Part shown: in pieces, positions 1 through 50,274 of the stretch
Layout: each line of letters starts with the position of its first letter
Numbering within the stretch: the first letter of the stretch is position 1
Assembly (NCBI GenBank): GCA_001782475.1
Contig: MFOT01000007.1
Location: 1 to 50,274 of the forward strand
Length of the DNA: 50,274 bases
Reading direction: 5' to 3'
Origin: Candidatus Levybacteria bacterium RIFCSPLOWO2_01_FULL_38_21
GTDB taxonomy: Bacteria > Patescibacteriota > Microgenomatia > Levybacterales > UBA12049
Notes under the pieces: generated by a model
Database searches by the model: none
Told to the model about the DNA's origin: nothing
Seen by the model: the letters and a program-made list of their open reading frames with translations, nothing else
Program-made: the position numbers and the translations under genes

Positions 1-1
1 G

Positions 2-226
2 GTTCTTTTTTCAGGAGATTTAGGATTTTCCAATACACTACATTTTACACTTGGCACACATTTTGGCATCTGTATTTTGCGGTTTCCAAATGAAATGTCG
101 GTTTCCGAAATAAATAAAATGTCAAAAGAGCTATTATTGAAAGTTGATCCCCAAGATTATCGTGGAAATTTGATTATTCTTTCTCCTGGAAAGTTGAGAC
201 TGCGAAGATACAAACAAACACATTAA
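2..226 (+). CDS. C-terminal part of DUF5615/PIN-like (VapC45-type) toxin, partial at window edge
   Basis: Manual translation VLFSGDLGFSNTLHFTLGTHFGICILRFPNE...NLIILSPGKLRLRRYKQTH*; D-x-x-F...H-x-G-I-x-x-L-R pattern recalled for DUF5615. Confidence 0.55.
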   Translation, partial: VLFSGDLGFSNTLHFTLGTHFGICILRFPNEMSVSEINKMSKELLLKVDPQDYRGNLIILSPGKLRLRRYKQTH

Positions 227-419
227 AATCAACCAGGATTGGGAGAAACTAGGATTTTAATTATTATAATCACCGCATCTTGAAAAATTTGCATAATATG
301 GGACCGGATTATTTTGTAGAGCAGATTATACTATGGGTACGATCTATTTAAAAGAGGCAATTGGATTGTCGACTTCAATTACTTTCTCAACCAAGCGATC
401 GGACAACCTCTCTAAATAG

Positions 420-608
420 TTATTTATCTGTTCTTCTTAAAAGAGAGGACTTCAGTGGAGTTTTTTGTTCTTTTAACAACTTCTCCCTTCGTTCTAAAAG
501 AGAGGGCTTTTCAGGAATTACCCCTAACGATTCTTCTGGAAAAGGTCTTCTAGGAAATCTACCTCGTTCCGATTCTGATGGTCGTCTTTCTTCTTTTAAT
601 TCTGCCAC
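420..608 (-). CDS. Small hypothetical protein or fragment (VAELKEERRPSES...)
   Basis: 3' part of track ORF 420..728; GTG at 608 preceded by GGGGGTGA; no recognised motif. Confidence 0.25.
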   Translation of the reverse strand: MAELKEERRPSESERGRFPRRPFPEESLGVIPEKPSLLERREKLLKEQKTPLKSSLLRRTDK

Positions 609-609
609 T

Positions 610-777
610 TCACTCACCCCCTGAATTAAATTCTTCCCAACTTCGATGACCTGTTCTATCAATCGATTTGCGTACCCCGCCACGTGTGATCGTAAATCCC
701 GCAAACGTCTTACTTGCCTCGTCAACAAGCTTAGGGAGTTTATTTCTGAGCTCAGTTGAAGGAAATGTCGTATTCAT
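610..777 (-). pseudogene. Phd/YefM-like antitoxin N-terminus, 55 codons, probably chimeric; not in ORF track
   Basis: MNTTFPSTELRNKLPKLVDEASKTFAGFTITRGG resembles the antitoxin at 5235 (SISDARANLPDIVAKVNKNMNRVTITVNG); own promoter upstream. Confidence 0.55.
633..677 (-). pseudogene. GAPDH C-terminal remnant
   Basis: Reads GYANRLIEQVIEVGK versus GYCNRLVEEVLMVGN at the end of the intact gap. Confidence 0.55.
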
Positions 778-786
778 AACAAAACA

Positions 787-815
787 ATTGTGCAGAATTC
801 TGACGTGGTTGTCAA
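787..815 (-). promoter_or_regulatory. Sigma70-like promoter
   Basis: TTGACA-N17-CACAAT upstream of ATG 777. Confidence 0.5.
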
Positions 816-828
816 GGAAGAAAAGATT

Positions 829-3012
829 TTATGGGGCAGGGGATGGGGAGGGAGTGGGGTGGGTGCAGGTTATGCAATATGTATCTCCTGTTGCGTCTTT
901 TAGTACAGTTTGATTTTTAAGTTCTGTATTCGGATCTCCTTCTTTTGCCTGTTCTTGGGTGTCTTTATTAACAAAGACATCTTGATTTTGAATTAGAGCA
1001 TTAGCTTTTAATCCAGACTCTGTGCCTCTTATGAAATACTCAAAGCGAGTTTTGCAAGCGTTATCTTTTCCGGGAACAGAACCAGTGTCTGAGCATACAG
1101 CTTTTTGAATTATACTCAAAGGTCTCTGAAACGGCTGGGCAGGCTTTCCCTTTAAAAGATTTTCCATGATATCATGCCAGATTGGAGCAGCTCCGGTAAT
1201 TCCAGAAACTAAACCGCTCATTGGAGTATTGTCATTATTACCAACCCAAACAACTACAACATAGGAGGGTGCATATCCAATCGTCCAGTTATCCCTAAAG
1301 TCATTTGTTGTTCCTGTTTTGACAGCAACAGGTAAATTGCCGATTCTAAGAGGAGAGTTAGTTCCGAATTCCATAGCCCTTGCCTGATTGTCCGAAAGAA
1401 TATCCGAGATGATAAAGGCGACTCCCTCGGGCAAGATTTTTTTGCCGAATATTGGGGAAGGGGGAGGTTTATATTCTTCTAAAACTTTTCCCTTGCTATC
1501 TGTTACTTTTAAGATTGGATGAAGGGGTATTTTATATCCTCCATTTGCAAAAACTCCAAAAGCAGTTGCCATATCAACCATAGTTACCTCTCCTCCTCCA
1601 AGAGTTAATGAAAGTCCATATCTACTCGGATCATTAAATGTTGTTATGCCCATTGCTGAAGCGGTTGCAATCATTTTAGGTACCCCATTAAGCTTAAGCA
1701 TTTTAACAGCAGGAATATTTATAGAGTTTGCCAAAGCTTGTCTTACTTGTAAAACTCCATGAAATTTGCCATCGTAATTAACCGGGCAGTAGGGTGGGTG
1801 TCCAGGGTTTGGGAAACAAACCCTCCGATCTATAAAAGGTGTTGCAGCAGTATAGCCATTCAAAAGACCCACGGCATAGTTTATTGGTTTTATGGAAGAA
1901 CCCGGCTGTCTTAGAGCAATTGTTACGTTTACGTTCCCGTCATTTGCCATGTCAAAATAATCATGGCTTCCAACCATTGCTAAGATTTCTCCTGTCGCGG
2001 GATTAGTAACCAGAGCAGCTCCATTTGTTACTCTAGAATACTTAAGATTTGCAATCTCGGCGGAGACCGAAGCTTGAGCCATGCCTTGAATAGATAAATC
2101 AAGACTTGTTGTTACTTTTAAGCCTCCTTGTTCTACAGCCTTTTCCCCATATTTTTTAATAAGAAGATCCTTTACGTACAAGACAAAATGAGGAGCTTTA
2201 ATTGCATTAGATAAATTTCTATAATGAAGTTGTTCTTCTAAAGTTTTATCTAACCCCTTTTTTGTTATGTATTTTTCCTGATACATTTTCCGAAGTACCT
2301 CTTCCTGTCTTTTTTTTGCAAGTTCAGGGTGAGACCCAAAAGGCGAGTAGGTTGTAGGAGCTTCTGGGAGTGCTGCCAGAAGTGCACTTTCAGAAAGCGT
2401 TAAATCTTTTGCATGTTTTCCAAAATAAGTCTGGGAAGCTGCTTCAACTCCCCAAGCAGTGCCGCCGTATGGTGTTTGATTAAGATACATTTCTAAAATC
2501 TGGCTTTTTGAATAAAGGGACTCGGTTGCAAATGCCAGAAGAATTTCCTTAACTTTTCTCAAGATTGTTCTTTCCGGAGTCAAAAGACTGTTTTTTACCA
2601 GCTGTTGGGTAATGGTTGATCCTCCTTGAATTTGGTGACGGAGAGTAATTGAAATTACAGAACGGGCGATACCTCTTACATCTATGGGACCGTGCTGGTA
2701 AAAATCCTTATCCTCAATTGCAATAGTTGCCTCCTGCATGTATTTTGGGATTGATGAAAGCGGAATAAAAGTTTGATTTTTTTGCGCGTATATTGTGAAC
2801 AAGAGATTGCCGTTTCTATCAAATATTTGAGTCGATTGAGGAACGTTTGTACTTGCAAGTCTTGTTGGAGAAGGAAGGTCACGCAAAATATAGATATAAA
2901 AAATAATAAATAAGATTAAAAGAGGAATTAGTAAAATTGCGTATCTTTTTCTAAGTATTTTTTTACTAAGCTTTTTAGAAAATATTTTAACCCTAGAGGT
3001 CGTATTTTGCAT
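829..3012 (-). CDS. Class A penicillin-binding protein (PBP1A family, transglycosylase-transpeptidase)
   Basis: N-terminal TM; EDKDFYQH, GGSTITQQL, RKVKE; SSIK (SxxK), SIN, KTGT motifs. Confidence 0.95.
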   Translation of the reverse strand: MQNTTSRVKIFSKKLSKKILRKRYAILLIPLLILFIIFYIYILRDLPSPTRLASTNVPQSTQIFDRNGNLLFTIYAQKNQTFIPLSSIPKYMQEATIAIEDKDFYQHGPIDVRGIARSVISITLRHQIQGGSTITQQLVKNSLLTPERTILRKVKEILLAFATESLYSKSQILEMYLNQTPYGGTAWGVEAASQTYFGKHAKDLTLSESALLAALPEAPTTYSPFGSHPELAKKRQEEVLRKMYQEKYITKKGLDKTLEEQLHYRNLSNAIKAPHFVLYVKDLLIKKYGEKAVEQGGLKVTTSLDLSIQGMAQASVSAEIANLKYSRVTNGAALVTNPATGEILAMVGSHDYFDMANDGNVNVTIALRQPGSSIKPINYAVGLLNGYTAATPFIDRRVCFPNPGHPPYCPVNYDGKFHGVLQVRQALANSINIPAVKMLKLNGVPKMIATASAMGITTFNDPSRYGLSLTLGGGEVTMVDMATAFGVFANGGYKIPLHPILKVTDSKGKVLEEYKPPPSPIFGKKILPEGVAFIISDILSDNQARAMEFGTNSPLRIGNLPVAVKTGTTNDFRDNWTIGYAPSYVVVVWVGNNDNTPMSGLVSGITGAAPIWHDIMENLLKGKPAQPFQRPLSIIQKAVCSDTGSVPGKDNACKTRFEYFIRGTESGLKANALIQNQDVFVNKDTQEQAKEGDPNTELKNQTVLKDATGDTYCITCTHPTPSPSPAP

Positions 3013-3060
3013 AGCATATATGATACCATTTAACTGAAGGTTAAGACAATCTAGAAAAAT

Positions 3061-4086
3061 ATGATGAGTTTTTTTGAAATTTTAAACAAAGTATCTTTTC
3101 CAGGATTGGGTCTTAATTGGCTCGATTTAATTATTATTATCGTACTGGCATTTTATGCGCTGGAAGGCTATTCTTTGGGTTTTATTGCGGCTCTTCTTGA
3201 TCTTATCGGATTTATCTTATCATTTACAATTGGACTAAAAACATACTCTTTTTTAGCAGAGCTTCTTGGGAAGATTTTTTCTATTCCTTCCGGATTTTCC
3301 AATGCTTTGGGATTTTTAATTGCTGCTTTTGCTGCTGAGATAATCATTGGACTAATCTTAAGAAAAATTGTTTATTCAAAATATTTCAGTAGGTTCACAA
3401 TTAAAGATAGTCTTTTAAAAAACATAGATCACCTAGCGGGCTTATTATTTGGTATTTTTTCAGGACTTATATTATTTTCCTTTCTTCTAACAATTATAAT
3501 TGCTCTTCCTGTTTCTGTTTTTCTAAAACACTCGGTTTCTTCTTCTAGGATTGGAAGTTTTCTTGTCTCAAAAACTGCCGGCTTTGAGAAAGATTTAAAC
3601 AATGTTTTTGGGGGAGCACTTAATGAAACCCTGAACTTTTTAACAGTTGAGCCAGAAGCAAATGAAGTTGTAGATCTTAATTTTAAAACTAGAAATTTTT
3701 CCCTTGATTCATCTTCGGAGCAAACAATGTTTGCCATAGTTAATAATGAAAGGATATCAAGAGGATTTAAGTCCTTGGCAGTAGATAATAAGTTAAGAGA
3801 GGTTGCAAGAAATCACTGCAAGGATATGTTTATCCGCGGTTATTTTTCTCATTACACGCCCGAAGGACTATCCCCATTTGATAGAATGGCACAGACTGAT
3901 ATTGGTTTTACTTATGCGGGAGAAAATTTGGCACTTGCGCCCAATGTGCTTTTGGCAATGCAGGGGTTTATGCAAAGTGAGGGACACAGAGCAAATATTC
4001 TATCTTCTAATTTTGGTAAAATTGGGGTTGGTGTAATCGATGGAGGAATTTACGGAGAAATGTACTGTCAGGAATTTACAGACTAA
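3061..4086 (+). CDS. CvpA-family membrane domain fused to CAP/SCP domain
   Basis: Hydrophobic N-half (NWLDLIII...); C-terminal YFSH, GENLA, SEGHRANIL, GVG motifs. Confidence 0.85.
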   Translation: MMSFFEILNKVSFPGLGLNWLDLIIIIVLAFYALEGYSLGFIAALLDLIGFILSFTIGLKTYSFLAELLGKIFSIPSGFSNALGFLIAAFAAEIIIGLILRKIVYSKYFSRFTIKDSLLKNIDHLAGLLFGIFSGLILFSFLLTIIIALPVSVFLKHSVSSSRIGSFLVSKTAGFEKDLNNVFGGALNETLNFLTVEPEANEVVDLNFKTRNFSLDSSSEQTMFAIVNNERISRGFKSLAVDNKLREVARNHCKDMFIRGYFSHYTPEGLSPFDRMAQTDIGFTYAGENLALAPNVLLAMQGFMQSEGHRANILSSNFGKIGVGVIDGGIYGEMYCQEFTD

Positions 4087-4090
4087 AGTA

Positions 4091-4122
4091 ATTGCTATAT
4101 TGTTTCATTGTTAAATTGTTAG
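4091..4122. repeat. Degenerate 8-mer tandem array x4
   Basis: attgctat attgtttc attgttaa attgttag; reverse complement of the array at 42510. Confidence 0.7.
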
Positions 4123-4125
4123 CAA

Positions 4126-5217
4126 ATGTATAAATTACCGGATTTGAAAACTGCTCAAGTAAAAGGTAAAAAAGTTTTCTTAAGAACAGATATAGACGTG
4201 CCCCTATCGGAGAATGGGCAGATTGCAGATGATACAAGATTAGGAGAAGGACTTGAAACTTTGAACTTTCTTCTTAAAAACGGCGCAACGGTTTTTATCG
4301 GTGGACATCTTGGTCGTCCGGATGGTCTCAAAAGAGATCTAAGTGTTAAGCCAGTGACGAAATGGTACGCGAAAAAATTCAGAATTCAGAATTCAGAATT
4401 CAGAGTTCAGAGCATTGGAGGGTTCGAAGGCTTTCAAATCTCAGATAAACTATTTCTTCTTGAGAATTTGAGGTTTGATCCGGGAGAAGAATCTAGTCCA
4501 ACGACCCGCTCAGGACAAGTTTTTGCTCAAAAGCTTGCAAGCCTCGCAGATATATATGTAAATGATGCTTTTGCCTCATCACATCGTGCGCATGCATCAA
4601 TCGTAGGAGTTGCGAAACTTTTACCCCATTTTGCCGGTTTTATGCTTAAAAAAGAGGTAGAAACTCTGTCGGCCCTTCTTAATAATCCAAAAAGACCGCT
4701 TGCTGTTATCATTGGTGGCGCAAAGATAGAAACCAAACTTCCCTTGGTTGAAAAGATGCATCAGATTGCAGATTATGTTTTAGTGGGAGGACTAATTGCA
4801 GAAGAGACAAAAGTGCTTTTAAAAGTCCAGCATGAAAAAGTAAATCCGCCAGCTGGCGGAAGAAAGTCAGCACTTCTTGTCGCAGATTTAAACAGCGAAG
4901 AAACAGATATAACCCCAAAAGATGCGGAAAATTTTTTACAGATAATAAATCTTGCAAAAACAATTGTTTGGAATGGGCCGGTTGGAAAAACCGAGGGAAA
5001 CGAAGAAAATTTGGAAATTGGCACTGCAAAACTTGCCCGCGGAATTATTGACGCCGGAGTTTATTCGGTTGTTGGAGGAGGGGATACAATTGCGTATCTT
5101 AAAAAAATAGGACTTTTAGATAAATTTTCCTTTGTATCATCAGGAGGAGGCGCAATGCTCGAATTCCTTTCAGGCGAAAAATTACCAGGGATAGAGGCCT
5201 TGACAAGTTGTACGTAA
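4126..5217 (+). CDS. pgk: Phosphoglycerate kinase
   Basis: HLGRP, LLENLRF, YVNDAF, HRAHAS, GGAK, WNGP, GGGDT, SGGGAMLEFLSG. Confidence 0.97.
   Translation: MYKLPDLKTAQVKGKKVFLRTDIDVPLSENGQIADDTRLGEGLETLNFLLKNGATVFIGGHLGRPDGLKRDLSVKPVTKWYAKKFRIQNSEFRVQSIGGFEGFQISDKLFLLENLRFDPGEESSPTTRSGQVFAQKLASLADIYVNDAFASSHRAHASIVGVAKLLPHFAGFMLKKEVETLSALLNNPKRPLAVIIGGAKIETKLPLVEKMHQIADYVLVGGLIAEETKVLLKVQHEKVNPPAGGRKSALLVADLNSEETDITPKDAENFLQIINLAKTIVWNGPVGKTEGNEENLEIGTAKLARGIIDAGVYSVVGGGDTIAYLKKIGLLDKFSFVSSGGGAMLEFLSGEKLPGIEALTSCT
4376..4410 (+). repeat. In-frame heptamer array (AATTCAG)x4+1 in pgk
   Basis: Encodes FRIQNSEFRVQ. Confidence 0.9.
4496..4519 (+). repeat. Family A palindromic element (degenerate) in pgk
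   Basis: gtccaacgacccgctcaggacaag, peptide SPTTRSGQ. Confidence 0.75.
4845..4860. repeat. 16-bp perfect palindrome in pgk
   Basis: tccgccagctggcgga, peptide NPPAGG. Confidence 0.75.
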
Positions 5218-5228
5218 TGTTGTACATT
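5200..5228 (+). promoter_or_regulatory. Promoter/operator of TA operon, overlapping pgk stop
   Basis: TTGACA-N17-TACATT; two TTGTAC sites resembling YefM/Phd-type operators; ATG 6 nt after -10. Confidence 0.7.
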
Positions 5229-5234
5229 TTAAAT

Positions 5235-5489
5235 ATGACAGATTTAATTTCTATATCAGATGCGCGGGCAAATTTGCCAGATATTGTGGCAAAAGTAAAT
5301 AAGAATATGAACAGAGTCACAATTACCGTGAACGGAAAGCCTAAAGCAACCCTCATAAGCGCTGAGGAGCTTGAGTCTCTAGAAGAGACTGCCGAAATTT
5401 TAGCAACACCTGGAGCAAAAGAAAGTATTTTAGAAGGTCTTAAAGAGGCAAAAAAAGGACAAGGTATTCCGCTTTCAGGGCTTAAATAA
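5235..5489 (+). CDS. Phd/YefM family antitoxin
   Basis: ISISDARANLPDIV...TITVNGKPKATLISAEELESLEETAEIL. Confidence 0.9.
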   Translation: MTDLISISDARANLPDIVAKVNKNMNRVTITVNGKPKATLISAEELESLEETAEILATPGAKESILEGLKEAKKGQGIPLSGLK

Positions 5490-5492
5490 AGC

Positions 5493-5741
5493 ATGCAGAT
5501 TATTGTTACTCCAAAAGCCGCGAAGGATTATAAACTTCTTCCGAAAACAGAACAAACAAAAATTAAGAGAAAATTAGAAATACTTGAGGAAAATCCGTAT
5601 ATAGGCAAAAAACTTTCCGCTGAGTTTTCAGAGTTAAGAGTTCTTAGGGCATGGCCATATAGAATTATTTATTATATAGACAATAAAAGAGGAAAAATAT
5701 TTATAGTAAATATTCATCATAGGCAAGGAGCTTATAAATAA
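5493..5741 (+). CDS. RelE/ParE family toxin
   Basis: 82 aa basic protein, NPYIGKKL...RVLRAWPYRIIY...HRQGAYK; follows antitoxin. Confidence 0.9.
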   Translation: MQIIVTPKAAKDYKLLPKTEQTKIKRKLEILEENPYIGKKLSAEFSELRVLRAWPYRIIYYIDNKRGKIFIVNIHHRQGAYK

Positions 5742-5744
5742 CGA

Positions 5745-5793
5745 GAGTTTAAGCAGAGAAAAACTCCCCGGCCTCCAAGCCCTCCTTAAATAA
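5745..5793 (+). pseudogene. Displaced pgk 3'-end remnant
   Basis: EF/LSREKLPGLQALLK* versus EFLSGEKLPGIEALTSCT* in intact pgk. Confidence 0.75.
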
Positions 5794-5794
5794 A

Positions 5795-7462
5795 TTACCA
5801 ACTCGTCCGAATATGTTTCATTGCGTAATCTAAATCTCCTGCGACTTTTTTACGGGGGTTGAAGATATTTTGAGGGTCGAAGATTTTTTTGGTTTCTTCA
5901 AAAAGTTCCACTATTTTTTCTCCGTACATTTGTTTAAGATACGGAGTTCTTATAAGTCCGTCATTATGCTCTCCGGTTATTGAGCCGTGATATTTAGCGA
6001 TAATCTCATAAACCTGGTCTGAAATTTGGGGAATTGCAGTTCTGACACTTGGGTTATTTATATCAACGAGCGGAATAATATGAAAATTCCCGTCACCCAC
6101 GTGTCCTGCAACTGTAAAAATAAACTCCGGATGCTTTTTAAGAATATCTGTTACTTTTGGTACTACTTCTGCAATATATTCAGGCTTTATAACAAAATCG
6201 TCAATAAAAGGAGCCGTATGTTTGTCACGGATTTTTTTGCGAAGCAGGTTAAAACTTTCGCGTCTTACAAGCCAGTATCTTTTTTCCTGATTTTCCAAAG
6301 CAGTTTGTGTTTGGGGATGAAGAGGTTTGAGTTTCTCTCGGAGTGTAGCCACTTTCTTCTTAACAATTTCTAAATCATCACTTGTGAAATCAACTTGGAG
6401 TACTAGCTTAGGCAAACTTCTGCCAGTAAACAGATCAAAGAATGCCGGAAGAAACGCAATTCCTGCCTCAATTGATCCCAAAAACCCAAGTTGTTTGGCA
6501 AATTCCGGAAAATATCTTAGGGCAAGTTTTAGGGTGTTATCATCATAAGATTCAAAACTTTCTGGCTCAAGCGGCAAAACCTCCTTGATAATTTCTCCAA
6601 GATGGGATATGTCATGAAGAAAAATAATTAACATATCGCGGTGCTGATGAATGGGTACGAGTTCCAGATCACCTTCGAGAAAGATTCCAAGAGTTCCTTG
6701 AGCGCCAACAAAAAGTTTTGTTAGGTCAAAAACCTGCCTGCCGGCAGGCAGGTTTTTTTCCCAAACATTCCAGAGAAAATATCCTGCGGAATTTTTGCTA
6801 ACTTTAGGCTTTGCCTTCTGTAGTAAATCGTAGTTATGGGTTATGAGTTCGTAGATTTTGCGGTAAATTTCCCCTTCGAAATCGATCTGCGCCATTTTTT
6901 GTTTAAGTTCTTTCTCTGAAAGCGGTTTTAATTCATATATATTTCCGTCTGAAAGAACTACTTTCATTCGTCTTACATAGTTTTCGGTTTTACCATATTG
7001 AAGAGATTTCTCTCCCCCCGTATTATTATTAAATATTCCTCCCATTGCGCAGAGCTCTCGAGATGCAGGGTAGGAGGGGAAAATTAAATTAGTTTTAAGA
7101 GTTTCTTTTTCAAAATCACGATAAAAAACACCCGGTTGGGTTGTAGCGATATTCCCGTTTACAACCGGCGTGTGATTAAAATATTTTCCAAATGCAACGA
7201 TAATAGACTCATTGATTGAGCCACCTCCCATGTCGGTTCCCGCCGCGCGGGCAGTAAGGGATAGGGTAGGTTTGTTCTTTTTATTATCATTAACAAATTT
7301 GACCAGCGCTTTTACATCTTCATCATCTTTTGGAAAGACAACAACTTGCGGTTTTACTTCAAAAAGAGAGGCATCATGGCTGTAGTCGGAAAGAGTCTTG
7401 TCGTCGTATAAAATATCGCCCTTTATCAAATGTCTGAGTTCTTCGATTAGTTTATCATCCAT
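5795..7462 (-). CDS. FAD-binding oxidoreductase (GlcD/D-lactate dehydrogenase-like)
   Basis: YSHDASLF, AAGTDMGG, GAQGTLG, GHVGDGNFH, GEHNDG, FDPQNIFNP. Confidence 0.9.
   Translation of the reverse strand: MDDKLIEELRHLIKGDILYDDKTLSDYSHDASLFEVKPQVVVFPKDDEDVKALVKFVNDNKKNKPTLSLTARAAGTDMGGGSINESIIVAFGKYFNHTPVVNGNIATTQPGVFYRDFEKETLKTNLIFPSYPASRELCAMGGIFNNNTGGEKSLQYGKTENYVRRMKVVLSDGNIYELKPLSEKELKQKMAQIDFEGEIYRKIYELITHNYDLLQKAKPKVSKNSAGYFLWNVWEKNLPAGRQVFDLTKLFVGAQGTLGIFLEGDLELVPIHQHRDMLIIFLHDISHLGEIIKEVLPLEPESFESYDDNTLKLALRYFPEFAKQLGFLGSIEAGIAFLPAFFDLFTGRSLPKLVLQVDFTSDDLEIVKKKVATLREKLKPLHPQTQTALENQEKRYWLVRRESFNLLRKKIRDKHTAPFIDDFVIKPEYIAEVVPKVTDILKKHPEFIFTVAGHVGDGNFHIIPLVDINNPSVRTAIPQISDQVYEIIAKYHGSITGEHNDGLIRTPYLKQMYGEKIVELFEETKKIFDPQNIFNPRKKVAGDLDYAMKHIRTSW
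6728..6757. repeat. Family B 30-bp perfect palindrome, in frame
   Basis: aaaaacctgcctgccggcaggcaggttttt, peptide KNLPAGRQVF. Confidence 0.9.
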
Positions 7463-7463
7463 T

Positions 7464-7530
7464 AGAATTAAGATTTAAGAAGTAAGAATTAAGAATATTC
7501 ATAAATCATAATTCGTAATTCCTAATTCAT
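7464..7530. repeat. Two inverted degenerate heptamer arrays filling the intergenic gap
   Basis: (agaatta)-like x5 followed by (attcata)-like x5. Confidence 0.8.
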
Positions 7531-8531
7531 TTTCGTGCTATTACTTTTCTCACAGCTTCTACTATTGCCGGAGCGTCCATCTTGTATTTTTCCATAAGCT
7601 CCTTGGGAGTTCCTGATTCTGCAAAAGTATTTTGAAGACCGATAAATTCCATGGGAGTTGGTTTATTTTTTGCCAAAACTTCTGCAATTGCACCTCCTAA
7701 GCCTCCCATGACCTGATGATCTTCAGCAGTCACGACTGCGCCGGTTTTTTCGGCAAGTTCAACAACGGTTTTTTCATCAAGCGGTTTTATGGTCGCAACA
7801 TTTGCGACTAACACTTCGATTCCCTCAGTGTCAAGCTCTTTGGCTGCCAAAAGCGCATTATAAAGAATATATCCTGTTGCAAAAATTACTGCCTGATATC
7901 CTGAGCCAGTCGAGGGATCAGATTCCCAGAAAGTTTGAATTTTTCCAACATCAAACGGAGTTTCGCTTGTTGTAATAACAGGAGTTTTGTCTCTCGTGAA
8001 TCTTAGATAAACTGGTCCATCAATTTCTGCCGCTTTTATAGTTGCTTTTTTTGCTTCAATAGCATCACAAGCCACAAAAATTGTAATTCCCGGCCAAGCT
8101 CTGACTGAAGCGATATCTTCTGTTGCTTGATGAGTCGCACCGTCTGGGCCTGTCACGATTCCCGAGTGATGGCCTGCGATTTTTACATTAGACTGGTTAT
8201 ATACAATAGTAGTTCTTATTGTCTCCCAGTTTTTTCCTGGAGAAAAAGTTGCGTAGGATGAAATGAACGGAATTTTCCCGCTTATTCCAAGACCCGCTGC
8301 AATTGCGGCCATATTTTGCTCGGCAACTCCGCATTCAAAAAAACGCTCTGGAAATTTTTTCTCAAATGCTTCTGTTTGCGTTGATTCAGAAAGATCAGCT
8401 GTTAACACAACCACATTCGGATTTTTTTCTCCCAATTCAACCAAACCCTCGCCATAGCCGGTTCTTGTTGCTTTCTGCTCAACGTTATTGTCAAAAATCT
8501 TCGGATTTAATTTTAAATTCGGATTTAACAT
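7527..8531 (-). CDS. Transketolase C-terminal subunit (start moved to ATG 8531)
   Basis: ADLSEST, GVAEQNM, GPDGATHQ, PVYLR, EDHQVMGGLG. Confidence 0.93.
   Translation of the reverse strand: MLNPNLKLNPKIFDNNVEQKATRTGYGEGLVELGEKNPNVVVLTADLSESTQTEAFEKKFPERFFECGVAEQNMAAIAAGLGISGKIPFISSYATFSPGKNWETIRTTIVYNQSNVKIAGHHSGIVTGPDGATHQATEDIASVRAWPGITIFVACDAIEAKKATIKAAEIDGPVYLRFTRDKTPVITTSETPFDVGKIQTFWESDPSTGSGYQAVIFATGYILYNALLAAKELDTEGIEVLVANVATIKPLDEKTVVELAEKTGAVVTAEDHQVMGGLGGAIAEVLAKNKPTPMEFIGLQNTFAESGTPKELMEKYKMDAPAIVEAVRKVIARK
7898..7918 (-). repeat. Family A palindromic element in transketolase C
   Basis: Minus strand atccctcgactggctcaggat, peptide DPSTGSG. Confidence 0.85.
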
Positions 8532-8542
8532 ACTTTTTTTCT

Positions 8543-8713
8543 GTACTTTTCTGCCGAGAAAAGTACCAAAAGCTCTCGCCAAGTGGTGCTCGTGCTTTCC
8601 AATTTCACCCGCTTGTCGGGTGATTTCACCCCTTCCTCAACCGCGTCTGACGCGGTGAGGAATCCCCCTGATCGCGCTCGTTCAATTGTCAGGCACTGCG
8701 CTCCAATTGGCGA
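8543..8713. other. GC-rich multi-hairpin intergenic element (MITE/REP-like or ncRNA)
   Basis: gtacttttct/agaaaagtac, tcgccaa/ttggcga, tcacccg/cgggtga, ttcctc-accgcgtc/gacgcggt-gaggaa. Confidence 0.6.
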
Positions 8714-8732
8714 TTCTTAAATTTCGATTTAT

Positions 8733-8767
8733 ATATTTTATCTTTTATATTTAATTTTTTTATTTAA
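8733..8767 (-). repeat. Degenerate AT-rich heptamer array after tkt N stop
   Basis: atatttt atctttt atattta atttttt; reverse complement resembles 44421 array. Confidence 0.45.
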
Positions 8768-8768
8768 G

Positions 8769-9632
8769 CTACTGGTGTTCGCTTCGGATTTTTCCTTGTA
8801 ATGTTCTTAGTTCTGCGAGTGCTTTTTTGGCCTGTTCTTTATTTGGCGGCATGCCGTGCCAGTGAAAATCTTTTTCCATAAAATCAACGCCCTTTCCGGG
8901 AATCGTATGAGCAATAATTACTGTTGGTTTTTCAAAAACTGCCCGAGCTTCTTTTACGGAATCTATAAAAGCTCTGATATTATTTCCATCAACCTCCAAA
9001 ACCTCCCAATTAAAAGCTTCATACTTTGCTTTTAACGACTCAAGCGGCATGACATCTTCTGTAAAACCGTCGATCTGAATATTATTTCTATCTATAATTT
9101 GAGTTAAGTTATTTAATTTGTTTTTCCCTGCAAACATCGCCGCTTCCCAAGTATTTCCTTCGTCGTGTTCTCCGTCTGATGTGATGCAATAAGTATGAAA
9201 TTTTTTCTTATCTAGTTTTGCCGCCAACGCAATTCCAATTGTCTGAGATAATCCTTCTCCTAAAGGCCCTGATGTTGTTTCAACTCCGGGGAGTGCGATT
9301 CTATGCGGATGTCCCTGGAGTCTTGAATTTAATTTTCGAAGGGTTTTTAGCTCTTCAACAGGAAAATAGCCGGAAAGTGCCATACTGACATATTGGACCG
9401 GACAAATATGTCCGTTTGATAAAATCAATCTGTCTCTATCCTCCCAATTAGGATTTTTTGGATCGTGGTTTAGGATATGAAAATAAAAGGCGGTAAAAAT
9501 ATCTGCCATTCCCAATGGTCCTGCAGAGTGTCCTGAACCTGCCTCAAGAAGTGTCTCAATAATTAACTCTCGAGTTTTAACAGCAATTTCTTCAAGTTTT
9601 ATTAATTTTTCTTCGTGAAGTTCTTCTGTCAT
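8769..9632 (-). CDS. Transketolase N-terminal subunit
   Basis: GSGH, DRLILSNGH, LQGHP, SGPLGEG, SDGEHDEG (ThDP motif), GKG...WHG. Confidence 0.95.
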   Translation of the reverse strand: MTEELHEEKLIKLEEIAVKTRELIIETLLEAGSGHSAGPLGMADIFTAFYFHILNHDPKNPNWEDRDRLILSNGHICPVQYVSMALSGYFPVEELKTLRKLNSRLQGHPHRIALPGVETTSGPLGEGLSQTIGIALAAKLDKKKFHTYCITSDGEHDEGNTWEAAMFAGKNKLNNLTQIIDRNNIQIDGFTEDVMPLESLKAKYEAFNWEVLEVDGNNIRAFIDSVKEARAVFEKPTVIIAHTIPGKGVDFMEKDFHWHGMPPNKEQAKKALAELRTLQGKIRSEHQ

Positions 9633-9678
9633 CTTATTCTATATTACAATCCTTATAAATCTTTTTGCAAGAAAATTA

Positions 9679-10947
9679 CTACCCCTTAAAGACAATCATC
9701 AAGTCCGAAACATTTGAGGGGAGTTTTTCTGTATCAATTCCATCACCGACTTTTTCAAAAAACTCCAAACTATTATTCGAGTTTAAAAATTCCGCAGGTT
9801 CTAGATTCATCCCCCTTGCTTTGTTGATGGTATTTATATCGCCAATCGCGCCGGCAAAACGGGAATTATCCCAGCCATCTGAGTCAAAAGAACATATAAT
9901 CGTTTTTCCATCAATAAAAGATAGTGCGCCCAAAACAACCTCCTGATTTCGTCCGCCTTCTCCTTTTCCTTTGACTTTTACAGTCGTTTCCCCGCCTGCC
10001 AAGAGTATTGTCCCTTTTTCTGCATTTTTAATAAGTATTTCCCCTGCCTTTCTTGCTTCGATCTGAAATTTATTAGAAAAAATATTTGTTTTAAATCCTA
10101 GATCTTGGGCTTTTTCCCTCATTGCCTCAAGAGCAGTCTGATTATTTAAAATAAGAATATTAAACACATTCTCGAAATATTTATCTTCCCTTGGGGTTTC
10201 TGTAAAGTCATTCCTTGTAATACCCCTCAAGCGGTATTTATCAACAATATTAAGTGCATTCTCAACAGTTGTCTCATCTCTTACGGTAGGACCCGAAGAG
10301 ATAACAGAAAGATCATTCCCGGGAACATCAGATGAGATTATGCTTATAACTCTTGCAGGATATAAATATTTCAAAAGCCCCCCGCCCTTTAAGAGAGATA
10401 AATGTTTTCTTACACTATTCATTTCGAAAATGTCAGCGCCCGATTTAAGAAGTTGCTCTTCTATTGCAATCAGTTTATCAAGGGTAGCTCTATATGGATT
10501 TTCAAAAAGCGCAGAGCCTCCTCCTGTTATGACAACAATAAATAAGTCTTTTTCCGAAAGATCTCTCAGCTCGTCTTTTAATAGAAATTTTGTAAAAATT
10601 AGGTTTTGTTCAGAAGGCAGGGGGTGTGTCCCTTTTGTAAATTTTACTTTTTTAAAATCTTCCGGATTTGTATCAATTACATAACCCTCTGTTAACTTTT
10701 CTCCCAGTTTTTCTTCGATAAATTTCGAATTTCTCGCAGAGCCTTTACCGAATCCGATTAAAAAAATGCGCTCAAATCCGGAAAGATCAAAAGTTTTATC
10801 TTTTATATTCAAAGTATTGTCTGAGACAGCTATGCTTTTACCGATAACATTTTCAGATTGAATAGAAGATAGCGCAGTTTCTATAAGTTCTAAAGCAATT
10901 TTTCGCTGAGGGCTTGTTGCAAGTTTATCGAAATTTTTAATAAACAT
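9679..10947 (-). CDS. Glycerate 2-kinase, MOFRL/DUF4147 type
   Basis: GFGKG, GTHPLP, TGGGSAL, VRKHLS..KGGGL, SDVPG, GGETTV, GGRNQE, NVSD. Confidence 0.9.
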   Translation of the reverse strand: MFIKNFDKLATSPQRKIALELIETALSSIQSENVIGKSIAVSDNTLNIKDKTFDLSGFERIFLIGFGKGSARNSKFIEEKLGEKLTEGYVIDTNPEDFKKVKFTKGTHPLPSEQNLIFTKFLLKDELRDLSEKDLFIVVITGGGSALFENPYRATLDKLIAIEEQLLKSGADIFEMNSVRKHLSLLKGGGLLKYLYPARVISIISSDVPGNDLSVISSGPTVRDETTVENALNIVDKYRLRGITRNDFTETPREDKYFENVFNILILNNQTALEAMREKAQDLGFKTNIFSNKFQIEARKAGEILIKNAEKGTILLAGGETTVKVKGKGEGGRNQEVVLGALSFIDGKTIICSFDSDGWDNSRFAGAIGDINTINKARGMNLEPAEFLNSNNSLEFFEKVGDGIDTEKLPSNVSDLMIVFKG

Positions 10948-11024
10948 AATAAGTTATAATTTTATTATGGTTCTAGGATAAGTTTAGTCTATTTACCAAG
11001 TTTTGACAAATATTTGTTTGCCTC

Positions 11025-11053
11025 TTGCTGCAACTTTTTTTCTCATCTATACT
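11025..11053 (+). promoter_or_regulatory. Promoter in front of gap 5' remnant
   Basis: TTGCTG-N17-TATACT-N6-ATG(11060). Confidence 0.55.
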
Positions 11054-11059
11054 AATTTT

Positions 11060-11113
11060 ATGACAAGAGTTGCGATAAACGGATACGGGAGAATAGGACG
11101 AGGGAACGGGTGA
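11060..11113 (+). pseudogene. Displaced gap 5'-end remnant (MTRVAINGYGRIGRGNG*)
   Basis: First 14 codons are 35/42 nt and 12/14 aa identical to the intact gap start at 12559. Confidence 0.9.
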
Positions 11114-11455
11114 ACGGGGACTGAACGTGAACGGGGACGGTCCTACGACAGATTGATAGAGCAATCCAAATTAGGCATGTTTTTTTAGTTTTTTTTGTTG
11201 AGAAGATCTTTCGGCAACGAGGCTATCTCTCCAAGCAAAAAGAAAACTACATTAAAATTAGCTTGTCACAATAAGATTTCTCAGGACCGTCCCCAAGGTA
11301 CCCAAGGTACCAAGGTACACAAGGTACAAAGTATTACGCTTGCTCGTAATAGCATAGTTTAAGAACAGTAGATCTCTAACACAGTAACACAGGGTCGGAC
11401 CCTCAGTTACCCTCAGTTAGGATCAAAAGAGTTACGACGAGGTCGGACCTCGTAA
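11104..11455. repeat. Cluster of REP-like repeats
   Basis: Stuttered tgaacggggac; 12-bp inverted pair ggggacggtcct (11133-11144)/aggaccgtcccc (11283-11294); caaggtac x4; palindromes agggtcggaccct and acgaggtcggacctcgt. Confidence 0.75.
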
Positions 11456-11507
11456 TAGAAACTGAGTTGAGTGATTCCTAGGGTGTGGAGCAGAAGGATT
11501 GGGAGAT

Positions 11508-12422
11508 TTATTTAACAAGTGTTTGTAGGCTTTTGTCTAGAAGTCCTAAGGTATTAATGCATTCTTGAACTTCCTCGGGAGTGGTTATTCTGACCCACGA
11601 CGGTTTATAGCGTCTTGTTATATCAAAGCTATTAAATAACAATTCGCCTTCACTTCCAGCTGAATTGCTTCTCAAAACTTCGCACGACGAAGTCCAATCA
11701 CCATTCCAAAAACGCTGTACACCATCCAAGCGAAGCCAAAATTTTCTTCCTTCTTGTTCTACTTCAACCCAATCGGTTGTTGCTATAACTATCCTTGCAT
11801 CACGATCCTCGAATCTAGATTGGGCAACCCTAACCTCTTTGGTTTTTTGACCTACCCTACGAAGAGCCTCAAAAAAAACAGCCCCCCTTTTTTCATATTG
11901 CAAATCTTGGTTTTTTCTAACCTCCTCTACTAAACCCTTTAAGACCTCTGGGATCTCCACAATTGGGTGAGAACTTGTCCCTTCGGCCTGCCCTAATCTA
12001 TCTCTTATAAAAAGAGCTACTCCTATTGCTTGGTTCAAACCTTCTATGGTATCAATCGACTCCCTCTCTATTCCTGTAATTTTTCCTTGGGGATTTTCAT
12101 TTAACACGATGATATGAATTGGAGGATCATAACCAAAAGGTATATAGTCTGGGACTTCTTTTATCTCAGAATAACTATCAGAAACTAGCTCTATTAGGAG
12201 CGTGCGATTAAAACTATCTGGACTTCTTTGAATTTGTTCAAAACTAAGTCCAAAAACTTCATCCCCATCAGTAAAATAGATTGTAGGGGTATATTTTCTT
12301 GATAAATTAGAATGAATAACTTCACTTAAATCAGCAAGAGAAGCAAGTATGTTGGATAGCCCTTTTTTCTTTGCTTGGAATTCTACTTCTTGGAGCAAGG
12401 ATCCTTTCTTCTCGGGAGCCAT
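11508..12422 (-). CDS. Hypothetical protein (orphan cargo)
   Basis: 304-aa ORF with TTGACA-N16-TATAAT-N6-ATG; no recognised motif. Confidence 0.75.
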   Translation of the reverse strand: MAPEKKGSLLQEVEFQAKKKGLSNILASLADLSEVIHSNLSRKYTPTIYFTDGDEVFGLSFEQIQRSPDSFNRTLLIELVSDSYSEIKEVPDYIPFGYDPPIHIIVLNENPQGKITGIERESIDTIEGLNQAIGVALFIRDRLGQAEGTSSHPIVEIPEVLKGLVEEVRKNQDLQYEKRGAVFFEALRRVGQKTKEVRVAQSRFEDRDARIVIATTDWVEVEQEGRKFWLRLDGVQRFWNGDWTSSCEVLRSNSAGSEGELLFNSFDITRRYKPSWVRITTPEEVQECINTLGLLDKSLQTLVK

Positions 12423-12558
12423 GATGAAATTATAAAATAATTTTTTTGATTGTCAAGTATTTTTGTGCTGGTCTCCTAGATAGTCGTAATCAAGTCTTTA
12501 AGACAATATTCCAAACAAACTTATTGAATTGTTAAGTAAAAACTTGTATTCTTTAAAT

Positions 12559-13653
12559 ATGGTTAGAATTGCAATAAACGGATACGGAAGAATAGGAAGA
12601 GTGGCACATAGGGTAATTTTGGAAAAGCACTCACAAGAAATTGATGTTGTCGCAATAAACGCAGGTTCCTCAACAGATATTAGAGGATGGATGTACCTCT
12701 TAAAGTACGATACTGCGTATCATACTTTAAATTCAAAATTCAAAATTCAAAATTCAAAATTAAACGAGGAGGAGAAAGTAGGAATATTAAAAGATGGGAT
12801 AGGCTACCTCATCATAAATGATAAAAAGATTCCTGTTTTTTCGCAGAAAGATCCGAGTCTTTTACCATGGAGAGATTTAAATATAGATGTAGTAATTGAG
12901 TCAACAGGACATTTTACCAAAGAGGAAAAATTAAAACTTCATCTTGATGCCGGCGCAAAGTTTGTTGTTTTATCTGCACCCATTAGAAAAGGAGACCCTT
13001 CGGCAAGCTCAGGGCAAGGGGTTCCGACATATATTTTATCTGTCAACGCAAAAGATTACAAAGGAGAAAAATTAATTAATAACGCATCCTGTACCACAAA
13101 CTGTATTACGCCGGTTGCAAAAGTAATTGTAGATAATTTTGGAGTAGAAAAGGCAATGATGACAACAATACACGGATATACATCAGATCAGCGACTTCAG
13201 GACGGAGGACACAAGGACTTAAGAAGAGCAAGGGCAGCAGCGGAAAATATAATTCCAACATCAACAGGTGCAACAATTGCAGCTTCGCAGGCATTGCCGG
13301 AACTAGCAGGTATCTTTGCCGGACTTGCAATAAGAGTACCGGTTGCAGTTGGGTCTCTTTCGGATTTTACATTTCTTCTTAAGAGAGAAACTACCAAAGA
13401 GGAAGTAAATGAGATATTCAAAAGAGAAGCGCAGAAAGAGGAATATCAAGGAATACTTGAGGTAACAGAAGATCCAATTGTGTCAAGTGATATAATAGGC
13501 AATCCCCATTCTGCAATTGTTGATCTCTCGCTTACTCAGGTTGTTTTAGGAAATATGCTTAAAGTTATTGCCTGGTATGACAATGAATACGGATATTGCA
13601 ACAGGTTAGTTGAAGAAGTTTTAATGGTAGGGAATAAAATTCCTAATTTCTAA
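12559..13653 (+). CDS. gap: Type I glyceraldehyde-3-phosphate dehydrogenase (start moved to ATG 12559)
   Basis: INGYGRIGR, NASCTTNC, IPTSTGA, WYDNEYGY; promoter TTGAAT-N17-TATTCT. Confidence 0.97.
   Translation: MVRIAINGYGRIGRVAHRVILEKHSQEIDVVAINAGSSTDIRGWMYLLKYDTAYHTLNSKFKIQNSKLNEEEKVGILKDGIGYLIINDKKIPVFSQKDPSLLPWRDLNIDVVIESTGHFTKEEKLKLHLDAGAKFVVLSAPIRKGDPSASSGQGVPTYILSVNAKDYKGEKLINNASCTTNCITPVAKVIVDNFGVEKAMMTTIHGYTSDQRLQDGGHKDLRRARAAAENIIPTSTGATIAASQALPELAGIFAGLAIRVPVAVGSLSDFTFLLKRETTKEEVNEIFKREAQKEEYQGILEVTEDPIVSSDIIGNPHSAIVDLSLTQVVLGNMLKVIAWYDNEYGYCNRLVEEVLMVGNKIPNF
12729..12763 (+). repeat. In-frame heptamer array (AAATTCA)x4+1 in gap
   Basis: Encodes NSKFKIQNSKL. Confidence 0.9.
12995..13018 (+). 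repeat. Family A palindromic element in gap
   Basis: acccttcggcaagctcagggcaag, peptide DPSASSGQ. Confidence 0.9.
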
Positions 13654-13703
13654 TTTTTAATTTCTAAACAAATCCCAATAATTAAATTTCAAACGCTCAA
13701 AAC
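13638..13703 (+). repeat. Heptamer array overlapping gap stop codon
   Basis: aattcct aatttct aattttt aatttct then degenerate units; contains the TAA at 13651. Confidence 0.75.
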
Positions 13704-13728
13704 ATTTTAATTTGATTTTTTATACTCT

Positions 13729-14313
13729 ATGAAAAAACCGATTGAACTTTCAGGTATCAATAATATCACAATTTCAGGAAGAATAGGAAGCGGTGCAACA
13801 ACTTTGGCAATAAAGCTTTCCCAATCTTTAGGATGGAAAATGGTTGAGGGCGGAGCGATAATGAGAAAAATAAATAACCAAGCCGGAGCAAATATAATCG
13901 AGACCAATAAAAGACCAGATCATTTTGATTTGGAATACGAAGAGATGGTTAAAAAAATTCTAAGGGAGAAAAAAAATCAAATAATTCAAAGCCATCTTGC
14001 GGGATTTGATGCACGGGGGATAGAGGGTGTTTTTAAAATTTTAGTAGTTTGCGAAGATGAGGAAGAAAATGATAAGAAGGATATTAGGATAGATAGACTA
14101 ATCAACAGAGACAAGATTACTGTTGCTCAGGCAAAGTATGAAGTAACCGAAAGGGAAAAAAGAAATCTTGAGAAATGGAGAAGGCTTTATGCAGATAATG
14201 ATGAGACCTGGGTTTATTGGGAGAAAAAATATTATGATTTAGTGATCAACACTTATTCTCACAATCAAGAAGAAACCCTCAAAATCGCCCTCAAAGCGAT
14301 TGGGCTTTCTTAG
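13729..14313 (+). CDS. Cytidylate kinase-like P-loop kinase
   Basis: ITISGRIGSGATTLA; YDLVINT. Confidence 0.8.
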   Translation: MKKPIELSGINNITISGRIGSGATTLAIKLSQSLGWKMVEGGAIMRKINNQAGANIIETNKRPDHFDLEYEEMVKKILREKKNQIIQSHLAGFDARGIEGVFKILVVCEDEEENDKKDIRIDRLINRDKITVAQAKYEVTEREKRNLEKWRRLYADNDETWVYWEKKYYDLVINTYSHNQEETLKIALKAIGLS

Positions 14314-15275
14314 TCTTTTCTTCCTCTCAAATAATATCCTATTATCTCGTCTCGAAGTTCAAGACTCCTTGCTGCTATGAAAAGGGGAACTGTTCCATCG
14401 TTGTATCGTTCTGGATCTATAATAAATTCCGGATCAAATTTGTATTCTTGGGCTTCTCCGTTTTCCAGATCTACGCTTGATGTCACACATCCTGCTGCGA
14501 GAGCAAGAGGAAGCCCCGGTAAAATTTCAGAATGAGGCTCATCAAACATTACGTAAGCATCTACTGCTCCTGTTGCCAAGTATGCATATACAAAAGCTCC
14601 ACCGTTCCCATAATGTCTGCTTTTTTCTGACCAATCATCTTCCATCAAACCAAAAGCAGAGTAATACTTCCGAGAATACTCTCTTTCGCCGACATAAGAA
14701 GCAATTACGATCCCATCCTTATCTTTTACAGAATTCTTTTTTGGTCGTACTACTTCGAGTTCCTGATGACGCATCTCTATTGTCGATAGATCTATGACGC
14801 GATTTACTTTTCTGATCGATACAAACGCTTTTTGTCCTTTTATGTCAACGACGACTGCACCAATTGGCGAACCGTCCGGATTATATGCTCCTAAAACTGA
14901 GTAAGGAGGGGTGTCCAACCCTCTCGCAAACTCTCCGGAATTGTCAAAAGGGTCTATTGTGAATACTACTTTAGGATTGCCGTCAGAATAGTCATGATAA
15001 TTGTGTTCTCCGAAAACAAATGCGGGGAGATGGACATCTCTTATGAGATTTGCCAATATAGGTTCTCCCATTGCGTCAATTTGAAGCTGTTCGTCATGTT
15101 CTCTTCCTGGTACCGATCCTAATGAAGATCTTCCTTGACCGGCTTCCACCATTGGATGTAGGGCTTGATTGGCCACCGAAGCATAATTTAAGAAAATATT
15201 GCGAGTTAGATTCCTAACCTCTCTTGGCGATAATTGTTCTCCTGGTGATCTTTCTAACTCATTGCCACTTACCAT
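14310..15275 (-). CDS. Inositol monophosphatase/FBPase superfamily protein
   Basis: GE...IDPFDNS metal motif, YLATGAVDAYV. Confidence 0.75.
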   Translation of the reverse strand: MVSGNELERSPGEQLSPREVRNLTRNIFLNYASVANQALHPMVEAGQGRSSLGSVPGREHDEQLQIDAMGEPILANLIRDVHLPAFVFGEHNYHDYSDGNPKVVFTIDPFDNSGEFARGLDTPPYSVLGAYNPDGSPIGAVVVDIKGQKAFVSIRKVNRVIDLSTIEMRHQELEVVRPKKNSVKDKDGIVIASYVGEREYSRKYYSAFGLMEDDWSEKSRHYGNGGAFVYAYLATGAVDAYVMFDEPHSEILPGLPLALAAGCVTSSVDLENGEAQEYKFDPEFIIDPERYNDGTVPLFIAARSLELRDEIIGYYLRGRKD

Positions 15276-15364
15276 ATACAAAAATTGGGAGTTTGTCCCA
15301 GAGTTTTAGGCTTATATCATACCTATTGATATTTGTCAAGTTAAATGGTAAAGTAAATGCGATT

Positions 15365-15958
15365 ATGCAAAGCAAAAAACAAGGCTATTTAGATTTCTTT
15401 AAAACCGTAGGAAAATCTAAGAGACTGCTCCGAACAGGATGGGTTAGAGAAAAAGTAAAAAATCCAGAGAGTATCGCGGAGCACTCATTTAGGGTAGGAG
15501 TTTTAGCAATGGTGCTAGCAGACAGACTCGGAGTCAATAAAGAAAAACTAATAAAAATGTCTTTAATTCATGATCTCGGAGAAACATTTACCGGAGATAT
15601 TGTTTGGACAAGAGGAGAATTAGTTGATATCAAAATAAGAGAAAATAAAGAGAAAGAAGAATTGAAAGGATTGGTTCGTTTATTCAGCGATATCGAAGAC
15701 GGAGAGGAATTTGTAGATATATTTGAAGAAATGATACAGTCTTCCACTAAAGATGCAAAGATCTTTTGGCAGATCGATAAGTTAGAAACAGTTCTACAAG
15801 CTTTTGAATATGAAGAAGAGCAGGGGATAATAATTGAGGAGTTTTTTCTAAATGCTGATTTATTTATCAAAGATAAAATTTTAAGAGAAATTTTTGAGGA
15901 GATATTAAAAGAAAGAGAGATTAGGCAAAGGAGTTTTTATAATCATGAAAGTAGCTGA
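15365..15958 (+). CDS. HD-domain hydrolase (5'-deoxynucleotidase-like; start moved to ATG 15365)
   Basis: KRLLRTGW, ESIAEHS, LIHDLGE..GDI, QIDKLE. Confidence 0.88.
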   Translation: MQSKKQGYLDFFKTVGKSKRLLRTGWVREKVKNPESIAEHSFRVGVLAMVLADRLGVNKEKLIKMSLIHDLGETFTGDIVWTRGELVDIKIRENKEKEELKGLVRLFSDIEDGEEFVDIFEEMIQSSTKDAKIFWQIDKLETVLQAFEYEEEQGIIIEEFFLNADLFIKDKILREIFEEILKEREIRQRSFYNHESS

Positions 15959-17210
15959 TGCAATGTCGCGTCATGTCGACCATATTTTGCCGGATACCAA
16001 AGTAAAAGATGTGTGCCTTCTTATTTTTGGAAGAGGCATAAACGGAGTTCCTGTGTGCAAAAACAAAAAAGTCATTGGCTTTATTACCGAAAGAGACATC
16101 CTAAGCCAGTTTTATCCATCTCTAGATGAATATGCACAAGACCCCTTTAGAGAAGGCGACTTTGAAGGGATGGAAAAAAAAGTTCACGATATTTTCGAAA
16201 TGACCTCAGATAAAATTATGAGCATAAATGTCACTAGAGTTACTCCCCAAACCCCGCTTTTAAGAGCCCAGTCTTTAATGTTTATAGAAAAAGTTGGAAG
16301 ACTTCCCGTTGTTGATAAAAATGGAAATCTTATTGGGATAATTTCAAAAGGAGATATCTTCAGAGCACTTGTAGGTGACAGGTTATTGTTTACAGAAAAT
16401 GAGGATTATAACGACTGGCTTTCTAAAACCTATTATCAAGCGGTTGATACAGAGGACAGACTTTCCCATGAGATTCCGGATCTTCTTAAGGTATTTACCC
16501 AGCATAAGGTAAAAACAATACTTGATATAGGATGCGGAACAGGAGATCATTCAATAGATTTAGCAAGAAGAGGCTTTAGTGTTGTTGGGATAGATCGAAG
16601 TCAGGGTATGATTAGAGAATCAAATAAGAGAAAACAGGTTCTTTCAAAAGAGGCATTGGGGAGGCTTAAATTTTATCGGGGAAGTTTTGAAGATATAGAA
16701 TCAAGGTTCACGGAATCTTTTGACGCGGCACTTATTTTAGGAAATACCTTGTCTCATAATCCCCATAAGTGTCAAGAGCTTATAAAACAAACAGTAAAGC
16801 ATCTTTCAGAGCATGGAGTATTAATTCTTCAAATAACTAATTTTGATAAAGTAATTAAAGTAAAAAATAGGCTTTTAAGTTTTAATTTTGCCAGACTTTT
16901 GGAAGAGCCGACTAAAGAATACGTATTTTTGGAATTCTATGACCTGCCGATAGAAAGACAAAGAACTATTCTTAAAACTTTTGCAATTCTTGTATCGGAT
17001 GGAGGGAAAATATGGAAAACAAGGGGTGTAAGAAACAGTCTCATGGCGTATAATAATAAAGAAAGTGTTGGAAAAGTTTTAAGGGGAAATGGATTTTCCA
17101 AGATATCTTTTTATGGCGGAGCATTTGACGGAAGACACTGGGATTTTCTATTTAGAAAACCATTCAGGGTTTTAGAAAGCGATTGGCTTAATGTAATTGC
17201 AGTAAGATAA
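15945..17210 (+). CDS. CBS-pair domain fused to class I SAM-dependent methyltransferase
   Basis: Two CBS repeats (GVPV..VIGFITERD; RLPVVD..LIGIISKGD) then ILDIGCGTG, VVGIDRS. Confidence 0.85.
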   Translation: MKVADAMSRHVDHILPDTKVKDVCLLIFGRGINGVPVCKNKKVIGFITERDILSQFYPSLDEYAQDPFREGDFEGMEKKVHDIFEMTSDKIMSINVTRVTPQTPLLRAQSLMFIEKVGRLPVVDKNGNLIGIISKGDIFRALVGDRLLFTENEDYNDWLSKTYYQAVDTEDRLSHEIPDLLKVFTQHKVKTILDIGCGTGDHSIDLARRGFSVVGIDRSQGMIRESNKRKQVLSKEALGRLKFYRGSFEDIESRFTESFDAALILGNTLSHNPHKCQELIKQTVKHLSEHGVLILQITNFDKVIKVKNRLLSFNFARLLEEPTKEYVFLEFYDLPIERQRTILKTFAILVSDGGKIWKTRGVRNSLMAYNNKESVGKVLRGNGFSKISFYGGAFDGRHWDFLFRKPFRVLESDWLNVIAVR

Positions 17211-17211
17211 A

Positions 17212-17778
17212 ATGAAAAAAACTCTTGCATTAATTATCATTTTTATTTTTTTCTCTTATGCCGTAACTTCTTTTGCGAAAGATTCCTCAAAAGAAGACAC
17301 TTCAGTTTCTACTCCCTCCTCTAGTAAAACTATCGATTATACCCTTCCATACCCAGGACTTTTGCCAGATAGCCCTCTTTATATTTTGAAAGTACTTAGG
17401 GATAGAATTGTAAGTATCTTAATCTCCGGTCCAGTAAAAAAAGCAAATTTTGATTTACTTCAGGCGGATAAGCGTTTAAACGAGGGAGTCTTTCTTTTCA
17501 ATAAAGGTGAAAAGAAATATTCGTTGGCAGAATCAACAATATCAAAAGGAGAAAATTATTTTGAAAAAGGAATCTCGGAAATAGAAATGGCAAAAAAACA
17601 AGGGTTTACTGTCAAAGACATTTTTCAAAGATTTCATTTAGCATCTTTAAAACATAAAGAAACAATAAAGGGTTTAATAGATAAAACCAGAGGAGATGTT
17701 AAACAAAGGCTTATTTTAGACGAGAGAAGGGTAGAAAATTTTGAAAAAAGAACAAATTCATTAATGTTGCAAAAATAG
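17212..17778 (+). CDS. Secreted DUF5667-like protein
   Basis: Signal peptide; YTLPYPGLLPDSPLY..K..RD, ADKRL. Confidence 0.75.
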   Translation: MKKTLALIIIFIFFSYAVTSFAKDSSKEDTSVSTPSSSKTIDYTLPYPGLLPDSPLYILKVLRDRIVSILISGPVKKANFDLLQADKRLNEGVFLFNKGEKKYSLAESTISKGENYFEKGISEIEMAKKQGFTVKDIFQRFHLASLKHKETIKGLIDKTRGDVKQRLILDERRVENFEKRTNSLMLQK

Positions 17779-17934
17779 CCTAAATCCTCATAAACGAACA
17801 GATTTTAATCCAAAGAATTTTTCAGACTCTAGGGATATTCTAATTTCTTTACTCTATTTTTTTGGTGTTTTAGCAAAATGTCTAAGATTGAAGCTAAAAA
17901 AAAGGATGATTGCTTTTGATACAAAAATTTCTAG

Positions 17935-17987
17935 TTGACACGCCAGATCTAGTGTAATACTATCCTTCTTGGCACTATAAGTAGTGT
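17935..17987 (+). promoter_or_regulatory. Promoter overlapped by two NrdR boxes
   Basis: TTGACA(17935)-N17-TACTAT; ACGCCAGATCTAGTGT (17940) and GCACTATAAGTAGTGT (17972), 32 bp apart, near consensus acaCwAtATaTwGtgt. Confidence 0.8.
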
Positions 17988-18049
17988 TGCGATCGTTGAT
18001 AATTTATTTAATTCGGCGATCCGTTTTAAGAAGCTTAAATTAAATTTTT

Positions 18050-18499
18050 ATGAAATGTCCTTATTGCGGATTATCCGAAATAGAAGTTGTAGAAACCAGA
18101 GATAGCGAAGATTTAGAAACTATTAGAAGAAGAAGAGAATGTCTAAAATGCGGGAAAAGGTTTACTACATACGAAAGAGTTGAAAACATAAATCTGGTGG
18201 TTATAAAAAAGGACAGTAGAAGAGAACAGTTTGACAGAGATAAGTTAAAAAGAGGAATAATAAGATCTTGTGAGAAAACAAAAGTCTCGATGGAGGATAT
18301 CGAAAGAATAGTAACGGAAGTTGAAAGAGAATTAAGAGGTGCGGATTCAGTTGAAGTTGATAGCAAAAAAATAGGGCAAATGGTTGCGGCAAGACTTAAA
18401 AAAATAGATAAGGTAGCATATATCAGATTTTCAAGTGTTTTTAAAAGATTCGTAGATGTTGAGGATTTTGAGAAGGAAGTAAAAAGACTAATAAAATGA
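18050..18499 (+). CDS. nrdR: Transcriptional repressor NrdR
   Basis: MKCPYC...RRRREC..C..RFTTYE, ATP-cone, VAYIRF.SV. Confidence 0.97.
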   Translation: MKCPYCGLSEIEVVETRDSEDLETIRRRRECLKCGKRFTTYERVENINLVVIKKDSRREQFDRDKLKRGIIRSCEKTKVSMEDIERIVTEVERELRGADSVEVDSKKIGQMVAARLKKIDKVAYIRFSSVFKRFVDVEDFEKEVKRLIK

Positions 18500-18912
18500 A
18501 ACAATTAAAAACAGAAATTATTGCACTCTGCGATTATGCAAATGTGTCACGAGAAGGCAAGTTAAGTATCAATGGAATTTTTGACGAACTTAGAGTTCAG
18601 CAATTTCCAGGCGGAATAGCTCGCGCATTTTTTATAGCAACTGTTAGTGGAACTCCATCCACCAGTTATAAATTGACTCTGAAAATTGAACCATCTAAGG
18701 GACTCGTAAATCAACCGAATGAGTTCACTTTAGGTGCCTTTACAGCGCCTAATGGGAAAAATAATCTAATTGTAGAACTTATTAATCTAGGATTTAAGGA
18801 AAAAGGCGATTACAGATTTATCCTGTATGAAGGAAAACAAGAAATTGGCTCAACTTTATTAAAAGTTATGCGTCAACAACAAGAGCATAACGATATAAAA
18901 TTACCAAATTAA
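18496..18912 (+). CDS. Hypothetical protein, DUF6941-like
   Basis: LCDYA...GKLSINGIFD...G.Y.F pattern; overlaps nrdR stop. Confidence 0.6.
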   Translation: MKQLKTEIIALCDYANVSREGKLSINGIFDELRVQQFPGGIARAFFIATVSGTPSTSYKLTLKIEPSKGLVNQPNEFTLGAFTAPNGKNNLIVELINLGFKEKGDYRFILYEGKQEIGSTLLKVMRQQQEHNDIKLPN

Positions 18913-18914
18913 TT

Positions 18915-21377
18915 ATGAAACTTGATGGAATAAGGAATAAAGTATTTTTGGATAGATATGCTTTAAAGGGAGTTAAGGGAGAGTTGCTTGAGAAATCTCC
19001 TGAGGAAATGTGGAAAAGAGTAGCAAGGGGTATTGCCGAAAATGAAAAGAAAATTAAAAGAGCTTATTGGAAACAAAAATTTTATAGTGTAATGAAAGAC
19101 TTCAAGTTTGTTCCCGGCGGAAGAATCCTCTCCGGTGCGGGAACAGATTATGAGGTGACCTATTTCAACTGCTTTGTTATTCCATCTCCAAAAGATTCAA
19201 GAGAGGGAATTTTAGAATCCTTAAAACAGCTGGTAGAGATTCAATCAAGATCAGGGGGAGTTGGTCTTAATCTTTCATCTCTAAGACCAAGGGGTGCCCG
19301 TGTTAAAAAAGTAAATGGAACATCCTCCGGTCCTGTAACTTGGGCAGGATTATTTTCATACGCAACCCATGATGTTGTCCAGCAAGGGGGAACAAGACGA
19401 GGAGCAACTATGCTTATGCTTTGGGACTGGCATCCGGATATTGAAGAATTTATAACTGTAAAACAGGACCTCTCCAAAATAAACGGAGCAAATCTTTCCG
19501 TTTGTATCTCCGATAGTTTTATGGAAGCGGTTAAAAAAGACAGCGATTGGGATTTGGTTTATCCGGACTTAGATGATCCTAAATACGATGCAAAATGGAA
19601 CGGAGAAATAGATGAGTGGAAAAAACTAGGCGGAAAAATAAAAGTTTATAAAATTGTAAAAGCCCGATATCTTTGGAATCTAATCTGCGAAGCTGCCTGG
19701 AGAAGTGCTGAGCCTGGGCTTCATTTTCTTCAAAGGTCAAATAAAAGAAGCAACACCTGGTATTTTGAAAAACTAATCGCCACAAATCCCTGCGGAGAAC
19801 AACCCCTTGGTGCTTGGGCTGTTTGTAATCTCGGTGCAATGAATTTGGCGGCCTATGTTAAAAATGAAAAATTCGATTATGAGAGCTTTTCGGAAGATGT
19901 AAAAGTTGCAATAAGATTCTTAGACAACGTTATAGATAAAACTTATCACTTCTTTAAACAGAACGAAAAAGTAGCCAAAGACATCAGAAGAACCGGACTT
20001 GGCATTATGGGCTTGGGAGATGCGCTTATTAAAATGAAAGTACGCTACGGATCAGATGAATCTCTTAAGATTATAGATAAAATTTTTGAGACTTTAAGAA
20101 ATAGCGCCTATGATGCATCTTCTGATATTGCAAAAGAAAAAGGAGCATTCCCAAAGTTCAATAAAGCAAAGTATTTGGAAGGTTACCATATTAAAGAGTT
20201 GACACCAGAAATTCAAAAAAAGATTGCAAAGCAGGGCATAAGAAATGCTGTTCTTTTAACTATTGCACCAACTGGAACAACTTCGCTTCTTTCGGGAGTG
20301 ACATCGGGGATTGAGCCGGTTTATGAATTCACCTTTATAAGGCGGGATAGAACCGGAGAGCACATTATGTATCATCCGTTTTTTGAAGAGTGGAAAAAAG
20401 AGAACCCTTCGGCAGGCTCAGGGCAAGTCCCGGATAGGCCTGATTATTTTGTCTGCGCAAATGATCTGACTCCACCTGAGCATGCGCAAGTTCAGGCAGT
20501 TGCGCAAAAATATGTAGATGCATCTATTTCAAAAACAGTGAATGCTCCAAACTCTCACACAGTCGAGGATGTAAAAACACTTTATATGGCAGCTTATGAC
20601 TTAGGACTTAAAGGGGTAACTTATATGAGAGATGGAAGTCGAGAGGGAGTTCTTTCAAGGGTTGAAGATAAAAAAGATCCTTCGGCAAGCTCAGGACAAG
20701 AGAAAATTACCAAACCGGTTATTCCACGCCCCATGCAGCTTGAAGGAGTGACTTATCAAATTCAAACACCTGTTGGAAAAACATACATTACTATTAATCA
20801 TAACGAGAACAAAGAGCCGTTTGAGGTTTTTATTACTATTGGAAAGTCAGGCTCTGATGTTGCGGCAATGGCAGATGCATTAGGCAGAATTATTTCCGTA
20901 AACCTTCGTCTCTTAGGAGGACTTTCTCCAAGAGAAAAAATAAGGGAGATTGTAGCCCAGCTTGCAGGAATTGGCGGAGCAAGAAGTGTCGGGTTTGGAA
21001 AAGATAAGGTGAGATCTTTACCAGACGGTGTTGCAAAAATACTTGCAATGCATTTTGGTTTCGCCGTAAATGGACAGGTTGAGGATAAAAATACTCAGGC
21101 CAATGGACAAGTCCAGCCCCAAGTATTAGCAAATGGGAACGGACCCTTTAATGGAAAAGCAGAAATTAAAACAGAAAACGAAAAAACCCCTGGGGTTGTT
21201 GAGATGCAACAGCTGGCACTGGTTGGAAAAGGAAGCGGACTTATGGCAGAAGACAGTAGTCCGTATGAGATAGCTGGAACAAGCCTTTATGATCTTTGTC
21301 CTGAATGCGGGGCGGGGAGTCTGGCATATGAGGAAGGATGCAGAAAATGCTACAGTTGTGGTTATTCAGAGTGCTAA
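18915..21377 (+). CDS. nrdJ: Adenosylcobalamin-dependent (class II) ribonucleotide reductase with C-terminal TSCPD/zinc-ribbon region
   Basis: FVPGGR, NCFV, QGGTRRGA, TNPCGEQ, CNLG, APTGT, ISKTVN, CPECG...EGC..C..CGYSEC; no beta subunit nearby. Confidence 0.93.
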   Translation: MKLDGIRNKVFLDRYALKGVKGELLEKSPEEMWKRVARGIAENEKKIKRAYWKQKFYSVMKDFKFVPGGRILSGAGTDYEVTYFNCFVIPSPKDSREGILESLKQLVEIQSRSGGVGLNLSSLRPRGARVKKVNGTSSGPVTWAGLFSYATHDVVQQGGTRRGATMLMLWDWHPDIEEFITVKQDLSKINGANLSVCISDSFMEAVKKDSDWDLVYPDLDDPKYDAKWNGEIDEWKKLGGKIKVYKIVKARYLWNLICEAAWRSAEPGLHFLQRSNKRSNTWYFEKLIATNPCGEQPLGAWAVCNLGAMNLAAYVKNEKFDYESFSEDVKVAIRFLDNVIDKTYHFFKQNEKVAKDIRRTGLGIMGLGDALIKMKVRYGSDESLKIIDKIFETLRNSAYDASSDIAKEKGAFPKFNKAKYLEGYHIKELTPEIQKKIAKQGIRNAVLLTIAPTGTTSLLSGVTSGIEPVYEFTFIRRDRTGEHIMYHPFFEEWKKENPSAGSGQVPDRPDYFVCANDLTPPEHAQVQAVAQKYVDASISKTVNAPNSHTVEDVKTLYMAAYDLGLKGVTYMRDGSREGVLSRVEDKKDPSASSGQEKITKPVIPRPMQLEGVTYQIQTPVGKTYITINHNENKEPFEVFITIGKSGSDVAAMADALGRIISVNLRLLGGLSPREKIREIVAQLAGIGGARSVGFGKDKVRSLPDGVAKILAMHFGFAVNGQVEDKNTQANGQVQPQVLANGNGPFNGKAEIKTENEKTPGVVEMQQLALVGKGSGLMAEDSSPYEIAGTSLYDLCPECGAGSLAYEEGCRKCYSCGYSEC
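20404..20427 (+). repeat. Family A element in nrdJ, copy 1
   Basis: acccttcggcaggctcagggcaag, peptide NPSAGSGQ. Confidence 0.9.
20677..20700 (+). repeat. Family A element in nrdJ, copy 2
   Basis: atccttcggcaagctcaggacaag, peptide DPSASSGQ. Confidence 0.9.
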
Positions 21378-21411
21378 CCAGCAACTAGCAACTAGTTTCT
21401 AGTGACTAGTT
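21376..21411. repeat. Heptamer array after nrdJ stop
   Basis: aaccagc aactagc aactagt ttctagt gactagt. Confidence 0.75.
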
Positions 21412-21425
21412 TTTGACAATTAAAT

Positions 21426-21494
21426 TTGGAGTTCCGAAGTCTTTGAAAATAAGACACTGTGCCGCAACCGTTAGAGTCGGGTCGAAGGCTCCAA
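21426..21494 (+). ncRNA. Compact cobalamin riboswitch (candidate)
   Basis: ttggag/ctccaa closing stem; GAA-gtctt-TGAAAAT-aagac T-loop hairpin; ACTGTGCCGCAACCGT and GAGTCGG (CCG/CGG in place of usual CTG/CAG); between two B12-related genes. Confidence 0.72.
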
Positions 21495-21537
21495 GCTCAA
21501 ATTCCTCCTTCGAGCAAAGGAAAAAGAAACAACTTTT

Positions 21538-21564
21538 AACCTTCTTGATCGAGAAGGTTTTTTT
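21538..21564 (+). terminator. Intrinsic terminator/attenuator before pduO
   Basis: aaccttct-tgatcg-agaaggtt followed by T run. Confidence 0.75.
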
Positions 21565-21620
21565 ATGCTTCGACAAGCTCAGCATAGCCCGAAGCATAGT
21601 GAGCAAGGAGTCGAACTATG
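21565..21620. repeat. Pair of family A elements (forward + reverse) ending in pduO ATG
   Basis: atgcttcgacaagctcagcat; catagt-gagcAAGGAGtcga-actATG. Confidence 0.8.
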
Positions 21621-22148
21621 CCAATTTATACAAAAGCAGGGGATAAAGGACAAACAGGACTTTTTTCTGGAAAAAGAGTTTCAAAAGCAAACCCTCGGAT
21701 AGAGGCAATCGGTGCAGTGGATGAATTAAACAGCACGATAGGGTTCGCCCTATCGCAAATCCGAAATCCGAAATCCGAAATCCGAAAAGAATTAATAAAG
21801 ATTCAAAATGATCTATTTGAAATCGGCGCTGCGTTGGCAAATCCCAAACAGAAGATTAATCTTTCAAATAGAACAAAGGAATTCGAGAATATGATTGATA
21901 AAATGACTAAAGAATTGCCTCCGCTTTTTAACTTTGTTCTTCCTGGAGGAGGAATGGTAGGTTCATCTTTGCATATCGCAAGAACAGTTTGCCGTCGAAC
22001 GGAAAGAAGAATTGTTGAGTTATCTAAAAAAGAAAAAGTTCAAGGCGACCTCATTATTTATATAAATAGACTTTCCGATCTTTTTTTAACTATGTCAAGA
22101 TATATAAATTATAAAGAAAAACGGAAAGAGATTATTTGGAAAACCTAG
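21618..22148 (+). CDS. pduO: ATP:cob(I)alamin adenosyltransferase, PduO type
   Basis: IYTKAGDKGQT, GAVDELNS, FVLPGG, ARTVCRRTER, INRLSD. Confidence 0.93.
   Translation: MPIYTKAGDKGQTGLFSGKRVSKANPRIEAIGAVDELNSTIGFALSQIRNPKSEIRKELIKIQNDLFEIGAALANPKQKINLSNRTKEFENMIDKMTKELPPLFNFVLPGGGMVGSSLHIARTVCRRTERRIVELSKKEKVQGDLIIYINRLSDLFLTMSRYINYKEKRKEIIWKT
21757..21784 (+). repeat. In-frame perfect heptamer array (AAATCCG)x4 in pduO
   Basis: Encodes QIRNPKSEIR. Confidence 0.92.
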
Positions 22149-22160
22149 AGAGGAATTTTT

Positions 22161-23282
22161 ATGAGAACAGAAGCATATACAGTAGGTTTTGATACAAAAA
22201 ATTATCATGCGCCAATGCCTGATAATTATTCGCAAGATGAGATTTATCGAAGAAGAGAAAGCAATATTGGTAATAATATAATAAGATATTTAGGCGAATA
22301 TAGACTGGGAGTAAAGTATGATGAGTTTCATTATAATCTTGAGCAAGATGCTGAAAGTGGCGACTTTTTTCTTTCATCTCCCCACGCAGATCCAGGACCC
22401 ATATTAAATATCTATAGAAAGGCAATTAGTTACAAAGAAGAAAGAGGACTTCCGGTAGATAGAGAAGTAGCAGAATGTTTAGGATTCCAAAAACTGCAAG
22501 GAGGACTTGCAGATGCTCAAGAAGGAACATTAATTTTATGGGTTAGTCCTCCTGGACCAAAGGCTGATGGATATGGGGATCACAGTTTTACATTTATTGG
22601 GCAAGTAGTAAAAGACTCAGATGGAGGAAAAAGATTAAGAGTGATTCCTTACAGAAATGTTTTATCTTTGGAGGAGCATAAAAACTATTTGAAATATTTC
22701 AATGAAGATGCCCAACACTATGATAAAGATACAGACTTCCTAGCAAATCCAGTTGTCATTGAGCAATCAGAATCTATTCAAACACCAGACGACATAATAA
22801 GTTTTATCGGAGAGACTGAAAGGTTCAATATTGAATGGCGTAATAAGCTTACCCCCTTAATAATGCCTTTGGTAGGGGGATTTATACAGCTTGTTAGGGA
22901 AAAGGCATCGGATAAAGATTTGCTAAAAGCAAGACATGCAATTGAAAACTTTGTATTAGAGAAAAAAGATTACATCTTAGACAGGGACAGGAGTCCTCAG
23001 TTAGTTTTTGAAAACCAACCTCGGGAAGTTTTCGAAAGGTATGGAAACACTACTCCGCCAATTGTTGGCGGAAGCTGTGGGTTTAGCGCGAGCGGAGAGG
23101 ACAGTTCTATTTTGAGCATTAATCTTAAAGATAAATATGGACCAAGAATTTTTAGTTGTCCGGAGTGTGGAAAGACCAATATAAGACCCGAAAACGAACT
23201 CCTTTCCAATTGTCAGCATTGCGGCAGCGATAAAGTTTCCTGCTGTGATGTTGATAAATCTTCTTTTGTTCTTGCTGCATAA
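22161..23282 (+). CDS. Hypothetical protein with C-terminal zinc ribbon
   Basis: 373 aa; WVSPPG; CPECG...CQHCG. Confidence 0.75.
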   Translation: MRTEAYTVGFDTKNYHAPMPDNYSQDEIYRRRESNIGNNIIRYLGEYRLGVKYDEFHYNLEQDAESGDFFLSSPHADPGPILNIYRKAISYKEERGLPVDREVAECLGFQKLQGGLADAQEGTLILWVSPPGPKADGYGDHSFTFIGQVVKDSDGGKRLRVIPYRNVLSLEEHKNYLKYFNEDAQHYDKDTDFLANPVVIEQSESIQTPDDIISFIGETERFNIEWRNKLTPLIMPLVGGFIQLVREKASDKDLLKARHAIENFVLEKKDYILDRDRSPQLVFENQPREVFERYGNTTPPIVGGSCGFSASGEDSSILSINLKDKYGPRIFSCPECGKTNIRPENELLSNCQHCGSDKVSCCDVDKSSFVLAA

Positions 23283-23341
23283 AGAACTTGTTAGGCAAAT
23301 ATAATGACACGTTTCCTAATTCGTGCTATCATGAATTAGAT

Positions 23342-23776
23342 ATGGATCCGACTAAAGATCAAACAGATCAACCGACAGTTGTCCCTCCTAATCAGGATGT
23401 AGTTTCACCCATTGCTCCATCTGTTGGCGGCCCTTCTAAAGAAGTAGAACCGCCATCGCATGACTTGATAAGCTCATCCGAAAAAAGACCGGAAATTTCT
23501 GCCGAATTAGCAGAAATAGGAGTAAAAGAAGTTTCGGAAACTCCACAGTTGACTCAAGAACATACGGAAGCTGGGATAAGAGTTTCCCAAAGGCCGGTAG
23601 AGCCAGTAACAACTTCCGTGCCAGTAAGTTTTAAATCACCACTCACCCAAGCGGAAATGGCCATAGCTAAAAAAAGTAGGATCTCGGATGCGATTCACTG
23701 GCTTGCAGCAACAATATTAAGGCAAGTTAAAAGATCAAGATTTGATCAGAAGCAATCTTTGCCGAAACCGATATGA
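23342..23776 (+). CDS. Hypothetical low-complexity protein (start moved to ATG 23342)
   Basis: P/S/E-rich, ends in ..DAIHWLA..ILRQ; overlaps next gene. Confidence 0.7.
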   Translation: MDPTKDQTDQPTVVPPNQDVVSPIAPSVGGPSKEVEPPSHDLISSSEKRPEISAELAEIGVKEVSETPQLTQEHTEAGIRVSQRPVEPVTTSVPVSFKSPLTQAEMAIAKKSRISDAIHWLAATILRQVKRSRFDQKQSLPKPI

Positions 23777-26151
23777 CGTTAGAGACATTTTCACCTGCAA
23801 ATATAATAAATTTCTTTGTCCTATTCTTTCTGGGCATTTTTTCCGCAATTTTAATATTACTTTTGATTTTTCTTTTGGGGTACGGACTTATTCTTTGGTT
23901 TAGAAACAGAAATAGGGAAAAAGAATCTTTAGACTCAACTCTTCTTGAAGTTTCAATGCCGCGGGATAACGAAATTAAAATTGATGCCGCAGAACAAATG
24001 TTTGCAAGCTTTGCGTCACTTCGAAAAGGAAACAGATTGTCTTTTTTAAATTCTCAGCCGCATATTTCTTTTGAGATCGTTGGAATGCCTGAGGATATCC
24101 GTTTTTACGTGAATACCCCAAATAAAATTAAAGATTTTGTAGAAAAACAAATTAACGGCGCATATCCTGAGGCAGACATAAAAGAGGTAGAACAATCTCT
24201 TTTTACAAAAGAGGGCTATTCTATTGGAAATGAGTATAATATTTTTCCAAGAGAAGGTAAGGTCGCATTTACCAGTTTAAGACTTAAATTCTCAAATTAT
24301 ATGCCTATTAAGGTATTTAAAGACTTACCAACAGATCCTCTTTCCTCGCTTACCTCTGTTTTGGCAAAAATGGCTCACGGCGAAGGCGCCGCTATTCAAA
24401 TAATGCTTAGTCCTTCGGATTCCAGATGGAAAAAACAGGGCAGAACTTACATTTCAAAAATAAAAAAGGCTGAATCAAATCCCGAAACCGCAAAATACTC
24501 AGCAGACCCCAAGGAACTTGAAGGAATAGAGAATAAAATCGGAAAACCGGGGTTTAGTATTGTTATAAGAATAGTAGTTTCTTCGGTAACTTCAGAAGCT
24601 GCCCAAGCCCATTTAAATAATATTGTAAACAGCTTTAGTCAGTTTGACGGATTAAATTCATTTACGAGAAATTCACACAGATTCAAGGGCCTTTTTATGC
24701 ATGATTTTATCTACAGATATATGCCAATAAGAGGTCAAACCTCTGTTTTAACAAGCGAGGAGCTGACAACTATATTCCACTTTCCCAATAAAAGCGTTGA
24801 AACTCCTCATATACACTGGGTTACTGCAAAAAGAGCACCAGCTCCTATACAAATTTCACAATCCGGGCTTTTTCTTGGGAAAAGTAAATATAGAGGAATA
24901 GAAAAGCCTATTTATATTGATCTTGATGATCGAAGGCGCCATATGTATGTAATTGGAAAGACAGGCACTGGTAAATCCGAATTTTTAAAAGCTATGATAA
25001 TGCAGGATATAAAAAACGGAGAAGGTCTTGCGGTTATAGATCCTCACGGAGATTTAATCGATGACGTACTGCGACTTACTCCTTCTAAAAGAGCAGAGGA
25101 TGTTATATTGTTTGATCCATCAGATACCCAAAGGCCCATGGGTTTAAATATGCTTGAGGCAAGAACTGAGGAGCAAAAACATTATATTGTCTCATCAATA
25201 ATTGGCTTGATGTATAAACTTTTTGACCCGCACCAAACAGGTATTATCGGCCCTCGGTTTGAACATGCAATAAGAAACGCGATGTTAACCGTGATGTATG
25301 AAAAAGGAAGCACATTTGTCGAGGTTGTAAGAGCTCTGACCGACGCATCTTATGTTCAGGAGATTTTGCCAAAAGTTCAGGATCCGATCATTAGACGTTA
25401 TTGGACAGATCAGATTGCTCAAACATCAGACTTTCATAAATCAGAAGTCTTAGATTATATTGTTTCAAAATTTGGAAGATTTGTAACGAATAAAACAATT
25501 AGAAATATTATTGGACAATCTTATAGCTCATTCGATTTTAGAAAAGTTATGGATGAGGGAAAAATTTTGTTAATTAATTTATCAAAAGGAAAGATAGGGG
25601 AGGAAAACTCAAATTTCCTAGGCCTTGTTCTTGTGCCGAAAATCTTAGTTGCCGCAATGTCCAGGCAGGATGTGCCGATTGATCAAAGGCGGGATTTCTT
25701 CTTATATGTTGATGAATTTCAAAACTTTGCAACACCGGATTTTGCCCAAATATTATCTGAAGCACGAAAATATAGACTTAATTTAATTGTTGCAAATCAG
25801 TTTATTGGGCAGATGGAAGAGGATGTTAAAAATGCAATATTTGGAAACGTAGGGTCAATTATTTCATTTAGAGTTGGTGTTACCGATGCAAATTATCTTC
25901 AGCACGAGTATCAGCCGGTTTTTACCGAGGCAGATTTGATAAATGTTGAAAGATTTAATACTTATGTTAAAACTATTGTAAAAGGTGAACCGGTTACACC
26001 TTTTTCTATGGATTTAACGCGCGATATGAGTGAAGAGAAAAAACTTATGAATCCAAGAGTCTCGGAGCTTATCCGCGAACTTTCAAGACTTAAGTACGGA
26101 AAAGATATCATGCAAGTTGAAGCGGAGATTGCAAAAAGAGCCAAATTATAA
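23773..26151 (+). CDS. Membrane-anchored TraG/TraD/VirD4-like (HerA/DUF87-related) ATPase
   Basis: RRRHMYVIGKTGTGKS Walker A, IDPHGDL, YVDEFQNF Walker B, SEARKY, ANQF. Confidence 0.88.
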   Translation: MTLETFSPANIINFFVLFFLGIFSAILILLLIFLLGYGLILWFRNRNREKESLDSTLLEVSMPRDNEIKIDAAEQMFASFASLRKGNRLSFLNSQPHISFEIVGMPEDIRFYVNTPNKIKDFVEKQINGAYPEADIKEVEQSLFTKEGYSIGNEYNIFPREGKVAFTSLRLKFSNYMPIKVFKDLPTDPLSSLTSVLAKMAHGEGAAIQIMLSPSDSRWKKQGRTYISKIKKAESNPETAKYSADPKELEGIENKIGKPGFSIVIRIVVSSVTSEAAQAHLNNIVNSFSQFDGLNSFTRNSHRFKGLFMHDFIYRYMPIRGQTSVLTSEELTTIFHFPNKSVETPHIHWVTAKRAPAPIQISQSGLFLGKSKYRGIEKPIYIDLDDRRRHMYVIGKTGTGKSEFLKAMIMQDIKNGEGLAVIDPHGDLIDDVLRLTPSKRAEDVILFDPSDTQRPMGLNMLEARTEEQKHYIVSSIIGLMYKLFDPHQTGIIGPRFEHAIRNAMLTVMYEKGSTFVEVVRALTDASYVQEILPKVQDPIIRRYWTDQIAQTSDFHKSEVLDYIVSKFGRFVTNKTIRNIIGQSYSSFDFRKVMDEGKILLINLSKGKIGEENSNFLGLVLVPKILVAAMSRQDVPIDQRRDFFLYVDEFQNFATPDFAQILSEARKYRLNLIVANQFIGQMEEDVKNAIFGNVGSIISFRVGVTDANYLQHEYQPVFTEADLINVERFNTYVKTIVKGEPVTPFSMDLTRDMSEEKKLMNPRVSELIRELSRLKYGKDIMQVEAEIAKRAKL

Positions 26152-26201
26152 TTCTTCCTTGCCCTCGGAGTTCTTCTTTGCTAAAATTAGCATGATTAGA
26201 A

Positions 26202-26274
26202 GGAGCTGTAGTTCACCGGTCAGAACGCGATCCTTATAAGATCGATGTAGATGGTTCGACTCCATCCAGCTCCA
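26202..26274 (+). tRNA. tRNA-Ile (anticodon UAU)
   Basis: Acceptor GGAGCTG/CAGCTCC-A; anticodon arm cgatc-ctTATaa-gatcg; T arm gatgg-ttcgact-ccatc; no encoded CCA. Confidence 0.88.
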
Positions 26275-26290
26275 CATGGGAAAAAATGGT

Positions 26291-26992
26291 ATGAAGAGTA
26301 AGGTGGTTTTGGCAGTTGGGGCACACCCCGATGATATAGAATTTGGAGCTTCTGGAACCATAGCAAAATGGGCGCAAGAGGGAGCAGAGTGTTATTATCT
26401 AATCTGTACAGACGGAAGCAGGGGATCCACAGATCCAAAGATGACTCATAAAAGACTTGTTCAGGTTAGAAGAAAGGAGCAGGAGGGAGCAGCAAAAATT
26501 TTGGGCCTTAAAAAGGTCTATTTCTTAGACTATACAGATACTCTTTTAACTGCAGACTACGCTCTAAGACGCGACATAGCAAAAATTATAAAAATCATAA
26601 AACCGGATATAGTGGTTACCATGGACCCAACTTTTTACTACTCCGAACAGTTTAATTTTATAAATCATACGGATCATAGAGCCGCAGCCCTGGCTACTAT
26701 GGATGCATGTTACCCCTTGGCTCGGGACAGATTAACATTTCCTGAACATGAAAAAGAGGGCTTAACGCCACATCGCGTCGAGGAGATTTGGTTTATTGGT
26801 TTTGATAAAACTAATTTGCTGATAGATATTACAGACACTTTTGTTAAAAAAATTGAAGCTATTACTATGCACAAGAGTCAATTTGAAAACATGGAGCATG
26901 TTATAAAAAGAGTAGAGGAGAGAGCAAGATATTTCGGAATTACAAAGGGTTGTAAATACGCAGAAAACTTCGTTCGGGTTGAGCTTTTTTAA
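26291..26992 (+). CDS. PIG-L/LmbE family deacetylase
   Basis: AHPDD, TDGSRG, RRKEQ..A, HTDH, HKSQ. Confidence 0.9.
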   Translation: MKSKVVLAVGAHPDDIEFGASGTIAKWAQEGAECYYLICTDGSRGSTDPKMTHKRLVQVRRKEQEGAAKILGLKKVYFLDYTDTLLTADYALRRDIAKIIKIIKPDIVVTMDPTFYYSEQFNFINHTDHRAAALATMDACYPLARDRLTFPEHEKEGLTPHRVEEIWFIGFDKTNLLIDITDTFVKKIEAITMHKSQFENMEHVIKRVEERARYFGITKGCKYAENFVRVELF

Positions 26993-27849
26993 AGATCTGA
27001 AAGAGTTGATGTTTCTTTGCCTCTTTCCCCAACATAATTAAGATATCTTTCGGTTGTAGAAAGTCTTTTATGTCCTAAAATTTTAGAAAGTAAAACCAAA
27101 GAAGCACCCTGTTTTAAGTGATGGGCAACAAATGTGTGTCTTAAATCATTTACCCTTGCATCTTTTACTTCTGCCAATCGGAAATACCTTTCCATAGAAG
27201 TTCTGATATTTCTTACCAAAAATGGTCTCCCAGATTTTGTGATAAAAAGATGACTGTCCTTTGTCTTTGGTCTTATTTCCAGATATTTTTGGAGCGCCTC
27301 CTGCGCCCTTTTATTAAGCGGAATTTCTCTTTCTTCGTGTTTTTCGTATGCTGCTATGTGCAAAGAATCCTTTTTACTATCGGAAACCCTGAGGTTCGCC
27401 AGTTCTCCAATTCTTATCCCTGTTTGAAGTAAAAGTTCAATGATTGCAAACATTCTGGGGTCGTTTCTTGCTGCGTCTCGCAAGGCTCTATATTCGGTTG
27501 GCGTGAGTATTCTGGGTGGTGCAAGCTGATATCTTGGGTGGGCGACTAAAAGAGAAGGGTCATCGGTAACATATTCGTTGATTTTAAGAAATCTATAAAA
27601 AGTTCGAGTAGAATTAATCTTTCGTGAAATTGATTTTGGGGTGTAACCGTCTTTCTGCATTTTTGCCAAAAATGCCTCTATGTCCTCTTTGGTTACTTCG
27701 TGAATTTGATTTTTCGCAACCTCTTCCAAAAACGAAATAAGTTGCTCTATATCTTTGCCATATGCTACAATTGTAGAGTTCGAATGCTTTTTGTTTTTAA
27801 GAAAATTTTTAAACTCTTGGTGGGCATCCCGGAGCTTTATGGTTTTCAT
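26989..27849 (-). CDS. XerC/XerD-like tyrosine recombinase
   Basis: SAM-like N-domain; TGIRIGEL, NDLRHTF (N in place of first H), LGH..LSTTERY. Confidence 0.88.
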   Translation of the reverse strand: MKTIKLRDAHQEFKNFLKNKKHSNSTIVAYGKDIEQLISFLEEVAKNQIHEVTKEDIEAFLAKMQKDGYTPKSISRKINSTRTFYRFLKINEYVTDDPSLLVAHPRYQLAPPRILTPTEYRALRDAARNDPRMFAIIELLLQTGIRIGELANLRVSDSKKDSLHIAAYEKHEEREIPLNKRAQEALQKYLEIRPKTKDSHLFITKSGRPFLVRNIRTSMERYFRLAEVKDARVNDLRHTFVAHHLKQGASLVLLSKILGHKRLSTTERYLNYVGERGKETSTLSDL

Positions 27850-27895
27850 ACTTCGATTTCACTCAGTATGATCCTGAGCAGAGTCGAAGGATCAT
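27847..27895. repeat. Pair of family A elements ending in the recombinase ATG
   Basis: Minus strand atgatccttcgactctgctcaggat-catact-gagtgaaatcga-agtATG. Confidence 0.8.
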
Positions 27896-27963
27896 ACAAA
27901 AGTGATGTCCTATAATATCAATAAAATTAACTTTAGTCAAGATGGGAATATTGAATACTTAGT

Positions 27964-28305
27964 ATGAAAAAAATCTTATTTATTGTTGCTATTGTAGCTT
28001 CAATTTTTATTATTAATAGCCTTGTTCGGTCTATCTACGATTTATGGAAAAAGCAAGATTTAATAACTCAAGCCCAAAAAGAACTAGAGAGAGAAAAACA
28101 GGAAAATTATGACCTAAAGTCTAAATTATCCAAGGCTCAAAATAATCAATTCGTAGAAGAGGAGGCTAGAAATAAATTATTGCTTGTAAAACCGGGCGAG
28201 GAATCGGTGATTATTCCTCAAGATTTACTTTCATCCCAAAGTTCGCAAAGAAAAAATATTGATACGCACCCAAACTTTAGAAAATGGTGGGATTTATTCT
28301 TCTGA
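27964..28305 (+). CDS. Septum formation initiator (FtsB/DivIC-like)
   Basis: N-terminal TM, coiled coil, FVEEEARNKLLLVKPGE; ends PNFRKWWDLFF. Confidence 0.82.
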   Translation: MKKILFIVAIVASIFIINSLVRSIYDLWKKQDLITQAQKELEREKQENYDLKSKLSKAQNNQFVEEEARNKLLLVKPGEESVIIPQDLLSSQSSQRKNIDTHPNFRKWWDLFF

Positions 28306-28347
28306 TTTAATGGTTAACTCAAAATGATTTATAATAAACGTAGATCA

Positions 28348-28508
28348 ATGAGACTTCCATATAGCGGAAACGCAGTTATTCCAAGAGAAAAGTTAACAAA
28401 ATATTTATTTTCAGAAACACATGCGACAGGAAAATTTAAAGCAAGGTTTTTCAGAAATCTCGGTTTTGACGAACCCAATGTCGATTTATTACCATATATC
28501 CTGTATAA
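28348..28508 (+). pseudogene. DUF6883-like putative toxin, internally deleted and frameshifted
   Basis: N-terminus MRLPYSGNAVIPREKLTKYL...H..GKFKARFF..LGF joined out of frame to C-terminal RFITIYPV*. Confidence 0.6.
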
Positions 28509-28531
28509 TAAGAAAGTTAGGAGATAATATT

Positions 28532-28762
28532 ATGTTTGAAGAATTAGACACTGTAGTTCTTGCCCACGATATTGAAAAAGATGGTCTTAGAAGAGGCGAT
28601 GTGGGGACTATAGTTCATATTTACAAAAATGGAAAAATATTAGAAGTTGAGTTTGTGAATGCAGAGGGGAAAACAGTAGCTTTACTTACTCTTGATTCAT
28701 CCGAAGTCCGTGGCATAAGGAAAAATGATATGCTGCATGTTAGAGGGTTTGCAACTGTTTAA
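28532..28762 (+). CDS. DUF4926 domain protein (putative antitoxin)
   Basis: MFEELDTVVL..D....GL.RGDVGTIVH.Y....LEVEF....G.TVA. Confidence 0.85.
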   Translation: MFEELDTVVLAHDIEKDGLRRGDVGTIVHIYKNGKILEVEFVNAEGKTVALLTLDSSEVRGIRKNDMLHVRGFATV

Positions 28763-28778
28763 TCTTCTTAAAGGATCT

Positions 28779-28823
28779 AATACTCGATCAAATTGACAGA
28801 AATGGTGGGATTTATTCTTCTAG
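28779..28823 (+). pseudogene. ftsB-like 3'-end remnant, copy 2
   Basis: NTRSN*QKWWDLFF*; 28800-28821 identical to 28282-28303. Confidence 0.9.
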
Positions 28824-28882
28824 CCTGCAATGAGCCTTCCAAAACCACAAGTATTTGTCCCTGAAATTGATATAATATTTCC

Positions 28883-29218
28883 ATGAGCTGGGACATTATT
28901 ACTTTTGAAACACAACGAGGAGAAAAACCCGTAGACGAGTTTATTAAAAGACAACAGCCTCAAGCCAGGTCAAAAATAGTCCACAACATCAGACTTCTGC
29001 GACAATACGGAAATATGCTCGGTATGCCTCATTCAAGAATGTTAGTTGGAGGATTATACGAATTGCGAATTAGAGGCAAGGAAGAATTACGAATCTTTTA
29101 TTGTTTCAAAAAGAGAACTATTTATTTACTCCATGTATTTAAGAAACAAACACAGAAGACACGAGTAAAAGAACTAAATCTGGCAATAAATAGAATGAAG
29201 GAATTGACAACAGCATAA
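28883..29218 (+). CDS. RelE/HigB-like toxin (Gp49-like)
   Basis: PVDEFI, LGMPHSR, LYELRIRG..ELRIFY, LLHVFKKQTQKT. Confidence 0.88.
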   Translation: MSWDIITFETQRGEKPVDEFIKRQQPQARSKIVHNIRLLRQYGNMLGMPHSRMLVGGLYELRIRGKEELRIFYCFKKRTIYLLHVFKKQTQKTRVKELNLAINRMKELTTA

Positions 29219-29242
29219 CGTTTATGTTATAAAATAGTTACT

Positions 29243-29515
29243 ATGAGTAAGTGGGAAGATTTAGAAAAAGAGTTGTTATCGGACCCTGAAACAAGAAAGG
29301 AGTTTAATAAGCTTGCACCTCGCTATGCGGTGATTTCAGAATTTATTAAAGCTCGTCTAAAAAAGGGGATGACTCAGAAAGACGTCGCTGATAAAATTGG
29401 CACCAAGCAATCTGCTGTTGCCAGACTTGAGGCAGGTAACAGCAACCCAACAATTGGCTTCTTGGAGAAAATTGCCTCTGTGCTTGGAACAAGGCTAACG
29501 ATTCATCTGCGGTAA
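29243..29515 (+). CDS. HigA-like XRE helix-turn-helix antitoxin
   Basis: RLKKGMTQKDVA.KIGTKQSAVARLEAG..NPT. Confidence 0.9.
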   Translation: MSKWEDLEKELLSDPETRKEFNKLAPRYAVISEFIKARLKKGMTQKDVADKIGTKQSAVARLEAGNSNPTIGFLEKIASVLGTRLTIHLR

Positions 29516-29516
29516 A

Positions 29517-29552
29517 AGTAACTGGAGAAAGTGGTGGGACATATCTTTCTAG
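29517..29552 (+). pseudogene. ftsB-like 3'-end remnant, copy 3
   Basis: SNWRKWWDISF*, codon-for-codon with PNFRKWWDLFF*. Confidence 0.8.
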
Positions 29553-29562
29553 AAGAATGAAA

Positions 29563-29823
29563 TTACATGTGATTTGTCTTTATTTCTCTTATTATTTTTC
29601 TTAATCCCATCCAACTCATCGCCAATGAGGATCTTAAATCACTTACGGGATGATGAGGATGATCAGCCGTTGCTCGGACGCCATCGTTAATGTCTTCTAA
29701 TTCACCATAATATTTACTATTTTGAGCAACAGGACCTGCCATATCAGTCTGTTGCCCCCAGCTTCCAGTTTGTGCAATTTCCAAATATTTATTTAAATAA
29801 AATCTTCTTTTTTCAGGATTCAT
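29563..29823 (-). CDS. Hypothetical protein, 86 aa (start moved to ATG 29823)
   Basis: MNPEKRRFYLNKY...; upstream extension of track ORF runs through repeat and tRNA debris. Confidence 0.5.
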   Translation of the reverse strand: MNPEKRRFYLNKYLEIAQTGSWGQQTDMAGPVAQNSKYYGELEDINDGVRATADHPHHPVSDLRSSLAMSWMGLRKIIREIKTNHM

Positions 29824-29837
29824 GCTATGGTTGTATC

Positions 29838-29910
29838 GGTACCAGGGGTGGGGATCCCCGCCTGCAACCTCCTGAAGCGACAGCTGATGGTGGGCAGGGA
29901 ACCCACGACC
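29838..29910 (-). pseudogene. tRNA 3'-half remnant interrupted in the T-loop by a long family B-like palindrome
   Basis: Minus strand ggtc-gtggg-ttc[cctgccc...gcaggcggg]gatc-cccac-ccctggtacc. Confidence 0.5.
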
Positions 29911-29938
29911 GCAAAGACTCTCTCCTATCAAAGCCTTG

Positions 29939-30010
29939 TGCCAACGGCAGGATTCGAACCTGCGACCCGACGCTTATGAAACGTCTGCTCTGCCCCTGAG
30001 CTACGTTGGC
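29939..30010 (-). tRNA. tRNA with CAU anticodon (probably elongator Met)
   Basis: GCCAACG/CGTTGGC-A; gacgt-ttCATaa-gcgtc; gcagg-ttcgaat-cctgc. Confidence 0.9.
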
Positions 30011-30068
30011 TCAGCTTATATTTTAACAGTTGGACAGATTGAGGTCAAATTGGTATAATAAACCTACA

Positions 30069-30137
30069 CGCGGGGTAGTGTACAGTGCACATGAGGCTCA
30101 TAATCTCATAGGCTAGGCGCAACTCCTAGCCCCGCAA
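30069..30137 (+). tRNA. Initiator-like tRNA-Met (CAU), atypical
   Basis: CGCGGGG/CCCCGCA-A with C1:A72 mismatch; tgagg-ctCATaa-tctca; ctagg-cgcaact-cctag; TATAAT at 30054. Confidence 0.75.
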
Positions 30138-30223
30138 CCGATTCGACGCGCCTTTCGCTTCTCTCAAGGCTTGCTCACGGCAAGCTCTTGCGCGGCGAAT
30201 TGGTGCTGAACCTGCCGAAGCAC
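30138..30223. repeat. Two family A elements (long-loop forward, short reverse) upstream of GIY-YIG gene
   Basis: ccgattcgac[25 nt]gctcacggcaag; gtgctgaacctgccgaagcac. Confidence 0.7.
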
Positions 30224-30270
30224 ACTTCAGGATGCCCAACGGACAACATTGTTTTTGGTGAAATGAGTTT

Positions 30271-30516
30271 ATGTGGTTTGTATATATTCTTCTCTGCGAA
30301 AATGGAAATCTTTATACAGGTAGTTCAAATAACCCTCAGAAGAGATTTATATATCATAGAGACGGAAAGGGTGGAAGATATACCCGTTCGCATAAACCAA
30401 TAAAACTACTTTACACCGAGCAACTTCAAACCAAAACAGATGCTTTGAAAAGGGAAAGTCAGATTAAAGGTTGGAGTAGGGAAAAGAAGATAAAAATTTT
30501 GAAACTAGAAATTTGA
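30271..30516 (+). CDS. Stand-alone GIY-YIG nuclease (UPF0213-like)
   Basis: FVYIL.C.NGNLYTG...R...H..GKGGRYT, ALKRE.QIKGWSR.KK. Confidence 0.92.
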   Translation: MWFVYILLCENGNLYTGSSNNPQKRFIYHRDGKGGRYTRSHKPIKLLYTEQLQTKTDALKRESQIKGWSREKKIKILKLEI

Positions 30517-30519
30517 AAC

Positions 30520-30559
30520 TTCCAATCCCTGCCCTTCGACAGGCTCAGGGCAAGCAACA
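30520..30559 (+). repeat. Canonical family A element inside a probable tRNA-fMet 3' remnant
   Basis: ttccaatccctgccc[ttcgacaggctcagggcaa]gcaaca. Confidence 0.7.
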
Positions 30560-30562
30560 CAG

Positions 30563-30597
30563 AACCTCGGATAAATTCCCTATTCATATCCGGGGTT
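30563..30597. terminator. Hairpin between convergent genes
   Basis: aacctcggata/tatccggggtt 11-bp stem with one G-U. Confidence 0.45.
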
Positions 30598-30627
30598 TAA
30601 GAATTTTCATAATCCGCTTATATAGTT

Positions 30628-32547
30628 TTAGCACCTACATAATTTGAGCATCTTTAATAATTCTTCCACCTTTAAAGTCGCTACTCCTACTACTTGATCA
30701 GCACCGCCATAATACATAAAAATTTCTTCTCCGATGACTACCGCACCGCAGGGAAATACCACATTAGGTATCTGCCCTAGTTTTTCATAGGGAGTTTCTG
30801 GTTCTAAAAGTGGTTCATCAGCGCGCGCTATAATTTTTGTCGGATCTTCAAGATCAAGGAGTACCGCCCCAACTCGATAAAATCTATCTTCTTGAGATAC
30901 TCCATGATAAAGCAAAATCCAGCCATCCTCGGTTTTAATCGGGGGAGCAGCGATGCCGACTTTTTCCGAGTCCCACATTCCTTTCCGCGGAGCAATCCAG
31001 CGATATTCTTCAAGCCAAGTTCCGTTAAAATTCAGATCCTCACAGAAAGCAAAATCAATATCATCGCCGCTTCGATGAATAATCATGTATTTCTCTTTTA
31101 TTTTTTCTTGTAAAATACACGCGTCTTTATCATCTAAATCAGGAGGCGAGATAAGTACTGGTTTTGCCCAATCCCACGCCTGTTGCAAAAAATTGTCAGC
31201 CAAAATCCATGTTAGCGCAACGCGCGGCGGGTTTTTGCCATCAGAAGCAGTATATAGCATATAAATTTTATCGCCGATCTTACTCAAGCGCGGATCTTCA
31301 CAACCAGAATTGCCTCCGTTTGCTAATTTTTGTTCAAACGGTTCCCGAGGCACATAGACCGGCTTTGGTGAACGGTAATCTATGCGAAAACCATCTCGAC
31401 TTTCGGCAAATCCCAAAACCGAAGTGTTGTCAGAAGACTGTGCTCGATAAAGAAGATGAACTTTTCTTTCAAGATATATTGCCGCCGGGTTAAAAGTTGC
31501 CTTTTTCTCCCAGTCATTTTCTTTTTTGGGAGTGATGATAGGATTTTCTTTAGCTCGCAAAAACTTTACAGCGCTTTTATCAGCCCCGAGAAGTTTTTTC
31601 AAGAAAGCTGAAAGGGAGATGAAAGCAAGCGCACATGTCGTGTCGGCCGCGCCATAGTAAAGGTAAATGCGGTTATCTTCTATCATGGCACCAGAAGGGA
31701 ATATTACATTTGGCACATGTCCAATTCTTTCGTAGTATTCTTCCGGCATTAAAATCGGCGCGTTTGTTCTGGCAATAATTTTGTGCGGGTTTTCCAAATC
31801 CAAAAGTACTGCCTCAATACCAAAAAGTCTTTGGGGAGAGAAATAATTTCGGATATAGGAATAGAAAAGCAACCAACCATAATTTGTTTTTATCGGTGGA
31901 GCCCCAACTTCGATATGATCTTGGCTCTGGCGCGTAAGGGGCAGGGCATGTTTTTCAAAATCCCTGTACCAATTATGCCAATAATCATCTGAGTAGATAT
32001 CACTTTCTTTATCAAAAGAGGCAAGACAAATTTTTACCGGAGGCCTGTCAGTATGCACGGTTAAAATCGCCCATATTTTGCCTGCTATCTTTTCTGGGAA
32101 AAGAGCCATTGCCTTGGCATTAAAAGGAGTGACAAGATGTTTTTCTTTGACAGAATTTAAGTCTTCACTAATCGCCACACCCACCTTGATACCTTCGGCG
32201 CGTGGAGGGTATTCGGAAAGAGCGGTGTAAAAAATGTAATATTTATCGTCGAGTTTTGTCACCCTCGGATCTTCGCAGCCGAATCGTTCCCAGGACTTCT
32301 CGGGAATAATGAAGCGCCTGCGGTTATTAAAGGTAATGCCGTCCTGGCTTTCGGCAATACCAATGTCGGAGACCATAAGTCTTGTTTTGGCACTGTTGTG
32401 GTAATGAGGCAGCGAAACCGCTCGATACAAAAGATAAACCCCTTTGTCTTTTTTGACAGGACAGCCATTAAAAACAGCGTCAGCCTCCCAAGACTGACTT
32501 TTATTTGGCGCAAGTATCGGATTCTTATCAAAGCGTTCTACAAGCAT
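30628..32547 (-). CDS. GH130-like glycosidase/phosphorylase, two tandem domains
   Basis: Twice NPI..P...WE...FN, GCEDPR, PPIKT..GW.L.Y, PNV.FP.GA, YYG.AD. Confidence 0.88.
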   Translation of the reverse strand: MLVERFDKNPILAPNKSQSWEADAVFNGCPVKKDKGVYLLYRAVSLPHYHNSAKTRLMVSDIGIAESQDGITFNNRRRFIIPEKSWERFGCEDPRVTKLDDKYYIFYTALSEYPPRAEGIKVGVAISEDLNSVKEKHLVTPFNAKAMALFPEKIAGKIWAILTVHTDRPPVKICLASFDKESDIYSDDYWHNWYRDFEKHALPLTRQSQDHIEVGAPPIKTNYGWLLFYSYIRNYFSPQRLFGIEAVLLDLENPHKIIARTNAPILMPEEYYERIGHVPNVIFPSGAMIEDNRIYLYYGAADTTCALAFISLSAFLKKLLGADKSAVKFLRAKENPIITPKKENDWEKKATFNPAAIYLERKVHLLYRAQSSDNTSVLGFAESRDGFRIDYRSPKPVYVPREPFEQKLANGGNSGCEDPRLSKIGDKIYMLYTASDGKNPPRVALTWILADNFLQQAWDWAKPVLISPPDLDDKDACILQEKIKEKYMIIHRSGDDIDFAFCEDLNFNGTWLEEYRWIAPRKGMWDSEKVGIAAPPIKTEDGWILLYHGVSQEDRFYRVGAVLLDLEDPTKIIARADEPLLEPETPYEKLGQIPNVVFPCGAVVIGEEIFMYYGGADQVVGVATLKVEELLKMLKLCRC

Positions 32548-32560
32548 ATTGCTATTTTTT

Positions 32561-33685
32561 CTATTTTAACAATCCCCTTCGCAATTTTGGCTTTTCTTCT
32601 TGTATTAAAACGCTTAAAAACTCGTCAAGCGGCGCATAACTAACGCTTACAAAGCTGTCGGCCGCGCCATAATATATCAACAAGAGACCTTCTTTAACGA
32701 CTACTCCTGTAATATAAACCACTCCGGCCTTGAAACCATTGTTTTCATAATCTTCGCTTGGTTCTAAGATTGGCGTTTTTAAACGGTAAAGTATTTTAGT
32801 TGGATCATTTAAATCAAGCAACATTGCCCCAGCTCTATACTTACTGAGATCCTGGGTGTTTATGGCATGGTAAAAAACAAGCCAGCCATACTGAGTTTTA
32901 ATCGGCGGCGCACCAACTCCTCTTCTTAAGCCATCCCAACAGCGCTTTCTGAGCGAAGGTTGGTAATTGCTTTTAATGTAGTAAGAATCATCAAATTCAA
33001 GGCTGTCTACATATTCTATTTTGATTTCAGGATTAATGCTGTGGAGAATAGCATACTTATTTCCAATTTTTTCCGGGAAAATAACCCAGTTTTTGTGGAC
33101 CTCCGAAGGAGGTGAGATAAATTTTGGCGCTTTGAAGCGCCATTTTCTATTCAAGAAATCGTCAACTTTTATTGAAGTCAATCCCACTCGAAGTTCGCTA
33201 TTACAAGCCGTATAAGTCATGTACAAAACATCTTCTTCATCAACTCGAGTAAGTCGCGGATCTTCTGCTCCTCCCCAGCTGCCGCCTGAGAAATAAGAAA
33301 AAACATTAAAGCCTCCTTCTTTAACTTGATGTTCATAGACAGGATAAGGCAGCCGCTCGTCAATGCGGAATCCGTCGTTTGAAACTGCATAGCCCAATCT
33401 GGAAATGCCATCCTGGCCGATTGCCCGATAAAGAAAATGAACTTTATTATTAAGAAGAATCACCCCGGGATTAAAAGTCTGCCAAGCCTCCCAGCCATTT
33501 TCCGGTTTTGGCGAAATAATCGGGTTCTCTTCGGATTTAATAAAAGACAGAACTCCAATCTTAGGTGTTGTTTTTCTCTTTTTTGGAACGCGTGTCCTCT
33601 TAAACCCTGTTATTTTTGAAATGTTTATCTTTTTTTTAATTCTTTCGACCAGAGTGACTAAGATATGATTATTTTTTAAATTCAT
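32561..33685 (-). CDS. GH130-like glycosidase/phosphorylase, single domain
   Basis: ENPIISP, TFNPG, AEDPR, HKNW, PPIKT, YYGAAD. Confidence 0.88.
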   Translation of the reverse strand: MNLKNNHILVTLVERIKKKINISKITGFKRTRVPKKRKTTPKIGVLSFIKSEENPIISPKPENGWEAWQTFNPGVILLNNKVHFLYRAIGQDGISRLGYAVSNDGFRIDERLPYPVYEHQVKEGGFNVFSYFSGGSWGGAEDPRLTRVDEEDVLYMTYTACNSELRVGLTSIKVDDFLNRKWRFKAPKFISPPSEVHKNWVIFPEKIGNKYAILHSINPEIKIEYVDSLEFDDSYYIKSNYQPSLRKRCWDGLRRGVGAPPIKTQYGWLVFYHAINTQDLSKYRAGAMLLDLNDPTKILYRLKTPILEPSEDYENNGFKAGVVYITGVVVKEGLLLIYYGAADSFVSVSYAPLDEFLSVLIQEEKPKLRRGLLK

Positions 33686-33905
33686 AAATCATTAGCGCTT
33701 GTATGAATTCCAAGCAATATCCCGGCGTAATATGCCGTATTATTTTTTGAGTACCACCTACCATAGTAGTACTATTTTTACAGAAAAATCAATTACCACT
33801 CAAAACTTCATAATAGGTCAATACTCCTATTCTTATTTTTCTACACTCAGCAAAGTAATTTGTGCTATAATTTTCCTCTCATGGGCTTCGATATATAATA
33901 GTTCT

Positions 33906-35285
33906 ATGATAGACAGGTTTAAAAATAAAAAGATTGCAGTAATCGGGCTTGGGGTTGAAGGATTGTCAAGCGCACTTTTTTTAGCAAAAAGGGGAGCGAT
34001 TGTTTCGGTTTTGGATCAAAAAAAAGAAAATAAATTAGACCCTAGCTTTCTTAAGATATTAAGAGAAAAAGATATTAGGATATTTGGGAGCGAGGATTAT
34101 CTCAAAAATCTTAAGGAGTACGATTTGGTTGTAAGAAGTCCGGGAGTTAAATTAGAGCTTCTGGGAAAATATGTATCAAAAGATAAAATTACCTCTCAAA
34201 TAAAAATTTTCTTCGATCTCTGCCCTTGCCCCATCATTGGGGTAACCGGAACAAAAGGGAAAGGAACAACTTCTTCTTTAATTTATGAAATGTTAAGAAA
34301 AGAAGGTTTTGATGCATATCTTGGGGGAAATATTGGTAGCCCCCCCCTAGATTTTTTGAATAAACTTAATGCTCAATCAAAAGTCGTCTTGGAACTTTCC
34401 AGTTTTCAGTTACAAGATCTTTCAAAGAGCCCCCATATTGCAGTCATTCTTATGATAACAAGTGAGCATCTTGATTATCATAAAGATACCAATGAATATG
34501 TTAAAGCAAAAAGAAATATTTTAAAATTTCAGACCTCATCAGATGCGGCAATTGTAAATAAGGATTATCCGGCAAACAATGAGTCGGATATTCATATAGA
34601 AGGTAAGGTTTTTCAGATAAGCCGGAGCGGAAAAGTAAAAGAAGGGTGTTTTGTGGATAATGAAAAAATTTTCGTAAGCATTCCAAAGGGAAGATTTAAT
34701 ACTTTAAAAGCAGAAATTATTAAAACAAAAGATATTCTTTTGCCCGGAGAGCATAACTTGGAGAATGTTTGCGCGGCAGCTATGGCAGCTCTTCTTTGTG
34801 GAGTTTCAAAAGAAAATATCGTAGCCGTTTTAAAGACATTTAAGGGACTTGAGCATAGGCTTAAGCTTGTTTCGGAAATAGATGGAGTAAAATTTTATGA
34901 TGACTCTTTTTCTACAATTCCGGAGACGACTATTGCGGCAATTAAGGCGTTTTCGGATCCTGAGATTTTAATTCTTGGAGGATCGAGTAAAAATAGTGAT
35001 TTTAGAGAATTAGGAGAAGTTATTTCATCATCCAATAACATAAAAGCGATTATTGGGATTGGTATTGAGTGGCCGAGAATAAAAGAAAGTATTAAGTATC
35101 ATGTATCAAGTATTAAGTATATCGAGGGATTAAAAACGATGAGTAAAATAGTTCAAAAAGCCCATCAACTGGCAAAATCGGGGGATGTTGTTTTGCTTTC
35201 TCCAGCCTGCGCTTCTTTTGACATGTTCAAAAACTACAAAGACCGCGGAAACCAGTTTAAGAGAGAAGTAAAAAGTTTAATTTGA
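33906..35285 (+). CDS. murD: UDP-N-acetylmuramoyl-L-alanine:D-glutamate ligase (start moved to ATG 33906)
   Basis: RSPG, GVTGTKGKGTT, GGNIG, ELSSFQL, EHLDYH, EHRL, LLSPACASFDMF..Y..RG. Confidence 0.96.
   Translation: MIDRFKNKKIAVIGLGVEGLSSALFLAKRGAIVSVLDQKKENKLDPSFLKILREKDIRIFGSEDYLKNLKEYDLVVRSPGVKLELLGKYVSKDKITSQIKIFFDLCPCPIIGVTGTKGKGTTSSLIYEMLRKEGFDAYLGGNIGSPPLDFLNKLNAQSKVVLELSSFQLQDLSKSPHIAVILMITSEHLDYHKDTNEYVKAKRNILKFQTSSDAAIVNKDYPANNESDIHIEGKVFQISRSGKVKEGCFVDNEKIFVSIPKGRFNTLKAEIIKTKDILLPGEHNLENVCAAAMAALLCGVSKENIVAVLKTFKGLEHRLKLVSEIDGVKFYDDSFSTIPETTIAAIKAFSDPEILILGGSSKNSDFRELGEVISSSNNIKAIIGIGIEWPRIKESIKYHVSSIKYIEGLKTMSKIVQKAHQLAKSGDVVLLSPACASFDMFKNYKDRGNQFKREVKSLI
35087..35121 (+). repeat. 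In-frame heptamer array (AAGTATY)x5 in murD
   Basis: aagtatt aagtatc atgtatc aagtatt aagtata, peptide SIKYHVSSIKY. Confidence 0.85.
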
Positions 35286-35297
35286 TACAATACACTT

Positions 35298-36347
35298 ATG
35301 AAGAAAGTTATTTTTTCGGGGATTCAGCCATCTGGGAATTTGCATATAGGAAATTATATTGGAGCGATTCAGCAGTGGGTTAAACTTCAAGAGGAAACAG
35401 AATCAATCTTCTGCATTGTGGATCTTCACGCAATTACTGTTCCTCAAGACCCGAAAATCTTAAGAGAAAAAGTCTTGGAAGTTGCAGCTTTGTATCTTGC
35501 ATGCGGCATTGATCCCAAAAAAACGCACATTTTCGTTCAATCCGAAAATCCAAACCACCCTTACCTCGCATGGATTTTTGACTGCATCCTATCCATGGGA
35601 CAACTTTATAGAATGACTCAATTTAAGGATAAACAGGAAAAATATTATAGAGAGATGTTAAAAAAGACAAAGGAAGAAAAACTAAATGCGTTTGAGGTGG
35701 CAAGAATGATGTTCGAAGGACCAGTTGGTATTTTTAATTACCCTGCTTTAATGGCGGCGGACATTTTGCTTTACCAAACAGATGAAGTTCCTGTTGGAGA
35801 AGATCAGAAGCAGCATATAGAGCTTACGAGAGATTTGGCAGATAAGTTTAATAGGGATTTTGGTCAAACTTTTAAACTTCCGAAGCCTTTAATTCAAAAA
35901 GAAACTGCAAAAATAATGAGCCTGCAAGACCCACGGACAAAGATGAGTAAATCCGATAAAGATCCAGACGGAACAATCGATCTTTTAGACGATGAGAAAA
36001 CAGTTATTAATAAAATTAGAGGTGCGGTTACAGATTCAGGAAAGGAGATATTAAAGAAGGAGGATAAGCCCGCAATTTCTAATTTGCTTACTGTTTATGC
36101 AGCTATTACCGGAAAACCTGTTCCTCAGATTGAAAAAGAATTTAAAGGGAAAACTTATGTGGACTTTAAAGATAGCTTAGCTTTTCAAATAAATGTAAAA
36201 CTTGGATTGATTCAACAGGATTATAATTCTATTAGATCGAAAGTAAATTATTTAAGGCAAGTTCTCGATGAGGGCAGAGATTACGCAATAGAAAAATCCT
36301 CTAAGACTCTCGGAGAAGTTAAAGAAAAAATGGGCCTTCTGTATTAG
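35298..36347 (+). CDS. trpS: Tryptophanyl-tRNA synthetase
   Basis: SGIQPSG.LHIGNY, YPALMAADIL, VPVGEDQKQH, KMSKS. Confidence 0.97.
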   Translation: MKKVIFSGIQPSGNLHIGNYIGAIQQWVKLQEETESIFCIVDLHAITVPQDPKILREKVLEVAALYLACGIDPKKTHIFVQSENPNHPYLAWIFDCILSMGQLYRMTQFKDKQEKYYREMLKKTKEEKLNAFEVARMMFEGPVGIFNYPALMAADILLYQTDEVPVGEDQKQHIELTRDLADKFNRDFGQTFKLPKPLIQKETAKIMSLQDPRTKMSKSDKDPDGTIDLLDDEKTVINKIRGAVTDSGKEILKKEDKPAISNLLTVYAAITGKPVPQIEKEFKGKTYVDFKDSLAFQINVKLGLIQQDYNSIRSKVNYLRQVLDEGRDYAIEKSSKTLGEVKEKMGLLY

Positions 36348-36396
36348 CCTCATTTTGGGATTGGCAAAAATATTTTGGTGTGGTATACTCCTTCTG

Positions 36397-38283
36397 ATGA
36401 CAGACGGCAAAAAAAACAGCCTGCCTGCCGGCAGACAGGGCAAGAAACAAAAAATTTTCAAAATAAAAATAAATACTTCCTGGAAAAATATTTTTCTTTA
36501 CGGATTTTTGATGCTTATTGCCGCTTTCCTTTTCTTAGGCGTAACACAGCCGATTGAACAGACAAAAACAGTTCCCCTTTCTCAGGTAATGTCTAGGGTT
36601 AGAGAAGGAAAAGTTAAAGAAATAGTAATACTCGATAACAAACTAACAGTTAAAGAGCAAGATAAAACAGTCCAGAGCTTTAAAGAACCGGGTGCAAATG
36701 TCTATCAGCTCTTCAAAGACGCAGGCGTATCTTTAGATAAAACCAAGGTTTTGGTAAAGGATGAGACAGGCCTAAACAGCTGGATAAATATTTTATCTTC
36801 GGTTCTTCCAATAATATTAATGGTTGCATTTTTCTATTTTATCTTTAGACAAGCTCGAGGAGCGCAGGAAAATATTTTTTCATTTGGTCAATCAAAAGCT
36901 AAGTTATTTTCAAAAGATACTCCAGGAATAAGATTTTCTGATGTTGCAGGAGTTGATGAAGCAAAGCAAGAACTTACGGAAATTGTCGATTTTCTTAAAA
37001 ACCCGGGAAAATACAAGGCTATGGGAGCCCGTACGCCAAAAGGCGTATTAATGGTAGGGCCGTCTGGGACGGGAAAAACTCTACTTGCTCGGGCAACTGC
37101 AGGGGAAGCAGATGTACCATTTTTCTCTATGGCAGGGTCAGAATTTATGGAAATGCTTGTAGGAGTTGGCGCATCAAGAGTCAGAGATTTGTTTAATACT
37201 GCAAAAAAGAATCAGCCGGCAATAATTTTTATAGATGAAGTAGATGCAATCGGAAGACAAAGGGGTATAGGAATAATGGGGGGACACGATGAAAGGGAGC
37301 AAACCTTAAATCAGATCTTAGTTGAAATGGATGGATTTTCTCCGACAGAACAGCTGGTTGTTATAGCCGCAACCAATAGGCCCGATGTTTTGGACCCAGC
37401 CCTGATAAGACCTGGAAGATTTGATCGAAGAGTTGTTTTGGATATGCCTGATGTTGTTGGAAGAAAGGCTATCCTTGCTATACATGCAAGGGGAAAGCCC
37501 TTTAATAAATCTGTTGATTGGGAAAAAATTGCAAAAAGAACTGTTGGATTTTCCGGCGCAGATATTGAGAATATGTTAAACGAGGCAGCAATTCTGGCAG
37601 CAAGACTTTTGAAAAAGGCAATAGACATGAAGGATTTGGAAGAAGCTGCAACTAAAGTAAAATTGGGCCCAGAGAAAAAAAGATTACAATCAGATGAAGA
37701 CAGAAAAATGACAGCGTACCATGAGGCAGGCCATGCGCTTGTATCTTGGGAAATGCCCCATATGGATCCAATTCATAGAATCTCAATAGTCAGCCGAGGA
37801 ATTTCTTTAGGACATACAATGATGGAACCAACAGAGCATGTTCATGAAACAAAAACAAGACTTTTGGAGCATATTAGTGTGATGCTTGGAGGACGGGCGG
37901 CAGAAAATTTGGTCTTTTCGGAAATGACCACTGGCGCATCCGATGATATTGCAAAAGCAACAGAAGTTGCAAGAACAATGGTGGTTGAATACGGAATGAG
38001 CGAGCTTGGACCCATTAACTTGGATGGAGAAAGAAAAAGGTATTTTGAGCAATCAACAGTGTCTGAGGAAATGGCAGCAAAGATTGACGAGCAGGTCAAA
38101 AGAATAACAGATGCTGCTTATAAGAGAGCAATTTTGGTACTTAGAAAATTAAGAACGAAGTTGGATCTTTTGGCCCACGAGCTTCTAAAAAAGGAAACAA
38201 TAGAGTCGGTAGAGTTTGAGAGATTAATGGGTCCCAAGAAGATTGTCGGGAAAGAGTTTGCATTTGTTACAGCAAAAGCCTAA
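36397..38283 (+). CDS. ftsH: ATP-dependent zinc metalloprotease FtsH (start moved to ATG 36397)
   Basis: Two TMs, [32 protein letters not shown]. Confidence 0.97.
36420..36439. repeat. Family B palindrome in ftsH N-terminus
   Basis: cctgcctgccggcagacagg (1 mismatch), peptide LPAGRQ. Confidence 0.88.
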
Positions 38284-38330
38284 AGATTCTCTCTTGACAA
38301 GAATCTACTTCTCCTGAAATACTATAGACA

Positions 38331-38912
38331 GTGAATAACTCAGCACTGTCTAATCAAAATCCCGCTCCTGCGACTGTTTCTCAATCGCAACCACCTCCGC
38401 TACCGAATCAGTCAATGGCAAAGCCTTCATCTACTACCATGTGGGATGCATTTGAGCACATACTAATGTTTATCAGTCTTTATGTTCTAGCAACTTCCAT
38501 TGCACTAACCTTGTACTTTTTTATAGACAAATGGTTTCCGGGGGTGACTACTGAAAGTTACTATCGGAGCTCTAGCTCGAATGATCTTAATTTGAATTTA
38601 CTGCGAGGGTATCTAGCAGCATTGATTGTTTCGTTTCCTTTATTTGCTTTCTTTTTTCTCCATATTACAAAAAGAACAATGCTTAATCCAACTATAAGAA
38701 GTATTAAATCGAGAAAAATCCTAATTTATATAACACTTGTCGTAGCATTTATAATTATGCTTTATAACATAATATCTACAGTTTACAACTTGCTAAGCGG
38801 AAATATAACTTTCAACTTTGTCCTTCATCTTCTTATAACACTTTCTGTAACTGGAATAGTTTTTGTGTATTACCTTTATCAGGTAAGAGAGGATAGAAAA
38901 ATTAATGTTTAA
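38331..38912 (+). CDS. Membrane protein, DUF5671-like
   Basis: Four hydrophobic segments; LAALIVSFPLF...H; TTGACA promoter upstream. Confidence 0.7.
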   Translation: MNNSALSNQNPAPATVSQSQPPPLPNQSMAKPSSTTMWDAFEHILMFISLYVLATSIALTLYFFIDKWFPGVTTESYYRSSSSNDLNLNLLRGYLAALIVSFPLFAFFFLHITKRTMLNPTIRSIKSRKILIYITLVVAFIIMLYNIISTVYNLLSGNITFNFVLHLLITLSVTGIVFVYYLYQVREDRKINV

Positions 38913-39687
38913 ATATTATATTTCTATAGTGCTATTGGGAATTTTTGTACTTGCTCTAATTATAGAAGGAATTATAATTGCGGGAAGCCCGATTTCTCAA
39001 AAAGACATTAAGCTGGATAATAATAGATTACAAGCGTTCAACAATATCAAATACCAGATTGAAAATTACTACAGAGCTAATCACAAGATGCCTAATTTGC
39101 TGAGTGATTTATCACTCAACATCAATATTCAAGATCCCGAAACAAAGACAAATTTTGATTATAAAATAATTCCACCTTATAGTTATCAGCTTTGTACAAC
39201 ATTTTCTACAGATAATTCTAAAACCGCGGCTAATTATAATAATTATGGGTCGGATTCAGCAATGTATAAGATCCACAAAAAGGGTCATGACTGTATGACA
39301 TTTAAACTTTCGGATTATGTTATAAACTCAGCTAGGACTCCTAGTCAAAAAATAAATAATACTCTGTCTGTTCTTAATGTAAATTCTTCTCCTTCAGGTA
39401 TCCCTATGGACTCCGAAGGTTTTGGAAGTTATTTTGCATATGGAAAGTTTTACGTTGGAACGACAAATTACACAAAAACAAATAACAACACAATTAACAC
39501 AAGGATTATCGCTCCGAAGTCTGCCTTAGTTGGTGGTAATAGATATACCTTTAGTTCTTGGTCGGGGGAATGTGATAATGACACCTCTGATGGTCAAAAT
39601 TTTTGCGATGTGATAGTTAACGGTAGCACGGGTACAATAAACGCAACTTACGTTATTTCTTCACCGAGCTCTTTTCAAAAACAGTAG
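38905..39687 (+). CDS. Membrane-anchored hypothetical protein, pilin-like N-domain plus beta-rich C-domain
   Basis: TM, D..R......I...IE.YY, DPET...Y, YQLCTTF; FSSWSGEC. Confidence 0.65.
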   Translation: MFKYYISIVLLGIFVLALIIEGIIIAGSPISQKDIKLDNNRLQAFNNIKYQIENYYRANHKMPNLLSDLSLNINIQDPETKTNFDYKIIPPYSYQLCTTFSTDNSKTAANYNNYGSDSAMYKIHKKGHDCMTFKLSDYVINSARTPSQKINNTLSVLNVNSSPSGIPMDSEGFGSYFAYGKFYVGTTNYTKTNNNTINTRIIAPKSALVGGNRYTFSSWSGECDNDTSDGQNFCDVIVNGSTGTINATYVISSPSSFQKQ

Positions 39688-39731
39688 CTAATGATTGACA
39701 ATCCTCAAGTTTTTCTGAAATACTCAAGTTA

Positions 39732-40436
39732 GTGGCGAAGAATCACAAATTTTCAAAAAGTGAAGCGATAAAGTTCGGCCTTAACTTTTTTAAAGCAAAT
39801 ATTGGCACTTTTGTAAAACTTGGACTTACTTATCTTTTAATATCTTATGTGTTAGGTGTAATCAGCGGTTTTTTCACGAGCCCAGCATTTGTATTAGGTT
39901 TAATTGCTACTTTATTCAAGCACCCAGTAATAAATATTTGGATAGTTATTGCAGGTGCATTCATCTCAATACTTTCACAAATTATCGTACTACTTGTAGA
40001 AATTGTTGTCCAGATAGGGCTCACTAAGATTACTCTTGAACTTTACGATGGCAAACCTTTAAACATTTCAAAATTTTACTCTCTCTATCCTCTTGCGCCC
40101 AGATATTTAGGCGCCACTATTATTTATATATTGATAACCATGGTTGGATTTATCCTTTTTATAATCCCTGGAATAATTTGGGCAATTAAATTCGGTTTTT
40201 ACAGCTATTTGATAGTTGATAAGAATGCAGGACTAATGGATTCGCTTAAGAAAAGTTCTTTATTAACGCAAGGAGTAAAAATGAATTTATTTATTTTTGG
40301 ACTTCTTTTGATTCTTTTTAATATTGCCGGCGTACTTGCCTTAGGCATCGGACTTTTGGTTACTATCCCTACCACATTAATGGCATCGGTTTACGTCTAT
40401 CGAAAACTCCTCTCCCAAACCCTATCCGTAGCTTAG
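39732..40436 (+). CDS. Integral membrane protein
   Basis: GFILFIIPGI, Y.IVD....DSLKKS..LT.G pattern. Confidence 0.75.
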   Translation: MAKNHKFSKSEAIKFGLNFFKANIGTFVKLGLTYLLISYVLGVISGFFTSPAFVLGLIATLFKHPVINIWIVIAGAFISILSQIIVLLVEIVVQIGLTKITLELYDGKPLNISKFYSLYPLAPRYLGATIIYILITMVGFILFIIPGIIWAIKFGFYSYLIVDKNAGLMDSLKKSSLLTQGVKMNLFIFGLLLILFNIAGVLALGIGLLVTIPTTLMASVYVYRKLLSQTLSVA

Positions 40437-40458
40437 TTTGATGATATAATATCCATAA

Positions 40459-41382
40459 ATGGAAAAGTTTGTTCTAATTGATGGGAATGCGATTGTTCAT
40501 CGGGCATATCATGTAATGCCGCCATTAACGCGCTCAGATGGTACTCCAACCGGCGCTGTCCAGGGATTTTTTTCCATGATTCTTAAAATAATTCAGGAAC
40601 TTAAGCCAGCTCATATCGCCATTGCTTTTGACAGTCCAAGCCCAAATTTTAGAAAAGAACTTTTTAAAGAATACCAATCCCAGAGACCTGCAATGGAAAG
40701 CGATCTTTCGCCGCAATTCGGAATAATCCAAGGGATTTTGAAGAATGCAAGAATACCTGTTTATGCTGTTGATGGACTTGAAGCAGACGATATTATAGGT
40801 ACAATTTCGGAGAAAGCCAAAGAAACCGGGCATCTGGTTTATATTTTAACTGGAGATAGAGACATGCTTCAGCTTGTCAATCATAAAACAAAAGTTTTAG
40901 CTCCAGTTAAGGGAATTTCTGAAATGGTGCTTTTCGATGAAGGAAAAGTCAGAGAAAAATATGGCATAACCCCCGAACAATTCGTAGAGCTTAAGGCTTT
41001 GATGGGTGATAATTCTGATAATTACCCCGGTGTTTCAGGAATAGGGCCCAAGACAGCTGCAGATTTAATCAAGGAATATGGATCCGTTGACAATATTTAC
41101 AAAAATATCTCAAAAATAAAATCTAAAAACCCAAAACTGGCTGAAAAACTTGAGGAAGGAAAAAGTAACGCAAAGCTTGCCCATCAGCTGGCAACGATTT
41201 TAACAGATGCACCATTTGCCTATGATTTTTCAGACTGCGATATGAAAAATTTAGATATAGAAGGATTCAAAAAAGCCCTTGAGGCTTATGATTTTAAAAC
41301 ACTCCCAAAACGGCTTGATGGAGTTTTTAAAAAGAGCGGAAAAATAGATAAAATTTCGAAAACGCAGATGAAATTAATATGA
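40459..41382 (+). CDS. Stand-alone 5'-3' exonuclease (PolA N-terminal/FEN domain)
   Basis: LIDGN..HRAYH, EADD.IGT, TGDRD, GDNSDNYPGVSGIGPKTA; no polymerase domain. Confidence 0.92.
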   Translation: MEKFVLIDGNAIVHRAYHVMPPLTRSDGTPTGAVQGFFSMILKIIQELKPAHIAIAFDSPSPNFRKELFKEYQSQRPAMESDLSPQFGIIQGILKNARIPVYAVDGLEADDIIGTISEKAKETGHLVYILTGDRDMLQLVNHKTKVLAPVKGISEMVLFDEGKVREKYGITPEQFVELKALMGDNSDNYPGVSGIGPKTAADLIKEYGSVDNIYKNISKIKSKNPKLAEKLEEGKSNAKLAHQLATILTDAPFAYDFSDCDMKNLDIEGFKKALEAYDFKTLPKRLDGVFKKSGKIDKISKTQMKLI

Positions 41383-41451
41383 CCCCACACAATCTTACCG
41401 TTTGCCTTCAAGTTCTATTCGAACACGGCTCACGGAGCGATTTGGCGGGGC
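41381..41451 (+). repeat. 71-bp structured element, copy 1
   Basis: Homologous to 50087-50157. Confidence 0.8.
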
Positions 41452-41464
41452 AAGAGGTTGCAGT

Positions 41465-42631
41465 GTGAAAATAGCTATAGTACACGACTATATAAAGGAA
41501 TACGGGGGAGCGGAGAGGGTTTTGGAAGCTCTTCATGAAATTTTTCCTGATGCGCCGGTCTATACCACAGTTTTTTTACCTGAATTTCTTGGGCCTCACG
41601 AAAACAGATTTAAAAACTTTAAAATAAAGACTTCGTTTCTTCAATATTTACCATTTAAGGAAAAACTAATAAGTCCGATTCGTGTAATCGCGCCATTGGT
41701 CTTTAAATCTTTCAATTTCTCGGGCTTTGACGTTGTTATTGTTTCTGCAACAGGAGCCTATTCTCCAAATGGAAAATGGAAAATGGACAATGGAAAATTT
41801 CCAATCCATATATGTTACTGCCATACTCCTCCAAGATATCTTTATGGTTTTGCAACAGCCAGGGAGTGGAAGAATAATTTAATTTTCCGAGTTTTTGGAG
41901 AGCTTGCAAATCATTTTTTAAGGTTAGTTGATTATAAAAGCTCCCAAAATGTAGATTACTTTATTGCAAATTCAAAAAATGTTGCAGGGAGGATCAAGAA
42001 GTTTTATAGAAGAGATGCTGTTGTAATTTACCCGCCGGTTGACACTAATTCAAAATTCAAAATTCAAAATTCAAAATTGAAAGTCAAAAGTCAAAAGGAT
42101 GGATATTTTCTGGCGGGGGGAAGGATAGCACGGCCAAAAAACATTGAGCTGATAATCAAAACTTTTGAAAAACTTAAACTTCCTCTTAAAATCTTCGGGC
42201 GAAGTTTTGGAGGCCTCGATATCGAAAGCGAATCACGAATCACGAATAACGAATCACGAATCGAATATCTTGGAGAAGTAAGCGATGAAGATAAGTACGA
42301 GCTTATGAGAAATGCTACGGCATTTATTTTTGCTTCAGTTGATGAGGATTTCGGCATTACTCCGGTTGAGGCAATGAGCGTTGGAACACCGGTTATCGCG
42401 TATCGATCGGGTGGAGTAGTAGAATCGGTGGTTGACCCTTCGACACGCTCAGGGCAAGCGGTGACGGGAATATTTTTTGAAGAATTATCGCTCGAGAGCT
42501 TGAGTAAAGCAATCAAACAATTTAACAATCTAACAATCAATCCGCAGGATTGCATTTCCCAAGCCCAAAAATTCTCAAAAGAGAGGTTTAAGAGAGAAAT
42601 AAAAGAGTTTGTGGGGAAAATATATGCCTGA
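41465..42631 (+). CDS. GT4 family glycosyltransferase (start moved to GTG 41465)
   Basis: KIAIVHDY...GGAERV, YCHTPPRYLY, VIYPPV, EDFGITPVEAM..GTPV. Confidence 0.93.
   Translation: MKIAIVHDYIKEYGGAERVLEALHEIFPDAPVYTTVFLPEFLGPHENRFKNFKIKTSFLQYLPFKEKLISPIRVIAPLVFKSFNFSGFDVVIVSATGAYSPNGKWKMDNGKFPIHICYCHTPPRYLYGFATAREWKNNLIFRVFGELANHFLRLVDYKSSQNVDYFIANSKNVAGRIKKFYRRDAVVIYPPVDTNSKFKIQNSKLKVKSQKDGYFLAGGRIARPKNIELIIKTFEKLKLPLKIFGRSFGGLDIESESRITNNESRIEYLGEVSDEDKYELMRNATAFIFASVDEDFGITPVEAMSVGTPVIAYRSGGVVESVVDPSTRSGQAVTGIFFEELSLESLSKAIKQFNNLTINPQDCISQAQKFSKERFKREIKEFVGKIYA
41767..41794 (+). repeat. In-frame heptamer array (AAATGGA)x4
   Basis: Peptide NGKWKMDNG. Confidence 0.88.
42047..42095 (+). repeat. 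In-frame heptamer array (AATTCAA)x4 plus 3 degenerate units
   Basis: Peptide NSKFKIQNSKLKVKSQ. Confidence 0.9.
42229..42262 (+). repeat. In-frame heptamer array (CGAATCA)x5
   Basis: Peptide ESRITNNESRI. Confidence 0.9.
42435..42458 (+). repeat. Family A element in glycosyltransferase
   Basis: acccttcgacacgctcagggcaag, peptide DPSTRSGQ. Confidence 0.9.
42510..42538 (+). repeat. In-frame 8-mer array
   Basis: caatcaaa caatttaa caatctaa caatc, peptide AIKQFNNLTI. Confidence 0.75.
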
Positions 42632-43559
42632 GTTACCAGAGGTTGAGACAATTAAATTAGGGCTTCAAAAATATCTCATTGGACATCGGATTGAAGGGGT
42701 TGATGTTAGGCTTCCCAAAATTGTTCAGGGGAATGTCAAAGATATTGAGGGCGGTAAGGTTATCGCCGTCAGACGATTTGGAAAAGGGCTGGTCATTGAT
42801 CTTGATAACGATTACTCAATCGCAATTCACATAAAACTCACAGGACAACTCATCTATAGAGGACCAAATCTTAGACAAAAAGTAAAACTGTCCAAAAAAG
42901 TCGGGGGAAGCTTACCTAATAAGTGGACTCACGTGATATTCAAACTCAAAAGTCAACCCGTTCGACAAGCTCAGGACAAGAAGACAAAAGTTAAAAGTGC
43001 AACTCAAAACTCAAAAGCTACAGATGCTTATCTTTATTACAATGATATTCGGCAGTTTGGATGGATTAGAATAGTTGAAAGTTCAAAGTTAAAAGATTTA
43101 AGCTTCTTCAGAGACTTGGGGCCAGAGCCTCCAGTCACAATGTCGATAGGGGTTCAACCCCTTACGCTAGAATTGTTTAAAAAAATAGTCAATTCATTAA
43201 ACACGGCAATAAAACCACTTCTTATGGATCAAAAGAGAATTGGGGGAATTGGAAATATTTATGCAAACGATGCTTTATTTGATGCTGAAATAGATCCAGG
43301 AAGAAAAGCAAAAAGCTTAAGTGATGCGGAGATTAAAAAACTTTATAACTCTATTCTTAAGGTTCTCAAAATCGGCCTTAGAGAAGAGGGGGCATCTGAA
43401 CTTAGTTTTGTAAATGCATTAGGAGAAGAGGGGAGTTATCAGAATCATTTTCTTGTTTATGGAAGGGAAGGTCAGAAATGTAAAAGGTGTAACGGAATTA
43501 TAAAAAAAATAATCTTGGGTGGCCGCGGAACCTACTTCTGCCCAAACTGCCAAAAATAA
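42624..43559 (+). CDS. mutM: Formamidopyrimidine-DNA glycosylase
   Basis: MPELPEVET, RRFGK, DIRQFG, GIGNIYA, C..C...GRGTYFCPNCQ. Confidence 0.96.
   Translation: MPELPEVETIKLGLQKYLIGHRIEGVDVRLPKIVQGNVKDIEGGKVIAVRRFGKGLVIDLDNDYSIAIHIKLTGQLIYRGPNLRQKVKLSKKVGGSLPNKWTHVIFKLKSQPVRQAQDKKTKVKSATQNSKATDAYLYYNDIRQFGWIRIVESSKLKDLSFFRDLGPEPPVTMSIGVQPLTLELFKKIVNSLNTAIKPLLMDQKRIGGIGNIYANDALFDAEIDPGRKAKSLSDAEIKKLYNSILKVLKIGLREEGASELSFVNALGEEGSYQNHFLVYGREGQKCKRCNGIIKKIILGGRGTYFCPNCQK
42938..43016 (+). repeat. Heptamer array with nested family A element (42957-42980) in mutM
   Basis: attcaaactcaaaagtcaa[cccgttcgacaagctcaggacaag]aagacaaaagttaaaagtgcaactcaaaactcaaaa. Confidence 0.85.
43148..43162. repeat. 15-bp palindrome in mutM
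   Basis: aggggtt-c-aacccct, peptide GVQP. Confidence 0.5.
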
Positions 43560-43615
43560 TTTCCCGGATTTTCAAACTGCTTGTTTTTTGATACCATAGA
43601 TGTTAACATTAGTGT

Positions 43616-43694
43616 CTAGTACTGAGCGCAGCCGAAGTGCTAGTTTTTTATGCGTTCGACAGACTCAGCACAAGTGCGTTCGGCGAGCTTACCA
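43616..43694. repeat. Cluster of three family A elements upstream of pyrH; first is terminator-like
   Basis: ctagtactgagcgcagccgaagtgctag+T6; tgcgttcgacagactcagca; gtgcgttcggcgagcttacc. Confidence 0.7.
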
Positions 43695-43715
43695 TAAATG
43701 CATTCGATATAAATT

Positions 43716-44423
43716 ATGGGCAATAATCATAAGGAAAAGATTGTAATGTCCGTCGGAGGATCCCTCATTGTTCCAAACGGAGGGATCAACACCGATTTTC
43801 TTAAGAAGCTTAATGCTTTTATAAGAAAGCAACTGGCGAAAAATAAAAACCGCCAGTTTTTTTTGGTTGGAGGAGGAGGATCAATAGCAAGACACTACCG
43901 TGATGCCGGAGAAATAGTTGTCGGACACGAACTCACCCGCGATGATTTGGACTGGCTTGGGATTCATGCAACAAAACTGAATGCACATCTTGTAAGAACC
44001 ATCTTCCGTGACATTGCCCACCCCTATATTCTTAAACACTACGAAATTATAAGAAAAGTTACGGAGCCAGTTGTGGTTGCTGCAGGATGGAAGCCGGGCT
44101 GGTCTACAGATTATGATGCTATTCTTCTTTGCGAAGATTACAACGTGAGAACTGTAGTGAATTTAACCAATATCGAAAAAGTTTACGATAAAGATCCTAA
44201 AAAACATAATGACGCTAAGTCCTTCGATAAGATTTCTTGGTCAAACTTTAGAAAAATAGTAGGAGATGAATGGATCCCTGGAATTAATGCTCCATTTGAT
44301 CCTGTCGCTTCGAAAAAAGCGCAGGAATTAGGTGTTACAGTTATCGTTATTAAAGGAGACGATTTTGAGAATCTTGAGAATTATTTTAACGGCAAAAAAT
44401 TCGTCGGAACTGTTATTAAATAA
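43716..44423 (+). CDS. pyrH: UMP kinase, archaeal type
   Basis: SVGGS, GGGSIARHY, DWLGIHAT, PGWSTD, VYDKDP, PFDP. Confidence 0.92.
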   Translation: MGNNHKEKIVMSVGGSLIVPNGGINTDFLKKLNAFIRKQLAKNKNRQFFLVGGGGSIARHYRDAGEIVVGHELTRDDLDWLGIHATKLNAHLVRTIFRDIAHPYILKHYEIIRKVTEPVVVAAGWKPGWSTDYDAILLCEDYNVRTVVNLTNIEKVYDKDPKKHNDAKSFDKISWSNFRKIVGDEWIPGINAPFDPVASKKAQELGVTVIVIKGDDFENLENYFNGKKFVGTVIK

Positions 44424-44462
44424 AATATAAAATAGAAAATATAAAAAATACAAATCAAAAAT
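44421..44462 (+). repeat. AT-rich heptamer array after pyrH stop
   Basis: taaaata taaaata gaaaata taaaaaa tacaaat caaaaat. Confidence 0.6.
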
Positions 44463-44502
44463 CCTCTTTGCTTTAGAAAATTCAGAGTGTTACAATTTAG
44501 CC

Positions 44503-45579
44503 ATGTTTCTCAAGTCCCTCACTCTTGCCAATTTTAGAAACTACGAGAAAGCAGATTTTAAATTCACAAAAGACATAGCAGTGCTTATTGGTCCCAATAC
44601 TTGCGGGAAAACGAATTTTGTAGAAGGTGTTTTCTATCTTGCAATGGGAAGAAGTTTTAGGGCAGAAAAAGATTTAGATTTGATAAGTTTTGGAAAAAAT
44701 ATTGCCCGAATTAAGGCAGAACTTGCGGAAAAGAAAGAGCTTTTTGTTATTATCTCCAAAGAGGAATTAGATACTCGAGAAACCATCCGCAAAAAATATT
44801 TAGTAAATGGAGTCTTGAAAAAACGCTCGGATTTTGCAGGAAATTTGGTTTGCGTGCTTTTTTCTCCCGAGGATTTGGACATTATAATCGGTTCTCCGGT
44901 CTTACGAAGAAGATTATTGAACGATCTTTTAGAGCAAGTAGACAGAGACTATAGAAACGCGATCATAGCATATACAAAAGCACTTCGGCAAAGAAACGCA
45001 CTTTTAGACAGAGTGAAAGAGTCGGGAGTAAGAAATGAGAAACTTTTTGAATACTGGGATAATCTTCTAATACAAAACGGAGCGGTTATTACAAAAAAAA
45101 GAGGAGAATTTATTCAGTTTATCAATAACTTCCCAAAAGAAATCTTTGATTTTGTCGCTTTTTATGATAAAAGTATAATCTCAAGCGCAAGACTCATACA
45201 ATATAAAGACGCGGAAGTTGGAGCAGGGGTAACTTTGGTCGGTCCCCACAGAGATGATATATCTTTTCATATGTATCCTTCGACAGGCTCAGGACAAGCA
45301 ATAACTCATGATATAAAATCATTCGGGTCAAGAGGGCAACAGAGGCTTACAATTTTACAGCTTAAATTAATTGAGCTCTCATTTATAGAAAAACTTACGG
45401 GAGAGCGCCCAATACTTGTTCTTGACGATATCTTTTCAGAACTTGACAGCGATCATATAAGACTTGTCCTTGAGATGATCAAAGATCAACAAACTTTTAT
45501 TACAACAACTCACAAAGAATTTCTGGATAAAAAAACCATAGAAAACTCTGAAATGATAGAATTGAAAGAAAGAAGTTAA
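44503..45579 (+). CDS. recF: DNA replication/repair protein RecF
   Basis: NFRNY, GPNTCGKTN, FSPED, GPHRDD, SRGQQR, LDDIFSELD. Confidence 0.95.
   Translation: MFLKSLTLANFRNYEKADFKFTKDIAVLIGPNTCGKTNFVEGVFYLAMGRSFRAEKDLDLISFGKNIARIKAELAEKKELFVIISKEELDTRETIRKKYLVNGVLKKRSDFAGNLVCVLFSPEDLDIIIGSPVLRRRLLNDLLEQVDRDYRNAIIAYTKALRQRNALLDRVKESGVRNEKLFEYWDNLLIQNGAVITKKRGEFIQFINNFPKEIFDFVAFYDKSIISSARLIQYKDAEVGAGVTLVGPHRDDISFHMYPSTGSGQAITHDIKSFGSRGQQRLTILQLKLIELSFIEKLTGERPILVLDDIFSELDSDHIRLVLEMIKDQQTFITTTHKEFLDKKTIENSEMIELKERS
45276..45298 (+). repeat. Family A element in recF
   Basis: tccttcgacaggctcaggacaag, peptide PSTGSGQ. Confidence 0.9.
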
Positions 45580-45580
45580 A

Positions 45581-46435
45581 ATGAATAAATTCGATCCTAA
45601 GGTTTTTAAAAAATTGTATAGACCGCCGTCTAATTCTCACAAAGGGCAAAATGGAAAACTAATGATTATCGGAGGATCAAAGCTTTTTCACGCCGCATCT
45701 CTTTGGTCTTTGAAGGTTGCATCAAGAATAGTAGATATGGTTTTTTATTCATCCATTTCCGAAAACAACCAGATAGTCCAAAAGGCAAAAGAGGAATTTA
45801 GAGACGGAATTGTGGTACCAAGAGATAGAATCGATGATTATATAAATGAGGTAGACTGCATTTTAATAGGTCCCGGACTTCCAAGAGAGGAGGGGCAGGA
45901 GAAGGGGGATGATGATACAAAAGGCCTTACAGAGAAACTGCTTAAGAAATATCCCAACAAAAAATGGGTTATAGACGGAGGTTCTCTGCAAATGATGGAT
46001 TTGGAGATTATCCCGCGCAGTTCAATCTTGACTCCCCACAAAGGAGAGTTTGAGGTGCTCAAATTAAAAATTAAAAATGAAAAATTAAAAACGACAATTC
46101 AAAATTTAAAATTAGAAGAACAAGTTAAGATTTTTGCCGAAGAGTTCAATTGTATTGTACTTCTGAAGGGAAAAGAAGATATCATTTGCTCCCCCAGTGA
46201 ATGTTTAATTGTTGAAGGGGGGAATGCTGGTATGACAAAGGGAGGAACAGGAGATGTTTTGGCAGGTCTTGTCGCGGCTTTATATTGTAAAAACCAAGCT
46301 TTTCTTTCTGCTTGCGCAGGGTCTTCCATCAACAAAAAGGCAGGAGACAGCCTCTATAAAAAAGTAGGTTATTATTTTAATGCGTCCGATCTAGTCGACG
46401 AAATCCCAAAGGCGATGAAAAAATTAATCCTCTGA
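45581..46435 (+). CDS. nnrD: ADP-dependent NAD(P)H-hydrate dehydratase
   Basis: HKGQNG..IGGS, IGPGL, LTPHKGEF, LLKG, GGTGDVLAG. Confidence 0.92.
   Translation: MNKFDPKVFKKLYRPPSNSHKGQNGKLMIIGGSKLFHAASLWSLKVASRIVDMVFYSSISENNQIVQKAKEEFRDGIVVPRDRIDDYINEVDCILIGPGLPREEGQEKGDDDTKGLTEKLLKKYPNKKWVIDGGSLQMMDLEIIPRSSILTPHKGEFEVLKLKIKNEKLKTTIQNLKLEEQVKIFAEEFNCIVLLKGKEDIICSPSECLIVEGGNAGMTKGGTGDVLAGLVAALYCKNQAFLSACAGSSINKKAGDSLYKKVGYYFNASDLVDEIPKAMKKLIL
46061..46116 (+). repeat. In-frame heptamer array in nnrD
   Basis: aaattaa aaattaa aaatgaa aaattaa aaacgac aattcaa aatttaa, peptide KLKIKNEKLKTTIQNLKL. Confidence 0.8.
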
Positions 46436-46705
46436 TTGTTTTTGTAGTTTTTGGGCAAGGCGGGAGAGCTGAAGTGTTACAACAACTGCAAGAAAGGTAA
46501 TTACAATTGCATAGATAAGTAAGGAGATTATTCCTGAATTTTGAGGAAGCCATTTTTTAATGTAATTGCTTACAAGTTCCTGAATAAAATTATTCCATGC
46601 TAAAGCTGCTACTAGGCCAAAACCGCTTGTTGATAAGGTTACCATTTGTTTAACAACCTCAATATGCAGTTTTTGCGATTCCTTGCTTTGTTTTTTCTCA
46701 GACAT
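46424..46705 (-). CDS. DUF5654-like small membrane protein
   Basis: GFGLVAALAWN..IQ...YA..IT..AV. Confidence 0.8.
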   Translation of the reverse strand: MSEKKQSKESQKLHIEVVKQMVTLSTSGFGLVAALAWNNFIQELVSNYIKKWLPQNSGIISLLIYAIVITFLAVVVTLQLSRLAQKLQKQSED

Positions 46706-46721
46706 CGAATATAATTATATC

Positions 46722-47783
46722 ATGTACGCCCCAAAATTTACCATTACAAACAAAATTCTTAAAAATATCGGGATAATTGAGGCCTCAAGGGAAATAATAG
46801 ATAAAGCTCCGCTTCTTCCTTATTATGAAAAGCAATTTCAAGATGATGCGCTTATTAGAACAGTCCATTATGGTACTCACATCGAAGGAAACGAACTCAA
46901 TCTAACTCAGGCAGAGAATGTAATTATGGGAAAAGATGTTGTTGCAAGACAACGCGATATTCAGGAAGTTATAAACTATAGAAAAGTTATCCAATTTATA
47001 GGTGATTTGGAAGAAGAATTGAAAGAAAAGACAACAAAAGAAGTCAGTGAAAATATCATCAAAGAACTTCATAAGCTCGCTGTTAAAAAAATATTATCAA
47101 CCGAAACCATTGGAGAATATCGAAAAAAACAGGTTGTTGTGAAAAATAGTTATACCGGAAAGATTTCCTTTAAGCCTCCACTTTCTGTTGCAATTCCATT
47201 TCAGATAAAAGACCTAATTGCATTTATCAATAGCACGAAAGAATCAGATATTCATCCTGTTTTGAAGAGCGGAATTGTTCATTATGAACTTGTAAGAATT
47301 CACCCGTTTTTAGACGGAAACGGACGAGTTGCAAGAGCTCTATCAACTTTAATCTTATTCTTGGAAGGTTATGATATAAGAAAATTTTTCTCGCTTGAGG
47401 AATACTTCGATAAAGAAGCGCAAAGATATTATGAAGCACTTCAAAGTGTTGAGAAAAATGACGGCGATTTGACAAAGTGGCTTGAATATTTTACAGAAGG
47501 TCTTGCGATTGAACTTTCTAAAATAAAAGATAGAGTAGAGAAAATTTCAATCGATGCAAATCTTAGAGCAAAGCTTGGCGGAAGACCAATTATGCTTTCG
47601 AACCGCCAGCTTAAGATAGTTGAATATATGCAAAAAGCAGGATTTCTTCAAAACAAAGCATTCGAAAGCCTTTTCCCAATGGTTTCTGAGGACACAATTT
47701 TAAATGAGTTGAAAGGCTTACAAAAGGTCGGTATAATCCGAAAACAAGGAGTCACAAAAGCCGCAAAATATGTGATGAAATGA
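46722..47783 (+). CDS. Fic domain protein (start moved to ATG 46722)
   Basis: THIEGN, HPFLDGNGRVAR, C-terminal wHTH-like region. Confidence 0.92.
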   Translation: MYAPKFTITNKILKNIGIIEASREIIDKAPLLPYYEKQFQDDALIRTVHYGTHIEGNELNLTQAENVIMGKDVVARQRDIQEVINYRKVIQFIGDLEEELKEKTTKEVSENIIKELHKLAVKKILSTETIGEYRKKQVVVKNSYTGKISFKPPLSVAIPFQIKDLIAFINSTKESDIHPVLKSGIVHYELVRIHPFLDGNGRVARALSTLILFLEGYDIRKFFSLEEYFDKEAQRYYEALQSVEKNDGDLTKWLEYFTEGLAIELSKIKDRVEKISIDANLRAKLGGRPIMLSNRQLKIVEYMQKAGFLQNKAFESLFPMVSEDTILNELKGLQKVGIIRKQGVTKAAKYVMK

Positions 47784-49579
47784 AATTTAGGACTTTGGCA
47801 GAGTATTACGAGAAATTGGAGGGGACTTCAAAAAGGTTGGAGCTGATTGATATTCTTTCTGAATTATTTAAAAAAGCAAAGAGTGATGAGATAGGCAAGA
47901 TTTGCTATTTAATTCAGGGAAGGGTTGCTCCATTTTTTGAACCAATTGAGATTGGGATGGCAGAATCAATGATTGCGCAATCCGTTTCAAGAGCTTTTGA
48001 TGAAAGCAAAGAGGACGTTTTAAGGCTTTATAGAAAGTTGGGTAATTTTGGACTTGCGGCGCAATCATTGAGTAACAAGAAACAAGCAACAAGGGACAAG
48101 TTATCAGTCAAGGAAGTTTTTGATGAGCTTCTAAGAATTGCTAAATTTTCGGGAGAGGGGACTGTAGAAAAAAAAGTTTCAACTCTTTCAGATCTTTTGA
48201 AAAAGGTAGATCCTGTAAGCGCAAAACACATAGTAAATATCCCGCTTGATACGCTTCGTTTAGGCATAGGTGATCCGACAATCCTCGATGCTCTTTCTTT
48301 ATCAAAGAATGGTGATAAAACACTTCGCCCGATTCTTGAGGATGCTTATAATAAAACGAGCGACTTGGGTTTTGTTGCCGAAACATTTTTTAAGAAGGGA
48401 ATAGGCGGTATTAAAAATGTAAAACTAGTCGTTGGAAAACCTGTGAGACCTGCTCTTGCCGAAAGACTTCCCTCGGCAGATGAGGCAATCAAGCGCTTGG
48501 GGAAAAAATTTGCCGCAGAACCAAAATTTGATGGATTTAGAGTGCAAGTCCACATGGATAGAAGACACCTCCGAGGTGTGCCGCAGGCGCAACACCACCT
48601 CGGAGGTGGAGGAGAAGGGGTTATTCTGCTTTTTTCAAGAAATCTTGAAAATACAACTCATGCTTTTCCAGACATTGTCGATGGCGTCAAAAAAGAAGTA
48701 AAAGCAAAATCTGCGATTTTGGAAGGAGAGGCAATTGCGTATAATCCTGTTACATCGGAATTTTTGCCGTTTCAGGAAACTACAAAAAGAAGAAGAAAAT
48801 ATAAAATTGAGGAGATGGCAAAAAAACTCCCCCTAGTTTTATTTGCCTTTGATCTTTTGTATTTAAACGGAAAAGATATTACCCAAAAACCATACAAAGA
48901 AAGACGAGAGCTTTTGGAATTAATAGTTTCAAAAAATGGTGATATTGTTAAAATTGCCGAAGAAAAAATTCTAAAAAGCGCAAAAGAAATAGCGGAGTTT
49001 TTCAACGAAGCAATATCAGAAGGACTTGAAGGACTTATGCTTAAAAAACTGGACAGCGCTTATGTTGCAGGAGGGCGAGGTTTTCACTGGATTAAATTTA
49101 AAAGAAGTCAGGCAGGATCACTTACGGATACATTAGATTGCGTGCTTTTGGGAGTTTATTCGGGAAAGGGGAAAAGGACAGAGTTTGGCGTGGGAGGGCT
49201 TTTGGTCGGCGTTTATGATGAAAAGAAAGATGAGTTTGTATCAATTTCAAGAATTGGAACAGGACTAACGGATGAGGAATTTAGAAAAGTAAATGAAATT
49301 TCAAAGCATTTAAGGGTACAACATAAGCCAGCTCGGGTCAATTCCAACATAACCCCTTCCCATTGGGTTGAGCCAAAGGTAGTTTTGGAAATTCAGGCAG
49401 ATGAGATAACCCGCTCTCCAATTCATACAGCAGGGAGGGATAAAGAAGGTCTGGGATATGCTCTCCGTTTCCCACGCCTTGTAAAATTTAGAGAAGAAGA
49501 CAAAAGAGCAGAAGACGCAACAACAGTAAATGAAGTCATAAAACTTTACAATCAACAATTTGCCCACCACAAAAAATAG
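47780..49579 (+). CDS. lig: ATP-dependent DNA ligase
   Basis: EPKFDGFRVQVH, LEGE, FDLLY, EGLMLK, WIKFK, LRFPR. Confidence 0.95.
   Translation: MKFRTLAEYYEKLEGTSKRLELIDILSELFKKAKSDEIGKICYLIQGRVAPFFEPIEIGMAESMIAQSVSRAFDESKEDVLRLYRKLGNFGLAAQSLSNKKQATRDKLSVKEVFDELLRIAKFSGEGTVEKKVSTLSDLLKKVDPVSAKHIVNIPLDTLRLGIGDPTILDALSLSKNGDKTLRPILEDAYNKTSDLGFVAETFFKKGIGGIKNVKLVVGKPVRPALAERLPSADEAIKRLGKKFAAEPKFDGFRVQVHMDRRHLRGVPQAQHHLGGGGEGVILLFSRNLENTTHAFPDIVDGVKKEVKAKSAILEGEAIAYNPVTSEFLPFQETTKRRRKYKIEEMAKKLPLVLFAFDLLYLNGKDITQKPYKERRELLELIVSKNGDIVKIAEEKILKSAKEIAEFFNEAISEGLEGLMLKKLDSAYVAGGRGFHWIKFKRSQAGSLTDTLDCVLLGVYSGKGKRTEFGVGGLLVGVYDEKKDEFVSISRIGTGLTDEEFRKVNEISKHLRVQHKPARVNSNITPSHWVEPKVVLEIQADEITRSPIHTAGRDKEGLGYALRFPRLVKFREEDKRAEDATTVNEVIKLYNQQFAHHKK
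48073..48100 (+). repeat. In-frame heptamer array (NNACAAG)x4 in lig
   Basis: taacaag aaacaag caacaag ggacaag, peptide NKKQATRDK. Confidence 0.75.
48566..48608. repeat. In-frame 43-bp hairpin element in lig
   Basis: cacctccgaggtg-N17-cacctcggaggtg, perfect 13-bp inverted repeat; peptide HLRGVPQAQHHLGG. Confidence 0.85.
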
Positions 49580-49641
49580 TTGACAAAAAGAAGGCAGAGT
49601 GCTATCCTCGCTAGTTATTAGTACAGAGAGAAGGTGAGATA

Positions 49642-50070
49642 ATGCAGCAAGTAGAAAGAAGAATTAGCAAAGAACTCGCAGCAATTGAACCCTCGGATCA
49701 GGAAACGTTTAGAGCATTTTTCCTTTACGCTGGACAGGTGAAAGATGAAGAAGGGATAGTTATTGGGATTTTCCCAGCCGCTCTCAAGAGAGTCATCGCT
49801 TTGGCAGCAGAGAAAGCACCTTTTCTAGGAAGACTTCTTGATGAGGATGGAGAGCTTACTCCAGAAGCAATAGAAGAGTTCGACAGGCTAAGATTCGTCA
49901 ATGCAGCAGTCAGTTCAATGAGCAGATTTAGCGTTACTAGTGACCAGGATATAAAAAATACAGAAGCATCAACGGTAAGAACGCTTTTTACACAACGTGG
50001 CATTGAAATGCTGAAAGAAGCAACTGAATATGCAGTTATTACCTGGAACGCCAATCGCGTAGTGGTATAA
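49642..50070 (+). CDS. Hypothetical protein
   Basis: 142 aa; TTGACA-N17-TATCCT promoter at 49580 and AAGGTGA SD-like site. Confidence 0.7.
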   Translation: MQQVERRISKELAAIEPSDQETFRAFFLYAGQVKDEEGIVIGIFPAALKRVIALAAEKAPFLGRLLDEDGELTPEAIEEFDRLRFVNAAVSSMSRFSVTSDQDIKNTEASTVRTLFTQRGIEMLKEATEYAVITWNANRVVV

Positions 50071-50086
50071 TATCTCTGTGACATTC

Positions 50087-50157
50087 GTCCAACTCATCTT
50101 ACTTTTCACCTTCTCAATTCTATCCGAATACGGCTCAAAGAGCGATTCTCGTCGGAC
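50087..50157 (+). repeat. 71-bp structured element, copy 2
   Basis: Homologous to 41381-41451. Confidence 0.8.
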
Positions 50158-50166
50158 ATCAATTCT

Positions 50167-50274
50167 ATGAATTTTGTTGCAGACTTACATCTTCATTCAA
50201 AATACTCCCGTGCGGTTTCACAGCAGATGGTTTTGCCCGAGATGGCAAGGTGGGCAAGCTTAAAAGGACTTGAT
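50167..50274 (+). CDS. PHP-domain endonuclease Q-like protein, N-terminus, partial
   Basis: Manual translation MNFVADLHLHSKYSRAVSQQMVLPEMARWASLKGLD. Confidence 0.8.
   Translation, partial: MNFVADLHLHSKYSRAVSQQMVLPEMARWASLKGLD

Follow-up and report, generated by a model that had tools for sequence, protein, structure and literature searches.

Do small cassettes enter the genome of Candidatus Levybacteria by replacing the ends of conserved genes, and if so, which agent inserts them? The question is raised by a window of 50,274 nt (contig MFOT01000007.1 of Candidatus Levybacteria bacterium RIFCSPLOWO2_01_FULL_38_21), in which the original prediction had placed cargo between a live gene terminus and a displaced, dead copy of it at four loci, namely the 3' ends of pgk, an ftsB-like gene and a tRNA-fMet and the 5' end of gap. 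In the following, G000 denotes this genome (788 kb), and G001 etc. denote its relatives.

Displaced termini in the window

The pgk, gap and ftsB termini of the window were each scanned in six frames against the whole genome and all non-self matches were ranked by score. For each terminus tested, the claimed dead copy ranked first, and cassettes between a live terminus and its displaced copy are found at several core genes (Table 1). Three of the four predicted duplications, those of pgk, gap and ftsB, stand far above chance, and the one at tRNA-fMet is not supported.

The dead pgk tail scores 48 (next match 39). Orthologous dead tails are present in G001 and G002, and in all three genomes, G000 included, the dead tail still adjoins the FAD-oxidase gene as in the ancestral arrangement, which marks it as the native one. 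The same Phd/YefM-ParE pair is also located 3' of pgk in G001, which belongs to the same genus. At gap, the dead head scores 66 (next 41) and is 84% identical to the live one over 44 nt. The upstream region of gap in G001-G003 aligns with the displaced promoter and head and not with the live one, so that here too the dead copy is the native one, and nothing in the relatives corresponds to the stretch 5' of the live head. From the two orphan gap 3' ends that had been predicted, remnant A holds, far above chance, as the best non-self match of the gap tail (score 52, next 48 and 39), and remnant B, which is closer to remnant A than to the live gap tail, is weak.

Three ftsB tails, each with its own stop codon, are found as predicted, and the two dead ones are the best non-self matches (scores 51 and 50, next 39). 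Copy 2 is identical to the live tail (28282-28303 and 28800-28821, 22/22 nt) and copy 3 (29529-29550) is 77% identical. Copy 2 is followed by a partial copy of a box which is found 3' of ftsB in G001 and G015. The DUF6883-DUF4926 pair of cassette A is also located 3' of ftsB in G015, a member of another genus, with 85% DNA identity; it is flanked by the coding-tail repeat in G000 and by a repeat of the approximately 65-nt box downstream of ftsB in G015, a difference which counts against an insertion by integrases as discussed below. No dead coding ftsB tail was found in the Xer/ftsB loci of 29 relatives.

An integron-like link, as hinted at in the original prediction, is not supported. The recombinase adjoining ftsB reaches only 65 bits with the integron-integrase model (cut-off 265), is matched best by the XerC and XerD models and is a lineage-wide core gene, with homologues of 64-92% identity in 33 of 40 relatives; in each of the 29 relatives' loci retrieved it adjoins ftsB.

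The supposed tRNA-fMet duplicate (30121-30139 versus 30520-30559) is likewise not supported. The tRNA, its 3' half and its last 19 nt were aligned locally to 30140-30700, and the best alignments were equalled or exceeded by 553, 108 and 500 of 1000 shuffles each; the supposed copy coincides with a repeated 22-nt motif. The tRNA itself, one of just two CAT tRNAs among 46 in the genome, received no Rfam call even at E<=1.

Table 1. Features of the window (an asterisk marks a stop codon).
Feature	Position	Strand	Remarks
Orphan gap 3'-end-like remnant B, weak	350-425	-	RLSDRLVEKVIEVDNPIASFK*; score 42
Orphan gap 3'-end remnant A	630-695	-	GYANRLIEQVIEVGKNL; no gap gene adjoining
pgk (phosphoglycerate kinase)	4126-5217	+	Pfam PGK, 302.7 bits
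Live pgk tail, imported	5161-5217	+	reads EFLSGEKLPGIEALTSCT*
Cargo 1	5208-5741	+	Phd/YefM antitoxin and ParE toxin
Phd/YefM antitoxin ORF	5208-5489	+	Pfam 66.9 bits
ParE toxin	5493-5741	+	Pfam 41.1 bits
Displaced, native pgk tail	5745-5793	+	reads ESLSREKLPGLQALLK*
FAD-oxidase gene	5795-7462	-	convergent; 3' end abuts dead pgk tail
Native gap promoter region and displaced gap head	11017-11102	+	
Displaced gap head	11060-11102	+	14 codons plus 1 nt; MTRVAINGYGRIGR, homology ends after
Cargo 2	11103-12558	.	inverted-repeat element, orphan ORF, imported gap promoter
165-nt inverted-repeat element	~11130-11294		fold z -4.2
304-aa orphan ORF	11508-12422	-	no family found
gap (type I GAPDH)	12559-13653	+	TIGR01534, 371 bits; Pfam also
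Live gap head	12559-12601	+	
Core Xer-type tyrosine recombinase	26989-27849	-	divergent from ftsB, outside cassettes; XerC/XerD models best
ftsB/DivIC-like gene	27964-28305	+	Pfam DivIC, 48 bits
Live ftsB tail, copy 1	28282-28305	+	KWWDLFF*
Cassette A	28306-28799	+	truncated DUF6883 ORF 28324-28527, DUF4926 ORF 28421-28762
ftsB tail, copy 2	28800-28823	+	KWWDLFF*
Cassette B	28824-29528	+	Gp49/HigB-like toxin and HTH antitoxin
Gp49/HigB-like toxin	28883-29218	+	Pfam 80.5 bits
HTH antitoxin	29243-29515	+	Pfam 59.1 bits
ftsB tail, copy 3	29529-29552	+	KWWDISF*
tRNA locus, not a terminus duplication	30069-30554	+	tRNA, GIY-YIG ORF, 22-nt motif
Atypical tRNA-Met(CAT)	30069-30139	+	ARAGORN only
GIY-YIG ORF	30271-30516	+	
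Copy of 22-nt genome-wide motif	30533-30554	+	31 occurrences in genome

Remnants across the genome and its relatives

For the genome-wide scan, 1412 termini were compared with their flanks of +-5 kb, and 4077 scans of the same peptides against random 10-kb stretches served as control. A score of at least 50 was reached by 22/1412 real scans versus 4/4077 controls, an enrichment over chance. About half of these 22 scans are explained by neighbouring paralogues and 11 are remnants outside genes, belonging to pgk, gap, ftsB, comM-like, pheT, AAA_28, PMT_2, ftsZ, secA, nusG and lysS (host genes named from Pfam or family search). These 11 loci with cassettes, spread across 788 kb, hold 0.04-2.3 kb of cargo between live and dead termini. 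The remnants are short, 7-42 codons, and extend exactly to the old stop or start. At nusG merely 38 nt separate the two tails, and at AAA_28/lepA the duplicated tail is 128 nt long, 55 nt of it forming an identical core, and is accompanied by a dead lepA head. The cargo consists largely of toxin-antitoxin pairs and orphans; no recombinase domain was found in any cargo protein of the window and no integrase domain in the 41 cargo proteins searched with Pfam, in agreement with the predicted nature of the cargo.

The same gene ends are occupied in relatives with different cargo. The pgk site is occupied in 3/29 relatives' loci, with a HicA/HicB-like pair (assigned by eye) in G002, where the duplicated pgk tail is accompanied by a dead FAD-oxidase tail, and with a Fic protein in G027. 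In G014 gap is also occupied and broken at the same place (nt 43-48), the cargo being a Phd-like and PIN-like pair (assigned by eye). The best-sampled site is the 3' end of ftsZ, with dead tails in 6/29 relatives' loci and, among metagenome loci, in 3/10 with FtsZ of at least 70% identity and in 0/66 below 70%. The breaks fall into two classes, about 14 and 9 codons before the stop. Two to three dead ftsZ tails are stacked in relatives which, together with the two cassettes at ftsB in G000, corroborates the predicted arrays. Within the genus of G000 the arms of the ftsZ sites are conserved and the cargo between them differs.

Origin of the copies and route of insertion

Summed over 12 live/dead pairs, 135 differences were distributed over codon positions 1, 2 and 3 as 38/19/78. 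The total amino-acid similarity was 802 versus 440 +- 31 under random mutation at equal nucleotide divergence, a value reached by 0/5000 simulations. Since the differences are mainly at third positions, the copies diverged as working gene ends in separate lineages. Judged from these sequences, one copy of each pair is foreign, and the process is a replacement of termini by imported DNA and not a local duplication; at gap and pgk, where the two copies can be distinguished in this respect, the dead one is native. In addition, dead tails and arms were compared between genomes with 4-fold degenerate sites of adjacent genes as reference. They are alike at 78/99 (versus 0.63) and 81/97 (versus 0.69) positions for ftsZ and at 38/51 (versus 0.55) for pgk (p ~0.001-0.003, normal approximation).

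At ftsZ, the tails are tied to a family of tyrosine integrases, encoded about 160-370 nt from the ftsZ stop or from isolated ftsZ tails in three relatives, one metagenome contig and one viral contig with two tandem integrase elements. On the viral contig, two isolated, directly oriented ftsZ tails are separated by 5.9 kb; the upstream tail is flanked on either side by a Phage_integrase gene at a distance of about 270-370 nt, and the distal tail has the same arm as the dead ftsZ tail of G000. In G011, G018, G006 and the metagenome contig L174, homologues follow the ftsZ stop at about 165-220 nt, and in G007 one adjoins an orphan ftsZ tail; all 7 further homologues reach 101-121 bits on PF00589.

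We are therefore inclined, with slightly more confidence than doubt, towards classical terminus-restoring site-specific integration, the small cassettes being integrase-less derivatives or satellites. Incoming DNA would recombine within the terminal 7-42 codons, at either end of a conserved gene, and supply its own version of the terminus, at gap also the promoter; the gene would stay intact, and its native terminus would persist beyond the cargo as a dead copy. The agents would be site-specific tyrosine integrases of integrative elements, phage-like or smaller, whose attachment sites are gene termini. Toxin-antitoxin addiction may hold the cassettes in place, and the arrival of an integrase-bearing relative at the same site could move or stack them. 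The insertions at pgk, gap and ftsB would then have been made by the route seen at ftsZ, and the small cassettes would be derived from, or mobilised by, integrase-bearing elements. As the ftsZ tails adjoin dedicated tyrosine integrases, the originally suggested integrase-free circles recombining via about 40 bp of homology become less likely, and a route in trans is plausible, via integrases of related elements rather than a host pathway.

Several findings count against this integrase reading. In G011 and G018 the 6 kb of sequence available past the integrase revealed no second ftsZ tail. G000 yielded no homologue of the integrases seen at ftsZ at E<=1e-10, and no integrase was found at or near the pgk, gap, ftsB and comM sites. 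Tblastn with two recombinase queries (E<1e-8) hit 0 of 29+29+29 pgk, gap and comM loci of relatives, with flanks of only about 1.5 kb and the Xer/ftsB loci left out. G000 has only three tyrosine and one serine recombinase genes versus 11 different sites, and terminus duplicates 5-60 kb apart were not seen in it, so that there is no sign of intermediate-sized elements. The cassettes are compact, a single toxin-antitoxin operon filling the space between the repeats, which random decay of a larger element does not predict, and AAA_28/lepA and pgk of G002 show homology on both sides, which an attachment site does not need.

An alternative would be integrase-free cassettes in which the cargo lies between a gene's end and a second copy of that end. 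The dead tail would then serve as a functional homology arm that travels with the cassette. By natural transformation, linear DNA could enter any genome that has the gene, one RecA crossover falling within the gene body and a second, short one within the tail; alternatively, a small circle could enter by a single Campbell-type crossover. G000 encodes ComEC, DprA, RecA and a ComM-like protein, the youngest pairs share identical runs of 22-80 nt (ftsB 22, AAA_28 55, gap of G014 about 80 with one mismatch), and homology extends to both sides of the identical core, with two-sided duplications. The likeness of dead tails and arms above the 4-fold sites, the conserved ftsZ arms around differing cargo, the same cassette between different repeats in G000 and G015 and the integrase-free cargo point in the same direction, and the exchange of 3' ends by environmental cassettes at tpsA/tpsC of Neisseria has been described as a precedent (PMC3848433). 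We nevertheless regard this route as rather unlikely, because integrases sit exactly at the ftsZ tails, several pairs have by now diverged too far to recombine homologously (pgk 50% identity over 42 nt, lysS 57%), the break in gap falls at roughly the same nucleotide in two genera whose cargo is unrelated, as a fixed crossover site predicts, and the restriction of dead ftsZ tails to the clade with at least 70% FtsZ identity suggests a lineage-specific agent.

Still less probable are one-off scars, in which foreign DNA anchored by homology was joined illegitimately within the recipient's terminal codons, leaving immobile cargo and dead tails with no role. A foreign live tail next to a native dead one and the competence genes agree with such events, which are documented as homology-facilitated illegitimate recombination in naturally competent bacteria (PMC3240628). 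Random junctions, however, should also leave long fragments, whereas all remnants span 7-42 codons and reach exactly to the former stop or start; the same break points are found in independent lineages (gap and both ftsZ classes), two-sided duplications require a junction already present in the donor, dead tails are conserved above the level of synonymous sites, and arrays exist. Finally, direct repeats flanking an insertion would also arise if the terminus had been duplicated locally on insertion, as a long target-site duplication, or if the assembly had fused strain variants into a chimera, and the genome was assembled from a metagenome. Either origin is highly improbable given that third-position excess and retained frames indicate divergence under selection in separate lineages, that the same architecture occurs in independently assembled relatives (pgk in G001 and G002, ftsZ in G002 and L151), and that contigs of three runs, each from a different study and one of them possibly the source sample, contain 90-94% of the sampled 31-mers of 26900-30700.

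Relation to known systems

The favoured terminus-restoring integration has its closest parallel in Streptococcus salivarius, for which CIMEs (1.2-13 kb) and gene-less microCIMEs (130-220 bp) in tandem with ICEs/IMEs are described at the 3' ends of rpsI, fda and rpmG, and ICESt3-type elements also at the 5' end of ebfC (PMC7563491). As in that description, integrase-less elements lie between attachment-site repeats at the ends of housekeeping protein genes, range from gene-less (compare nusG) to a few kb with cargo, and occur in tandem with integrase-bearing elements, as do the two elements between ftsZ tails on the viral contig. Unlike the CIMEs so described, our cassettes occupy 11 different gene ends in a 0.79-Mb genome and carry mostly a single toxin-antitoxin operon with no conjugation genes seen; the cognate integrases are found for ftsZ only, and outside G000, and the repeats consist of coding tails that have diverged, in some cases with two-sided homology. 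The tycheposons of Prochlorococcus are described as elements of several kb or longer with their own tyrosine recombinase and often replication genes, targeting seven tRNA genes (bioRxiv 10.1101/2020.12.28.424599). Common to that account and ours are the streamlined genome, repeated integration at the same site which pushes older elements inward, and arrays of partial target copies and degraded elements, but here protein-gene termini are targeted by cassettes without any recombinase.

Chromosomal integrons likewise hold compact single-operon cassettes, many of them toxin-antitoxin, stacked between short repeats past a fixed point. Here, in contrast, IntI is absent and the adjoining recombinase is the core Xer; coding gene ends serve as the repeats and show no attC-like folding (z -0.7 to +0.9), and the cassettes have their own promoters and occur at many loci. 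A replacement protein-gene end is carried by prophage e14 in icd and by SXT/R391 in the 5' end of prfC, which are large, encode their own integrase and use a single site per genome each. There too the gene keeps its function and a dead fragment remains, with a replacement promoter in the 5' case, so that gap matches the prfC logic of SXT/R391.

Displacement of 3' ends also occurs in polymorphic-toxin loci as Rhs/CDI orphans. At tpsA/tpsC of Neisseria, recombination at a conserved stretch is described to bring in new 3' ends together with an accompanying gene, the displaced end persisting downstream as an orphan as in our case, and environmental uptake can supply the cassettes (PMC3848433). The ends swapped there are functionally different toxin domains with immunity genes, whereas those described here are equivalent housekeeping termini and the passenger cargo is unrelated. 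Cassettes at the ends of essential genes, most probably pared-down remains of integrating elements, show how very small genomes gain and keep accessory genes.

Duplicated gene ends and their cargo

According to the original prediction, small cassettes without an integrase replace the termini of core genes at four loci. At pgk 3', gap 5' and ftsB 3' (three copies) the duplicated termini could indeed be read, a live terminus belonging to the working gene and a dead copy lying displaced beyond the cargo. The orphan gap 3' ends were recovered in part, one being clear and the second only weak. The tRNA-fMet 3' duplicate did not hold up: its alignments were no better than those of shuffled sequences, and the stretch claimed is a copy of a GC-rich 22-nt motif (CCTTCGRCARGCTCAGGRCAAG-like) with 31 copies in the genome. 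The assembly comprises 787,844 bases in 28 contigs and is 98% complete, the window being one entire contig. Judged by its small size, its genes and its presence in groundwater and soil runs, the genome would be that of a Patescibacteria/CPR bacterium.

Duplicated termini and cargo in the window, and Y1_Tnp-related copies on other contigs (C-numbers) of the same genome
Feature	Position	Strand	Description
pgk	4126-5217	+	live end reads ...EFLSGEKLPGIEALTSCT-stop
Phd/ParE pair	between live and dead pgk ends		PhdYeFM 66.9 bits, ParE 41.1 bits
Dead pgk end	5745-5793		ESLSREKLPGLQALLK-stop; abuts 3' end of convergent FAD-oxidase gene
Dead gap head	11060-11102		MTRVAINGYGRIGR; homology lost after head
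Gap cargo	between dead and live heads		165-nt inverted-repeat element; 304-aa orphan ORF on opposite strand
Live gap start	12559		1,499 nt beyond dead gap start
ftsB	27964-28305		ends KWWDLFF-stop
ftsB tail, second copy	28800-28821		last 22 nt exact; own stop codon
ftsB tail, third copy	29529-29550		77% identity; own stop codon
ftsB cargo	bracketed by ftsB tail repeats		DUF6883/DUF4926 pair; Gp49 (HigB-like)/HTH pair (Gp49 80.5 bits, HTH_3 59.1 bits)
Orphan gap 3' end, clear	630-695	minus	without adjacent gap gene
Orphan gap 3' end, weak	350-425	minus	
Y1_Tnp-related copies	C1:12438, C2:27870, C10:14163, C12:6991, C20:4467, C24:35, C24:4827, C28:14098		

Judging from their domain matches, all over cut-off, the toxin-antitoxin pairs of the cargo appear to come from known type II families (PhdYeFM/ParE and Gp49/HTH_3). 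The cargo at secA, on another contig, combines HicA (65.4 bits) with a HicB-like protein that scores under the cut-off. The 304-aa ORF beside gap belongs to no family in Pfam, NCBIfam or PADLOC and has no relative among the genome contigs searched, its Atlas matches all being sub-threshold, and it stays an orphan.

The start of the contig (1-830) consists of an unannotated, open-ended ORF of 74 aa followed by the two orphan gap ends, just downstream of the PBP1A gene; one may speculate that an inversion broken at the gap tail would account for their placement. The tRNA-Met(CAT) gene at 30069-30139 has an initiator-like acceptor stem (CGCGGGG/CCCCGCA) and atypical D and T arms, is not found by the Rfam tRNA model even at E<=1, and shares its CAT anticodon with just a single other tRNA of the genome. 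At 26202-26275 lies a tRNA-Ile (anticodon TAT), and at C24:28837-29045 a tandem pair of tRNA-Leu(CAA) genes with 42 nt between them. The ORF at 30271-30516, considered as a possible free-standing homing endonuclease, contains a GIY-YIG domain (70.5 bits, Pfam), and neither a duplicated nor an interrupted tRNA end was found beside it by alignment against shuffles.

To measure how often such remnants occur, the N- and C-terminal 22 residues of each of the 706 ORFs with 100 aa or more were scanned against the six-frame translation of their own ±5 kb flanks. A score of at least 50 was reached in 22 of 1412 flank scans versus 4 of 4077 for the same peptides on random 10-kb stretches; such matches are thus commoner near their genes than chance would give. 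A seeded whole-genome scan at a score of at least 50 returned 17 matches within 5 kb and 128 elsewhere, where about 1.6 near matches would be expected from the far rate (our arithmetic). About half of the near matches are neighbouring paralogues and 11 are short remnants outside genes, their hosts being pgk, gap and ftsB in the window and a comM-like gene, pheT, an AAA_28 NTPase, a PMT_2 glycosyltransferase, ftsZ, secA, nusG and class-I lysS on other contigs. The distance from live to dead copy ranges from 71 nt at nusG, with 38 nt between its tails, up to 2,319 nt, and the scan of this genome found no terminus duplicates 5-60 kb apart. When 1075 termini from 145 relatives' loci were scanned blind, 8 matches scored at least 42, of which 7 are real remnants. 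Such sites occur about once per 70 kb and recur across an order.

Origin of the copies and reuse of the sites

Of the nine 3' pairs, eight have a dead copy that stays in frame up to a stop at the homologous place; in the PMT_2 copy an additional codon precedes the stop. The 135 nucleotide differences between the 12 live/dead pairs are distributed over codon positions 1/2/3 as 38/19/78 (our sum). The amino-acid similarity of the pairs is 802 versus 440 ± 31 under random mutation to the same divergence, a value reached in 0 of 5000 simulations, with the excess somewhat inflated by the detection of the pairs via protein similarity. The nusG pair shows 9 differences and no amino-acid change and the comM pair 17 differences and 3 amino-acid changes, patterns which, on codon comparison, are hard to explain unless the copies had diverged as working ends. 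The third-position excess and the kept amino-acid similarity therefore show that both copies once served as working ends of the gene, in different lineages, and that one copy was imported.

At gap, the promoter and head of three same-genus genomes, which are without the 304-aa ORF, match 11017-11102, and the DNA upstream of the live head finds no match in them; as judged from these alignments, the dead copy is the native one. In this genome and in two of its congeners, G001 and G002, the dead pgk tail still meets the FAD-oxidase gene tail to tail, the ancestral arrangement. Examined as terminators or structured sites, the dead tails gave no folding signal except for a modest hairpin (z -2.0) at the ftsZ arm, the arm being the DNA beside a tail copy.

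The pgk site is used in 3 of 29 relatives' loci. G001 carries the same Phd/ParE insertion, whereas G002 has other cargo between the live tail and the same dead tail, namely a HicA/HicB-like pair (named by eye) on the opposite strand, together with a dead copy of the FAD-oxidase end; in G027, a member of another family, a Fic gene is found with its own dead tail. The gap site is used in 1 of 29 loci (G014), with a Phd-like/PIN-like pair (by eye) between dead and live heads and the break at the same place as here, after 14 codons plus 1-5 nt. In G015 the same DUF6883/DUF4926 cassette also follows ftsB; its DNA identity is 246/289 versus 240/325 for ftsB itself, and it is flanked by two copies of a box of about 65 nt that normally follows ftsB. 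With flanks of about 1.5 kb, the relatives' loci were too short to show any larger element at pgk, gap or ftsB.

Of 29 relatives' loci, 6 have dead ftsZ tails, 2 of these having two tails each; in the metagenome they are present in 3 of 10 loci with an FtsZ at least 70% identical and 0 of 66 below that value. The ftsZ cargo varies by genome and includes NYN, DUF7718, a metallo-beta-lactamase-fold protein, orphans and a 741-aa protein with a LAGLIDADG hit; in G023 a DUF5678-like (by eye)/aspartyl-protease-like pair is similar to one (DUF5678/aspartyl-protease-like) that our genome carries at PMT_2. The 741-aa protein (LAGLIDADG_1, 24.4 bits) lies in a 2.5-kb segment of the metagenome contig L156 (9350-12000), flanked by two 66-nt units of GC-rich arm plus ftsZ tail, the first of them directly after the live ftsZ stop. 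A conserved promoter-like box, followed by a short GC-rich hairpin and a T run, is found at C20:11429-11540 and after ftsZ in the relatives G002, G015 and G028 and the metagenome contig L151; in several genera it lies immediately behind the ftsZ stop, and it might represent a small RNA or the leader of the NYN gene that is often next in line.

Small repeats and other mobile sequences

Copies of the 22-nt motif are found in the window at 12997-13018 (in gap), 20406-20427 and 20679-20700 (in an 820-aa ORF), 30533-30554, 42437, 42959 and 45277. All 23 copies within ORFs are on the coding strand and in frame, e.g. as PSASSGQG in gap and secA, and further copies fill the 38-nt gap between the live and dead nusG tails and interrupt the dead ftsZ tail of L151. 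The motif looks like a tiny mobile insertion tolerated by coding regions and is reminiscent of the Rickettsia palindromic elements. A FRIQNSEFRVQ-type peptide, in frame in unrelated proteins (4351-4423 in pgk, the N-terminus of C26:7428-9167, and C24:83320-83392) and similar to an insert in the pgk of G001, may constitute a second in-frame repeat family.

The element of about 165 nt at about 11130-11294 is MITE-like, with inverted GGGGACGGTCC/GGACCGTCCCC ends and a strong fold (z -4.2). It recurs at C2:21107-21273 and as single ends on C3, C9, C18, C20:13167 and C24, and behind each end come 2-4 short tandem repeats, which vary between copies. We considered it as a part of the cassette system and rejected this, as it adjoins the dead gap head inside the cargo, lies 39 nt after the dead ftsZ tail outside the cargo, and is absent at the other sites; it is probably a separate small repeat.

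A gene related to Y1_Tnp (IS200-like) is present in at least 8 copies or fragments, several at contig ends; Pfam was run on the C28 copy only (27 bits), the rest being related via terminal peptides. One copy is part of the pheT cargo and the others are located amid core genes without terminus duplicates, so no link between this transposase and the cassettes is established.

Integrases, routes of entry and significance

The predicted lack of an integrase in the cargo was borne out, since none of 41 cargo proteins has an integrase, resolvase, rve or DDE domain in Pfam; among them are one weak Y1_Tnp match and one LAGLIDADG_1 match. In total, the genome contains three tyrosine recombinase genes and a single serine recombinase gene; it also encodes ComEC, DprA and RecA. 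No repeats were found around the recombinase on C24.

The situation at ftsZ points to integrases. On a 34.8-kb viral contig two isolated ftsZ tails occur as direct repeats separated by 5.9 kb. The upstream tail has a Phage_integrase gene on either side, one about 270 nt and the other about 370 nt away, and the distal tail has the same arm as the dead ftsZ tail of our genome. This arrangement amounts to two putative integrase elements in tandem, bounded by ftsZ tails. Homologues of the integrase are found 165-220 nt downstream of the ftsZ stop in the relatives G011, G018 and G006 and the metagenome contig L174, and beside an orphan ftsZ tail in G007, all ftsZ-associated homologues scoring 101-121 bits on PF00589. 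The ftsZ-associated integrase genes include L231:678-1760 and L244:4727-5824. The end of ftsZ is, to judge from this gene order, an attachment site of a tyrosine-integrase family. On integration, an element-borne tail would restore the gene; successive entries would stack up, and integrase-less segments would stay between the tail copies. Our genome contains no homologue of the ftsZ-type integrase at E<=1e-10.

By inference this route may be extended to pgk, gap and ftsB, which share the geometry, an integrase being seen only for ftsZ. No integrases were found at the pgk, gap and comM sites in the short flanks of 29 relatives' loci each, in a listing that covered loci other than those of Xer/ftsB. 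Scans of viral contigs found neither the gap head nor the comM head, and an ftsB-tail match was dismissed as chance, as it sits within an opposite-strand ORF.

Several observations fit poorly with the simple decay of larger elements. Single toxin-antitoxin operons are packed flush, there is homology on both sides of an identical core at AAA_28/lepA as well as two-sided duplications, and one cassette (DUF6883/DUF4926) has different flanking repeats in our genome and in G015. In addition, dead tails and arms are more alike between genomes than the 4-fold degenerate sites of their neighbours (78/99 versus 0.63, 81/97 versus 0.69 and 38/51 versus 0.55). In view of these features, a homology-driven route, with the dead tail as a portable arm for transformation, is worth bearing in mind, although we consider it unlikely. 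Natural transformation is reported for cultured Saccharibacteria. In its full form, which we regard as doubtful, the cassettes would be a self-propagating, integrase-free system whose second terminus copy lets transforming DNA enter any genome with that gene, whatever lies downstream; dead termini would be selected recombination arms, and integrase-bearing phages would merely share the hot spots. Such selection would explain the conservation above synonymous sites and the swapped cargo between conserved arms. Scars of one-off illegitimate recombination are a less likely account, as are artefacts.

The proposed integron-like link was not sustained. The recombinase beside ftsB (26989-27849) is matched best by XerC/XerD models and reaches 65 bits on TIGR02249, for which the cut-off is 265; it is the core Xer of the order, with orthologues in 33 of 40 relatives, and adjoins ftsB in 29 of 29 fetched loci, none of which has a dead ftsB coding tail within its short flanks. 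The repeats are without attC-like folding, z against shuffles being +0.4 and 0.0 for the second and third ftsB tails, -0.6/-0.7 for the dead pgk tail and +0.9 for the dead gap head.

A closer likeness is offered by the CIMEs, integrase-less elements beside ICEs/IMEs in Streptococcus salivarius. According to PMC7563491, ICEs/IMEs use the 3' ends of rpsI, fda and rpmG as well as the 5' end of ebfC as integration sites and are accompanied in tandem by CIMEs and gene-less microCIMEs. Here, too, direct repeats at a conserved-gene end flank cargo free of recombinase domains. Integrases at the same site were seen for the ftsZ 3' end, including the viral tandem, and not for pgk, gap or comM within the short flanks covered. 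CIMEs as such descend by deletion from an ICE or IME; the sole large element seen here belongs to the viral-contig collection. The ftsZ reading shares its logic with these tandems (PMC7563491) and with the partial-tRNA arrays left by tycheposons. Tycheposons have a tRNA target and a tRNA-associated tyrosine recombinase of their own; here no recombinase occurs in the cargo and protein genes are targeted, the single case linked to a tRNA not having held up. In the literature we found no account of terminus duplicates around small cassettes in Patescibacteria, though supplements may hold relevant island boundaries; the accessible portions of PMC12455944 and PMC13617665 do not describe them. Repeats made of 11 unrelated gene termini would argue against a single dif-type site, as used by IMEX, elements that the host's XerCD integrates at dif and that dif-like sites flank.

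Few routes of gene gain are supposed for ultra-small, host-dependent bacteria, and to our knowledge it is usually not apparent how their toxin-antitoxin and orphan genes move. The duplicated termini provide a concrete anatomy: accessory cassettes come in where essential genes end, the gene is restored, and a scar that can be dated stays behind. The tyrosine-integrase family tied to the ftsZ 3' end would offer an attachment site open to experiment in a lineage for which genetic tools are scarce, and dead termini may be used as markers of insertion hot spots and empty sites in metagenomes. The homology-arm reading, if true, would represent a new way in which selfish genes spread by transformation.

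Follow-up and report, generated by a model that had tools for sequence, protein, structure and literature searches.

We analyzed a window of 50,274 nt, the whole stretch of DNA presented above (MFOT01000007.1:1-50274), from Candidatus Levybacteria bacterium RIFCSPLOWO2_01_FULL_38_21 (GCA_001782475.1; G000 in our genome set). The host is a tiny groundwater bacterium with a genome of 0.79 Mb; sampled genomes of its phylum range from 0.5 to 2 Mb. Tandem Repeats Finder (TRF) placed on the window all the short arrays that the original prediction had listed. ORFs were taken from a crude caller (at least 80 aa, longest first) and gene names from Pfam. Four array regions have no assigned strand. The interval between a CvpA/CAP-domain gene and pgk holds an 8-nt array, AATTGTTA x4.0 (4090..4121). 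Directly downstream of the gene for the C-part of transketolase, AGAATTA x4.7 and ATTCATA x4.9 abut each other (7464..7530, the second from 7497); they are mutual reverse complements with units differing at 1 of 7 positions, and form a hairpin with an RNA fold of -9.7 kcal/mol over 67 nt. A degenerate ATTTTAT x5.6 (8727..8767) separates two split transketolase genes, and an 8-9-nt array, CCAAGGTA(C) x4.1-4.6 (11292..11331), lies in a long spacer (10948-11507) in which no Rfam family was found. Across the window, Rfam 15 at the gathering score returned two tRNAs only, leaving the arrays unmatched.

The other arrays are on the + strand, in genes or at their ends. In pgk (4126-5217), AATTCAG x5.1 (4376..4411) is read in frame as KFRIQNSEFRVQS, and a related array occupies the same site in the congener G001. 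In gap (12529-13653), a perfect AAATTCA x4.7 of 33 nt (12729..12761) is read in frame as LNSKFKIQNSKL, inside a stretch with 16 more residues than the GAPDH of T. maritima, which has a solved structure. Four other genomes carry other units in this loop: the perfect AATTCAA of G000 corresponds to a perfect AATTCAG in G014 and to a mixture in G015. Stop codons are overlapped by AATTTCT x4.3 in gap (13638..13667) and by ATAAAAT x5.0 in an amino-acid-kinase-family gene (44420..44455), while AACTAGC x2.9 lies at the stop of a ribonucleotide reductase gene (21376..21395). A perfect AAATCCG x4.4 of 31 nt (21757..21787) is in frame in a PduO-type cobalamin adenosyltransferase gene (21618-22148), as is AAGTATC x4.9 (35087..35120) in a gene for a MurD-like Mur ligase (33699-35285), where the corresponding site of G001 holds an array of AAATC type. 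The GT4 glycosyltransferase gene (41402-42631) has three heptamer arrays in frame, namely AAATGGA x4.6 (41767..41798), a composite AATTCAA/AAGTCAA x7.3 (42047..42096) resembled by composites on contigs C25 and C17, and CGAATCA x4.9 (42229..42262), together with an 8-nt array, CAATCTAA x3.6, near its C-terminus (42510..42538). Degenerate AACTCAA x2.3 (from 43001) and AGTTAAA x3.3 (from 43073) are in frame in fpg/mutM (42609-43559; arrays at 43001..43095), where the N-terminal domain exceeds the Pfam model by about 31 residues. AAATTAA x7.9, with 75% matches (46061..46114), is in frame in an NAD(P)HX dehydratase gene (45581-46435), and AACAAGA x2.9 (48074..48093) lies in an ATP-dependent DNA ligase gene (47780-49579). 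The peptide NSKFKIQNSKL, which had been noticed in both gap and GT4, is found in both because each gene carries the unit AAATTCA.

To assess the period of these arrays, we counted those with at least 3.5 copies. The window has 13 arrays of period 7, 3 of period 8, 2 of period 9, and 1 of period 6. In the whole genome (0.79 Mb, 28 contigs), TRF identified 145 arrays of period 7, against 15, 15, and 17 of periods 6, 8, and 9, and a mean of 1.8 period-7 arrays in shuffles of the genome preserving dinucleotides. Perfect arrays of at least 20 nt give a similar picture, with 54 of period 7 and 2, 0, 13, and 2 of periods 6, 8, 9, and 10. Independently of TRF, the pattern (AAANNNN)x4 AAA forms 54 clusters at spacing 7, compared with 1 to 4 at spacings 5, 6, 8, 9, and 10 and none in the shuffle. 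These results confirm that the predicted fixed period of 7 nt is a real bias, far above chance. The copy number peaks at 4 to 5, as had been noted for the window. The 168 arrays comprise 68 canonical units, the commonest of which accounts for only 10 arrays, and the GC content of the units is 0.22, compared with about 0.37 for the whole genome.

Most arrays (103 of 168) lie inside ORFs, where they are read in frame, as anticipated, and add 7 to 12 residues in variable loops of core enzymes; 21 others straddle ORF ends. Per kb of sequence, there are 0.15 arrays in ORFs and 0.56 in the DNA between ORFs. Hence, the intergenic enrichment that characterizes prokaryotic heptanucleotide repeats is seen here by density, whereas by count the in-ORF arrays prevail. 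The expected A-richness of the coding strand is also observed: in-ORF arrays have A 0.48, T 0.29, C 0.15, and G 0.07, compared with A 0.34 in all coding DNA. Units with stops on both strands make up 28 of the 44 intergenic arrays, against 17% of random genomic heptamers.

Array lengths differ between the two compartments. Arrays of 39-49 nt are rare in ORFs (2/148) relative to intergenic or edge positions (8/79; Fisher p = 0.004). The ratio of 24-27-nt to 31-34-nt arrays is 14:45 in ORFs and 13:13 in intergenic DNA (p = 0.023), a difference that is not significant when edge arrays are pooled with the intergenic ones (p = 0.16). An unbiased scan for perfect runs shows a second mode at 31-34 nt, with 16 runs in G000 (5 at 24-27, 5 at 28-30, and 0 at 38 nt or more) and 7 in G001 (4, 0, and 1, respectively). 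The last unit of perfect 28-34-nt runs is incomplete, with 3-6 nt, in 23 of 28 cases (p = 0.005), and 12 of 30 perfect arrays begin with AAA. Net array length in ORFs thus behaves as if quantised in steps of 21 nt, and a suggested search for net insertions in multiples of 21 nt yielded one clean indel of this size, three units long, between G000 and G001. Intergenic arrays have a mode at 29-34 nt too (19/52), and (AAATCTC)n arrays from a cross-phylum sample drop sharply in number after 34 nt, whether in an open frame or not. Hence, the preference for 4.x copies may be partly intrinsic and not caused by a frame filter alone.

Comparison with the congener reveals both persistence and turnover. 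G001 has an array at 21 of the 45 alignable array sites of G000, where the background is 0.7%, and arrays at the same sites are in frame there. Six of the 21 common sites have the same unit and 15 have units differing at 2-4 of 7 positions; sites with quite different units have about five copies of each. A search of metagenome contigs for a close strain of this genome found none. Period 7 is likewise dominant when the congener, 40 further genomes from the phylum, or 0.9 Mb of unrelated contigs from metagenomes are examined; the broad metagenome sample has 39 period-7 arrays against at most 9 for any other period. The distribution is patchy: across families, the array index goes from 0-3 up to about 100 pattern matches per genome, with counts of 102, 88, and 60 or 103 and 103 in rich families and of 1, 1, and 2 or 0 and 0 in poor ones. 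Within the family of the host it goes from 1 to 79, with a more than 20-fold difference in density between related genomes.

Some arrays are found at several loci. The same imperfect 35-nt array occurs in two unrelated genes of G001, and in G000 eight groups of loci share imperfect 24-mers, including a 32-nt composite common to contigs C4 and C24. This composite lies between tandem genes, with an A-rich arm followed by a T-rich arm, and is conserved in part in another family. One composite is present in two copies in G000 and also in G019, from another family, and recurrent composites were found in G041 and G058. Identical imperfect arrays at unrelated loci point to copying between loci, beside local slippage. 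Among 23 pairs of adjacent arrays, 7 are inverted copies, all of them intergenic or at gene ends, and they form weak, AT-rich hairpins of -9.7 to -26.8 kcal/mol. Around perfect arrays (n = 30), no flank motif was detected, with at most 0.34 bit per position. Together with the 68 units and the lack of conserved ends or sequence, this sets the arrays apart from MITE or REP-like mobile elements. A few composite arrays do recur at several loci all the same.

Contingency loci, as in Haemophilus and Neisseria, are long tracts in surface or restriction-modification genes and are polymorphic in populations. The arrays resemble them in having a unit that is not a multiple of 3, in or next to a gene, but they are short, in frame, and in housekeeping genes; GT4 is the sole envelope-type host in the window, the others falling outside the surface, restriction-modification, or dispensable genes of this class. 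Rickettsia palindromic elements are an example of small repeated DNA tolerated in frame in conserved genes, and the small dispersed repeats that Elhai described in cyanobacteria in 2008 reportedly are as well. Both have a defined consensus of about 21-150 nt and show replacement at orthologous sites. The in-frame tolerance is alike, but the arrays have no consensus beyond the period of 7 nt. The cyanobacterial STRR, attributed to Mazel et al. in 1990, are said to be tandem heptamers highly iterated across the genome and restricted to certain lineages, with few fixed units per genome, mostly intergenic, in filamentous cyanobacteria. The 68 units here, none dominant, in a genome of 0.79 Mb, are unlike this class.

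A closer match is provided by the heptanucleotide simple sequence repeats of prokaryotes (Mrazek, Guo and Shah 2007; Mori et al. 2018, SPADE), which are described as head-to-tail, of few copies, and over-represented in many phyla. The arrays likewise consist of head-to-tail 7-nt units, by both TRF and the perfect-run scan, with a frequency above chance and above that of neighbouring periods. Heptamers are given as the commonest class of long simple repeats in most prokaryote genomes (Mrazek 2007, as relayed in PMC4679880 and PMC4692102; also PMC6344855). Their excess is presented as established and unexplained (PMC4679880, PMC6344855), with slippage related to the polymerase footprint as a suggested cause (PMC4679880, PMC4692102, PMC6344855). 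This genome is thus a dense instance of an already known, unexplained habit of bacterial DNA, not of a gene switch. As far as these accounts go, the surveys stress intergenic repeats and, in genes, units that are multiples of 3, whereas here most arrays are in ORFs, including those of core enzymes. Also distinctive are the persistence of sites with turnover of units and the density, 184 period-7 arrays per Mb against 43 per Mb in the broad metagenome sample. In marine Beggiatoaceae, TAACTGA repeats are described as having 2-6 copies of a single unit, mostly just upstream of start codons (MacGregor 2015, PMC4679880). Their forward copies have stops in all frames, which accounts in that study for the location at gene ends. 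Now and then a reverse copy is translated in frame at the periphery of a protein, and tandem repetition of related heptamers is seldom encountered (PMC4679880). The arrays studied here have many units and are mostly inside genes. In Xanthomonas and Nostoc, GGGAATC and GGGGAYT are reported as intergenic heptamers, some in inverted pairs, whose length and sequence vary between close relatives at the same site (Rehm et al. 2015, PMC4692102). Unlike ours, which are AT-rich and G-poor, these units are rich in G and can form quadruplexes.

We lean, with some reserve, towards slippage, a local misalignment of strands whose 7-nt register would be strong and intrinsic, with the products filtered by selection in ORFs and kept uniform. 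The bias would be the one that renders heptamers more common than other long simple repeats in prokaryotes, acting at a high rate in this lineage. Short microhomologies 7 nt apart, usually A-runs, would seed repeated copying of the heptamer found there, and as any AT-rich heptamer at a locus could serve, 68 units would result. In ORFs (90% of the genome), the survivors would be arrays without stops in any of the three sense-strand frames, with an added length multiple of 21 nt, and in a permissive surface loop. A +3-unit event would bring 1.x to 4.x copies (31-34 nt, 7-12 residues), the typical array. Units that contain stops would be retained only in intergenic DNA or where they form a new gene end. 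An array that has become established would remain at its site for long and be kept uniform by repeated contraction and expansion, sometimes by copying from another array, while its unit drifts, which would explain why related species differ in the unit found at a shared site. We infer three elements of this model: the slippage itself, the gain of three units at a time, and the way in which arrays are homogenised. The original prediction had held that ordinary slippage would not favour period 7, a premise at odds with the surveys and with the metagenome counts. The partial-unit ends, the AAA starts, and the lack of flank motif fit slippage. The contrasts in density are not predicted by a universal property of polymerases, and unit differences at 3-4 of 7 positions at one site require many cycles of homogenisation or replacement.

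It had also been proposed that a dedicated generator or mobile element is at work. We regard as possible, yet rather doubtful, that a heritable lineage-specific activity, an enzyme or a replisome property gained and lost, writes or rewrites arrays of about 32 nt from local heptamers in one step, at the same sites, and sometimes copies pre-formed ones to other loci, as tiny non-autonomous cassettes or by ectopic conversion. Such an activity would account for a density that is heritable yet patchy, even within one family, and for the identical imperfect arrays and recurrent composites; the quite different units at one congener site, the length drop at 35 nt, and the inverted pairs also speak for it. 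Against it stand the many units and the absence of conserved ends, target duplication, and flank motif; the partial-unit signature fits microhomology priming, and period 7 also dominates in unrelated contigs. Searches of G000 and eight other rich genomes for reverse transcriptase found none, and none of MutL, reverse transcriptase, PolA, and ATP-dependent ligase varies in step with array density. As the gene-density association covered four families only, it gave no candidate gene. If true, such an activity would be one of the main sources of loop insertions specific to a lineage in the core proteins of these 90%-coding genomes, and the more than 20-fold contrasts between sister lineages would open the question "why 7?" to comparative genetics.

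That the intergenic arrays, chiefly the inverted pairs, are selected as putative terminators, RNA-stability elements, or protein-binding sites, with coding arrays as by-products, seems improbable to us. The position of the inverted pairs, the C4/C24 composite, and an intergenic density about four times that in ORFs are compatible with it, and a regulatory role was proposed for the TAACTGA repeats (PMC4679880). Yet the diversity of units argues against sequence-specific binding, the hairpins are weak and without Rfam match, and the 103 in-ORF arrays are left without explanation. Phase variation, put forward in the original prediction, fares worst and strikes us as very improbable. A one-unit change would frameshift the gene, since 7 is not a multiple of 3, turning arrays into on/off switches, as proposed for heptamer repeats in Xanthomonas (PMC6344855). 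However, the hosts are single-copy core genes of a 0.79-Mb genome (pgk, gap, murD-like, fpg, NAD(P)HX dehydratase, DNA ligase), the tracts are short and in frame at the same sites in the congener, and arrays occur just as commonly in intergenic DNA, where units bear stops. No gene split at an array was found in the assembly. Arrays lie at the junction between two ORFs of the same strand in 18 places. In all 7 for which both neighbours have G001 matches, the neighbours are separate genes, with each match beginning near the start of the gene in question; the remaining 11 have no G001 matches and include operon junctions overlapping by 4 nt.

We searched the genome with Tandem Repeats Finder (TRF) and identified 145 arrays of period 7 with at least 3.5 copies, against 15, 15, and 17 at periods 6, 8, and 9. 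Five dinucleotide-preserving shuffles (1-kb blocks) gave a mean of 1.8 for period 7. The same tendency is found for perfect arrays of at least 20 nt, of which there are 54 at period 7 and 2, 0, 13, and 2 at periods 6, 8, 9, and 10. A test independent of TRF, counting occurrences of AAA five times at fixed spacing, resulted in 54 clusters at a spacing of 7, 1-4 at spacings of 5, 6, 8, 9, and 10, and 0 in a shuffle. Period 7 is thus in excess beyond chance by a wide margin, over the other periods as over the shuffles, as the original prediction had anticipated.

The assembly comprises 787,844 bp in 28 contigs, with a completeness of 98.4% and a GC content of around 37%; genomes drawn from the phylum measure 0.5-2 Mb. 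The window is one entire contig (C7). Pfam identified DUF5667 and DUF5671 domains, which we take to be typical of candidate-phyla-radiation (Patescibacteria) bacteria, and the sequence was present in 17 runs from 8 studies, all of them groundwater and soil metagenomes. Every array that had been listed from reading the window was found by TRF at its place. According to Pfam, the hosts are pgk, gap (encoding GAPDH), a PduO-type adenosyltransferase, a MurD-like ligase, a GT4 glycosyltransferase, and fpg/mutM, as well as an NAD(P)HX dehydratase and an ATP-dependent DNA ligase.

The units are diverse. Among 168 arrays of at least 3 copies we counted 68 canonical units, with a unit GC of 0.22, and the commonest unit makes up 10 arrays. 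To place them, we used open reading frames (ORFs) from a crude caller (at least 80 aa, longest first), which cover 90% of the genome and are not curated gene calls. With these ORFs, 103 of the 168 arrays are inside an ORF, 44 are intergenic, and the remaining 21 extend across the end of an ORF; 76 of the 788 ORFs carry arrays. The density is around four times higher in intergenic regions (0.56 per kb) than in ORFs (0.15 per kb). The sense strand of in-ORF arrays is A-rich and G-poor (A 0.48, G 0.07), whereas the values for random stop-free coding heptamers are 0.30 for A and 0.21 for G. Hence, stop avoidance accounts for the orientation of the arrays, but does not fully account for their composition. 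Units with stops on both strands occur in 28 of the 44 intergenic arrays, compared with 17% of random heptamers, and the arrays at 13638, 21376, and 44420 supply or overlap the stop codons of genes. We found no flanking motif (at most 0.34 bit per position, n = 30). A comparison of seed sites was discarded as circular, since the arrays themselves are among the seeds.

The length distribution of perfect period-7 runs has two modes, the second of which lies at 31-34 nt and is shared by the congener G001; the longest run in this genome measures 37 nt. The two genomes together have 28 perfect runs of 28-34 nt, and 23 of these terminate with an incomplete unit of 3-6 nt (p = 0.005), which fits a seed made of one unit plus microhomology to which three units were added. 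Long arrays (39-49 nt) are rarer in ORFs (2 of 148) than outside (8 of 79, p = 0.004). The ratio of arrays of 31-34 nt to those of 24-27 nt is 45:14 in ORFs and 13:13 in intergenic regions (p = 0.023), a difference that loses significance once edge arrays join the intergenic class (p = 0.16). Intergenic arrays likewise show a mode near 29-34 nt, and (AAATCTC)n arrays from across phyla drop sharply in number past 34 nt, in open frame or not, which together count against a pure frame filter. We withdrew the interpretation of the 31-34-nt peak of these (AAATCTC)n arrays as a microhomology signature, since a phase-specific search over-samples the longer arrays within 28-34 nt. Truncation by assembly is an unlikely cause of the 37-nt ceiling: none of the 56 contig ends of this genome is made of heptamer arrays, and assembly breakage therefore does not set the length ceiling here. 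In at least one relative, G025, long arrays are nevertheless found at contig ends: its contigs C1 and C4 start within long AAATTAG arrays, which shows that such arrays can break assemblies.

We also compared orthologous sites. G001 has 80 period-7 arrays in 517 kb and at most 15 at any other period. An alignment with a G001 orthologue spans 45 in-ORF arrays; 21 of these have an array at the same site (background of 0.7%), 4 face a weakly periodic sequence, and 20 a sequence without periodicity. Of the 21 shared sites, 6 keep the unit, the units of the other 15 differing at 2-4 of the 7 positions. For example, five copies of ATCAACA lie opposite five copies of AAAGTTA in G001, with identical flanks, in proteins that share 78% identity. 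Orthologous sites thus retain an array while its unit gets replaced, and turnover is therefore measurable. The original prediction had proposed a search for net insertions in multiples of 21 nt, and one clean case does differ by exactly three units (21 nt), the array of this genome being longer than that of G001. The same loop of GAPDH carries a heptamer array in 5 of 20 genomes, from four genera: the units are perfect AATTCAA here, perfect AATTCAG in G014, a mixture of both in G015, AAATCTC in G005, and ATATCAA in G001. In the other 15 genomes the loop is non-repetitive and varies in length. The gap array, whose host was the only one checked against a structure, falls in a stretch of 16 extra residues in an alignment with solved GAPDH. 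We conclude that persistent sites undergo concerted evolution.

Period 7 was dominant in every sample taken. Samples of 20 kb from 20 genomes of the phylum contained 67 period-7 arrays and at most 14 at other periods; 20 relatives of the family or order, also sampled at 20 kb each except for two shorter ones ending at contig ends, contained 33 and at most 3. Unrelated metagenome contigs (0.9 Mb), taken from loci matched by a GAPDH search (80 loci listed, the closest among those at 71% identity), had 39 period-7 arrays and at most 9 at other periods, i.e., 43 per Mb versus 184 per Mb in this genome. An exact 29-nt anchor had no match in the metagenome contig collection. Exact four-copy arrays of one unit were found at no fewer than 124 sites, spread over Planctomycetota, Verrucomicrobiota, Bacteroidota, Cyanobacteriota, Acidobacteriota, Chloroflexota, Patescibacteria, and others. 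We then used the number of matches to the spacing pattern (AAANNNN)x4 AAA as an array index for 61 genomes of the phylum. The index is 0 in 14 of them and 60-103 in ten; families are internally consistent, and values range from 1 to 79 in the family of this genome. Array density differs more than 20-fold between closely related genomes, which are non-independent samples. This is the kind of contrast needed to seek a genetic determinant.

We searched the 61 genomes for four families: MutL_C, ATP-dependent ligase, reverse transcriptase, and PolA. MutL_C was found in 10 genomes, with indices of 7, 5, 34, 1, 1, 7, 0, 64, 0, and 1. The index of many MutL-negative genomes is 0, leaving no clean relation between MutL and density across the 61 genomes; MutL was not found in this genome. 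The 15 genomes with an ATP-dependent ligase have indices of 0-103. PolA was found in 50 genomes, and the 11 without it have indices of 0-81. Reverse transcriptases were found in 19 genomes and were absent from the search results for the array-rich genomes G033, G036, G051, G058, G080, G083, and G087. Neither this genome nor three closed genomes from its class yielded a match to the family-A DNA polymerase (PolA) domain. A stand-alone 5'-3' exonuclease (40459-41382) and a three-domain ATP-dependent DNA ligase (47780-49579) are encoded in the window.

What process may generate these arrays? In G001, two unrelated genes (L023 and L045) carry, in frame and between unrelated flanks, an identical imperfect 35-nt array in which one variant unit is preceded and followed by two units; this suggests copying between arrays. 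Eight groups of loci in this genome have imperfect 24-mers in common. An irregular AAAGTCA-type composite with the same 6-nt 'slip' occurs in contigs C4 (~10559-10611) and C24 (~89862-89913) and at several loci (including L210 and L017) of G019, from another family. A T-rich inverted arm comes after each copy, and the composite resembles a small dispersed hairpin element made of heptamers. Because of these duplicated imperfect arrays and of the recurrent composite, local slippage is not the whole story. Their presence at unrelated loci and the patchy distribution of the arrays speak for a dedicated generator or a cassette process, which we regard as rather unlikely. The four families searched gave no candidate enzyme: no reverse transcriptase was found in this genome, and array density does not follow the presence of MutL, ATP-dependent ligase, or PolA. 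On balance, we lean towards a process in which microhomology would prime slippage at a 7-nt register, selection would then sort the products, contraction and expansion by 21 nt would homogenise the arrays, and one array would now and then be copied into another.

Some intergenic arrays might have a role of their own. Two heptamer arrays abut at 7464-7530 of the window, in the spacer of two tandem genes on the minus strand; they are mutual reverse complements and form a 67-nt AT-rich hairpin. Genome-wide, 7 of the 23 adjacent pairs of arrays are inverted, and all 7 lie outside ORFs, in intergenic regions or at gene ends. Such pairs may act as terminator-like elements; we consider a selected role of this subset improbable. 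The original prediction suggested that changes of single units would allow phase variation, which we consider very improbable: the arrays sit in core genes and their reading frame is conserved, and a search for genes split by a frameshift at an array found none. As separate observations, the genomes G041 and G058 have the same composite heptamer strings at many loci, and the arrays of G080 come in plus/minus pairs around 85 nt apart.

Heptamers are the commonest long simple repeats in prokaryotes, and 7 nt might be the footprint of a polymerase, two points that two articles (PMC4679880, PMC4692102) trace to Mrazek et al. 2007. An excess of heptamer repeats in prokaryotes is also reported by Mori et al. 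(PMC6344855). Systems based on a single heptamer unit are described in cyanobacteria, Beggiatoaceae, and Xanthomonas (PMC4692102, PMC4679880), and MacGregor reports that forward copies terminate ORFs while reverse copies are rarely read, at protein peripheries (PMC4679880). In the literature we searched, which lacks most subscription journals, we found no earlier description of heptamer arrays in Patescibacteria/CPR, nor of core genes with dense in-frame arrays. In this genome and its relatives, the process runs where almost all DNA is coding, and arrays survive in frame in essential enzymes as short loop insertions. In-frame arrays may help account for unusual protein insertions in these bacteria. 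They also yield spurious low-complexity peptide matches between unrelated proteins, e.g., the shared NSKFKIQNSKL.

A few other features of the window are worth mentioning. The Rfam search revealed two tRNAs and no other match. The spacer at 10948-11507 is unusually long (560 nt) and contains, besides an 8-9-nt array, several further short direct repeats, with no Rfam family. Transketolase is split in two genes (7527-8582 and 8769-9632), encoding separately the N-terminal part and the pyrimidine-binding plus C-terminal part; a degenerate heptamer array lies in the spacer that separates the two genes. The region 23773-29218, with a VirD4/TrwB-like coupling ATPase, a tRNA-Ile(TAT), a tyrosine integrase on the opposite strand, and small DUF4926 and Gp49-like genes, is a possible mobile or island segment. 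Finally, two adjoining genes of the GH130 (mannoside phosphorylase) family lie at 30628-33685, one of them encoding 639 aa with two stretches matched by Pfam.

What the first reader, a model, noticed from the sequence alone, without database searches (positions are those of the whole stretch)
11025..12600. 1.5-kb island inside the gap start, with duplicated promoter and first 14 codons
Seen: promoter plus MTRVAINGYGRIGR, then repeat debris, a 304-aa orphan on minus, then a new promoter plus MVRIAINGYGRIGR and the full gene. Homology ends right after the conserved GRIGR codons. Inference: 5'-terminus version of the replacement mechanism; the island swapped gap's promoter and N-terminus.
Basis: partly seen in the sequence, partly recalled or inferred. 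Interest (0 to 1): 0.72.

Follow-up and report, generated by a model that had tools for sequence, protein, structure and literature searches.

The report
Inserted island replaced gap gene's start
A 1.5-kb piece of DNA sits inside the first codons of an essential glycolysis gene in an uncultured bacterium and supplies that gene with a new promoter and new first 14 codons, leaving the old start behind as a relic; this is a neat but not unprecedented way for inserted DNA to avoid killing its host gene.

Summary
A stub of gap (ATG 11060, 14 codons, then GNG-stop) and the full gap gene (ATG 12559) share a 44-nt block at 84% identity, 1499 bp apart. The closest relative found, L001 (gap 82% aa), has one uninterrupted gap. 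Its promoter plus first 14 codons align to the window's stub region (82% over 85 nt, E 1.7e-17). The window's working gene aligns to L001 only from 1 nt before the ATG onward. So the stub is the ancestral start, and the island brought a non-homologous promoter plus replacement codons.

The two promoters are therefore not duplicates in sequence. The '304-aa orphan' belongs to a small uncharacterised family (18 cluster representatives). It models confidently (pLDDT 87.9) but matches no known fold. The island contains no integrase or transposase.

Best reading (confidence about 0.4): a decayed or non-autonomous integrative element whose attachment site carried a replacement gene end. The main rival (0.3) is one-sided illegitimate recombination with imported DNA. 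Neighbourhoods of family members could not be fetched, so the two remain unresolved. A tandem-paralog origin is not supported. This is a new variant of a known kind, of moderate interest.

The parts
9679..10947 (-). Glycerate-kinase-like gene (DUF4147 + MOFRL). It is the left flank, divergent from the ancestral gap start.
   Evidence: ORF. Pfam E 1.1e-59 and 2.1e-24. 68% aa identical to the L001 gene. Collinear with L001 769-2950.
11025..11059 (+). Ancestral gap promoter, now orphaned: TTGCTG (11025-11030), 17 nt, TATACT (11048-11053), 6 nt, ATG.
   Evidence: Hexamers read by eye. The region is homologous to the L001 gap promoter (11017-11101 vs L001 3606-3690, 82%, E 1.7e-17). The layout of a -10 box 6 nt before the ATG matches other genes in the window. 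It is not listed by the consensus scan.
11060..11113 (+). Relic of the gap start: 14 gap codons (to 11101), then GNG and a stop. It is a 17-codon mini-ORF.
   Evidence: 35 of 42 nt are identical to L001, and 35 of 42 to the new copy.
11059..11102 (+). Left copy of the 44-nt direct repeat (attL-like junction). The longest run identical to the right copy is 14 nt (ATAAACGGATACGG, 11075-11088).
   Evidence: family D1, 84% identity, spacing 1499. Identical runs were read from the two sequences printed there.
11103..11507 (.). Non-coding tail of the island, GC 0.44, dense in short repeats:
- GAACGKG x4 (11104-11135)
- 12-nt perfect inverted repeat (11133-11144 / 11283-11294)
- CCAAGGTA x4.6 (11293-11331)
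- TAACACAG x2
- ACCCTCAGTT x2
- four GGWCSGWCC palindromes
- a hairpin followed by a T-run, downstream of the 304-aa ORF on the minus strand
   Evidence: 4 of the 5 window matches to GGWCSGWCC fall here (0.29 expected in the whole window). 4 of the 7 window matches to GAACGKG fall here. No Rfam family: best hit is PreQ1 at E 1.8. No match in any of the 80 loci.
11508..12422 (-). 304-aa ORF, a member of a small uncharacterised protein family. The predicted layout is a long helix, a five-strand sheet and a helix, seen twice.
   Evidence: ORF. No hit in Pfam, PHROGs or NCBIfam; PADLOC gives only Cmr5 at E 0.025. 18 relatives, aligned as A2. Model pLDDT 87.9, pTM 0.79. Foldseek gives 0 hits at E<=1e-3 in PDB and BFVD.
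12429..12456 (-). Promoter of the 304-aa ORF: TTGACA, 16 nt, TATAAT. The -10 box ends 6 nt before the ATG.
   Evidence: 12 of 12 consensus positions..
12524..12558 (+). Island-borne substitute gap promoter: TTGAAT (12524-12529), 17 nt, TATTCT (12547-12552), 6 nt, ATG.
   Evidence: Read by eye. The -10 spacing appears. It is below the scan's threshold (8 of 12, not listed). It has no homology to the old promoter or to L001.
12558..12601 (+). Right copy of the 44-nt direct repeat (attR-like junction). It holds the replacement first 14 codons.
   Evidence: 33 of 42 nt are identical to L001.
12559..13653 (+). Working gap gene (type I GAPDH, 364 aa). It is orthologous to the L001 gene from 1 nt before the ATG onward.

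Best explanation
**What is shown (confidence about 0.9).** Relative to its closest known relative, this genome carries a 1499-bp insertion inside the 5' end of gap, right after codon 14. The ancestral promoter and first 14 codons remain upstream as a dead stub. The insert ends with a different promoter and its own version of the same 14 codons, fused in frame to the rest of the ancestral gene. Gap is therefore now expressed from island DNA, back to back with the strong promoter of the island's single 304-aa gene.

**What is inferred (the confidence given below).** The insert entered as a small circular integrative element through one reciprocal crossover within the highly conserved stretch that encodes the NAD-binding INGYGRIGR motif. 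The element's attachment site carried a 'replacement sequence': a start codon, 14 codons and a promoter. This kept the essential target gene working, as integrative elements do at icd and at tRNA genes. The recombinase is no longer in the island. It was either lost by decay, which would make the repeat-dense 405-nt tail what is left, or it was always supplied in trans.

The 304-aa protein is treated as cargo of unknown function.
For: - Empty site in L001: both window copies map to L001 3648-3690. The window blocks 8776-10947, 11017-11101 and 12558-14297 are collinear with L001.
- The old promoter is homologous to L001's and the new one is not.
- The homology between the copies is a discrete 44-nt block. 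It starts 1 nt before the ATG and ends 1 nt after codon 14.
- Past the block the working gene returns at once to normal identity with L001. Codons 1-30 are 78% nt and codons 16-45 are 80% nt, against 76% for the whole gene. This fits a crossover inside the block rather than a long imported tract.
- The two copies differ at 7 of 42 nt, including all three bases of codon 2. Meanwhile the stub and its promoter are still 82% identical to L001. This points to the new copy coming from elsewhere rather than from in-place duplication.
- The block is one of the most conserved nucleotide stretches of gap. 64 loci average about 23 of 33 identical nt, including archaeal records.
- Four direct GAACGKG repeats abut the left junction, where arm-type binding sites would lie. 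That reading is my inference.
- A second island in the same window has the same design at a 3' end. A 22-nt perfect repeat of the DivIC gene's last codons brackets 0.5 kb that holds DUF6883 and DUF4926 ORFs.
- Published rule: an attP usually carries a replacement sequence so that the target gene stays functional (passages of PMC10111431).
- Elements that keep attL/attR but have lost their integration genes are known as CIMEs (passage of PMC5704250).
Against: - No integrase, transposase or nuclease domain lies in the island. The only tyrosine recombinase in the window is 14.5 kb away and looks Xer-like.
- The repeat is only 84% identical and its longest identical run is 14 nt.
- Only one relative is close enough to give an empty site.
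- The island gene has host-typical composition: GC 0.388 (z 0.5) and GC3 0.285 (z -0.5).
- Family members also lie on long contigs, up to 109 kb. 8 of the 35 proteins with contig data are on contigs over 6 kb.
- No family member matches the phage or plasmid collections, and none lies within 6 kb of gap in the 80 loci. Nothing therefore shows that the family is mobile or tied to gap.
- No circular or excised form could be looked for.
Confidence: 0.4

Rival explanations
1. One-sided (homology-facilitated) illegitimate recombination. Linear DNA was taken up from a related organism in which the 304-aa gene already lay divergently upstream of gap. It was anchored by homologous recombination inside gap. 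Its other end joined illegitimately just after codon 14 of the resident gene, which duplicated the first 14 codons. No mobile element or special enzyme is needed.
For: - There is no recombinase in the island.
- The composition is host-like, as expected for a closely related donor.
- The same lineage shows other gene-sized indels in spacers without any duplication. L001 has a 192-aa ORF where the window has none, and the window has a 323-aa gene that L001 lacks.
- The topology works for any crossover downstream of codon 14 (my reasoning).
- An 84%-identical copy of the protein exists in another sample, so related carriers exist.
Against: - No donor tract is visible. Identity to L001 just past the block is as high as elsewhere in the gene.
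- The donor's promoter would have to be wholly unrelated while its coding start is about 83% identical.
- The junction falls exactly at the end of the most conserved stretch.
- A second, perfect 22-nt gene-end repeat in the same window fits att-type sites better than two independent accidents.
Confidence: 0.3
2. In-place origin. A local duplication of the gap start was followed by insertion of the 304-aa gene between the copies and by divergence of the downstream copy's promoter.
For: The three-way distances are roughly equal: old-new 35/42, old-L001 35/42 and new-L001 33/42. On their own they do not exclude a common local ancestor.
Against: - The new promoter shares nothing with the old one, while the old one keeps 82% identity to L001.
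- The constrained new copy would have changed more than the unconstrained stub. The 33-nt core gives 26/33 against 29/33 identity to L001.
- Codon 2 differs at all three bases.
- This route needs at least two separate events.
Confidence: 0.1
3. Self-sufficient minimal element. The 304-aa protein itself directs the recombination, for example as a DNA-annealing or site-binding protein acting on the repeats in the tail. The 1.5-kb unit would then be a new kind of gene-end-targeting mobile cassette.
For: - It is the only gene in the island and has a perfect consensus promoter.
- Repeats and palindromes lie next to it.
- The fold is confident but unmatched.
- In the C-terminal-domain search, RAD52 chains fill 8 of the 46 rows listed, though only at E 0.39-1.1, probability at most 0.30 and TM at most 0.40.
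Against: - There is no significant structural or sequence match to any recombinase, nuclease or annealing protein.
- The near-invariant residues are mostly hydrophobic or structural (F, T, V, G, W, N).
- Family members lie on chromosomal-size contigs.
- None of the 80 gap loci carries a homolog.
Confidence: 0.06
4. Assembly artefact: two strain variants were joined wrongly in the metagenome assembly.
For: The source is evidently a metagenome assembly, and reads could not be inspected.
Against: - The left junction has no exact repeat long enough for a graph mis-join. The longest shared run is 14 nt.
- The identical protein is recorded on 6 contigs in public collections, the longest 51.7 kb.
- The stub is a clean in-frame relic with its own conserved promoter.
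Confidence: 0.03

Closest known systems
Prophages and islands that integrate inside a gene and carry a replacement gene end in attP (e14 and lambdoid prophages at icd; many tRNA-gene integrators)
   Same: A direct repeat of the target-gene end flanks the insert. The element-side copy keeps the gene intact and the host-side copy is left as a relic. The identity block extends from the crossover to the gene end. Source: passages of PMC10111431. The e14 detail is recalled, not read.
   Different: - This case is at the 5' end, so the element must also supply a promoter and a start codon.
- The insert is only 1.5 kb.
- No integrase is present.
- The repeat is imperfect (84%).
CIMEs (cis-mobilizable elements): decayed integrative elements that keep attL and attR but have lost their integration and transfer genes
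   Same: [quoted passage not shown] It has no recombination genes and carries small cargo. Definition from a passage of PMC5704250.
   Different: CIMEs are defined in Firmicutes by kinship to known ICEs or IMEs at the same site. No parent element or matching integrase is known here.
Homology-facilitated illegitimate recombination during natural transformation
   Same: It explains an insert joined by homology on one side and without homology on the other, with no element-encoded enzyme. This is recalled knowledge; the literature search gave no usable source.
   Different: It usually deletes or replaces recipient DNA rather than leaving a tidy in-frame duplicate of a gene start. It does not predict a discrete 44-nt block.
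SCCmec at the 3' end of rlmH (orfX)
   Same: Insertion is within the last codons of a conserved housekeeping gene. The element end recreates the reading frame, and short direct repeats lie at both ends. This is recalled, not read.
   Different: It is at the 3' end, uses dedicated serine recombinases (Ccr) and is tens of kb long.

Membership tests
Integrative genetic element with replacement sequence in attP | Insert flanked by direct repeats (attL/attR) that contain an identity block | tested here: met
   44-nt repeat, 84% identical, with identical runs of 14 and 9 nt
Integrative genetic element with replacement sequence in attP | Uninterrupted target site (attB) in a related genome | tested here: met
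   L001 has a single gap start to which both window copies map. This rests on one relative only.
Integrative genetic element with replacement sequence in attP | Target gene remains intact through element-borne sequence | tested here: met
   Full-length GAPDH from ATG 12559, scoring above the TIGR01534 cut-off
Integrative genetic element with replacement sequence in attP | Element encodes a tyrosine or serine recombinase next to an att site | tested here: not met
   The only ORF has no Pfam, NCBIfam or PHROGs match, and none of the 18 family members has one. Fold searches are negative.
Integrative genetic element with replacement sequence in attP | Excision to a circular form that regenerates attB | not testable with these tools
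CIME (decayed, cis-mobilizable element) | att sites retained while integration and transfer genes are absent | tested here: met
CIME (decayed, cis-mobilizable element) | Derived from, or mobilised by, a related complete element that uses the same site | not tested
   No complete element at gap was seen in the 80 loci. The wider search was not possible.
Insertion sequence / transposon | Terminal inverted repeats, a short target-site duplication and a transposase | tested here: not met
   No inverted repeat joins the island ends. The 44-nt imperfect repeat is unlike a target-site duplication. There is no transposase domain.
Free-standing homing endonuclease gene | LAGLIDADG, GIY-YIG, HNH or PD-(D/E)xK nuclease domain | tested here: not met
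   No Pfam match and no structural match at E<=1e-3
Remnant of a tandem gap paralog | Second full-length gap upstream in relatives | tested here: not met
   At most one N-terminal motif in each of the 80 loci: one in 64 and none in 16. L001, L002, L003 and L012 were inspected.
Type I glyceraldehyde-3-phosphate dehydrogenase (the interrupted gene) | Equivalog model above its cut-off, with both domains present | tested here: met
   TIGR01534 at 371.5 bits against a cut-off of 367.2. Gp_dh_N E 2.6e-28 and Gp_dh_C E 1.8e-56.

The most novel reading that the evidence does not exclude
The 1.5-kb unit is a complete, minimal mobile cassette of a kind not yet described. It has one protein of a new fold and a tail of binding repeats. 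It also has an attachment site that imitates the start of an essential, universally conserved gene, complete with a promoter. It could therefore insert into the NAD-binding-motif codons of gap without harming the host. The DivIC island in the same window would be a 3'-end cousin. Together they would point to a family of gene-end-replacing cassettes in these reduced genomes.
Probability: 0.07. Interest if true: 0.85.

Novelty: new variant of a known kind. Interest (0 to 1): 0.45.

Why it matters
This is a clean natural case in which inserted DNA took over both the transcription and the translation start of an essential glycolytic gene, with the ancestral start preserved beside it as proof. Replacement of gene ends by integrating elements is established for 3' ends and for tRNA genes. 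A 5' case has to bring a promoter, and this one is in a very small insert with no recombinase.

It also puts gap expression under island-borne control, back to back with an unknown gene. It flags a confidently folding, unmatched protein family for study. If the pattern recurs, as the second gene-end repeat in this window hints, it would describe how strain-variable genes enter the tightly packed genomes of these uncultured bacteria.

Tried and rejected
**Structured RNA in the 405-nt tail.** Rfam at gathering thresholds found only two tRNAs elsewhere in the window. At E<=5 the region gave only PreQ1 at E 1.8. ARAGORN found nothing there. Folding z-scores were -2.5 and -2.6, which is modest for a sequence full of repeats.

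**MITE bounded by the 12-nt inverted repeat.** There are no further copies in the window.

**Foreign composition.** The ORF's GC and GC3 are host-typical.

**GGWCC avoidance as a marker of foreign origin.** The site is mildly under-represented in the window (29 found against 43 expected) and clustered in the tail. This was not informative.

**Function of the ORF.**
- Pfam, PHROGs, PADLOC and NCBIfam gave nothing.
- A family profile against PDB sequences had a best E of 0.35.
- Pfam on all 18 members gave nothing.
- The Atlas gave best scores of 0.80 and 0.78, all below the lead threshold.
- Foldseek on the whole model and on the C-terminal domain gave 0 hits at E<=1e-3. PUR-alpha, CENP-P and RAD52 rows are weak leads only.
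- tblastn against phages and plasmids gave no match.
- A search for longer fused forms found none, which is weak evidence.
- The alignment-seeded word search returned only 4 proteins.

**Kinship between the window's ORF and the L001 192-aa ORF.** None was found (E 0.37).

**Small-circle idea from contig lengths.** 15 of the 24 proteins with contig data lie on contigs of 1.15-1.6 kb. One search added contigs of 51.7, 109 and 16.8 kb, so I dropped the idea as evidence.

**A core shared by the gap repeat and the DivIC repeat.** Only an 8-nt coincidence was seen by eye, and I did not pursue it.

One search used a one-base-off start for gap and gave meaningless gap values. One search is the corrected run. 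The other three gene pairs stand.

**Literature.**
- Searches were full-text searches, of which I saw only the listings.
- Passages were read in PMC10111431 and PMC5704250.
- Mageeney et al. 2020 is not held and is not used.
- (attB + gapA + integrase + integration site + prophage) listed 2 papers. Both concern Klebsiella elements and neither is about gap as a target, judging by title and abstract.
- One search listed 2 versions of one groundwater virome study.
- I found no report of gap as an integration site or of this protein family. These searches are not exhaustive.
Full report
**1. What is in the sequence.** The region reads as follows.

- A glycerate-kinase-like gene lies on the minus strand (9679-10947; DUF4147 + MOFRL).
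- A 112-nt spacer follows.
- An ATG at 11060 opens MTRVAINGYGRIGR (to 11101). The frame then runs GNG and stops at 11111-11113.
- 11103-11507 is non-coding.
- A 304-aa ORF runs on the minus strand from 12422 to 11508.
- After a 136-nt spacer, an ATG at 12559 opens MVRIAINGYGRIGR and continues as a complete type I GAPDH to 13653. It has Gp_dh_N and Gp_dh_C, and scores 371.5 bits against TIGR01534 (cut-off 367.2).

The two starts share a 44-nt direct repeat, 11059-11102 and 12558-12601, 84% identical and 1499 nt apart. The identical runs are 14 and 9 nt. Upstream of the ATGs the copies do not align. The block is supported by window self-blast (29-nt core, E 5.3e-4) and by tblastn of gap against the window (E 0.002). 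There is no other gap-like sequence in the window.

**2. Polarity and the empty site.** One scan of species-representative genomes with the gap protein returned 80 loci.

The closest, L001, is syntenic: two transketolase halves, the glycerate-kinase-like gene, gap, then a cytidylate-kinase-like gene. Identities to the window are:

| Gene | aa identity | nt identity |
|---|---|---|
| gap | 82% | 76% |
| glycerate-kinase-like | 68% | 71% |
| kinase-like | 76% | 78% |
| transketolase N half | 90% | 82% |

blastn of window 7000-19000 against L001 gives collinear blocks:

| Window | L001 | Identity |
|---|---|---|
| 8776-10947 | 769-2950 | 76% |
| 11017-11101 | 3606-3690 | 82%, E 1.6e-18 |
| 12558-14297 | 3648-5344 | 75% |

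So the stub and the working start both map to the same L001 segment, 3648-3690. The stub carries with it the 43 nt upstream that are L001's gap promoter. The window's 12423-12557 has no counterpart in L001 or in any of the other 79 loci.

The stub is therefore the ancestral promoter and start, and the 1499 bp are an insertion that brought a substitute.

The motif [IV][AG][IV]NG[FYL]GR[IM]GR occurs twice only in the window. 64 of the 80 loci have one match and 16 have none. No relative inspected has a second gap.

**3. Promoters.** Many first genes in this window have a -10-like hexamer 4-9 nt before the ATG and no Shine-Dalgarno-like motif. 15 of the 36 starts examined score at least 4 of 6, and 5 of 36 have an SD-like motif. 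This suggests leaderless transcripts; that is my inference.

- Old gap start: TTGCTG, 17 nt, TATACT, 6 nt, ATG. It is conserved with L001 (TTGATG, 17 nt, TATACT, 6 nt, ATG).
- New gap start: TTGAAT, 17 nt, TATTCT, 6 nt, ATG.
- Neither passes the consensus scan's threshold, and one search lists neither.
- The 304-aa ORF has a perfect TTGACA, 16 nt, TATAAT, ending 6 nt before its ATG.

'Duplicated promoter' is thus true in function and layout at best, and not in sequence.

**4. What the island carries.**

*The 304-aa ORF.*
- It has no Pfam, PHROGs or NCBIfam match and only a non-significant PADLOC row.
- It is not a singleton. phmmer over 1.84 billion cluster representatives found 18 proteins at E<=1e-3. 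One is 84% identical, one is a 96%-identical fragment, and the rest are 25-42% identical. Ten of these are of similar length, 291-328 aa (alignment A2).
- With that alignment the model is confident (pLDDT 87.9, pTM 0.79). It shows a long helix, a five-strand sheet and a helix, twice over.
- A separate model of the C-terminal half has pLDDT 90.5.
- Foldseek found no match at E<=1e-3 in PDB or in viral models, with TM at most 0.2 for the whole protein.
- For the C-terminal domain, RAD52 chains occupy 8 of the 46 rows listed, but at E 0.39-1.1. This is a lead, not a result.
- No fused longer form, phage copy or plasmid copy was found.
- Its GC and GC3 are host-typical.
- The identical protein is recorded on 6 contigs, the longest 51.7 kb. 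Other members lie on contigs from under 1 kb to 109 kb.

*The 405-nt tail.*
- It has GC 0.44.
- It holds 4 of the window's 7 GAACGKG motifs, directly at the left junction.
- It holds 4 of the window's 5 GGWCSGWCC palindromes, against 0.29 expected.
- It holds a 12-nt perfect inverted repeat and four short tandem arrays.
- It matches no RNA family.

**5. How it most likely happened.** Firmly shown: a 1.5-kb insertion after codon 14, with the host gene rescued by insert-borne codons and promoter. The route is inferred.

I favour a single reciprocal crossover between the chromosome and a small circular element whose attachment site imitated the gap start. Four observations point that way.

- The shared sequence is a discrete block that runs from the start codon to the junction.
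- Identity to L001 is normal immediately past the block: 78-80% nt over codons 1-45, against 76% overall. No long imported tract is visible.
- The copies differ at 7 of 42 nt, including all of codon 2, while the stub region is still 82% identical to L001. The new copy therefore looks imported rather than copied in place.
- The same window holds a second island of the same design at a 3' end. The last 22 nt of a DivIC-family gene (28282-28303) recur perfectly at 28800-28821, and truncated DUF6883 and DUF4926 ORFs lie between them.

That attP sites carry a replacement sequence so that the target gene still works is stated in PMC10111431 (passages). Decayed elements that keep attL/attR without integration genes are defined as CIMEs in PMC5704250 (passage).

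Against this reading:
- no recombinase is in the island;
- the repeat is imperfect;
- only one empty-site relative exists;
- nothing shows that the protein family is mobile.

The main rival is one-sided illegitimate recombination with DNA from a relative in which the 304-aa gene already lay upstream of gap. It needs no element. It also fits the other spacer indels between the window and L001: L001's 192-aa ORF at 3017-3595 and the window's 323-aa gene at 14310-15281, neither with a duplication.

My estimates:

| Reading | Probability |
|---|---|
| att-type element | about 0.4 |
| Illegitimate recombination | about 0.3 |
| In-place duplication plus insertion | about 0.1 |
| Self-sufficient new cassette | about 0.06 |
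| Assembly artefact | about 0.03 |
| Unassigned | the rest |

**6. Consequences (inferred).**
- Gap is now transcribed from island DNA, divergently from the strong promoter of the 304-aa gene.
- The old promoter, if still active, makes a 17-codon peptide and reads antisense into that gene.
- The old promoter's continued 82% identity to L001 means one of two things: either the insertion is recent relative to the split from L001, or the promoter is still under selection.

**7. Comparison with known systems.** The arrangement works like gene-end replacement by integrative elements (icd, tRNA genes). In its present state it resembles a CIME. It fails the membership test for a complete integrative element, because it has no recombinase. 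It also fails for an insertion sequence, a homing-endonuclease gene and a paralog remnant (see the membership table).

It differs from the textbook cases in four ways: it is at the 5' end, so it brings a promoter and a start codon; it is very small; its target is gap; and it occurs in an uncultured Patescibacteria-type genome (by the record titles of the nearest loci).

My literature searches found no report of gap as an integration target or of this protein family (listings only). They were not exhaustive.

**8. Limits.**
- The neighbourhoods of the family members could not be fetched.
- Reads were not available, so neither junction could be verified and no excision products could be sought.
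- bioRxiv supplements were closed, and no supplement was consulted.

Noticed in passing
window 27964-28821: This is a 3'-end counterpart of the finding. The last 22 nt of a DivIC-family gene (28282-28303...KWWDLFF-stop) recur perfectly at 28800-28821, 518 nt downstream. A truncated DUF6883 ORF (28324-28527) and a DUF4926 ORF (28532-28762) lie between the copies. A Gp49-like toxin (28883-29218) and an HTH gene (29243-29515) follow. No relative was available to show which copy is ancestral.
   Followed up: partly
window 12997-13019, 20406-20428, 20679-20701, 42437-42459, 30533-30555: A 23-nt GC-rich motif (CCTTCGGCAAGCTCAGGGCAAGG, up to 3 mismatches) occurs 5 times, against 0 expected. Four copies are in the same reading frame inside genes and encode PSASSGQ-like peptides: gap, ribonucleotide reductase twice, and a glycosyltransferase. 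The gap copy falls in an 8-codon insertion that L001's gap lacks. It looks like a short repeat that spreads in frame into essential genes.
   Followed up: partly
window 12729-12761 and 42047-42078: An identical 32-nt array of the heptamer AAATTCA lies in frame in gap and in the glycosyltransferase gene 41402-42631. In both it encodes NSKFKIQNSKL. In gap it sits in a segment that is hypervariable against L001: codons 46-90 are only 33% aa identical. Heptamer arrays are common across the window.
   Followed up: partly
window 14298-15268; L001 3017-3595: There are further gene-sized differences from the closest relative, without duplications. The window has a 323-aa inositol-monophosphatase-family gene (14310-15281, minus strand) where L001 has an 83-nt spacer. 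L001 has a 192-aa ORF with no Pfam match between the glycerate-kinase-like gene and the gap promoter, where the window has none. Spacers around gap are indel hot spots in this lineage.
   Followed up: partly
whole window, gene starts: 15 of the 36 gene starts examined have a -10-like hexamer ending 4-9 nt before the ATG. Only 5 of the 36 have a Shine-Dalgarno-like motif. This suggests widespread leaderless mRNAs in this organism.
   Followed up: partly
window 23773-27849 and 29938-30516: The neighbourhood looks mobile-element-like. It holds a TraG/VirD4/HerA-like ATPase (23773-26151) and a 286-aa Xer-like tyrosine recombinase (26989-27849, minus strand) next to the DivIC gene. It also holds tRNA-Ile(TAT), two facing tRNA-Met genes and a small GIY-YIG ORF (30271-30516). 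Whether the recombinase acts on either island is unknown.
   Followed up: no

Follow-up and report, generated by a model that had tools for sequence, protein, structure and literature searches.

In the genome of Candidatus Levybacteria bacterium RIFCSPLOWO2_01_FULL_38_21 (the source genome, G000; relatives are numbered G001, G002 etc.) a hairpin repeat, Family A, combines a conserved 13-nt loop (TTCGRCARGCTCA) with variable, complementary arms. In the window, the whole stretch of 50,274 bp that was analysed, such hairpins stand at the starts of a pduO gene and a Xer-like gene. This raises the question how arms that differ between copies came to end on a start codon: by evolution in place, by synthesis on the target, or as part of an inserted element. 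Both loci show the layout T–[hairpin A]–T'–[hairpin B]–T (with the stems in full, T-[sA loopA sA']-T'-[sB loopB sB']-T), here called a composite. T is the (N)ATGA of the gene itself, or ATGC at pduO, and T' is the complement of T, common to both stems. The features at pduO are:

21538..21564, + strand: terminator-like hairpin and T-run of the upstream gene, with a 9-bp stem
21565..21568, + strand: 5' copy of T (ATGC), where pduO originally started; also forms the 5' arm of hairpin A (sequence, orthologues)
21569..21581, + strand: loop A, Family A core TTCGACAAGCTCA (sequence, loop matching)
21582..21599, + strand: middle arms T', GCAT (21582-21585), spacer AGCCCGAA and GCATAG (21594-21599) (sequence, predicted fold)
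21600..21617, + strand: loop B TGAGCAAGGAGTCGAA (21600-21615) plus CT; reverse-type core, with AAGGAG, 7 nt and ATG
21618..22148, + strand: PduO-type cobalamin adenosyltransferase gene (Pfam PF01923, residues 3-163)

Those at the Xer-like gene are:

27912..27940, - strand: native promoter of the Xer-like gene (TTGACT, 17 nt, TGnTATTAT), kept in most relatives read
27892..27897, - strand: 5' copy of T (GTATGA), the original Xer-like start position (sequence, orthologues)
27872..27891, - strand: core of hairpin A, TCC, loop TTCGACTCTGCTCA and GGA (loop A 27888-27875) (sequence)
27866..27871, - strand: middle arm T' (TCATAC), able to pair with either GTATGA copy (sequence, predicted fold)
27850..27865, - strand: loop B TGAGTGAAATCGAA (27865-27852) plus GT; TGAAAT 6 nt before the ATG
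26989..27849, - strand: XerC/D-like tyrosine recombinase gene (Pfam PF00589/PF02899), ATG at 27849-27847

In relatives the terminator-like hairpin and T-run adjoin the pduO ATG directly; all five orthologues lack an insert and read ...TTTTT followed by ATGCCAAT (ATGGCAAT in G022). In the window the middle arms of pduO are complementary to ATGC on both sides, and the ATGC at the gene start (ATG at 21618-21620) serves both as 3' copy of T and as 3' arm of hairpin B. The AAGGAG that the first-pass annotation had placed in the pduO loop, 7 nt before the ATG, is indeed read at 21600-21615. The Xer-like gene, of which an orthologue is present in 40 of 41 relatives, has its own ATGA as 3' copy of T; the 5' copy opens a mini-ORF of 10 codons closing at TGA.

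Genome-wide, the Family A loop has 48 strict matches in the source genome, and 153 when up to 2 substitutions are allowed. Of these 153, 49 are flanked by a perfect stem of 3 bp or more, whereas shuffling the 3' flanks 1000 times gave 9.1 on average and 19 at most; 17 arm types surround the loop. The arm pairs listed in the first-pass annotation, which had described them as different yet complementary around a constant core, were all present. In the doublet form, the forward and reverse loops lie 9-10 nt apart; doublets with other arms also occur in ordinary intergenic DNA of this genome.

A regular expression for hairpins ending in ATG gave 17 matches in the source genome, of which 14 were kept as composites (short loop, at least 4 of 5 arm pairs, ORF of 93-494 aa). 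The other three (C5, C10 and C14) were rejected as chance matches, with spacers of 23-44 nt and ORFs of 14-48 aa. The pduO and Xer-like copies are two of the 14; the shared layout ending on ATG, noted at first for these genes, holds for both. A composite is an insert of 45-75 bases with two small hairpins and a start codon on either side. The spacing of the two T copies (44-49 nt) has no 3-nt periodicity. All 14 are on the true start codon of a housekeeping gene, with Pfam domains starting at residues 1-5. Only 35% of the ATGA sites outside gene interiors are starts, so the overlap with start codons is far above chance (P ~4e-7). In 8 of the 14 the composite divides an ATGA stop/start overlap, and likewise in 8 its 5' TGA is the end of a long upstream ORF of 115-673 codons. 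Since T stands on either side, the upstream gene retains its TGA stop and the downstream gene its ATG.

Close relatives provided the empty site for all nine composite genes checked, with one ATGA or ATGC and no hairpins. The single ATGA of the empty site shows that the element was inserted at the start codon. For RuvA, the empty site in G002 reads ...GAGAAAAT followed by ATGATAGG, and the filled site in G000 reads AATATGAT-41 nt-AATATGAT; for the Xer-like gene, G001 is empty and reads ...CACTTTTAT followed by ATGAAAG. Four of the nine inserts are present in G000 only and five are common to G002, which also carries nested further copies. The comparison answers whether one arm pre-exists at empty orthologous sites: one copy does, and neither empty sites devoid of both arms nor an ATG overlap at chance frequency was found. 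The idea that the arms follow the target stood for the start-codon arm, the (N)ATGA or ATGC that belongs to the gene. It was not supported for most other arm bases, which are part of the element and not derived from the native flank (RecO, Adk, L17, PduO): the YCC/GGR of hairpin A, and the two bases beside CAT/ATG in hairpin B.

The set from the source genome is unfit as a test of covariation, because the regular expression itself demanded complementary arms. The pattern used for a scan across phyla did not demand this; it fixed GG, CAT, TGA, GAA and ATG, so that only the free positions are countable. It found the composite in at least 121 loci of Patescibacteria, Proteobacteria, Acidobacteriota, Binatia and others, the copies being partly common by descent in kin. 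Among the 121 matches listed, 90 have an ORF that begins at the ATG (0 and 13 for the two remaining frames), and 31 have no long ORF within the 200-nt flank. Both positions of sB/sB' are Watson-Crick pairs in 104 of the 121 matches listed, compared with 32 (maximum 47) after shuffling. T' follows the fourth base of the gene: TCAT goes with ATGA in 115 of 115 among the matches listed, and in 16 of 22 locus clusters CCAT occurs together with ATGG and, on the 5' side, an NTGG arm; three clusters have CCAT between ATGA on both flanks. NTGA forms the 5' arm in 111 of the 121 matches listed. In nine of the 121 the 5' copy is CTGA, for which neither a simple duplication of ATGA nor a replaced GTG or TTG start accounts. 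By hand count of the matches listed, the non-Watson-Crick pairs in sB are 13 G-T, 2 A-C and 3 others; stem A has no such G-T bias (6, 7 and 14, respectively). The bias of stem B points to folding of the sense strand. Insertion, placement on true starts, the covariation of T, T' and T and that of stem B are direct observations, as is the enrichment of loop B described next.

Initiation signals of a type that fits the lineage are over-represented in the loop before the ATG. Among the 121 matches listed, loop B is -10-like in 32 (8 in the loop A control) and Shine-Dalgarno-like in 31 (7 in the control), and about half of the loop B sequences have neither. Divided by G + C content, the -10-like loops in the matches listed belong to 32 of 85 low-GC and 0 of 36 high-GC loci, and the Shine-Dalgarno-like loops to 9 of 85 and 22 of 36, respectively. 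In low-GC loci the -10 box sits 6 nt before the ATG. TATAAT-like hexamers in the source genome peak at exactly this distance (54 of 613 genes, background ~5), and loop B has the geometry of this peak at RuvA (TATAAT), YceG (TAAAAT) and FtsX (TAGAAT). Loop B of the young RecO insert (CTTGCC) has neither signal; because some young inserts lack a -10 or Shine-Dalgarno motif in loop B, the element does not always arrive with such a signal.

Three mutually exclusive folds were predicted: an extended hairpin A, hairpin B, and a long hairpin in which loop A pairs with loop B. The last was predicted for the Xer module, with an MFE of -15.2 kcal/mol. Fold z-scores were modest (-2.0 to -2.7). A search of the window with Rfam 15 families detected tRNAs only, and the best scores on the two modules were 17.5-20.1 bits, below the gathering cut-offs of 55-90.

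Among the closest known systems are REPs and REPINs, which are mobilised by RAYTs. Like these, Family A is a short palindromic repeat in many copies, the unit that looks replicative is an inverted doublet able to form a single long hairpin, G-T pairs in the stems suggest folding of the sense strand, and RAYT-like genes are present in the genome. REP ends are known as donors of stop codons to flanking ORFs (PMC3733652, Di Nocera 2013), and REPINs are reported to be random over extragenic space (PMC3116915, Bertels & Rainey 2011); the term "start codon" is absent from both papers. In contrast, all 14 ATGA-type doublets in the source genome are on start codons. Family A conserves the loop instead of the stem, and the GTAG/CGTC tag at the hairpin foot is replaced by flanks of (N)ATGA/TCAT or CAAG. 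In addition, the flanking tetranucleotide has its complement in the middle arm, and loop cores are common to several phyla.

Elements of the IS200/IS605 family (IS608, ISDra2) and their MITE derivatives have hairpin-bearing ends and a strand-specific chemistry on single-stranded DNA, with fixed tetra- or pentanucleotide targets paired with a guide inside the element. An internal guide of this kind would account for the covariation of T' with both flanks. However, the tetranucleotide is here on both sides and equals the start codon, the element between the repeats measures 41-49 nt, and the doublet has no linked transposase. T' is complementary to both flanks, and the filled and empty pairs fit a target duplication and an element-borne end alike. 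Correia elements (CREE/NEMIS) of Neisseria are 100-155 bp long; their terminal inverted repeats are long, and they duplicate TA. These and other bacterial MITEs are small non-autonomous inserts next to genes, which can bring promoter elements and be co-transcribed as a hairpin; Correia elements are not known to be specific for start codons. The composite resembles them as a small insert by genes that may supply promoter elements, but it has no terminal inverted repeats beyond the loop cores, and its repeat is the start-codon tetranucleotide.

The start-codon doublet has the look of a small mobile element, not described before, that is specialised for the starts of genes. We consider it moderately probable that a REPIN-like mobile doublet, a forward and a reverse Family A-type hairpin, is directed to ATGA start codons and brings initiation signals with it. 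The doublet would insert at (N)ATGA start codons, giving T on both sides and T' between. A Y1/HUH enzyme (RAYT or IS200-type) may mobilise it on single-stranded DNA, with T' as the putative guide that pairs with the target tetranucleotide. Loop B would then drive the displaced gene, in CPR by a -10 box 6 nt before the ATG of a leaderless mRNA and in high-GC phyla by a Shine-Dalgarno motif. Hairpin B, which buries the ATG, is expected to act on the sense strand, in read-through RNA or top-strand single-stranded DNA. As candidate enzyme source, the source genome contains five Y1_Tnp (RAYT-like) ORFs; these are flanked by a different palindrome (CACCCCnGGGGTG), and Family A was not found beside any of the five. 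Y1_Tnp matches are present in 7 of 8 module-bearing relatives (the module bearer G017 has none) and in 17 of 33 module-free relatives.

One alternative, the second option of the first-pass annotation taken by itself, is that each hairpin evolved in place as a translation-control device of the attenuator or thermometer type. The ATG in the 3' arm, the Shine-Dalgarno or -10 motif in the loop and the exclusive predicted folds would suit such a device, and hairpins may indeed control translation. An origin in place is already contradicted by the empty sites: filled and empty pairs are clean for nine of nine genes, even within one genus, identical loop cores recur at unrelated genes and in many phyla, and the fold z-scores are modest. 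We regard it as very improbable. Fold-back (snap-back) synthesis or template switching at each insertion, with T' templated on the target and not inherited as a guide, was the first option of the first-pass annotation; it is unlikely but less so. It agrees with the direct, inverted, direct order of T-T'-T, with the 8-nt T of RuvA (AATATGAT / ATCATATT / AATATGAT), with CCAT/ATGG variants in several otherwise ordinary subtypes (five sB types among the CCAT-ATGG matches listed), and with locus L288, near-identical to module C22:38022 of the source genome save T/T'/T. Unbiased templating, however, should mirror fourth-base usage (A in 406 of 840 in the source genome), whereas TCAT/ATGA accounts for 115 of 121 among the matches listed; the three clusters with CCAT between ATGA flanks fit mutation of a guide, and sB' mostly differs from the native flank. 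Such synthesis may be one of several routes to T-T'-T.

A different view accepts the insertion and holds that the cassette chiefly benefits the host as an expression module: a leaderless promoter (or Shine-Dalgarno motif) that is portable and has its own start codon, with mobility secondary. It would be kept for uncoupling or re-driving genes such as ruvA, adk and ftsX, and hairpin B may insulate the gene by burying its ATG when RNA reads through. This is possible, though we doubt it. The ~4-fold enrichment of loop B over loop A in motifs whose type tracks the G + C content of the lineage, the -10 geometry identical to the leaderless peak of the source genome, the G-T bias towards sense-strand folding and the 14 housekeeping gene starts speak for it. 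Against this, about half of the loop B sequences are signal-free, the young RecO insert among them, cassette-free close relatives presumably express the same genes, and the nested secondary insertions in G002 resemble selfish spread. A wider form of the mobile-doublet reading is equally tentative: a cross-phylum class of minimal mobile DNA (~45 nt) that homes to start codons, in which the T' guide would read the start/stop overlap of operons, and each insertion would split an ATGA junction and install a leaderless -10 box (CPR) or a Shine-Dalgarno motif (elsewhere).

REPs, REPINs and MITEs are usually seen as extragenic passengers, and to our knowledge the signals of gene expression in CPR are almost unstudied. 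Here a doublet of this general kind is on the start codon itself in many phyla, with a middle arm that fits the start-codon tetranucleotide. If confirmed, this would be a case of insertion at translation starts, guided by sequence, that can be put to the test, and a route by which operon-internal genes in CPR acquire their own leaderless promoters. It would also be a warning for annotation: the upstream ATG copy may lead to false starts and mini-ORFs, and the hairpins may inflate "hypothetical" peptides. The natural filled and empty alleles (ruvC-ruvA, secY-adk and ftsE-ftsX junctions) allow translational coupling to be compared with leaderless initiation. If homing to start codons is true, the element would be a natural retargetable device for operon splitting and promoter delivery, and a driver of the spread of leaderless gene starts in ultra-small bacteria.

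Single Family A hairpins are also present inside genes of the window:

12996..13019, + strand: single hairpin (CCC, loop, GGG, CAAG), inserted in frame (24 nt); G001, G002 and G003 lack it
20405..20427, + strand: single hairpin, an 18-nt in-frame insert, also in G001, absent from G002 and G003
20678..20700, + strand: single hairpin in a variable linker of the gene that also holds 20405..20427 (comparison with relatives)

The in-frame inserts of 18 and 24 nt resemble Rickettsia palindromic elements and intragenic REPs; the composite form differs, as it lies outside translated sequence and its T copies are spaced without a 3-nt period. The empty sites for the hairpin at 20405..20427 already end in CCC or TCC, and CAAG stands after the single Family A copies of the source genome.

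Reading of positions 21400-28100 confirmed the layouts that the first-pass annotation had claimed for pduO and the Xer-like gene. In both, a forward Family A hairpin (a conserved 13-nt loop between variable complementary arms) is followed by a reverse-type hairpin with the start codon ending its 3' arm. The AAGGAG reported 7 nt before the pduO ATG is also present, in loop B.

Features of the two modules in the window (sequence reading)
21538-21564, + strand: terminator-like hairpin and T-run, upstream of pduO
21565-21568, + strand: 5' ATGC of the pduO module
21569-21581, + strand: loop A of the pduO module, TTCGACAAGCTCA
3' of loop A, + strand: middle of the pduO module, GCAT, AGCCCGAA, GCATAG
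21600-21615, + strand: loop B of the pduO module, TGAGCAAGGAGTCGAA, then CT; AAGGAG 7 nt before ATG
21618, + strand: start ATG of pduO
27849, - strand: ATG of the Xer-like gene, last in the order GTATGA, TCC, TTCGACTCTGCTCA, GGA, TCATAC, TGAGTGAAATCGAA, GT, ATG

The predicted minimum free energy structure of the Xer module is a single long hairpin in which loop A is paired with loop B (-15.2 kcal/mol, z = -2.2). In four DNA runs queried with 21300-28100, no metagenome (Logan) contig spanned either module, filled or empty; the contigs were short and broken at repeats.

Family A was defined from a repeat search of the sequence (family D2) as a 13-nt loop, TTCGRCARGCTCA, with short complementary arms and often CAAG after them. 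The loop string TGAGCNNNGTCGAA, with 2 mismatches allowed, occurred 8 times where 9.7 were expected by chance. In the whole genome (G000; 788 kb, 28 contigs, G + C content about 37%) there were 48 strict loop matches, and 153 with up to 2 substitutions, of which 49 had a perfect stem of at least 3 bp. When 3' flanks were exchanged among copies, 9.1 stems (maximum 19) were obtained. With 17 arm types in the genome, the statement that the arms differ yet stay complementary was borne out. Most single copies carry YCC/GGR arms, consistent with arms taken from a master sequence and not from the target. Of three single copies in the window, compared with the same-genus genomes, two were in-frame inserts (24 and 18 nt) and one replaced a variable linker; the alignment at 20408 is ambiguous because the empty sites there already end in CCC/TCC. 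In another genome (G228), a longer repeat that includes CATACTGAGCTTGACGAAGTATG occurs three times (L105, L109, L111), with no long ORF after it; this is a different element using the same hairpin.

A regular expression for the ATG-ending hairpin gave 17 matches in G000, 3 of which were dropped as chance matches (long spacers, ORFs of 14-48 aa). All 14 retained modules stand before ORFs of 93-494 aa, encoding PduO, a XerC/D-like protein, RecO, YceG, RuvA, a PMT_2 glycosyltransferase, adenylate kinase (Adk), ribosomal protein L17, FtsX, an RmlA-like nucleotidyltransferase, a DUF11 protein and three proteins without a Pfam match. With Pfam domains beginning at residues 1-5, the true start codon is the downstream ATG. 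A single plan is common to the 14 modules, T - [sA, loop A, sA'] - T' - [sB, loop B, sB'] - T, where s denotes stem arms, T the start-codon tetranucleotide and T' its complement. T is (N)ATGA in 13 modules and ATGC in pduO; T' is TCAT, and GCAT in pduO. T' has two possible partners: pairing with the upstream T lengthens hairpin A, and pairing with the downstream T buries the ATG in hairpin B. Loop A can also pair with loop B to give one long hairpin.

The fourth base of the gene is A in 13 of the 14 modules, against 406 of the 840 genes in a crude gene call (90.5% coding). The 6387 ATGA sites of the genome comprise 316 at called starts, 595 intergenic and 5476 within genes. Assuming that only sites outside gene interiors are tolerated (35% of them starts), the location of 14 out of 14 modules at starts has P ~4e-7, and the genome-wide count of ATG-terminating copies thus lies far above chance. 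In 8 of the 14, the TGA of the 5' T copy closes a long upstream ORF (115-673 codons); here a stop/start overlap, ATGA, has been divided by the element, leaving the stop and the start apart. Ordinary intergenic DNA of G000 contains doublets whose arms differ from these, and the ATGA type is a specialised subfamily, the most abundant one. One intergenic doublet (C14:29325-29368) follows the T-T'-T plan with T = ATTGA; its 3' T copy shares bases with a TTGACT box that lies about 45 nt upstream of a tRNA gene.

Orthologues of 9 of the 14 module genes were compared in the same-genus genomes G001-G003 and other relatives, and empty sites were found for every one.

Filled and empty sites of nine module genes
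Xer: filled in G000 and G002 (expanded); empty in G001, reading ...TGATATTATAGGATATCACTTTTAT directly followed by ATGAAAG
PduO: filled in G000; empty in 5 of 5 relatives, starting ATGCCAAT (G022: ATGGCAAT)
RuvA: filled in G000; empty in 4 of 4, G002 reading ...GAGAAAAT directly followed by ATGATAGG, where the ATG and the TGA stop of ruvC overlap
RecO: filled in G000; empty in 3 of 3; the repeat is ATGA only
L17: filled in G000; empty in 5 of 5
YceG, Adk, FtsX: filled in G000 and G002; empty in G001, G003, G015 and G022
RmlA-like: filled in G000 and G002; empty in G015 and G022; degenerate insert in G003

RuvA in G000 reads AATATGAT, 41 nt, AATATGAT, with ATCATATT between. The ATG-bearing arm pre-exists in the empty sites and flanks the insert on both sides. 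Empty sites in all nine genes show the module to be an insertion at the start codon. In RecO, Adk, L17 and PduO, the bases adjacent to T, which are sB' ahead of the ATG and YCC behind the 5' T copy, are mostly unlike the native flank and belong to the element. The first-pass annotation had proposed fold-back copying of the arms from the target or translation-control hairpins, an interpretation supported in part: the start-codon arm does track the target, as the empty sites indicate, and the T-adjacent part of the arms does not, being element-borne. Recent activity of the element is suggested by its turnover within a single genus and by the nested secondary copies in G002.

The orthologous modules of G002 (L002, L045, L052, L061) are enlarged by nested or tandem additional hairpins; those of Adk and FtsX carry an identical 40-nt pair, [TCC-loop-GGA][TTC-TGAGTGAAATCGAA-GAA], at the same relative position, after CATnn. 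Most other relatives retain the native Xer promoter (TTGACT, 17 nt, TGnTATTAT) and have no insert. In G017, from another genus (L011), Family A has inserted independently at the Xer-like gene, downstream of the conserved promoter and ahead of the ATG, with a build unlike the G000 module (ATCC-loop-GGAT and a stemless reverse core).

A pattern fixing only the loop ends, GG, CAT, TGA, GAA and ATG, run on one genome per species, found the composite at no fewer than 121 loci across phyla. By record titles, the matches listed come from many Patescibacteria classes, Gammaproteobacteria, Lysobacterales, Acidobacteriota, Binatia, Omnitrophota, Elusimicrobiota, Actinomycetota, Syntrophobacteraceae, Deltaproteobacteria and Opitutaceae. 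Among the 121 matches listed, to which all counts in this paragraph refer, the ATG frame was open to the flank end in 90, against 0 and 13 for the remaining frames. The 5' arm started with ATGA (83), GTGA (12), CTGA (9) or TTGA (7), and was fully complementary to sA'+T' in 77 and with a single mismatch in 34; a long ORF in frame closed at the 5' TGA in 44 of 111. Both free pairs of stem B were Watson-Crick in 104 of 121, versus 32 (maximum 47) after shuffling, the commonest types being GG/CC, AG/CT, CC/GG, AC/GT, AT/AT and GC/GC. By hand count, the 17 imperfect B stems had 13 G-T, 2 A-C and 3 other mismatches; this G-T excess is a sense-strand bias, absent from stem A (G-T 6, A-C 7, other 14). 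The T copies are 44-49 nt apart without 3-nt periodicity, and the insert is therefore not read as protein. Termination-reinitiation from a mini-ORF was rejected as a general rule, since no conserved design was found: in the 84 modules with a 5' ATG, the mini-ORF stopped 3-32 nt before the ATG in 53, passed it in another frame in 22, stayed open in 6 and was in-frame in 3.

TCAT accompanied ATGA genes in 115 of 115 cases among the 121 matches listed; the six other T' were CCAT with ATGG (2) and single mismatches (4). A second scan, of metagenomes with T' restricted to [GC]CAT, gave 51 loci in 22 clusters. All three segments had changed jointly (5' NTGG, T' CCAT, gene ATGG) in 16 clusters; CCAT had A on both flanks in 3, G in the 5' arm only in 2, and one cluster was of another kind. 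The pduO triple, ATGC/GCAT/ATGC, is a further covarying set. This joint change of T and T' forms the core of the covariation of the arms with local sequence noted earlier.

T' could be an inherited guide that picks complementary targets, a likeness to IS200/IS605 elements, in which a guide selects the complementary target. The excess of ATGA (95% among the matches listed versus A as the fourth base in about 48% of genes) and the existence of CCAT/ATGA intermediates speak for such a guide. T' could also be templated from the target at insertion, by fold-back; in favour of this, CCAT variants are spread over several element subtypes. Compensatory evolution of all three T segments in place is considered less likely than either a guide or templating; the fourth base can change after insertion (locus L287 versus L249/L261).

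The reverse complement of loop A, at the same position, served as control for initiation signals in loop B. Among the matches listed, a TAnnnT hexamer 5-7 nt before the ATG was present in 32 of 121 B loops and 8 of 121 controls, and an SD-like tetramer in 31 and 7, respectively; summed (63 versus 15), Fisher P = 3e-11 if no module has both. The type of signal tracked G + C content among these matches: at loci below 0.5, 32 of 85 were -10-like and 9 SD-like, and at 0.5 or above these numbers were 0 and 22 of 36. In Parcubacteria-type loops the sequence is TGATAnAATAGAA-CC-ATG; it forms an extended -10 box with a gap of exactly 6 nt to the ATG. In G000, TATAAT-like hexamers (at least 5/6) before 613 ATG genes peaked sharply at a 6-nt gap (54 genes; 20, 19 and 24 at gaps 7-9, about 5 elsewhere), and SD-like motifs were scarcely enriched (79 versus 54). 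From this combination, G000 seems to rely largely on leaderless-type promoters and starts. Loop B has the same 6-nt geometry in RuvA (TATAAT), YceG and the 93-aa gene (TAAAAT), FtsX (TAGAAT) and DUF11 (GATAAT). For pduO, where loop B has AAGGAG, the native signal is an SD-like GAGG in the 3' arm of the terminator; the young RecO insert has neither a -10 nor an SD signal in loop B. Apart from the native Xer promoter, a promoter scan returned just two weak sites, both on the opposite strand. Because it found no -35-like hexamer at 16-18 nt in the module, the -10 box by itself carries the promoter reading.

Two other roles were ruled out: hairpin A as an intrinsic terminator, as no T-run follows it, and the loop B core CTGAGTA...GAA as hammerhead-like, as it is unlike the CUGAUGA consensus and had no Rfam match. 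At the gathering threshold, Rfam matched only two tRNAs in the window; relaxing the limit to E = 1 yielded, for the two modules, nothing but chance matches under that threshold.

Candidate mobilising enzymes were sought in G000, which has five Y1_Tnp (PF01797) ORFs of 196-235 aa, HUH- and RAYT-like, with the motifs PNHxHFLL and SRYIHxNP (C24:5046-5387(-), C20:4689-4913(+), C2:28086-28343(+), C28:14287-14523(+) and C1:12636-12779(+)). RAYTs are described as single-copy, and five in a 0.79-Mb genome are therefore unusual; relatives have 1-9 RAYT-like matches. All five have CACCCCnGGGGTG palindromes and a TTGACACC box, and not Family A, on their flanks. By a strict pattern, the composite occurs in 8 of 41 genomes (7 in G000, 6 in G005, 1-2 in the others). 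Y1_Tnp was present in 7 of the 8 composite-bearing and 17 of the 33 composite-free genomes, no clear link among the 41.

Among described elements, the REP/REPIN doublet comes closest; it shares hairpin repeats, inverted doublets, G-T pairs and stop-donating ends with the module (PMC3116915, PMC3733652). Unlike REP/REPIN as described there, the conserved part of the module is the loop, there is no GTAG/CGTC tag and no cognate flanked RAYT, and the module sits strictly on start codons, with a middle arm complementary to the target. A literature search of main articles found no published description of such a start-codon doublet; papers containing its sequence strings, among those listed, were all coincidental matches to primers, and the available portions of PMC12641178 and PMC12641261 contained nothing on CPR leaderless promoters. 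We consider it rather probable that the module is a REPIN-like mobile doublet that targets start codons, with a loop that supplies, or was selected to supply, initiation signals. New here are the proof from filled and empty sites, the T-T'-T rule with its covariation, the splitting of ATGA overlaps and the lineage-matched loop signals.

Further repeats and tRNA genes were observed in the window. The pduO ORF contains a 7-nt tandem repeat, AAATCCG x4 (21755-21786), whose summed depth in metagenome contigs was very high, so that it is a widespread repeat. Tandem 7-nt repeats of the AATTCAA type (repeat family D1) lie at 4376, 12716-12764, 42047-42095 and 46062-46130. ARAGORN called a tRNA-Ile with anticodon TAT, an uncommon means of AUA decoding among bacteria, at 26202-26275, and two tRNA-Met(CAT) genes lie within 29938-30139.
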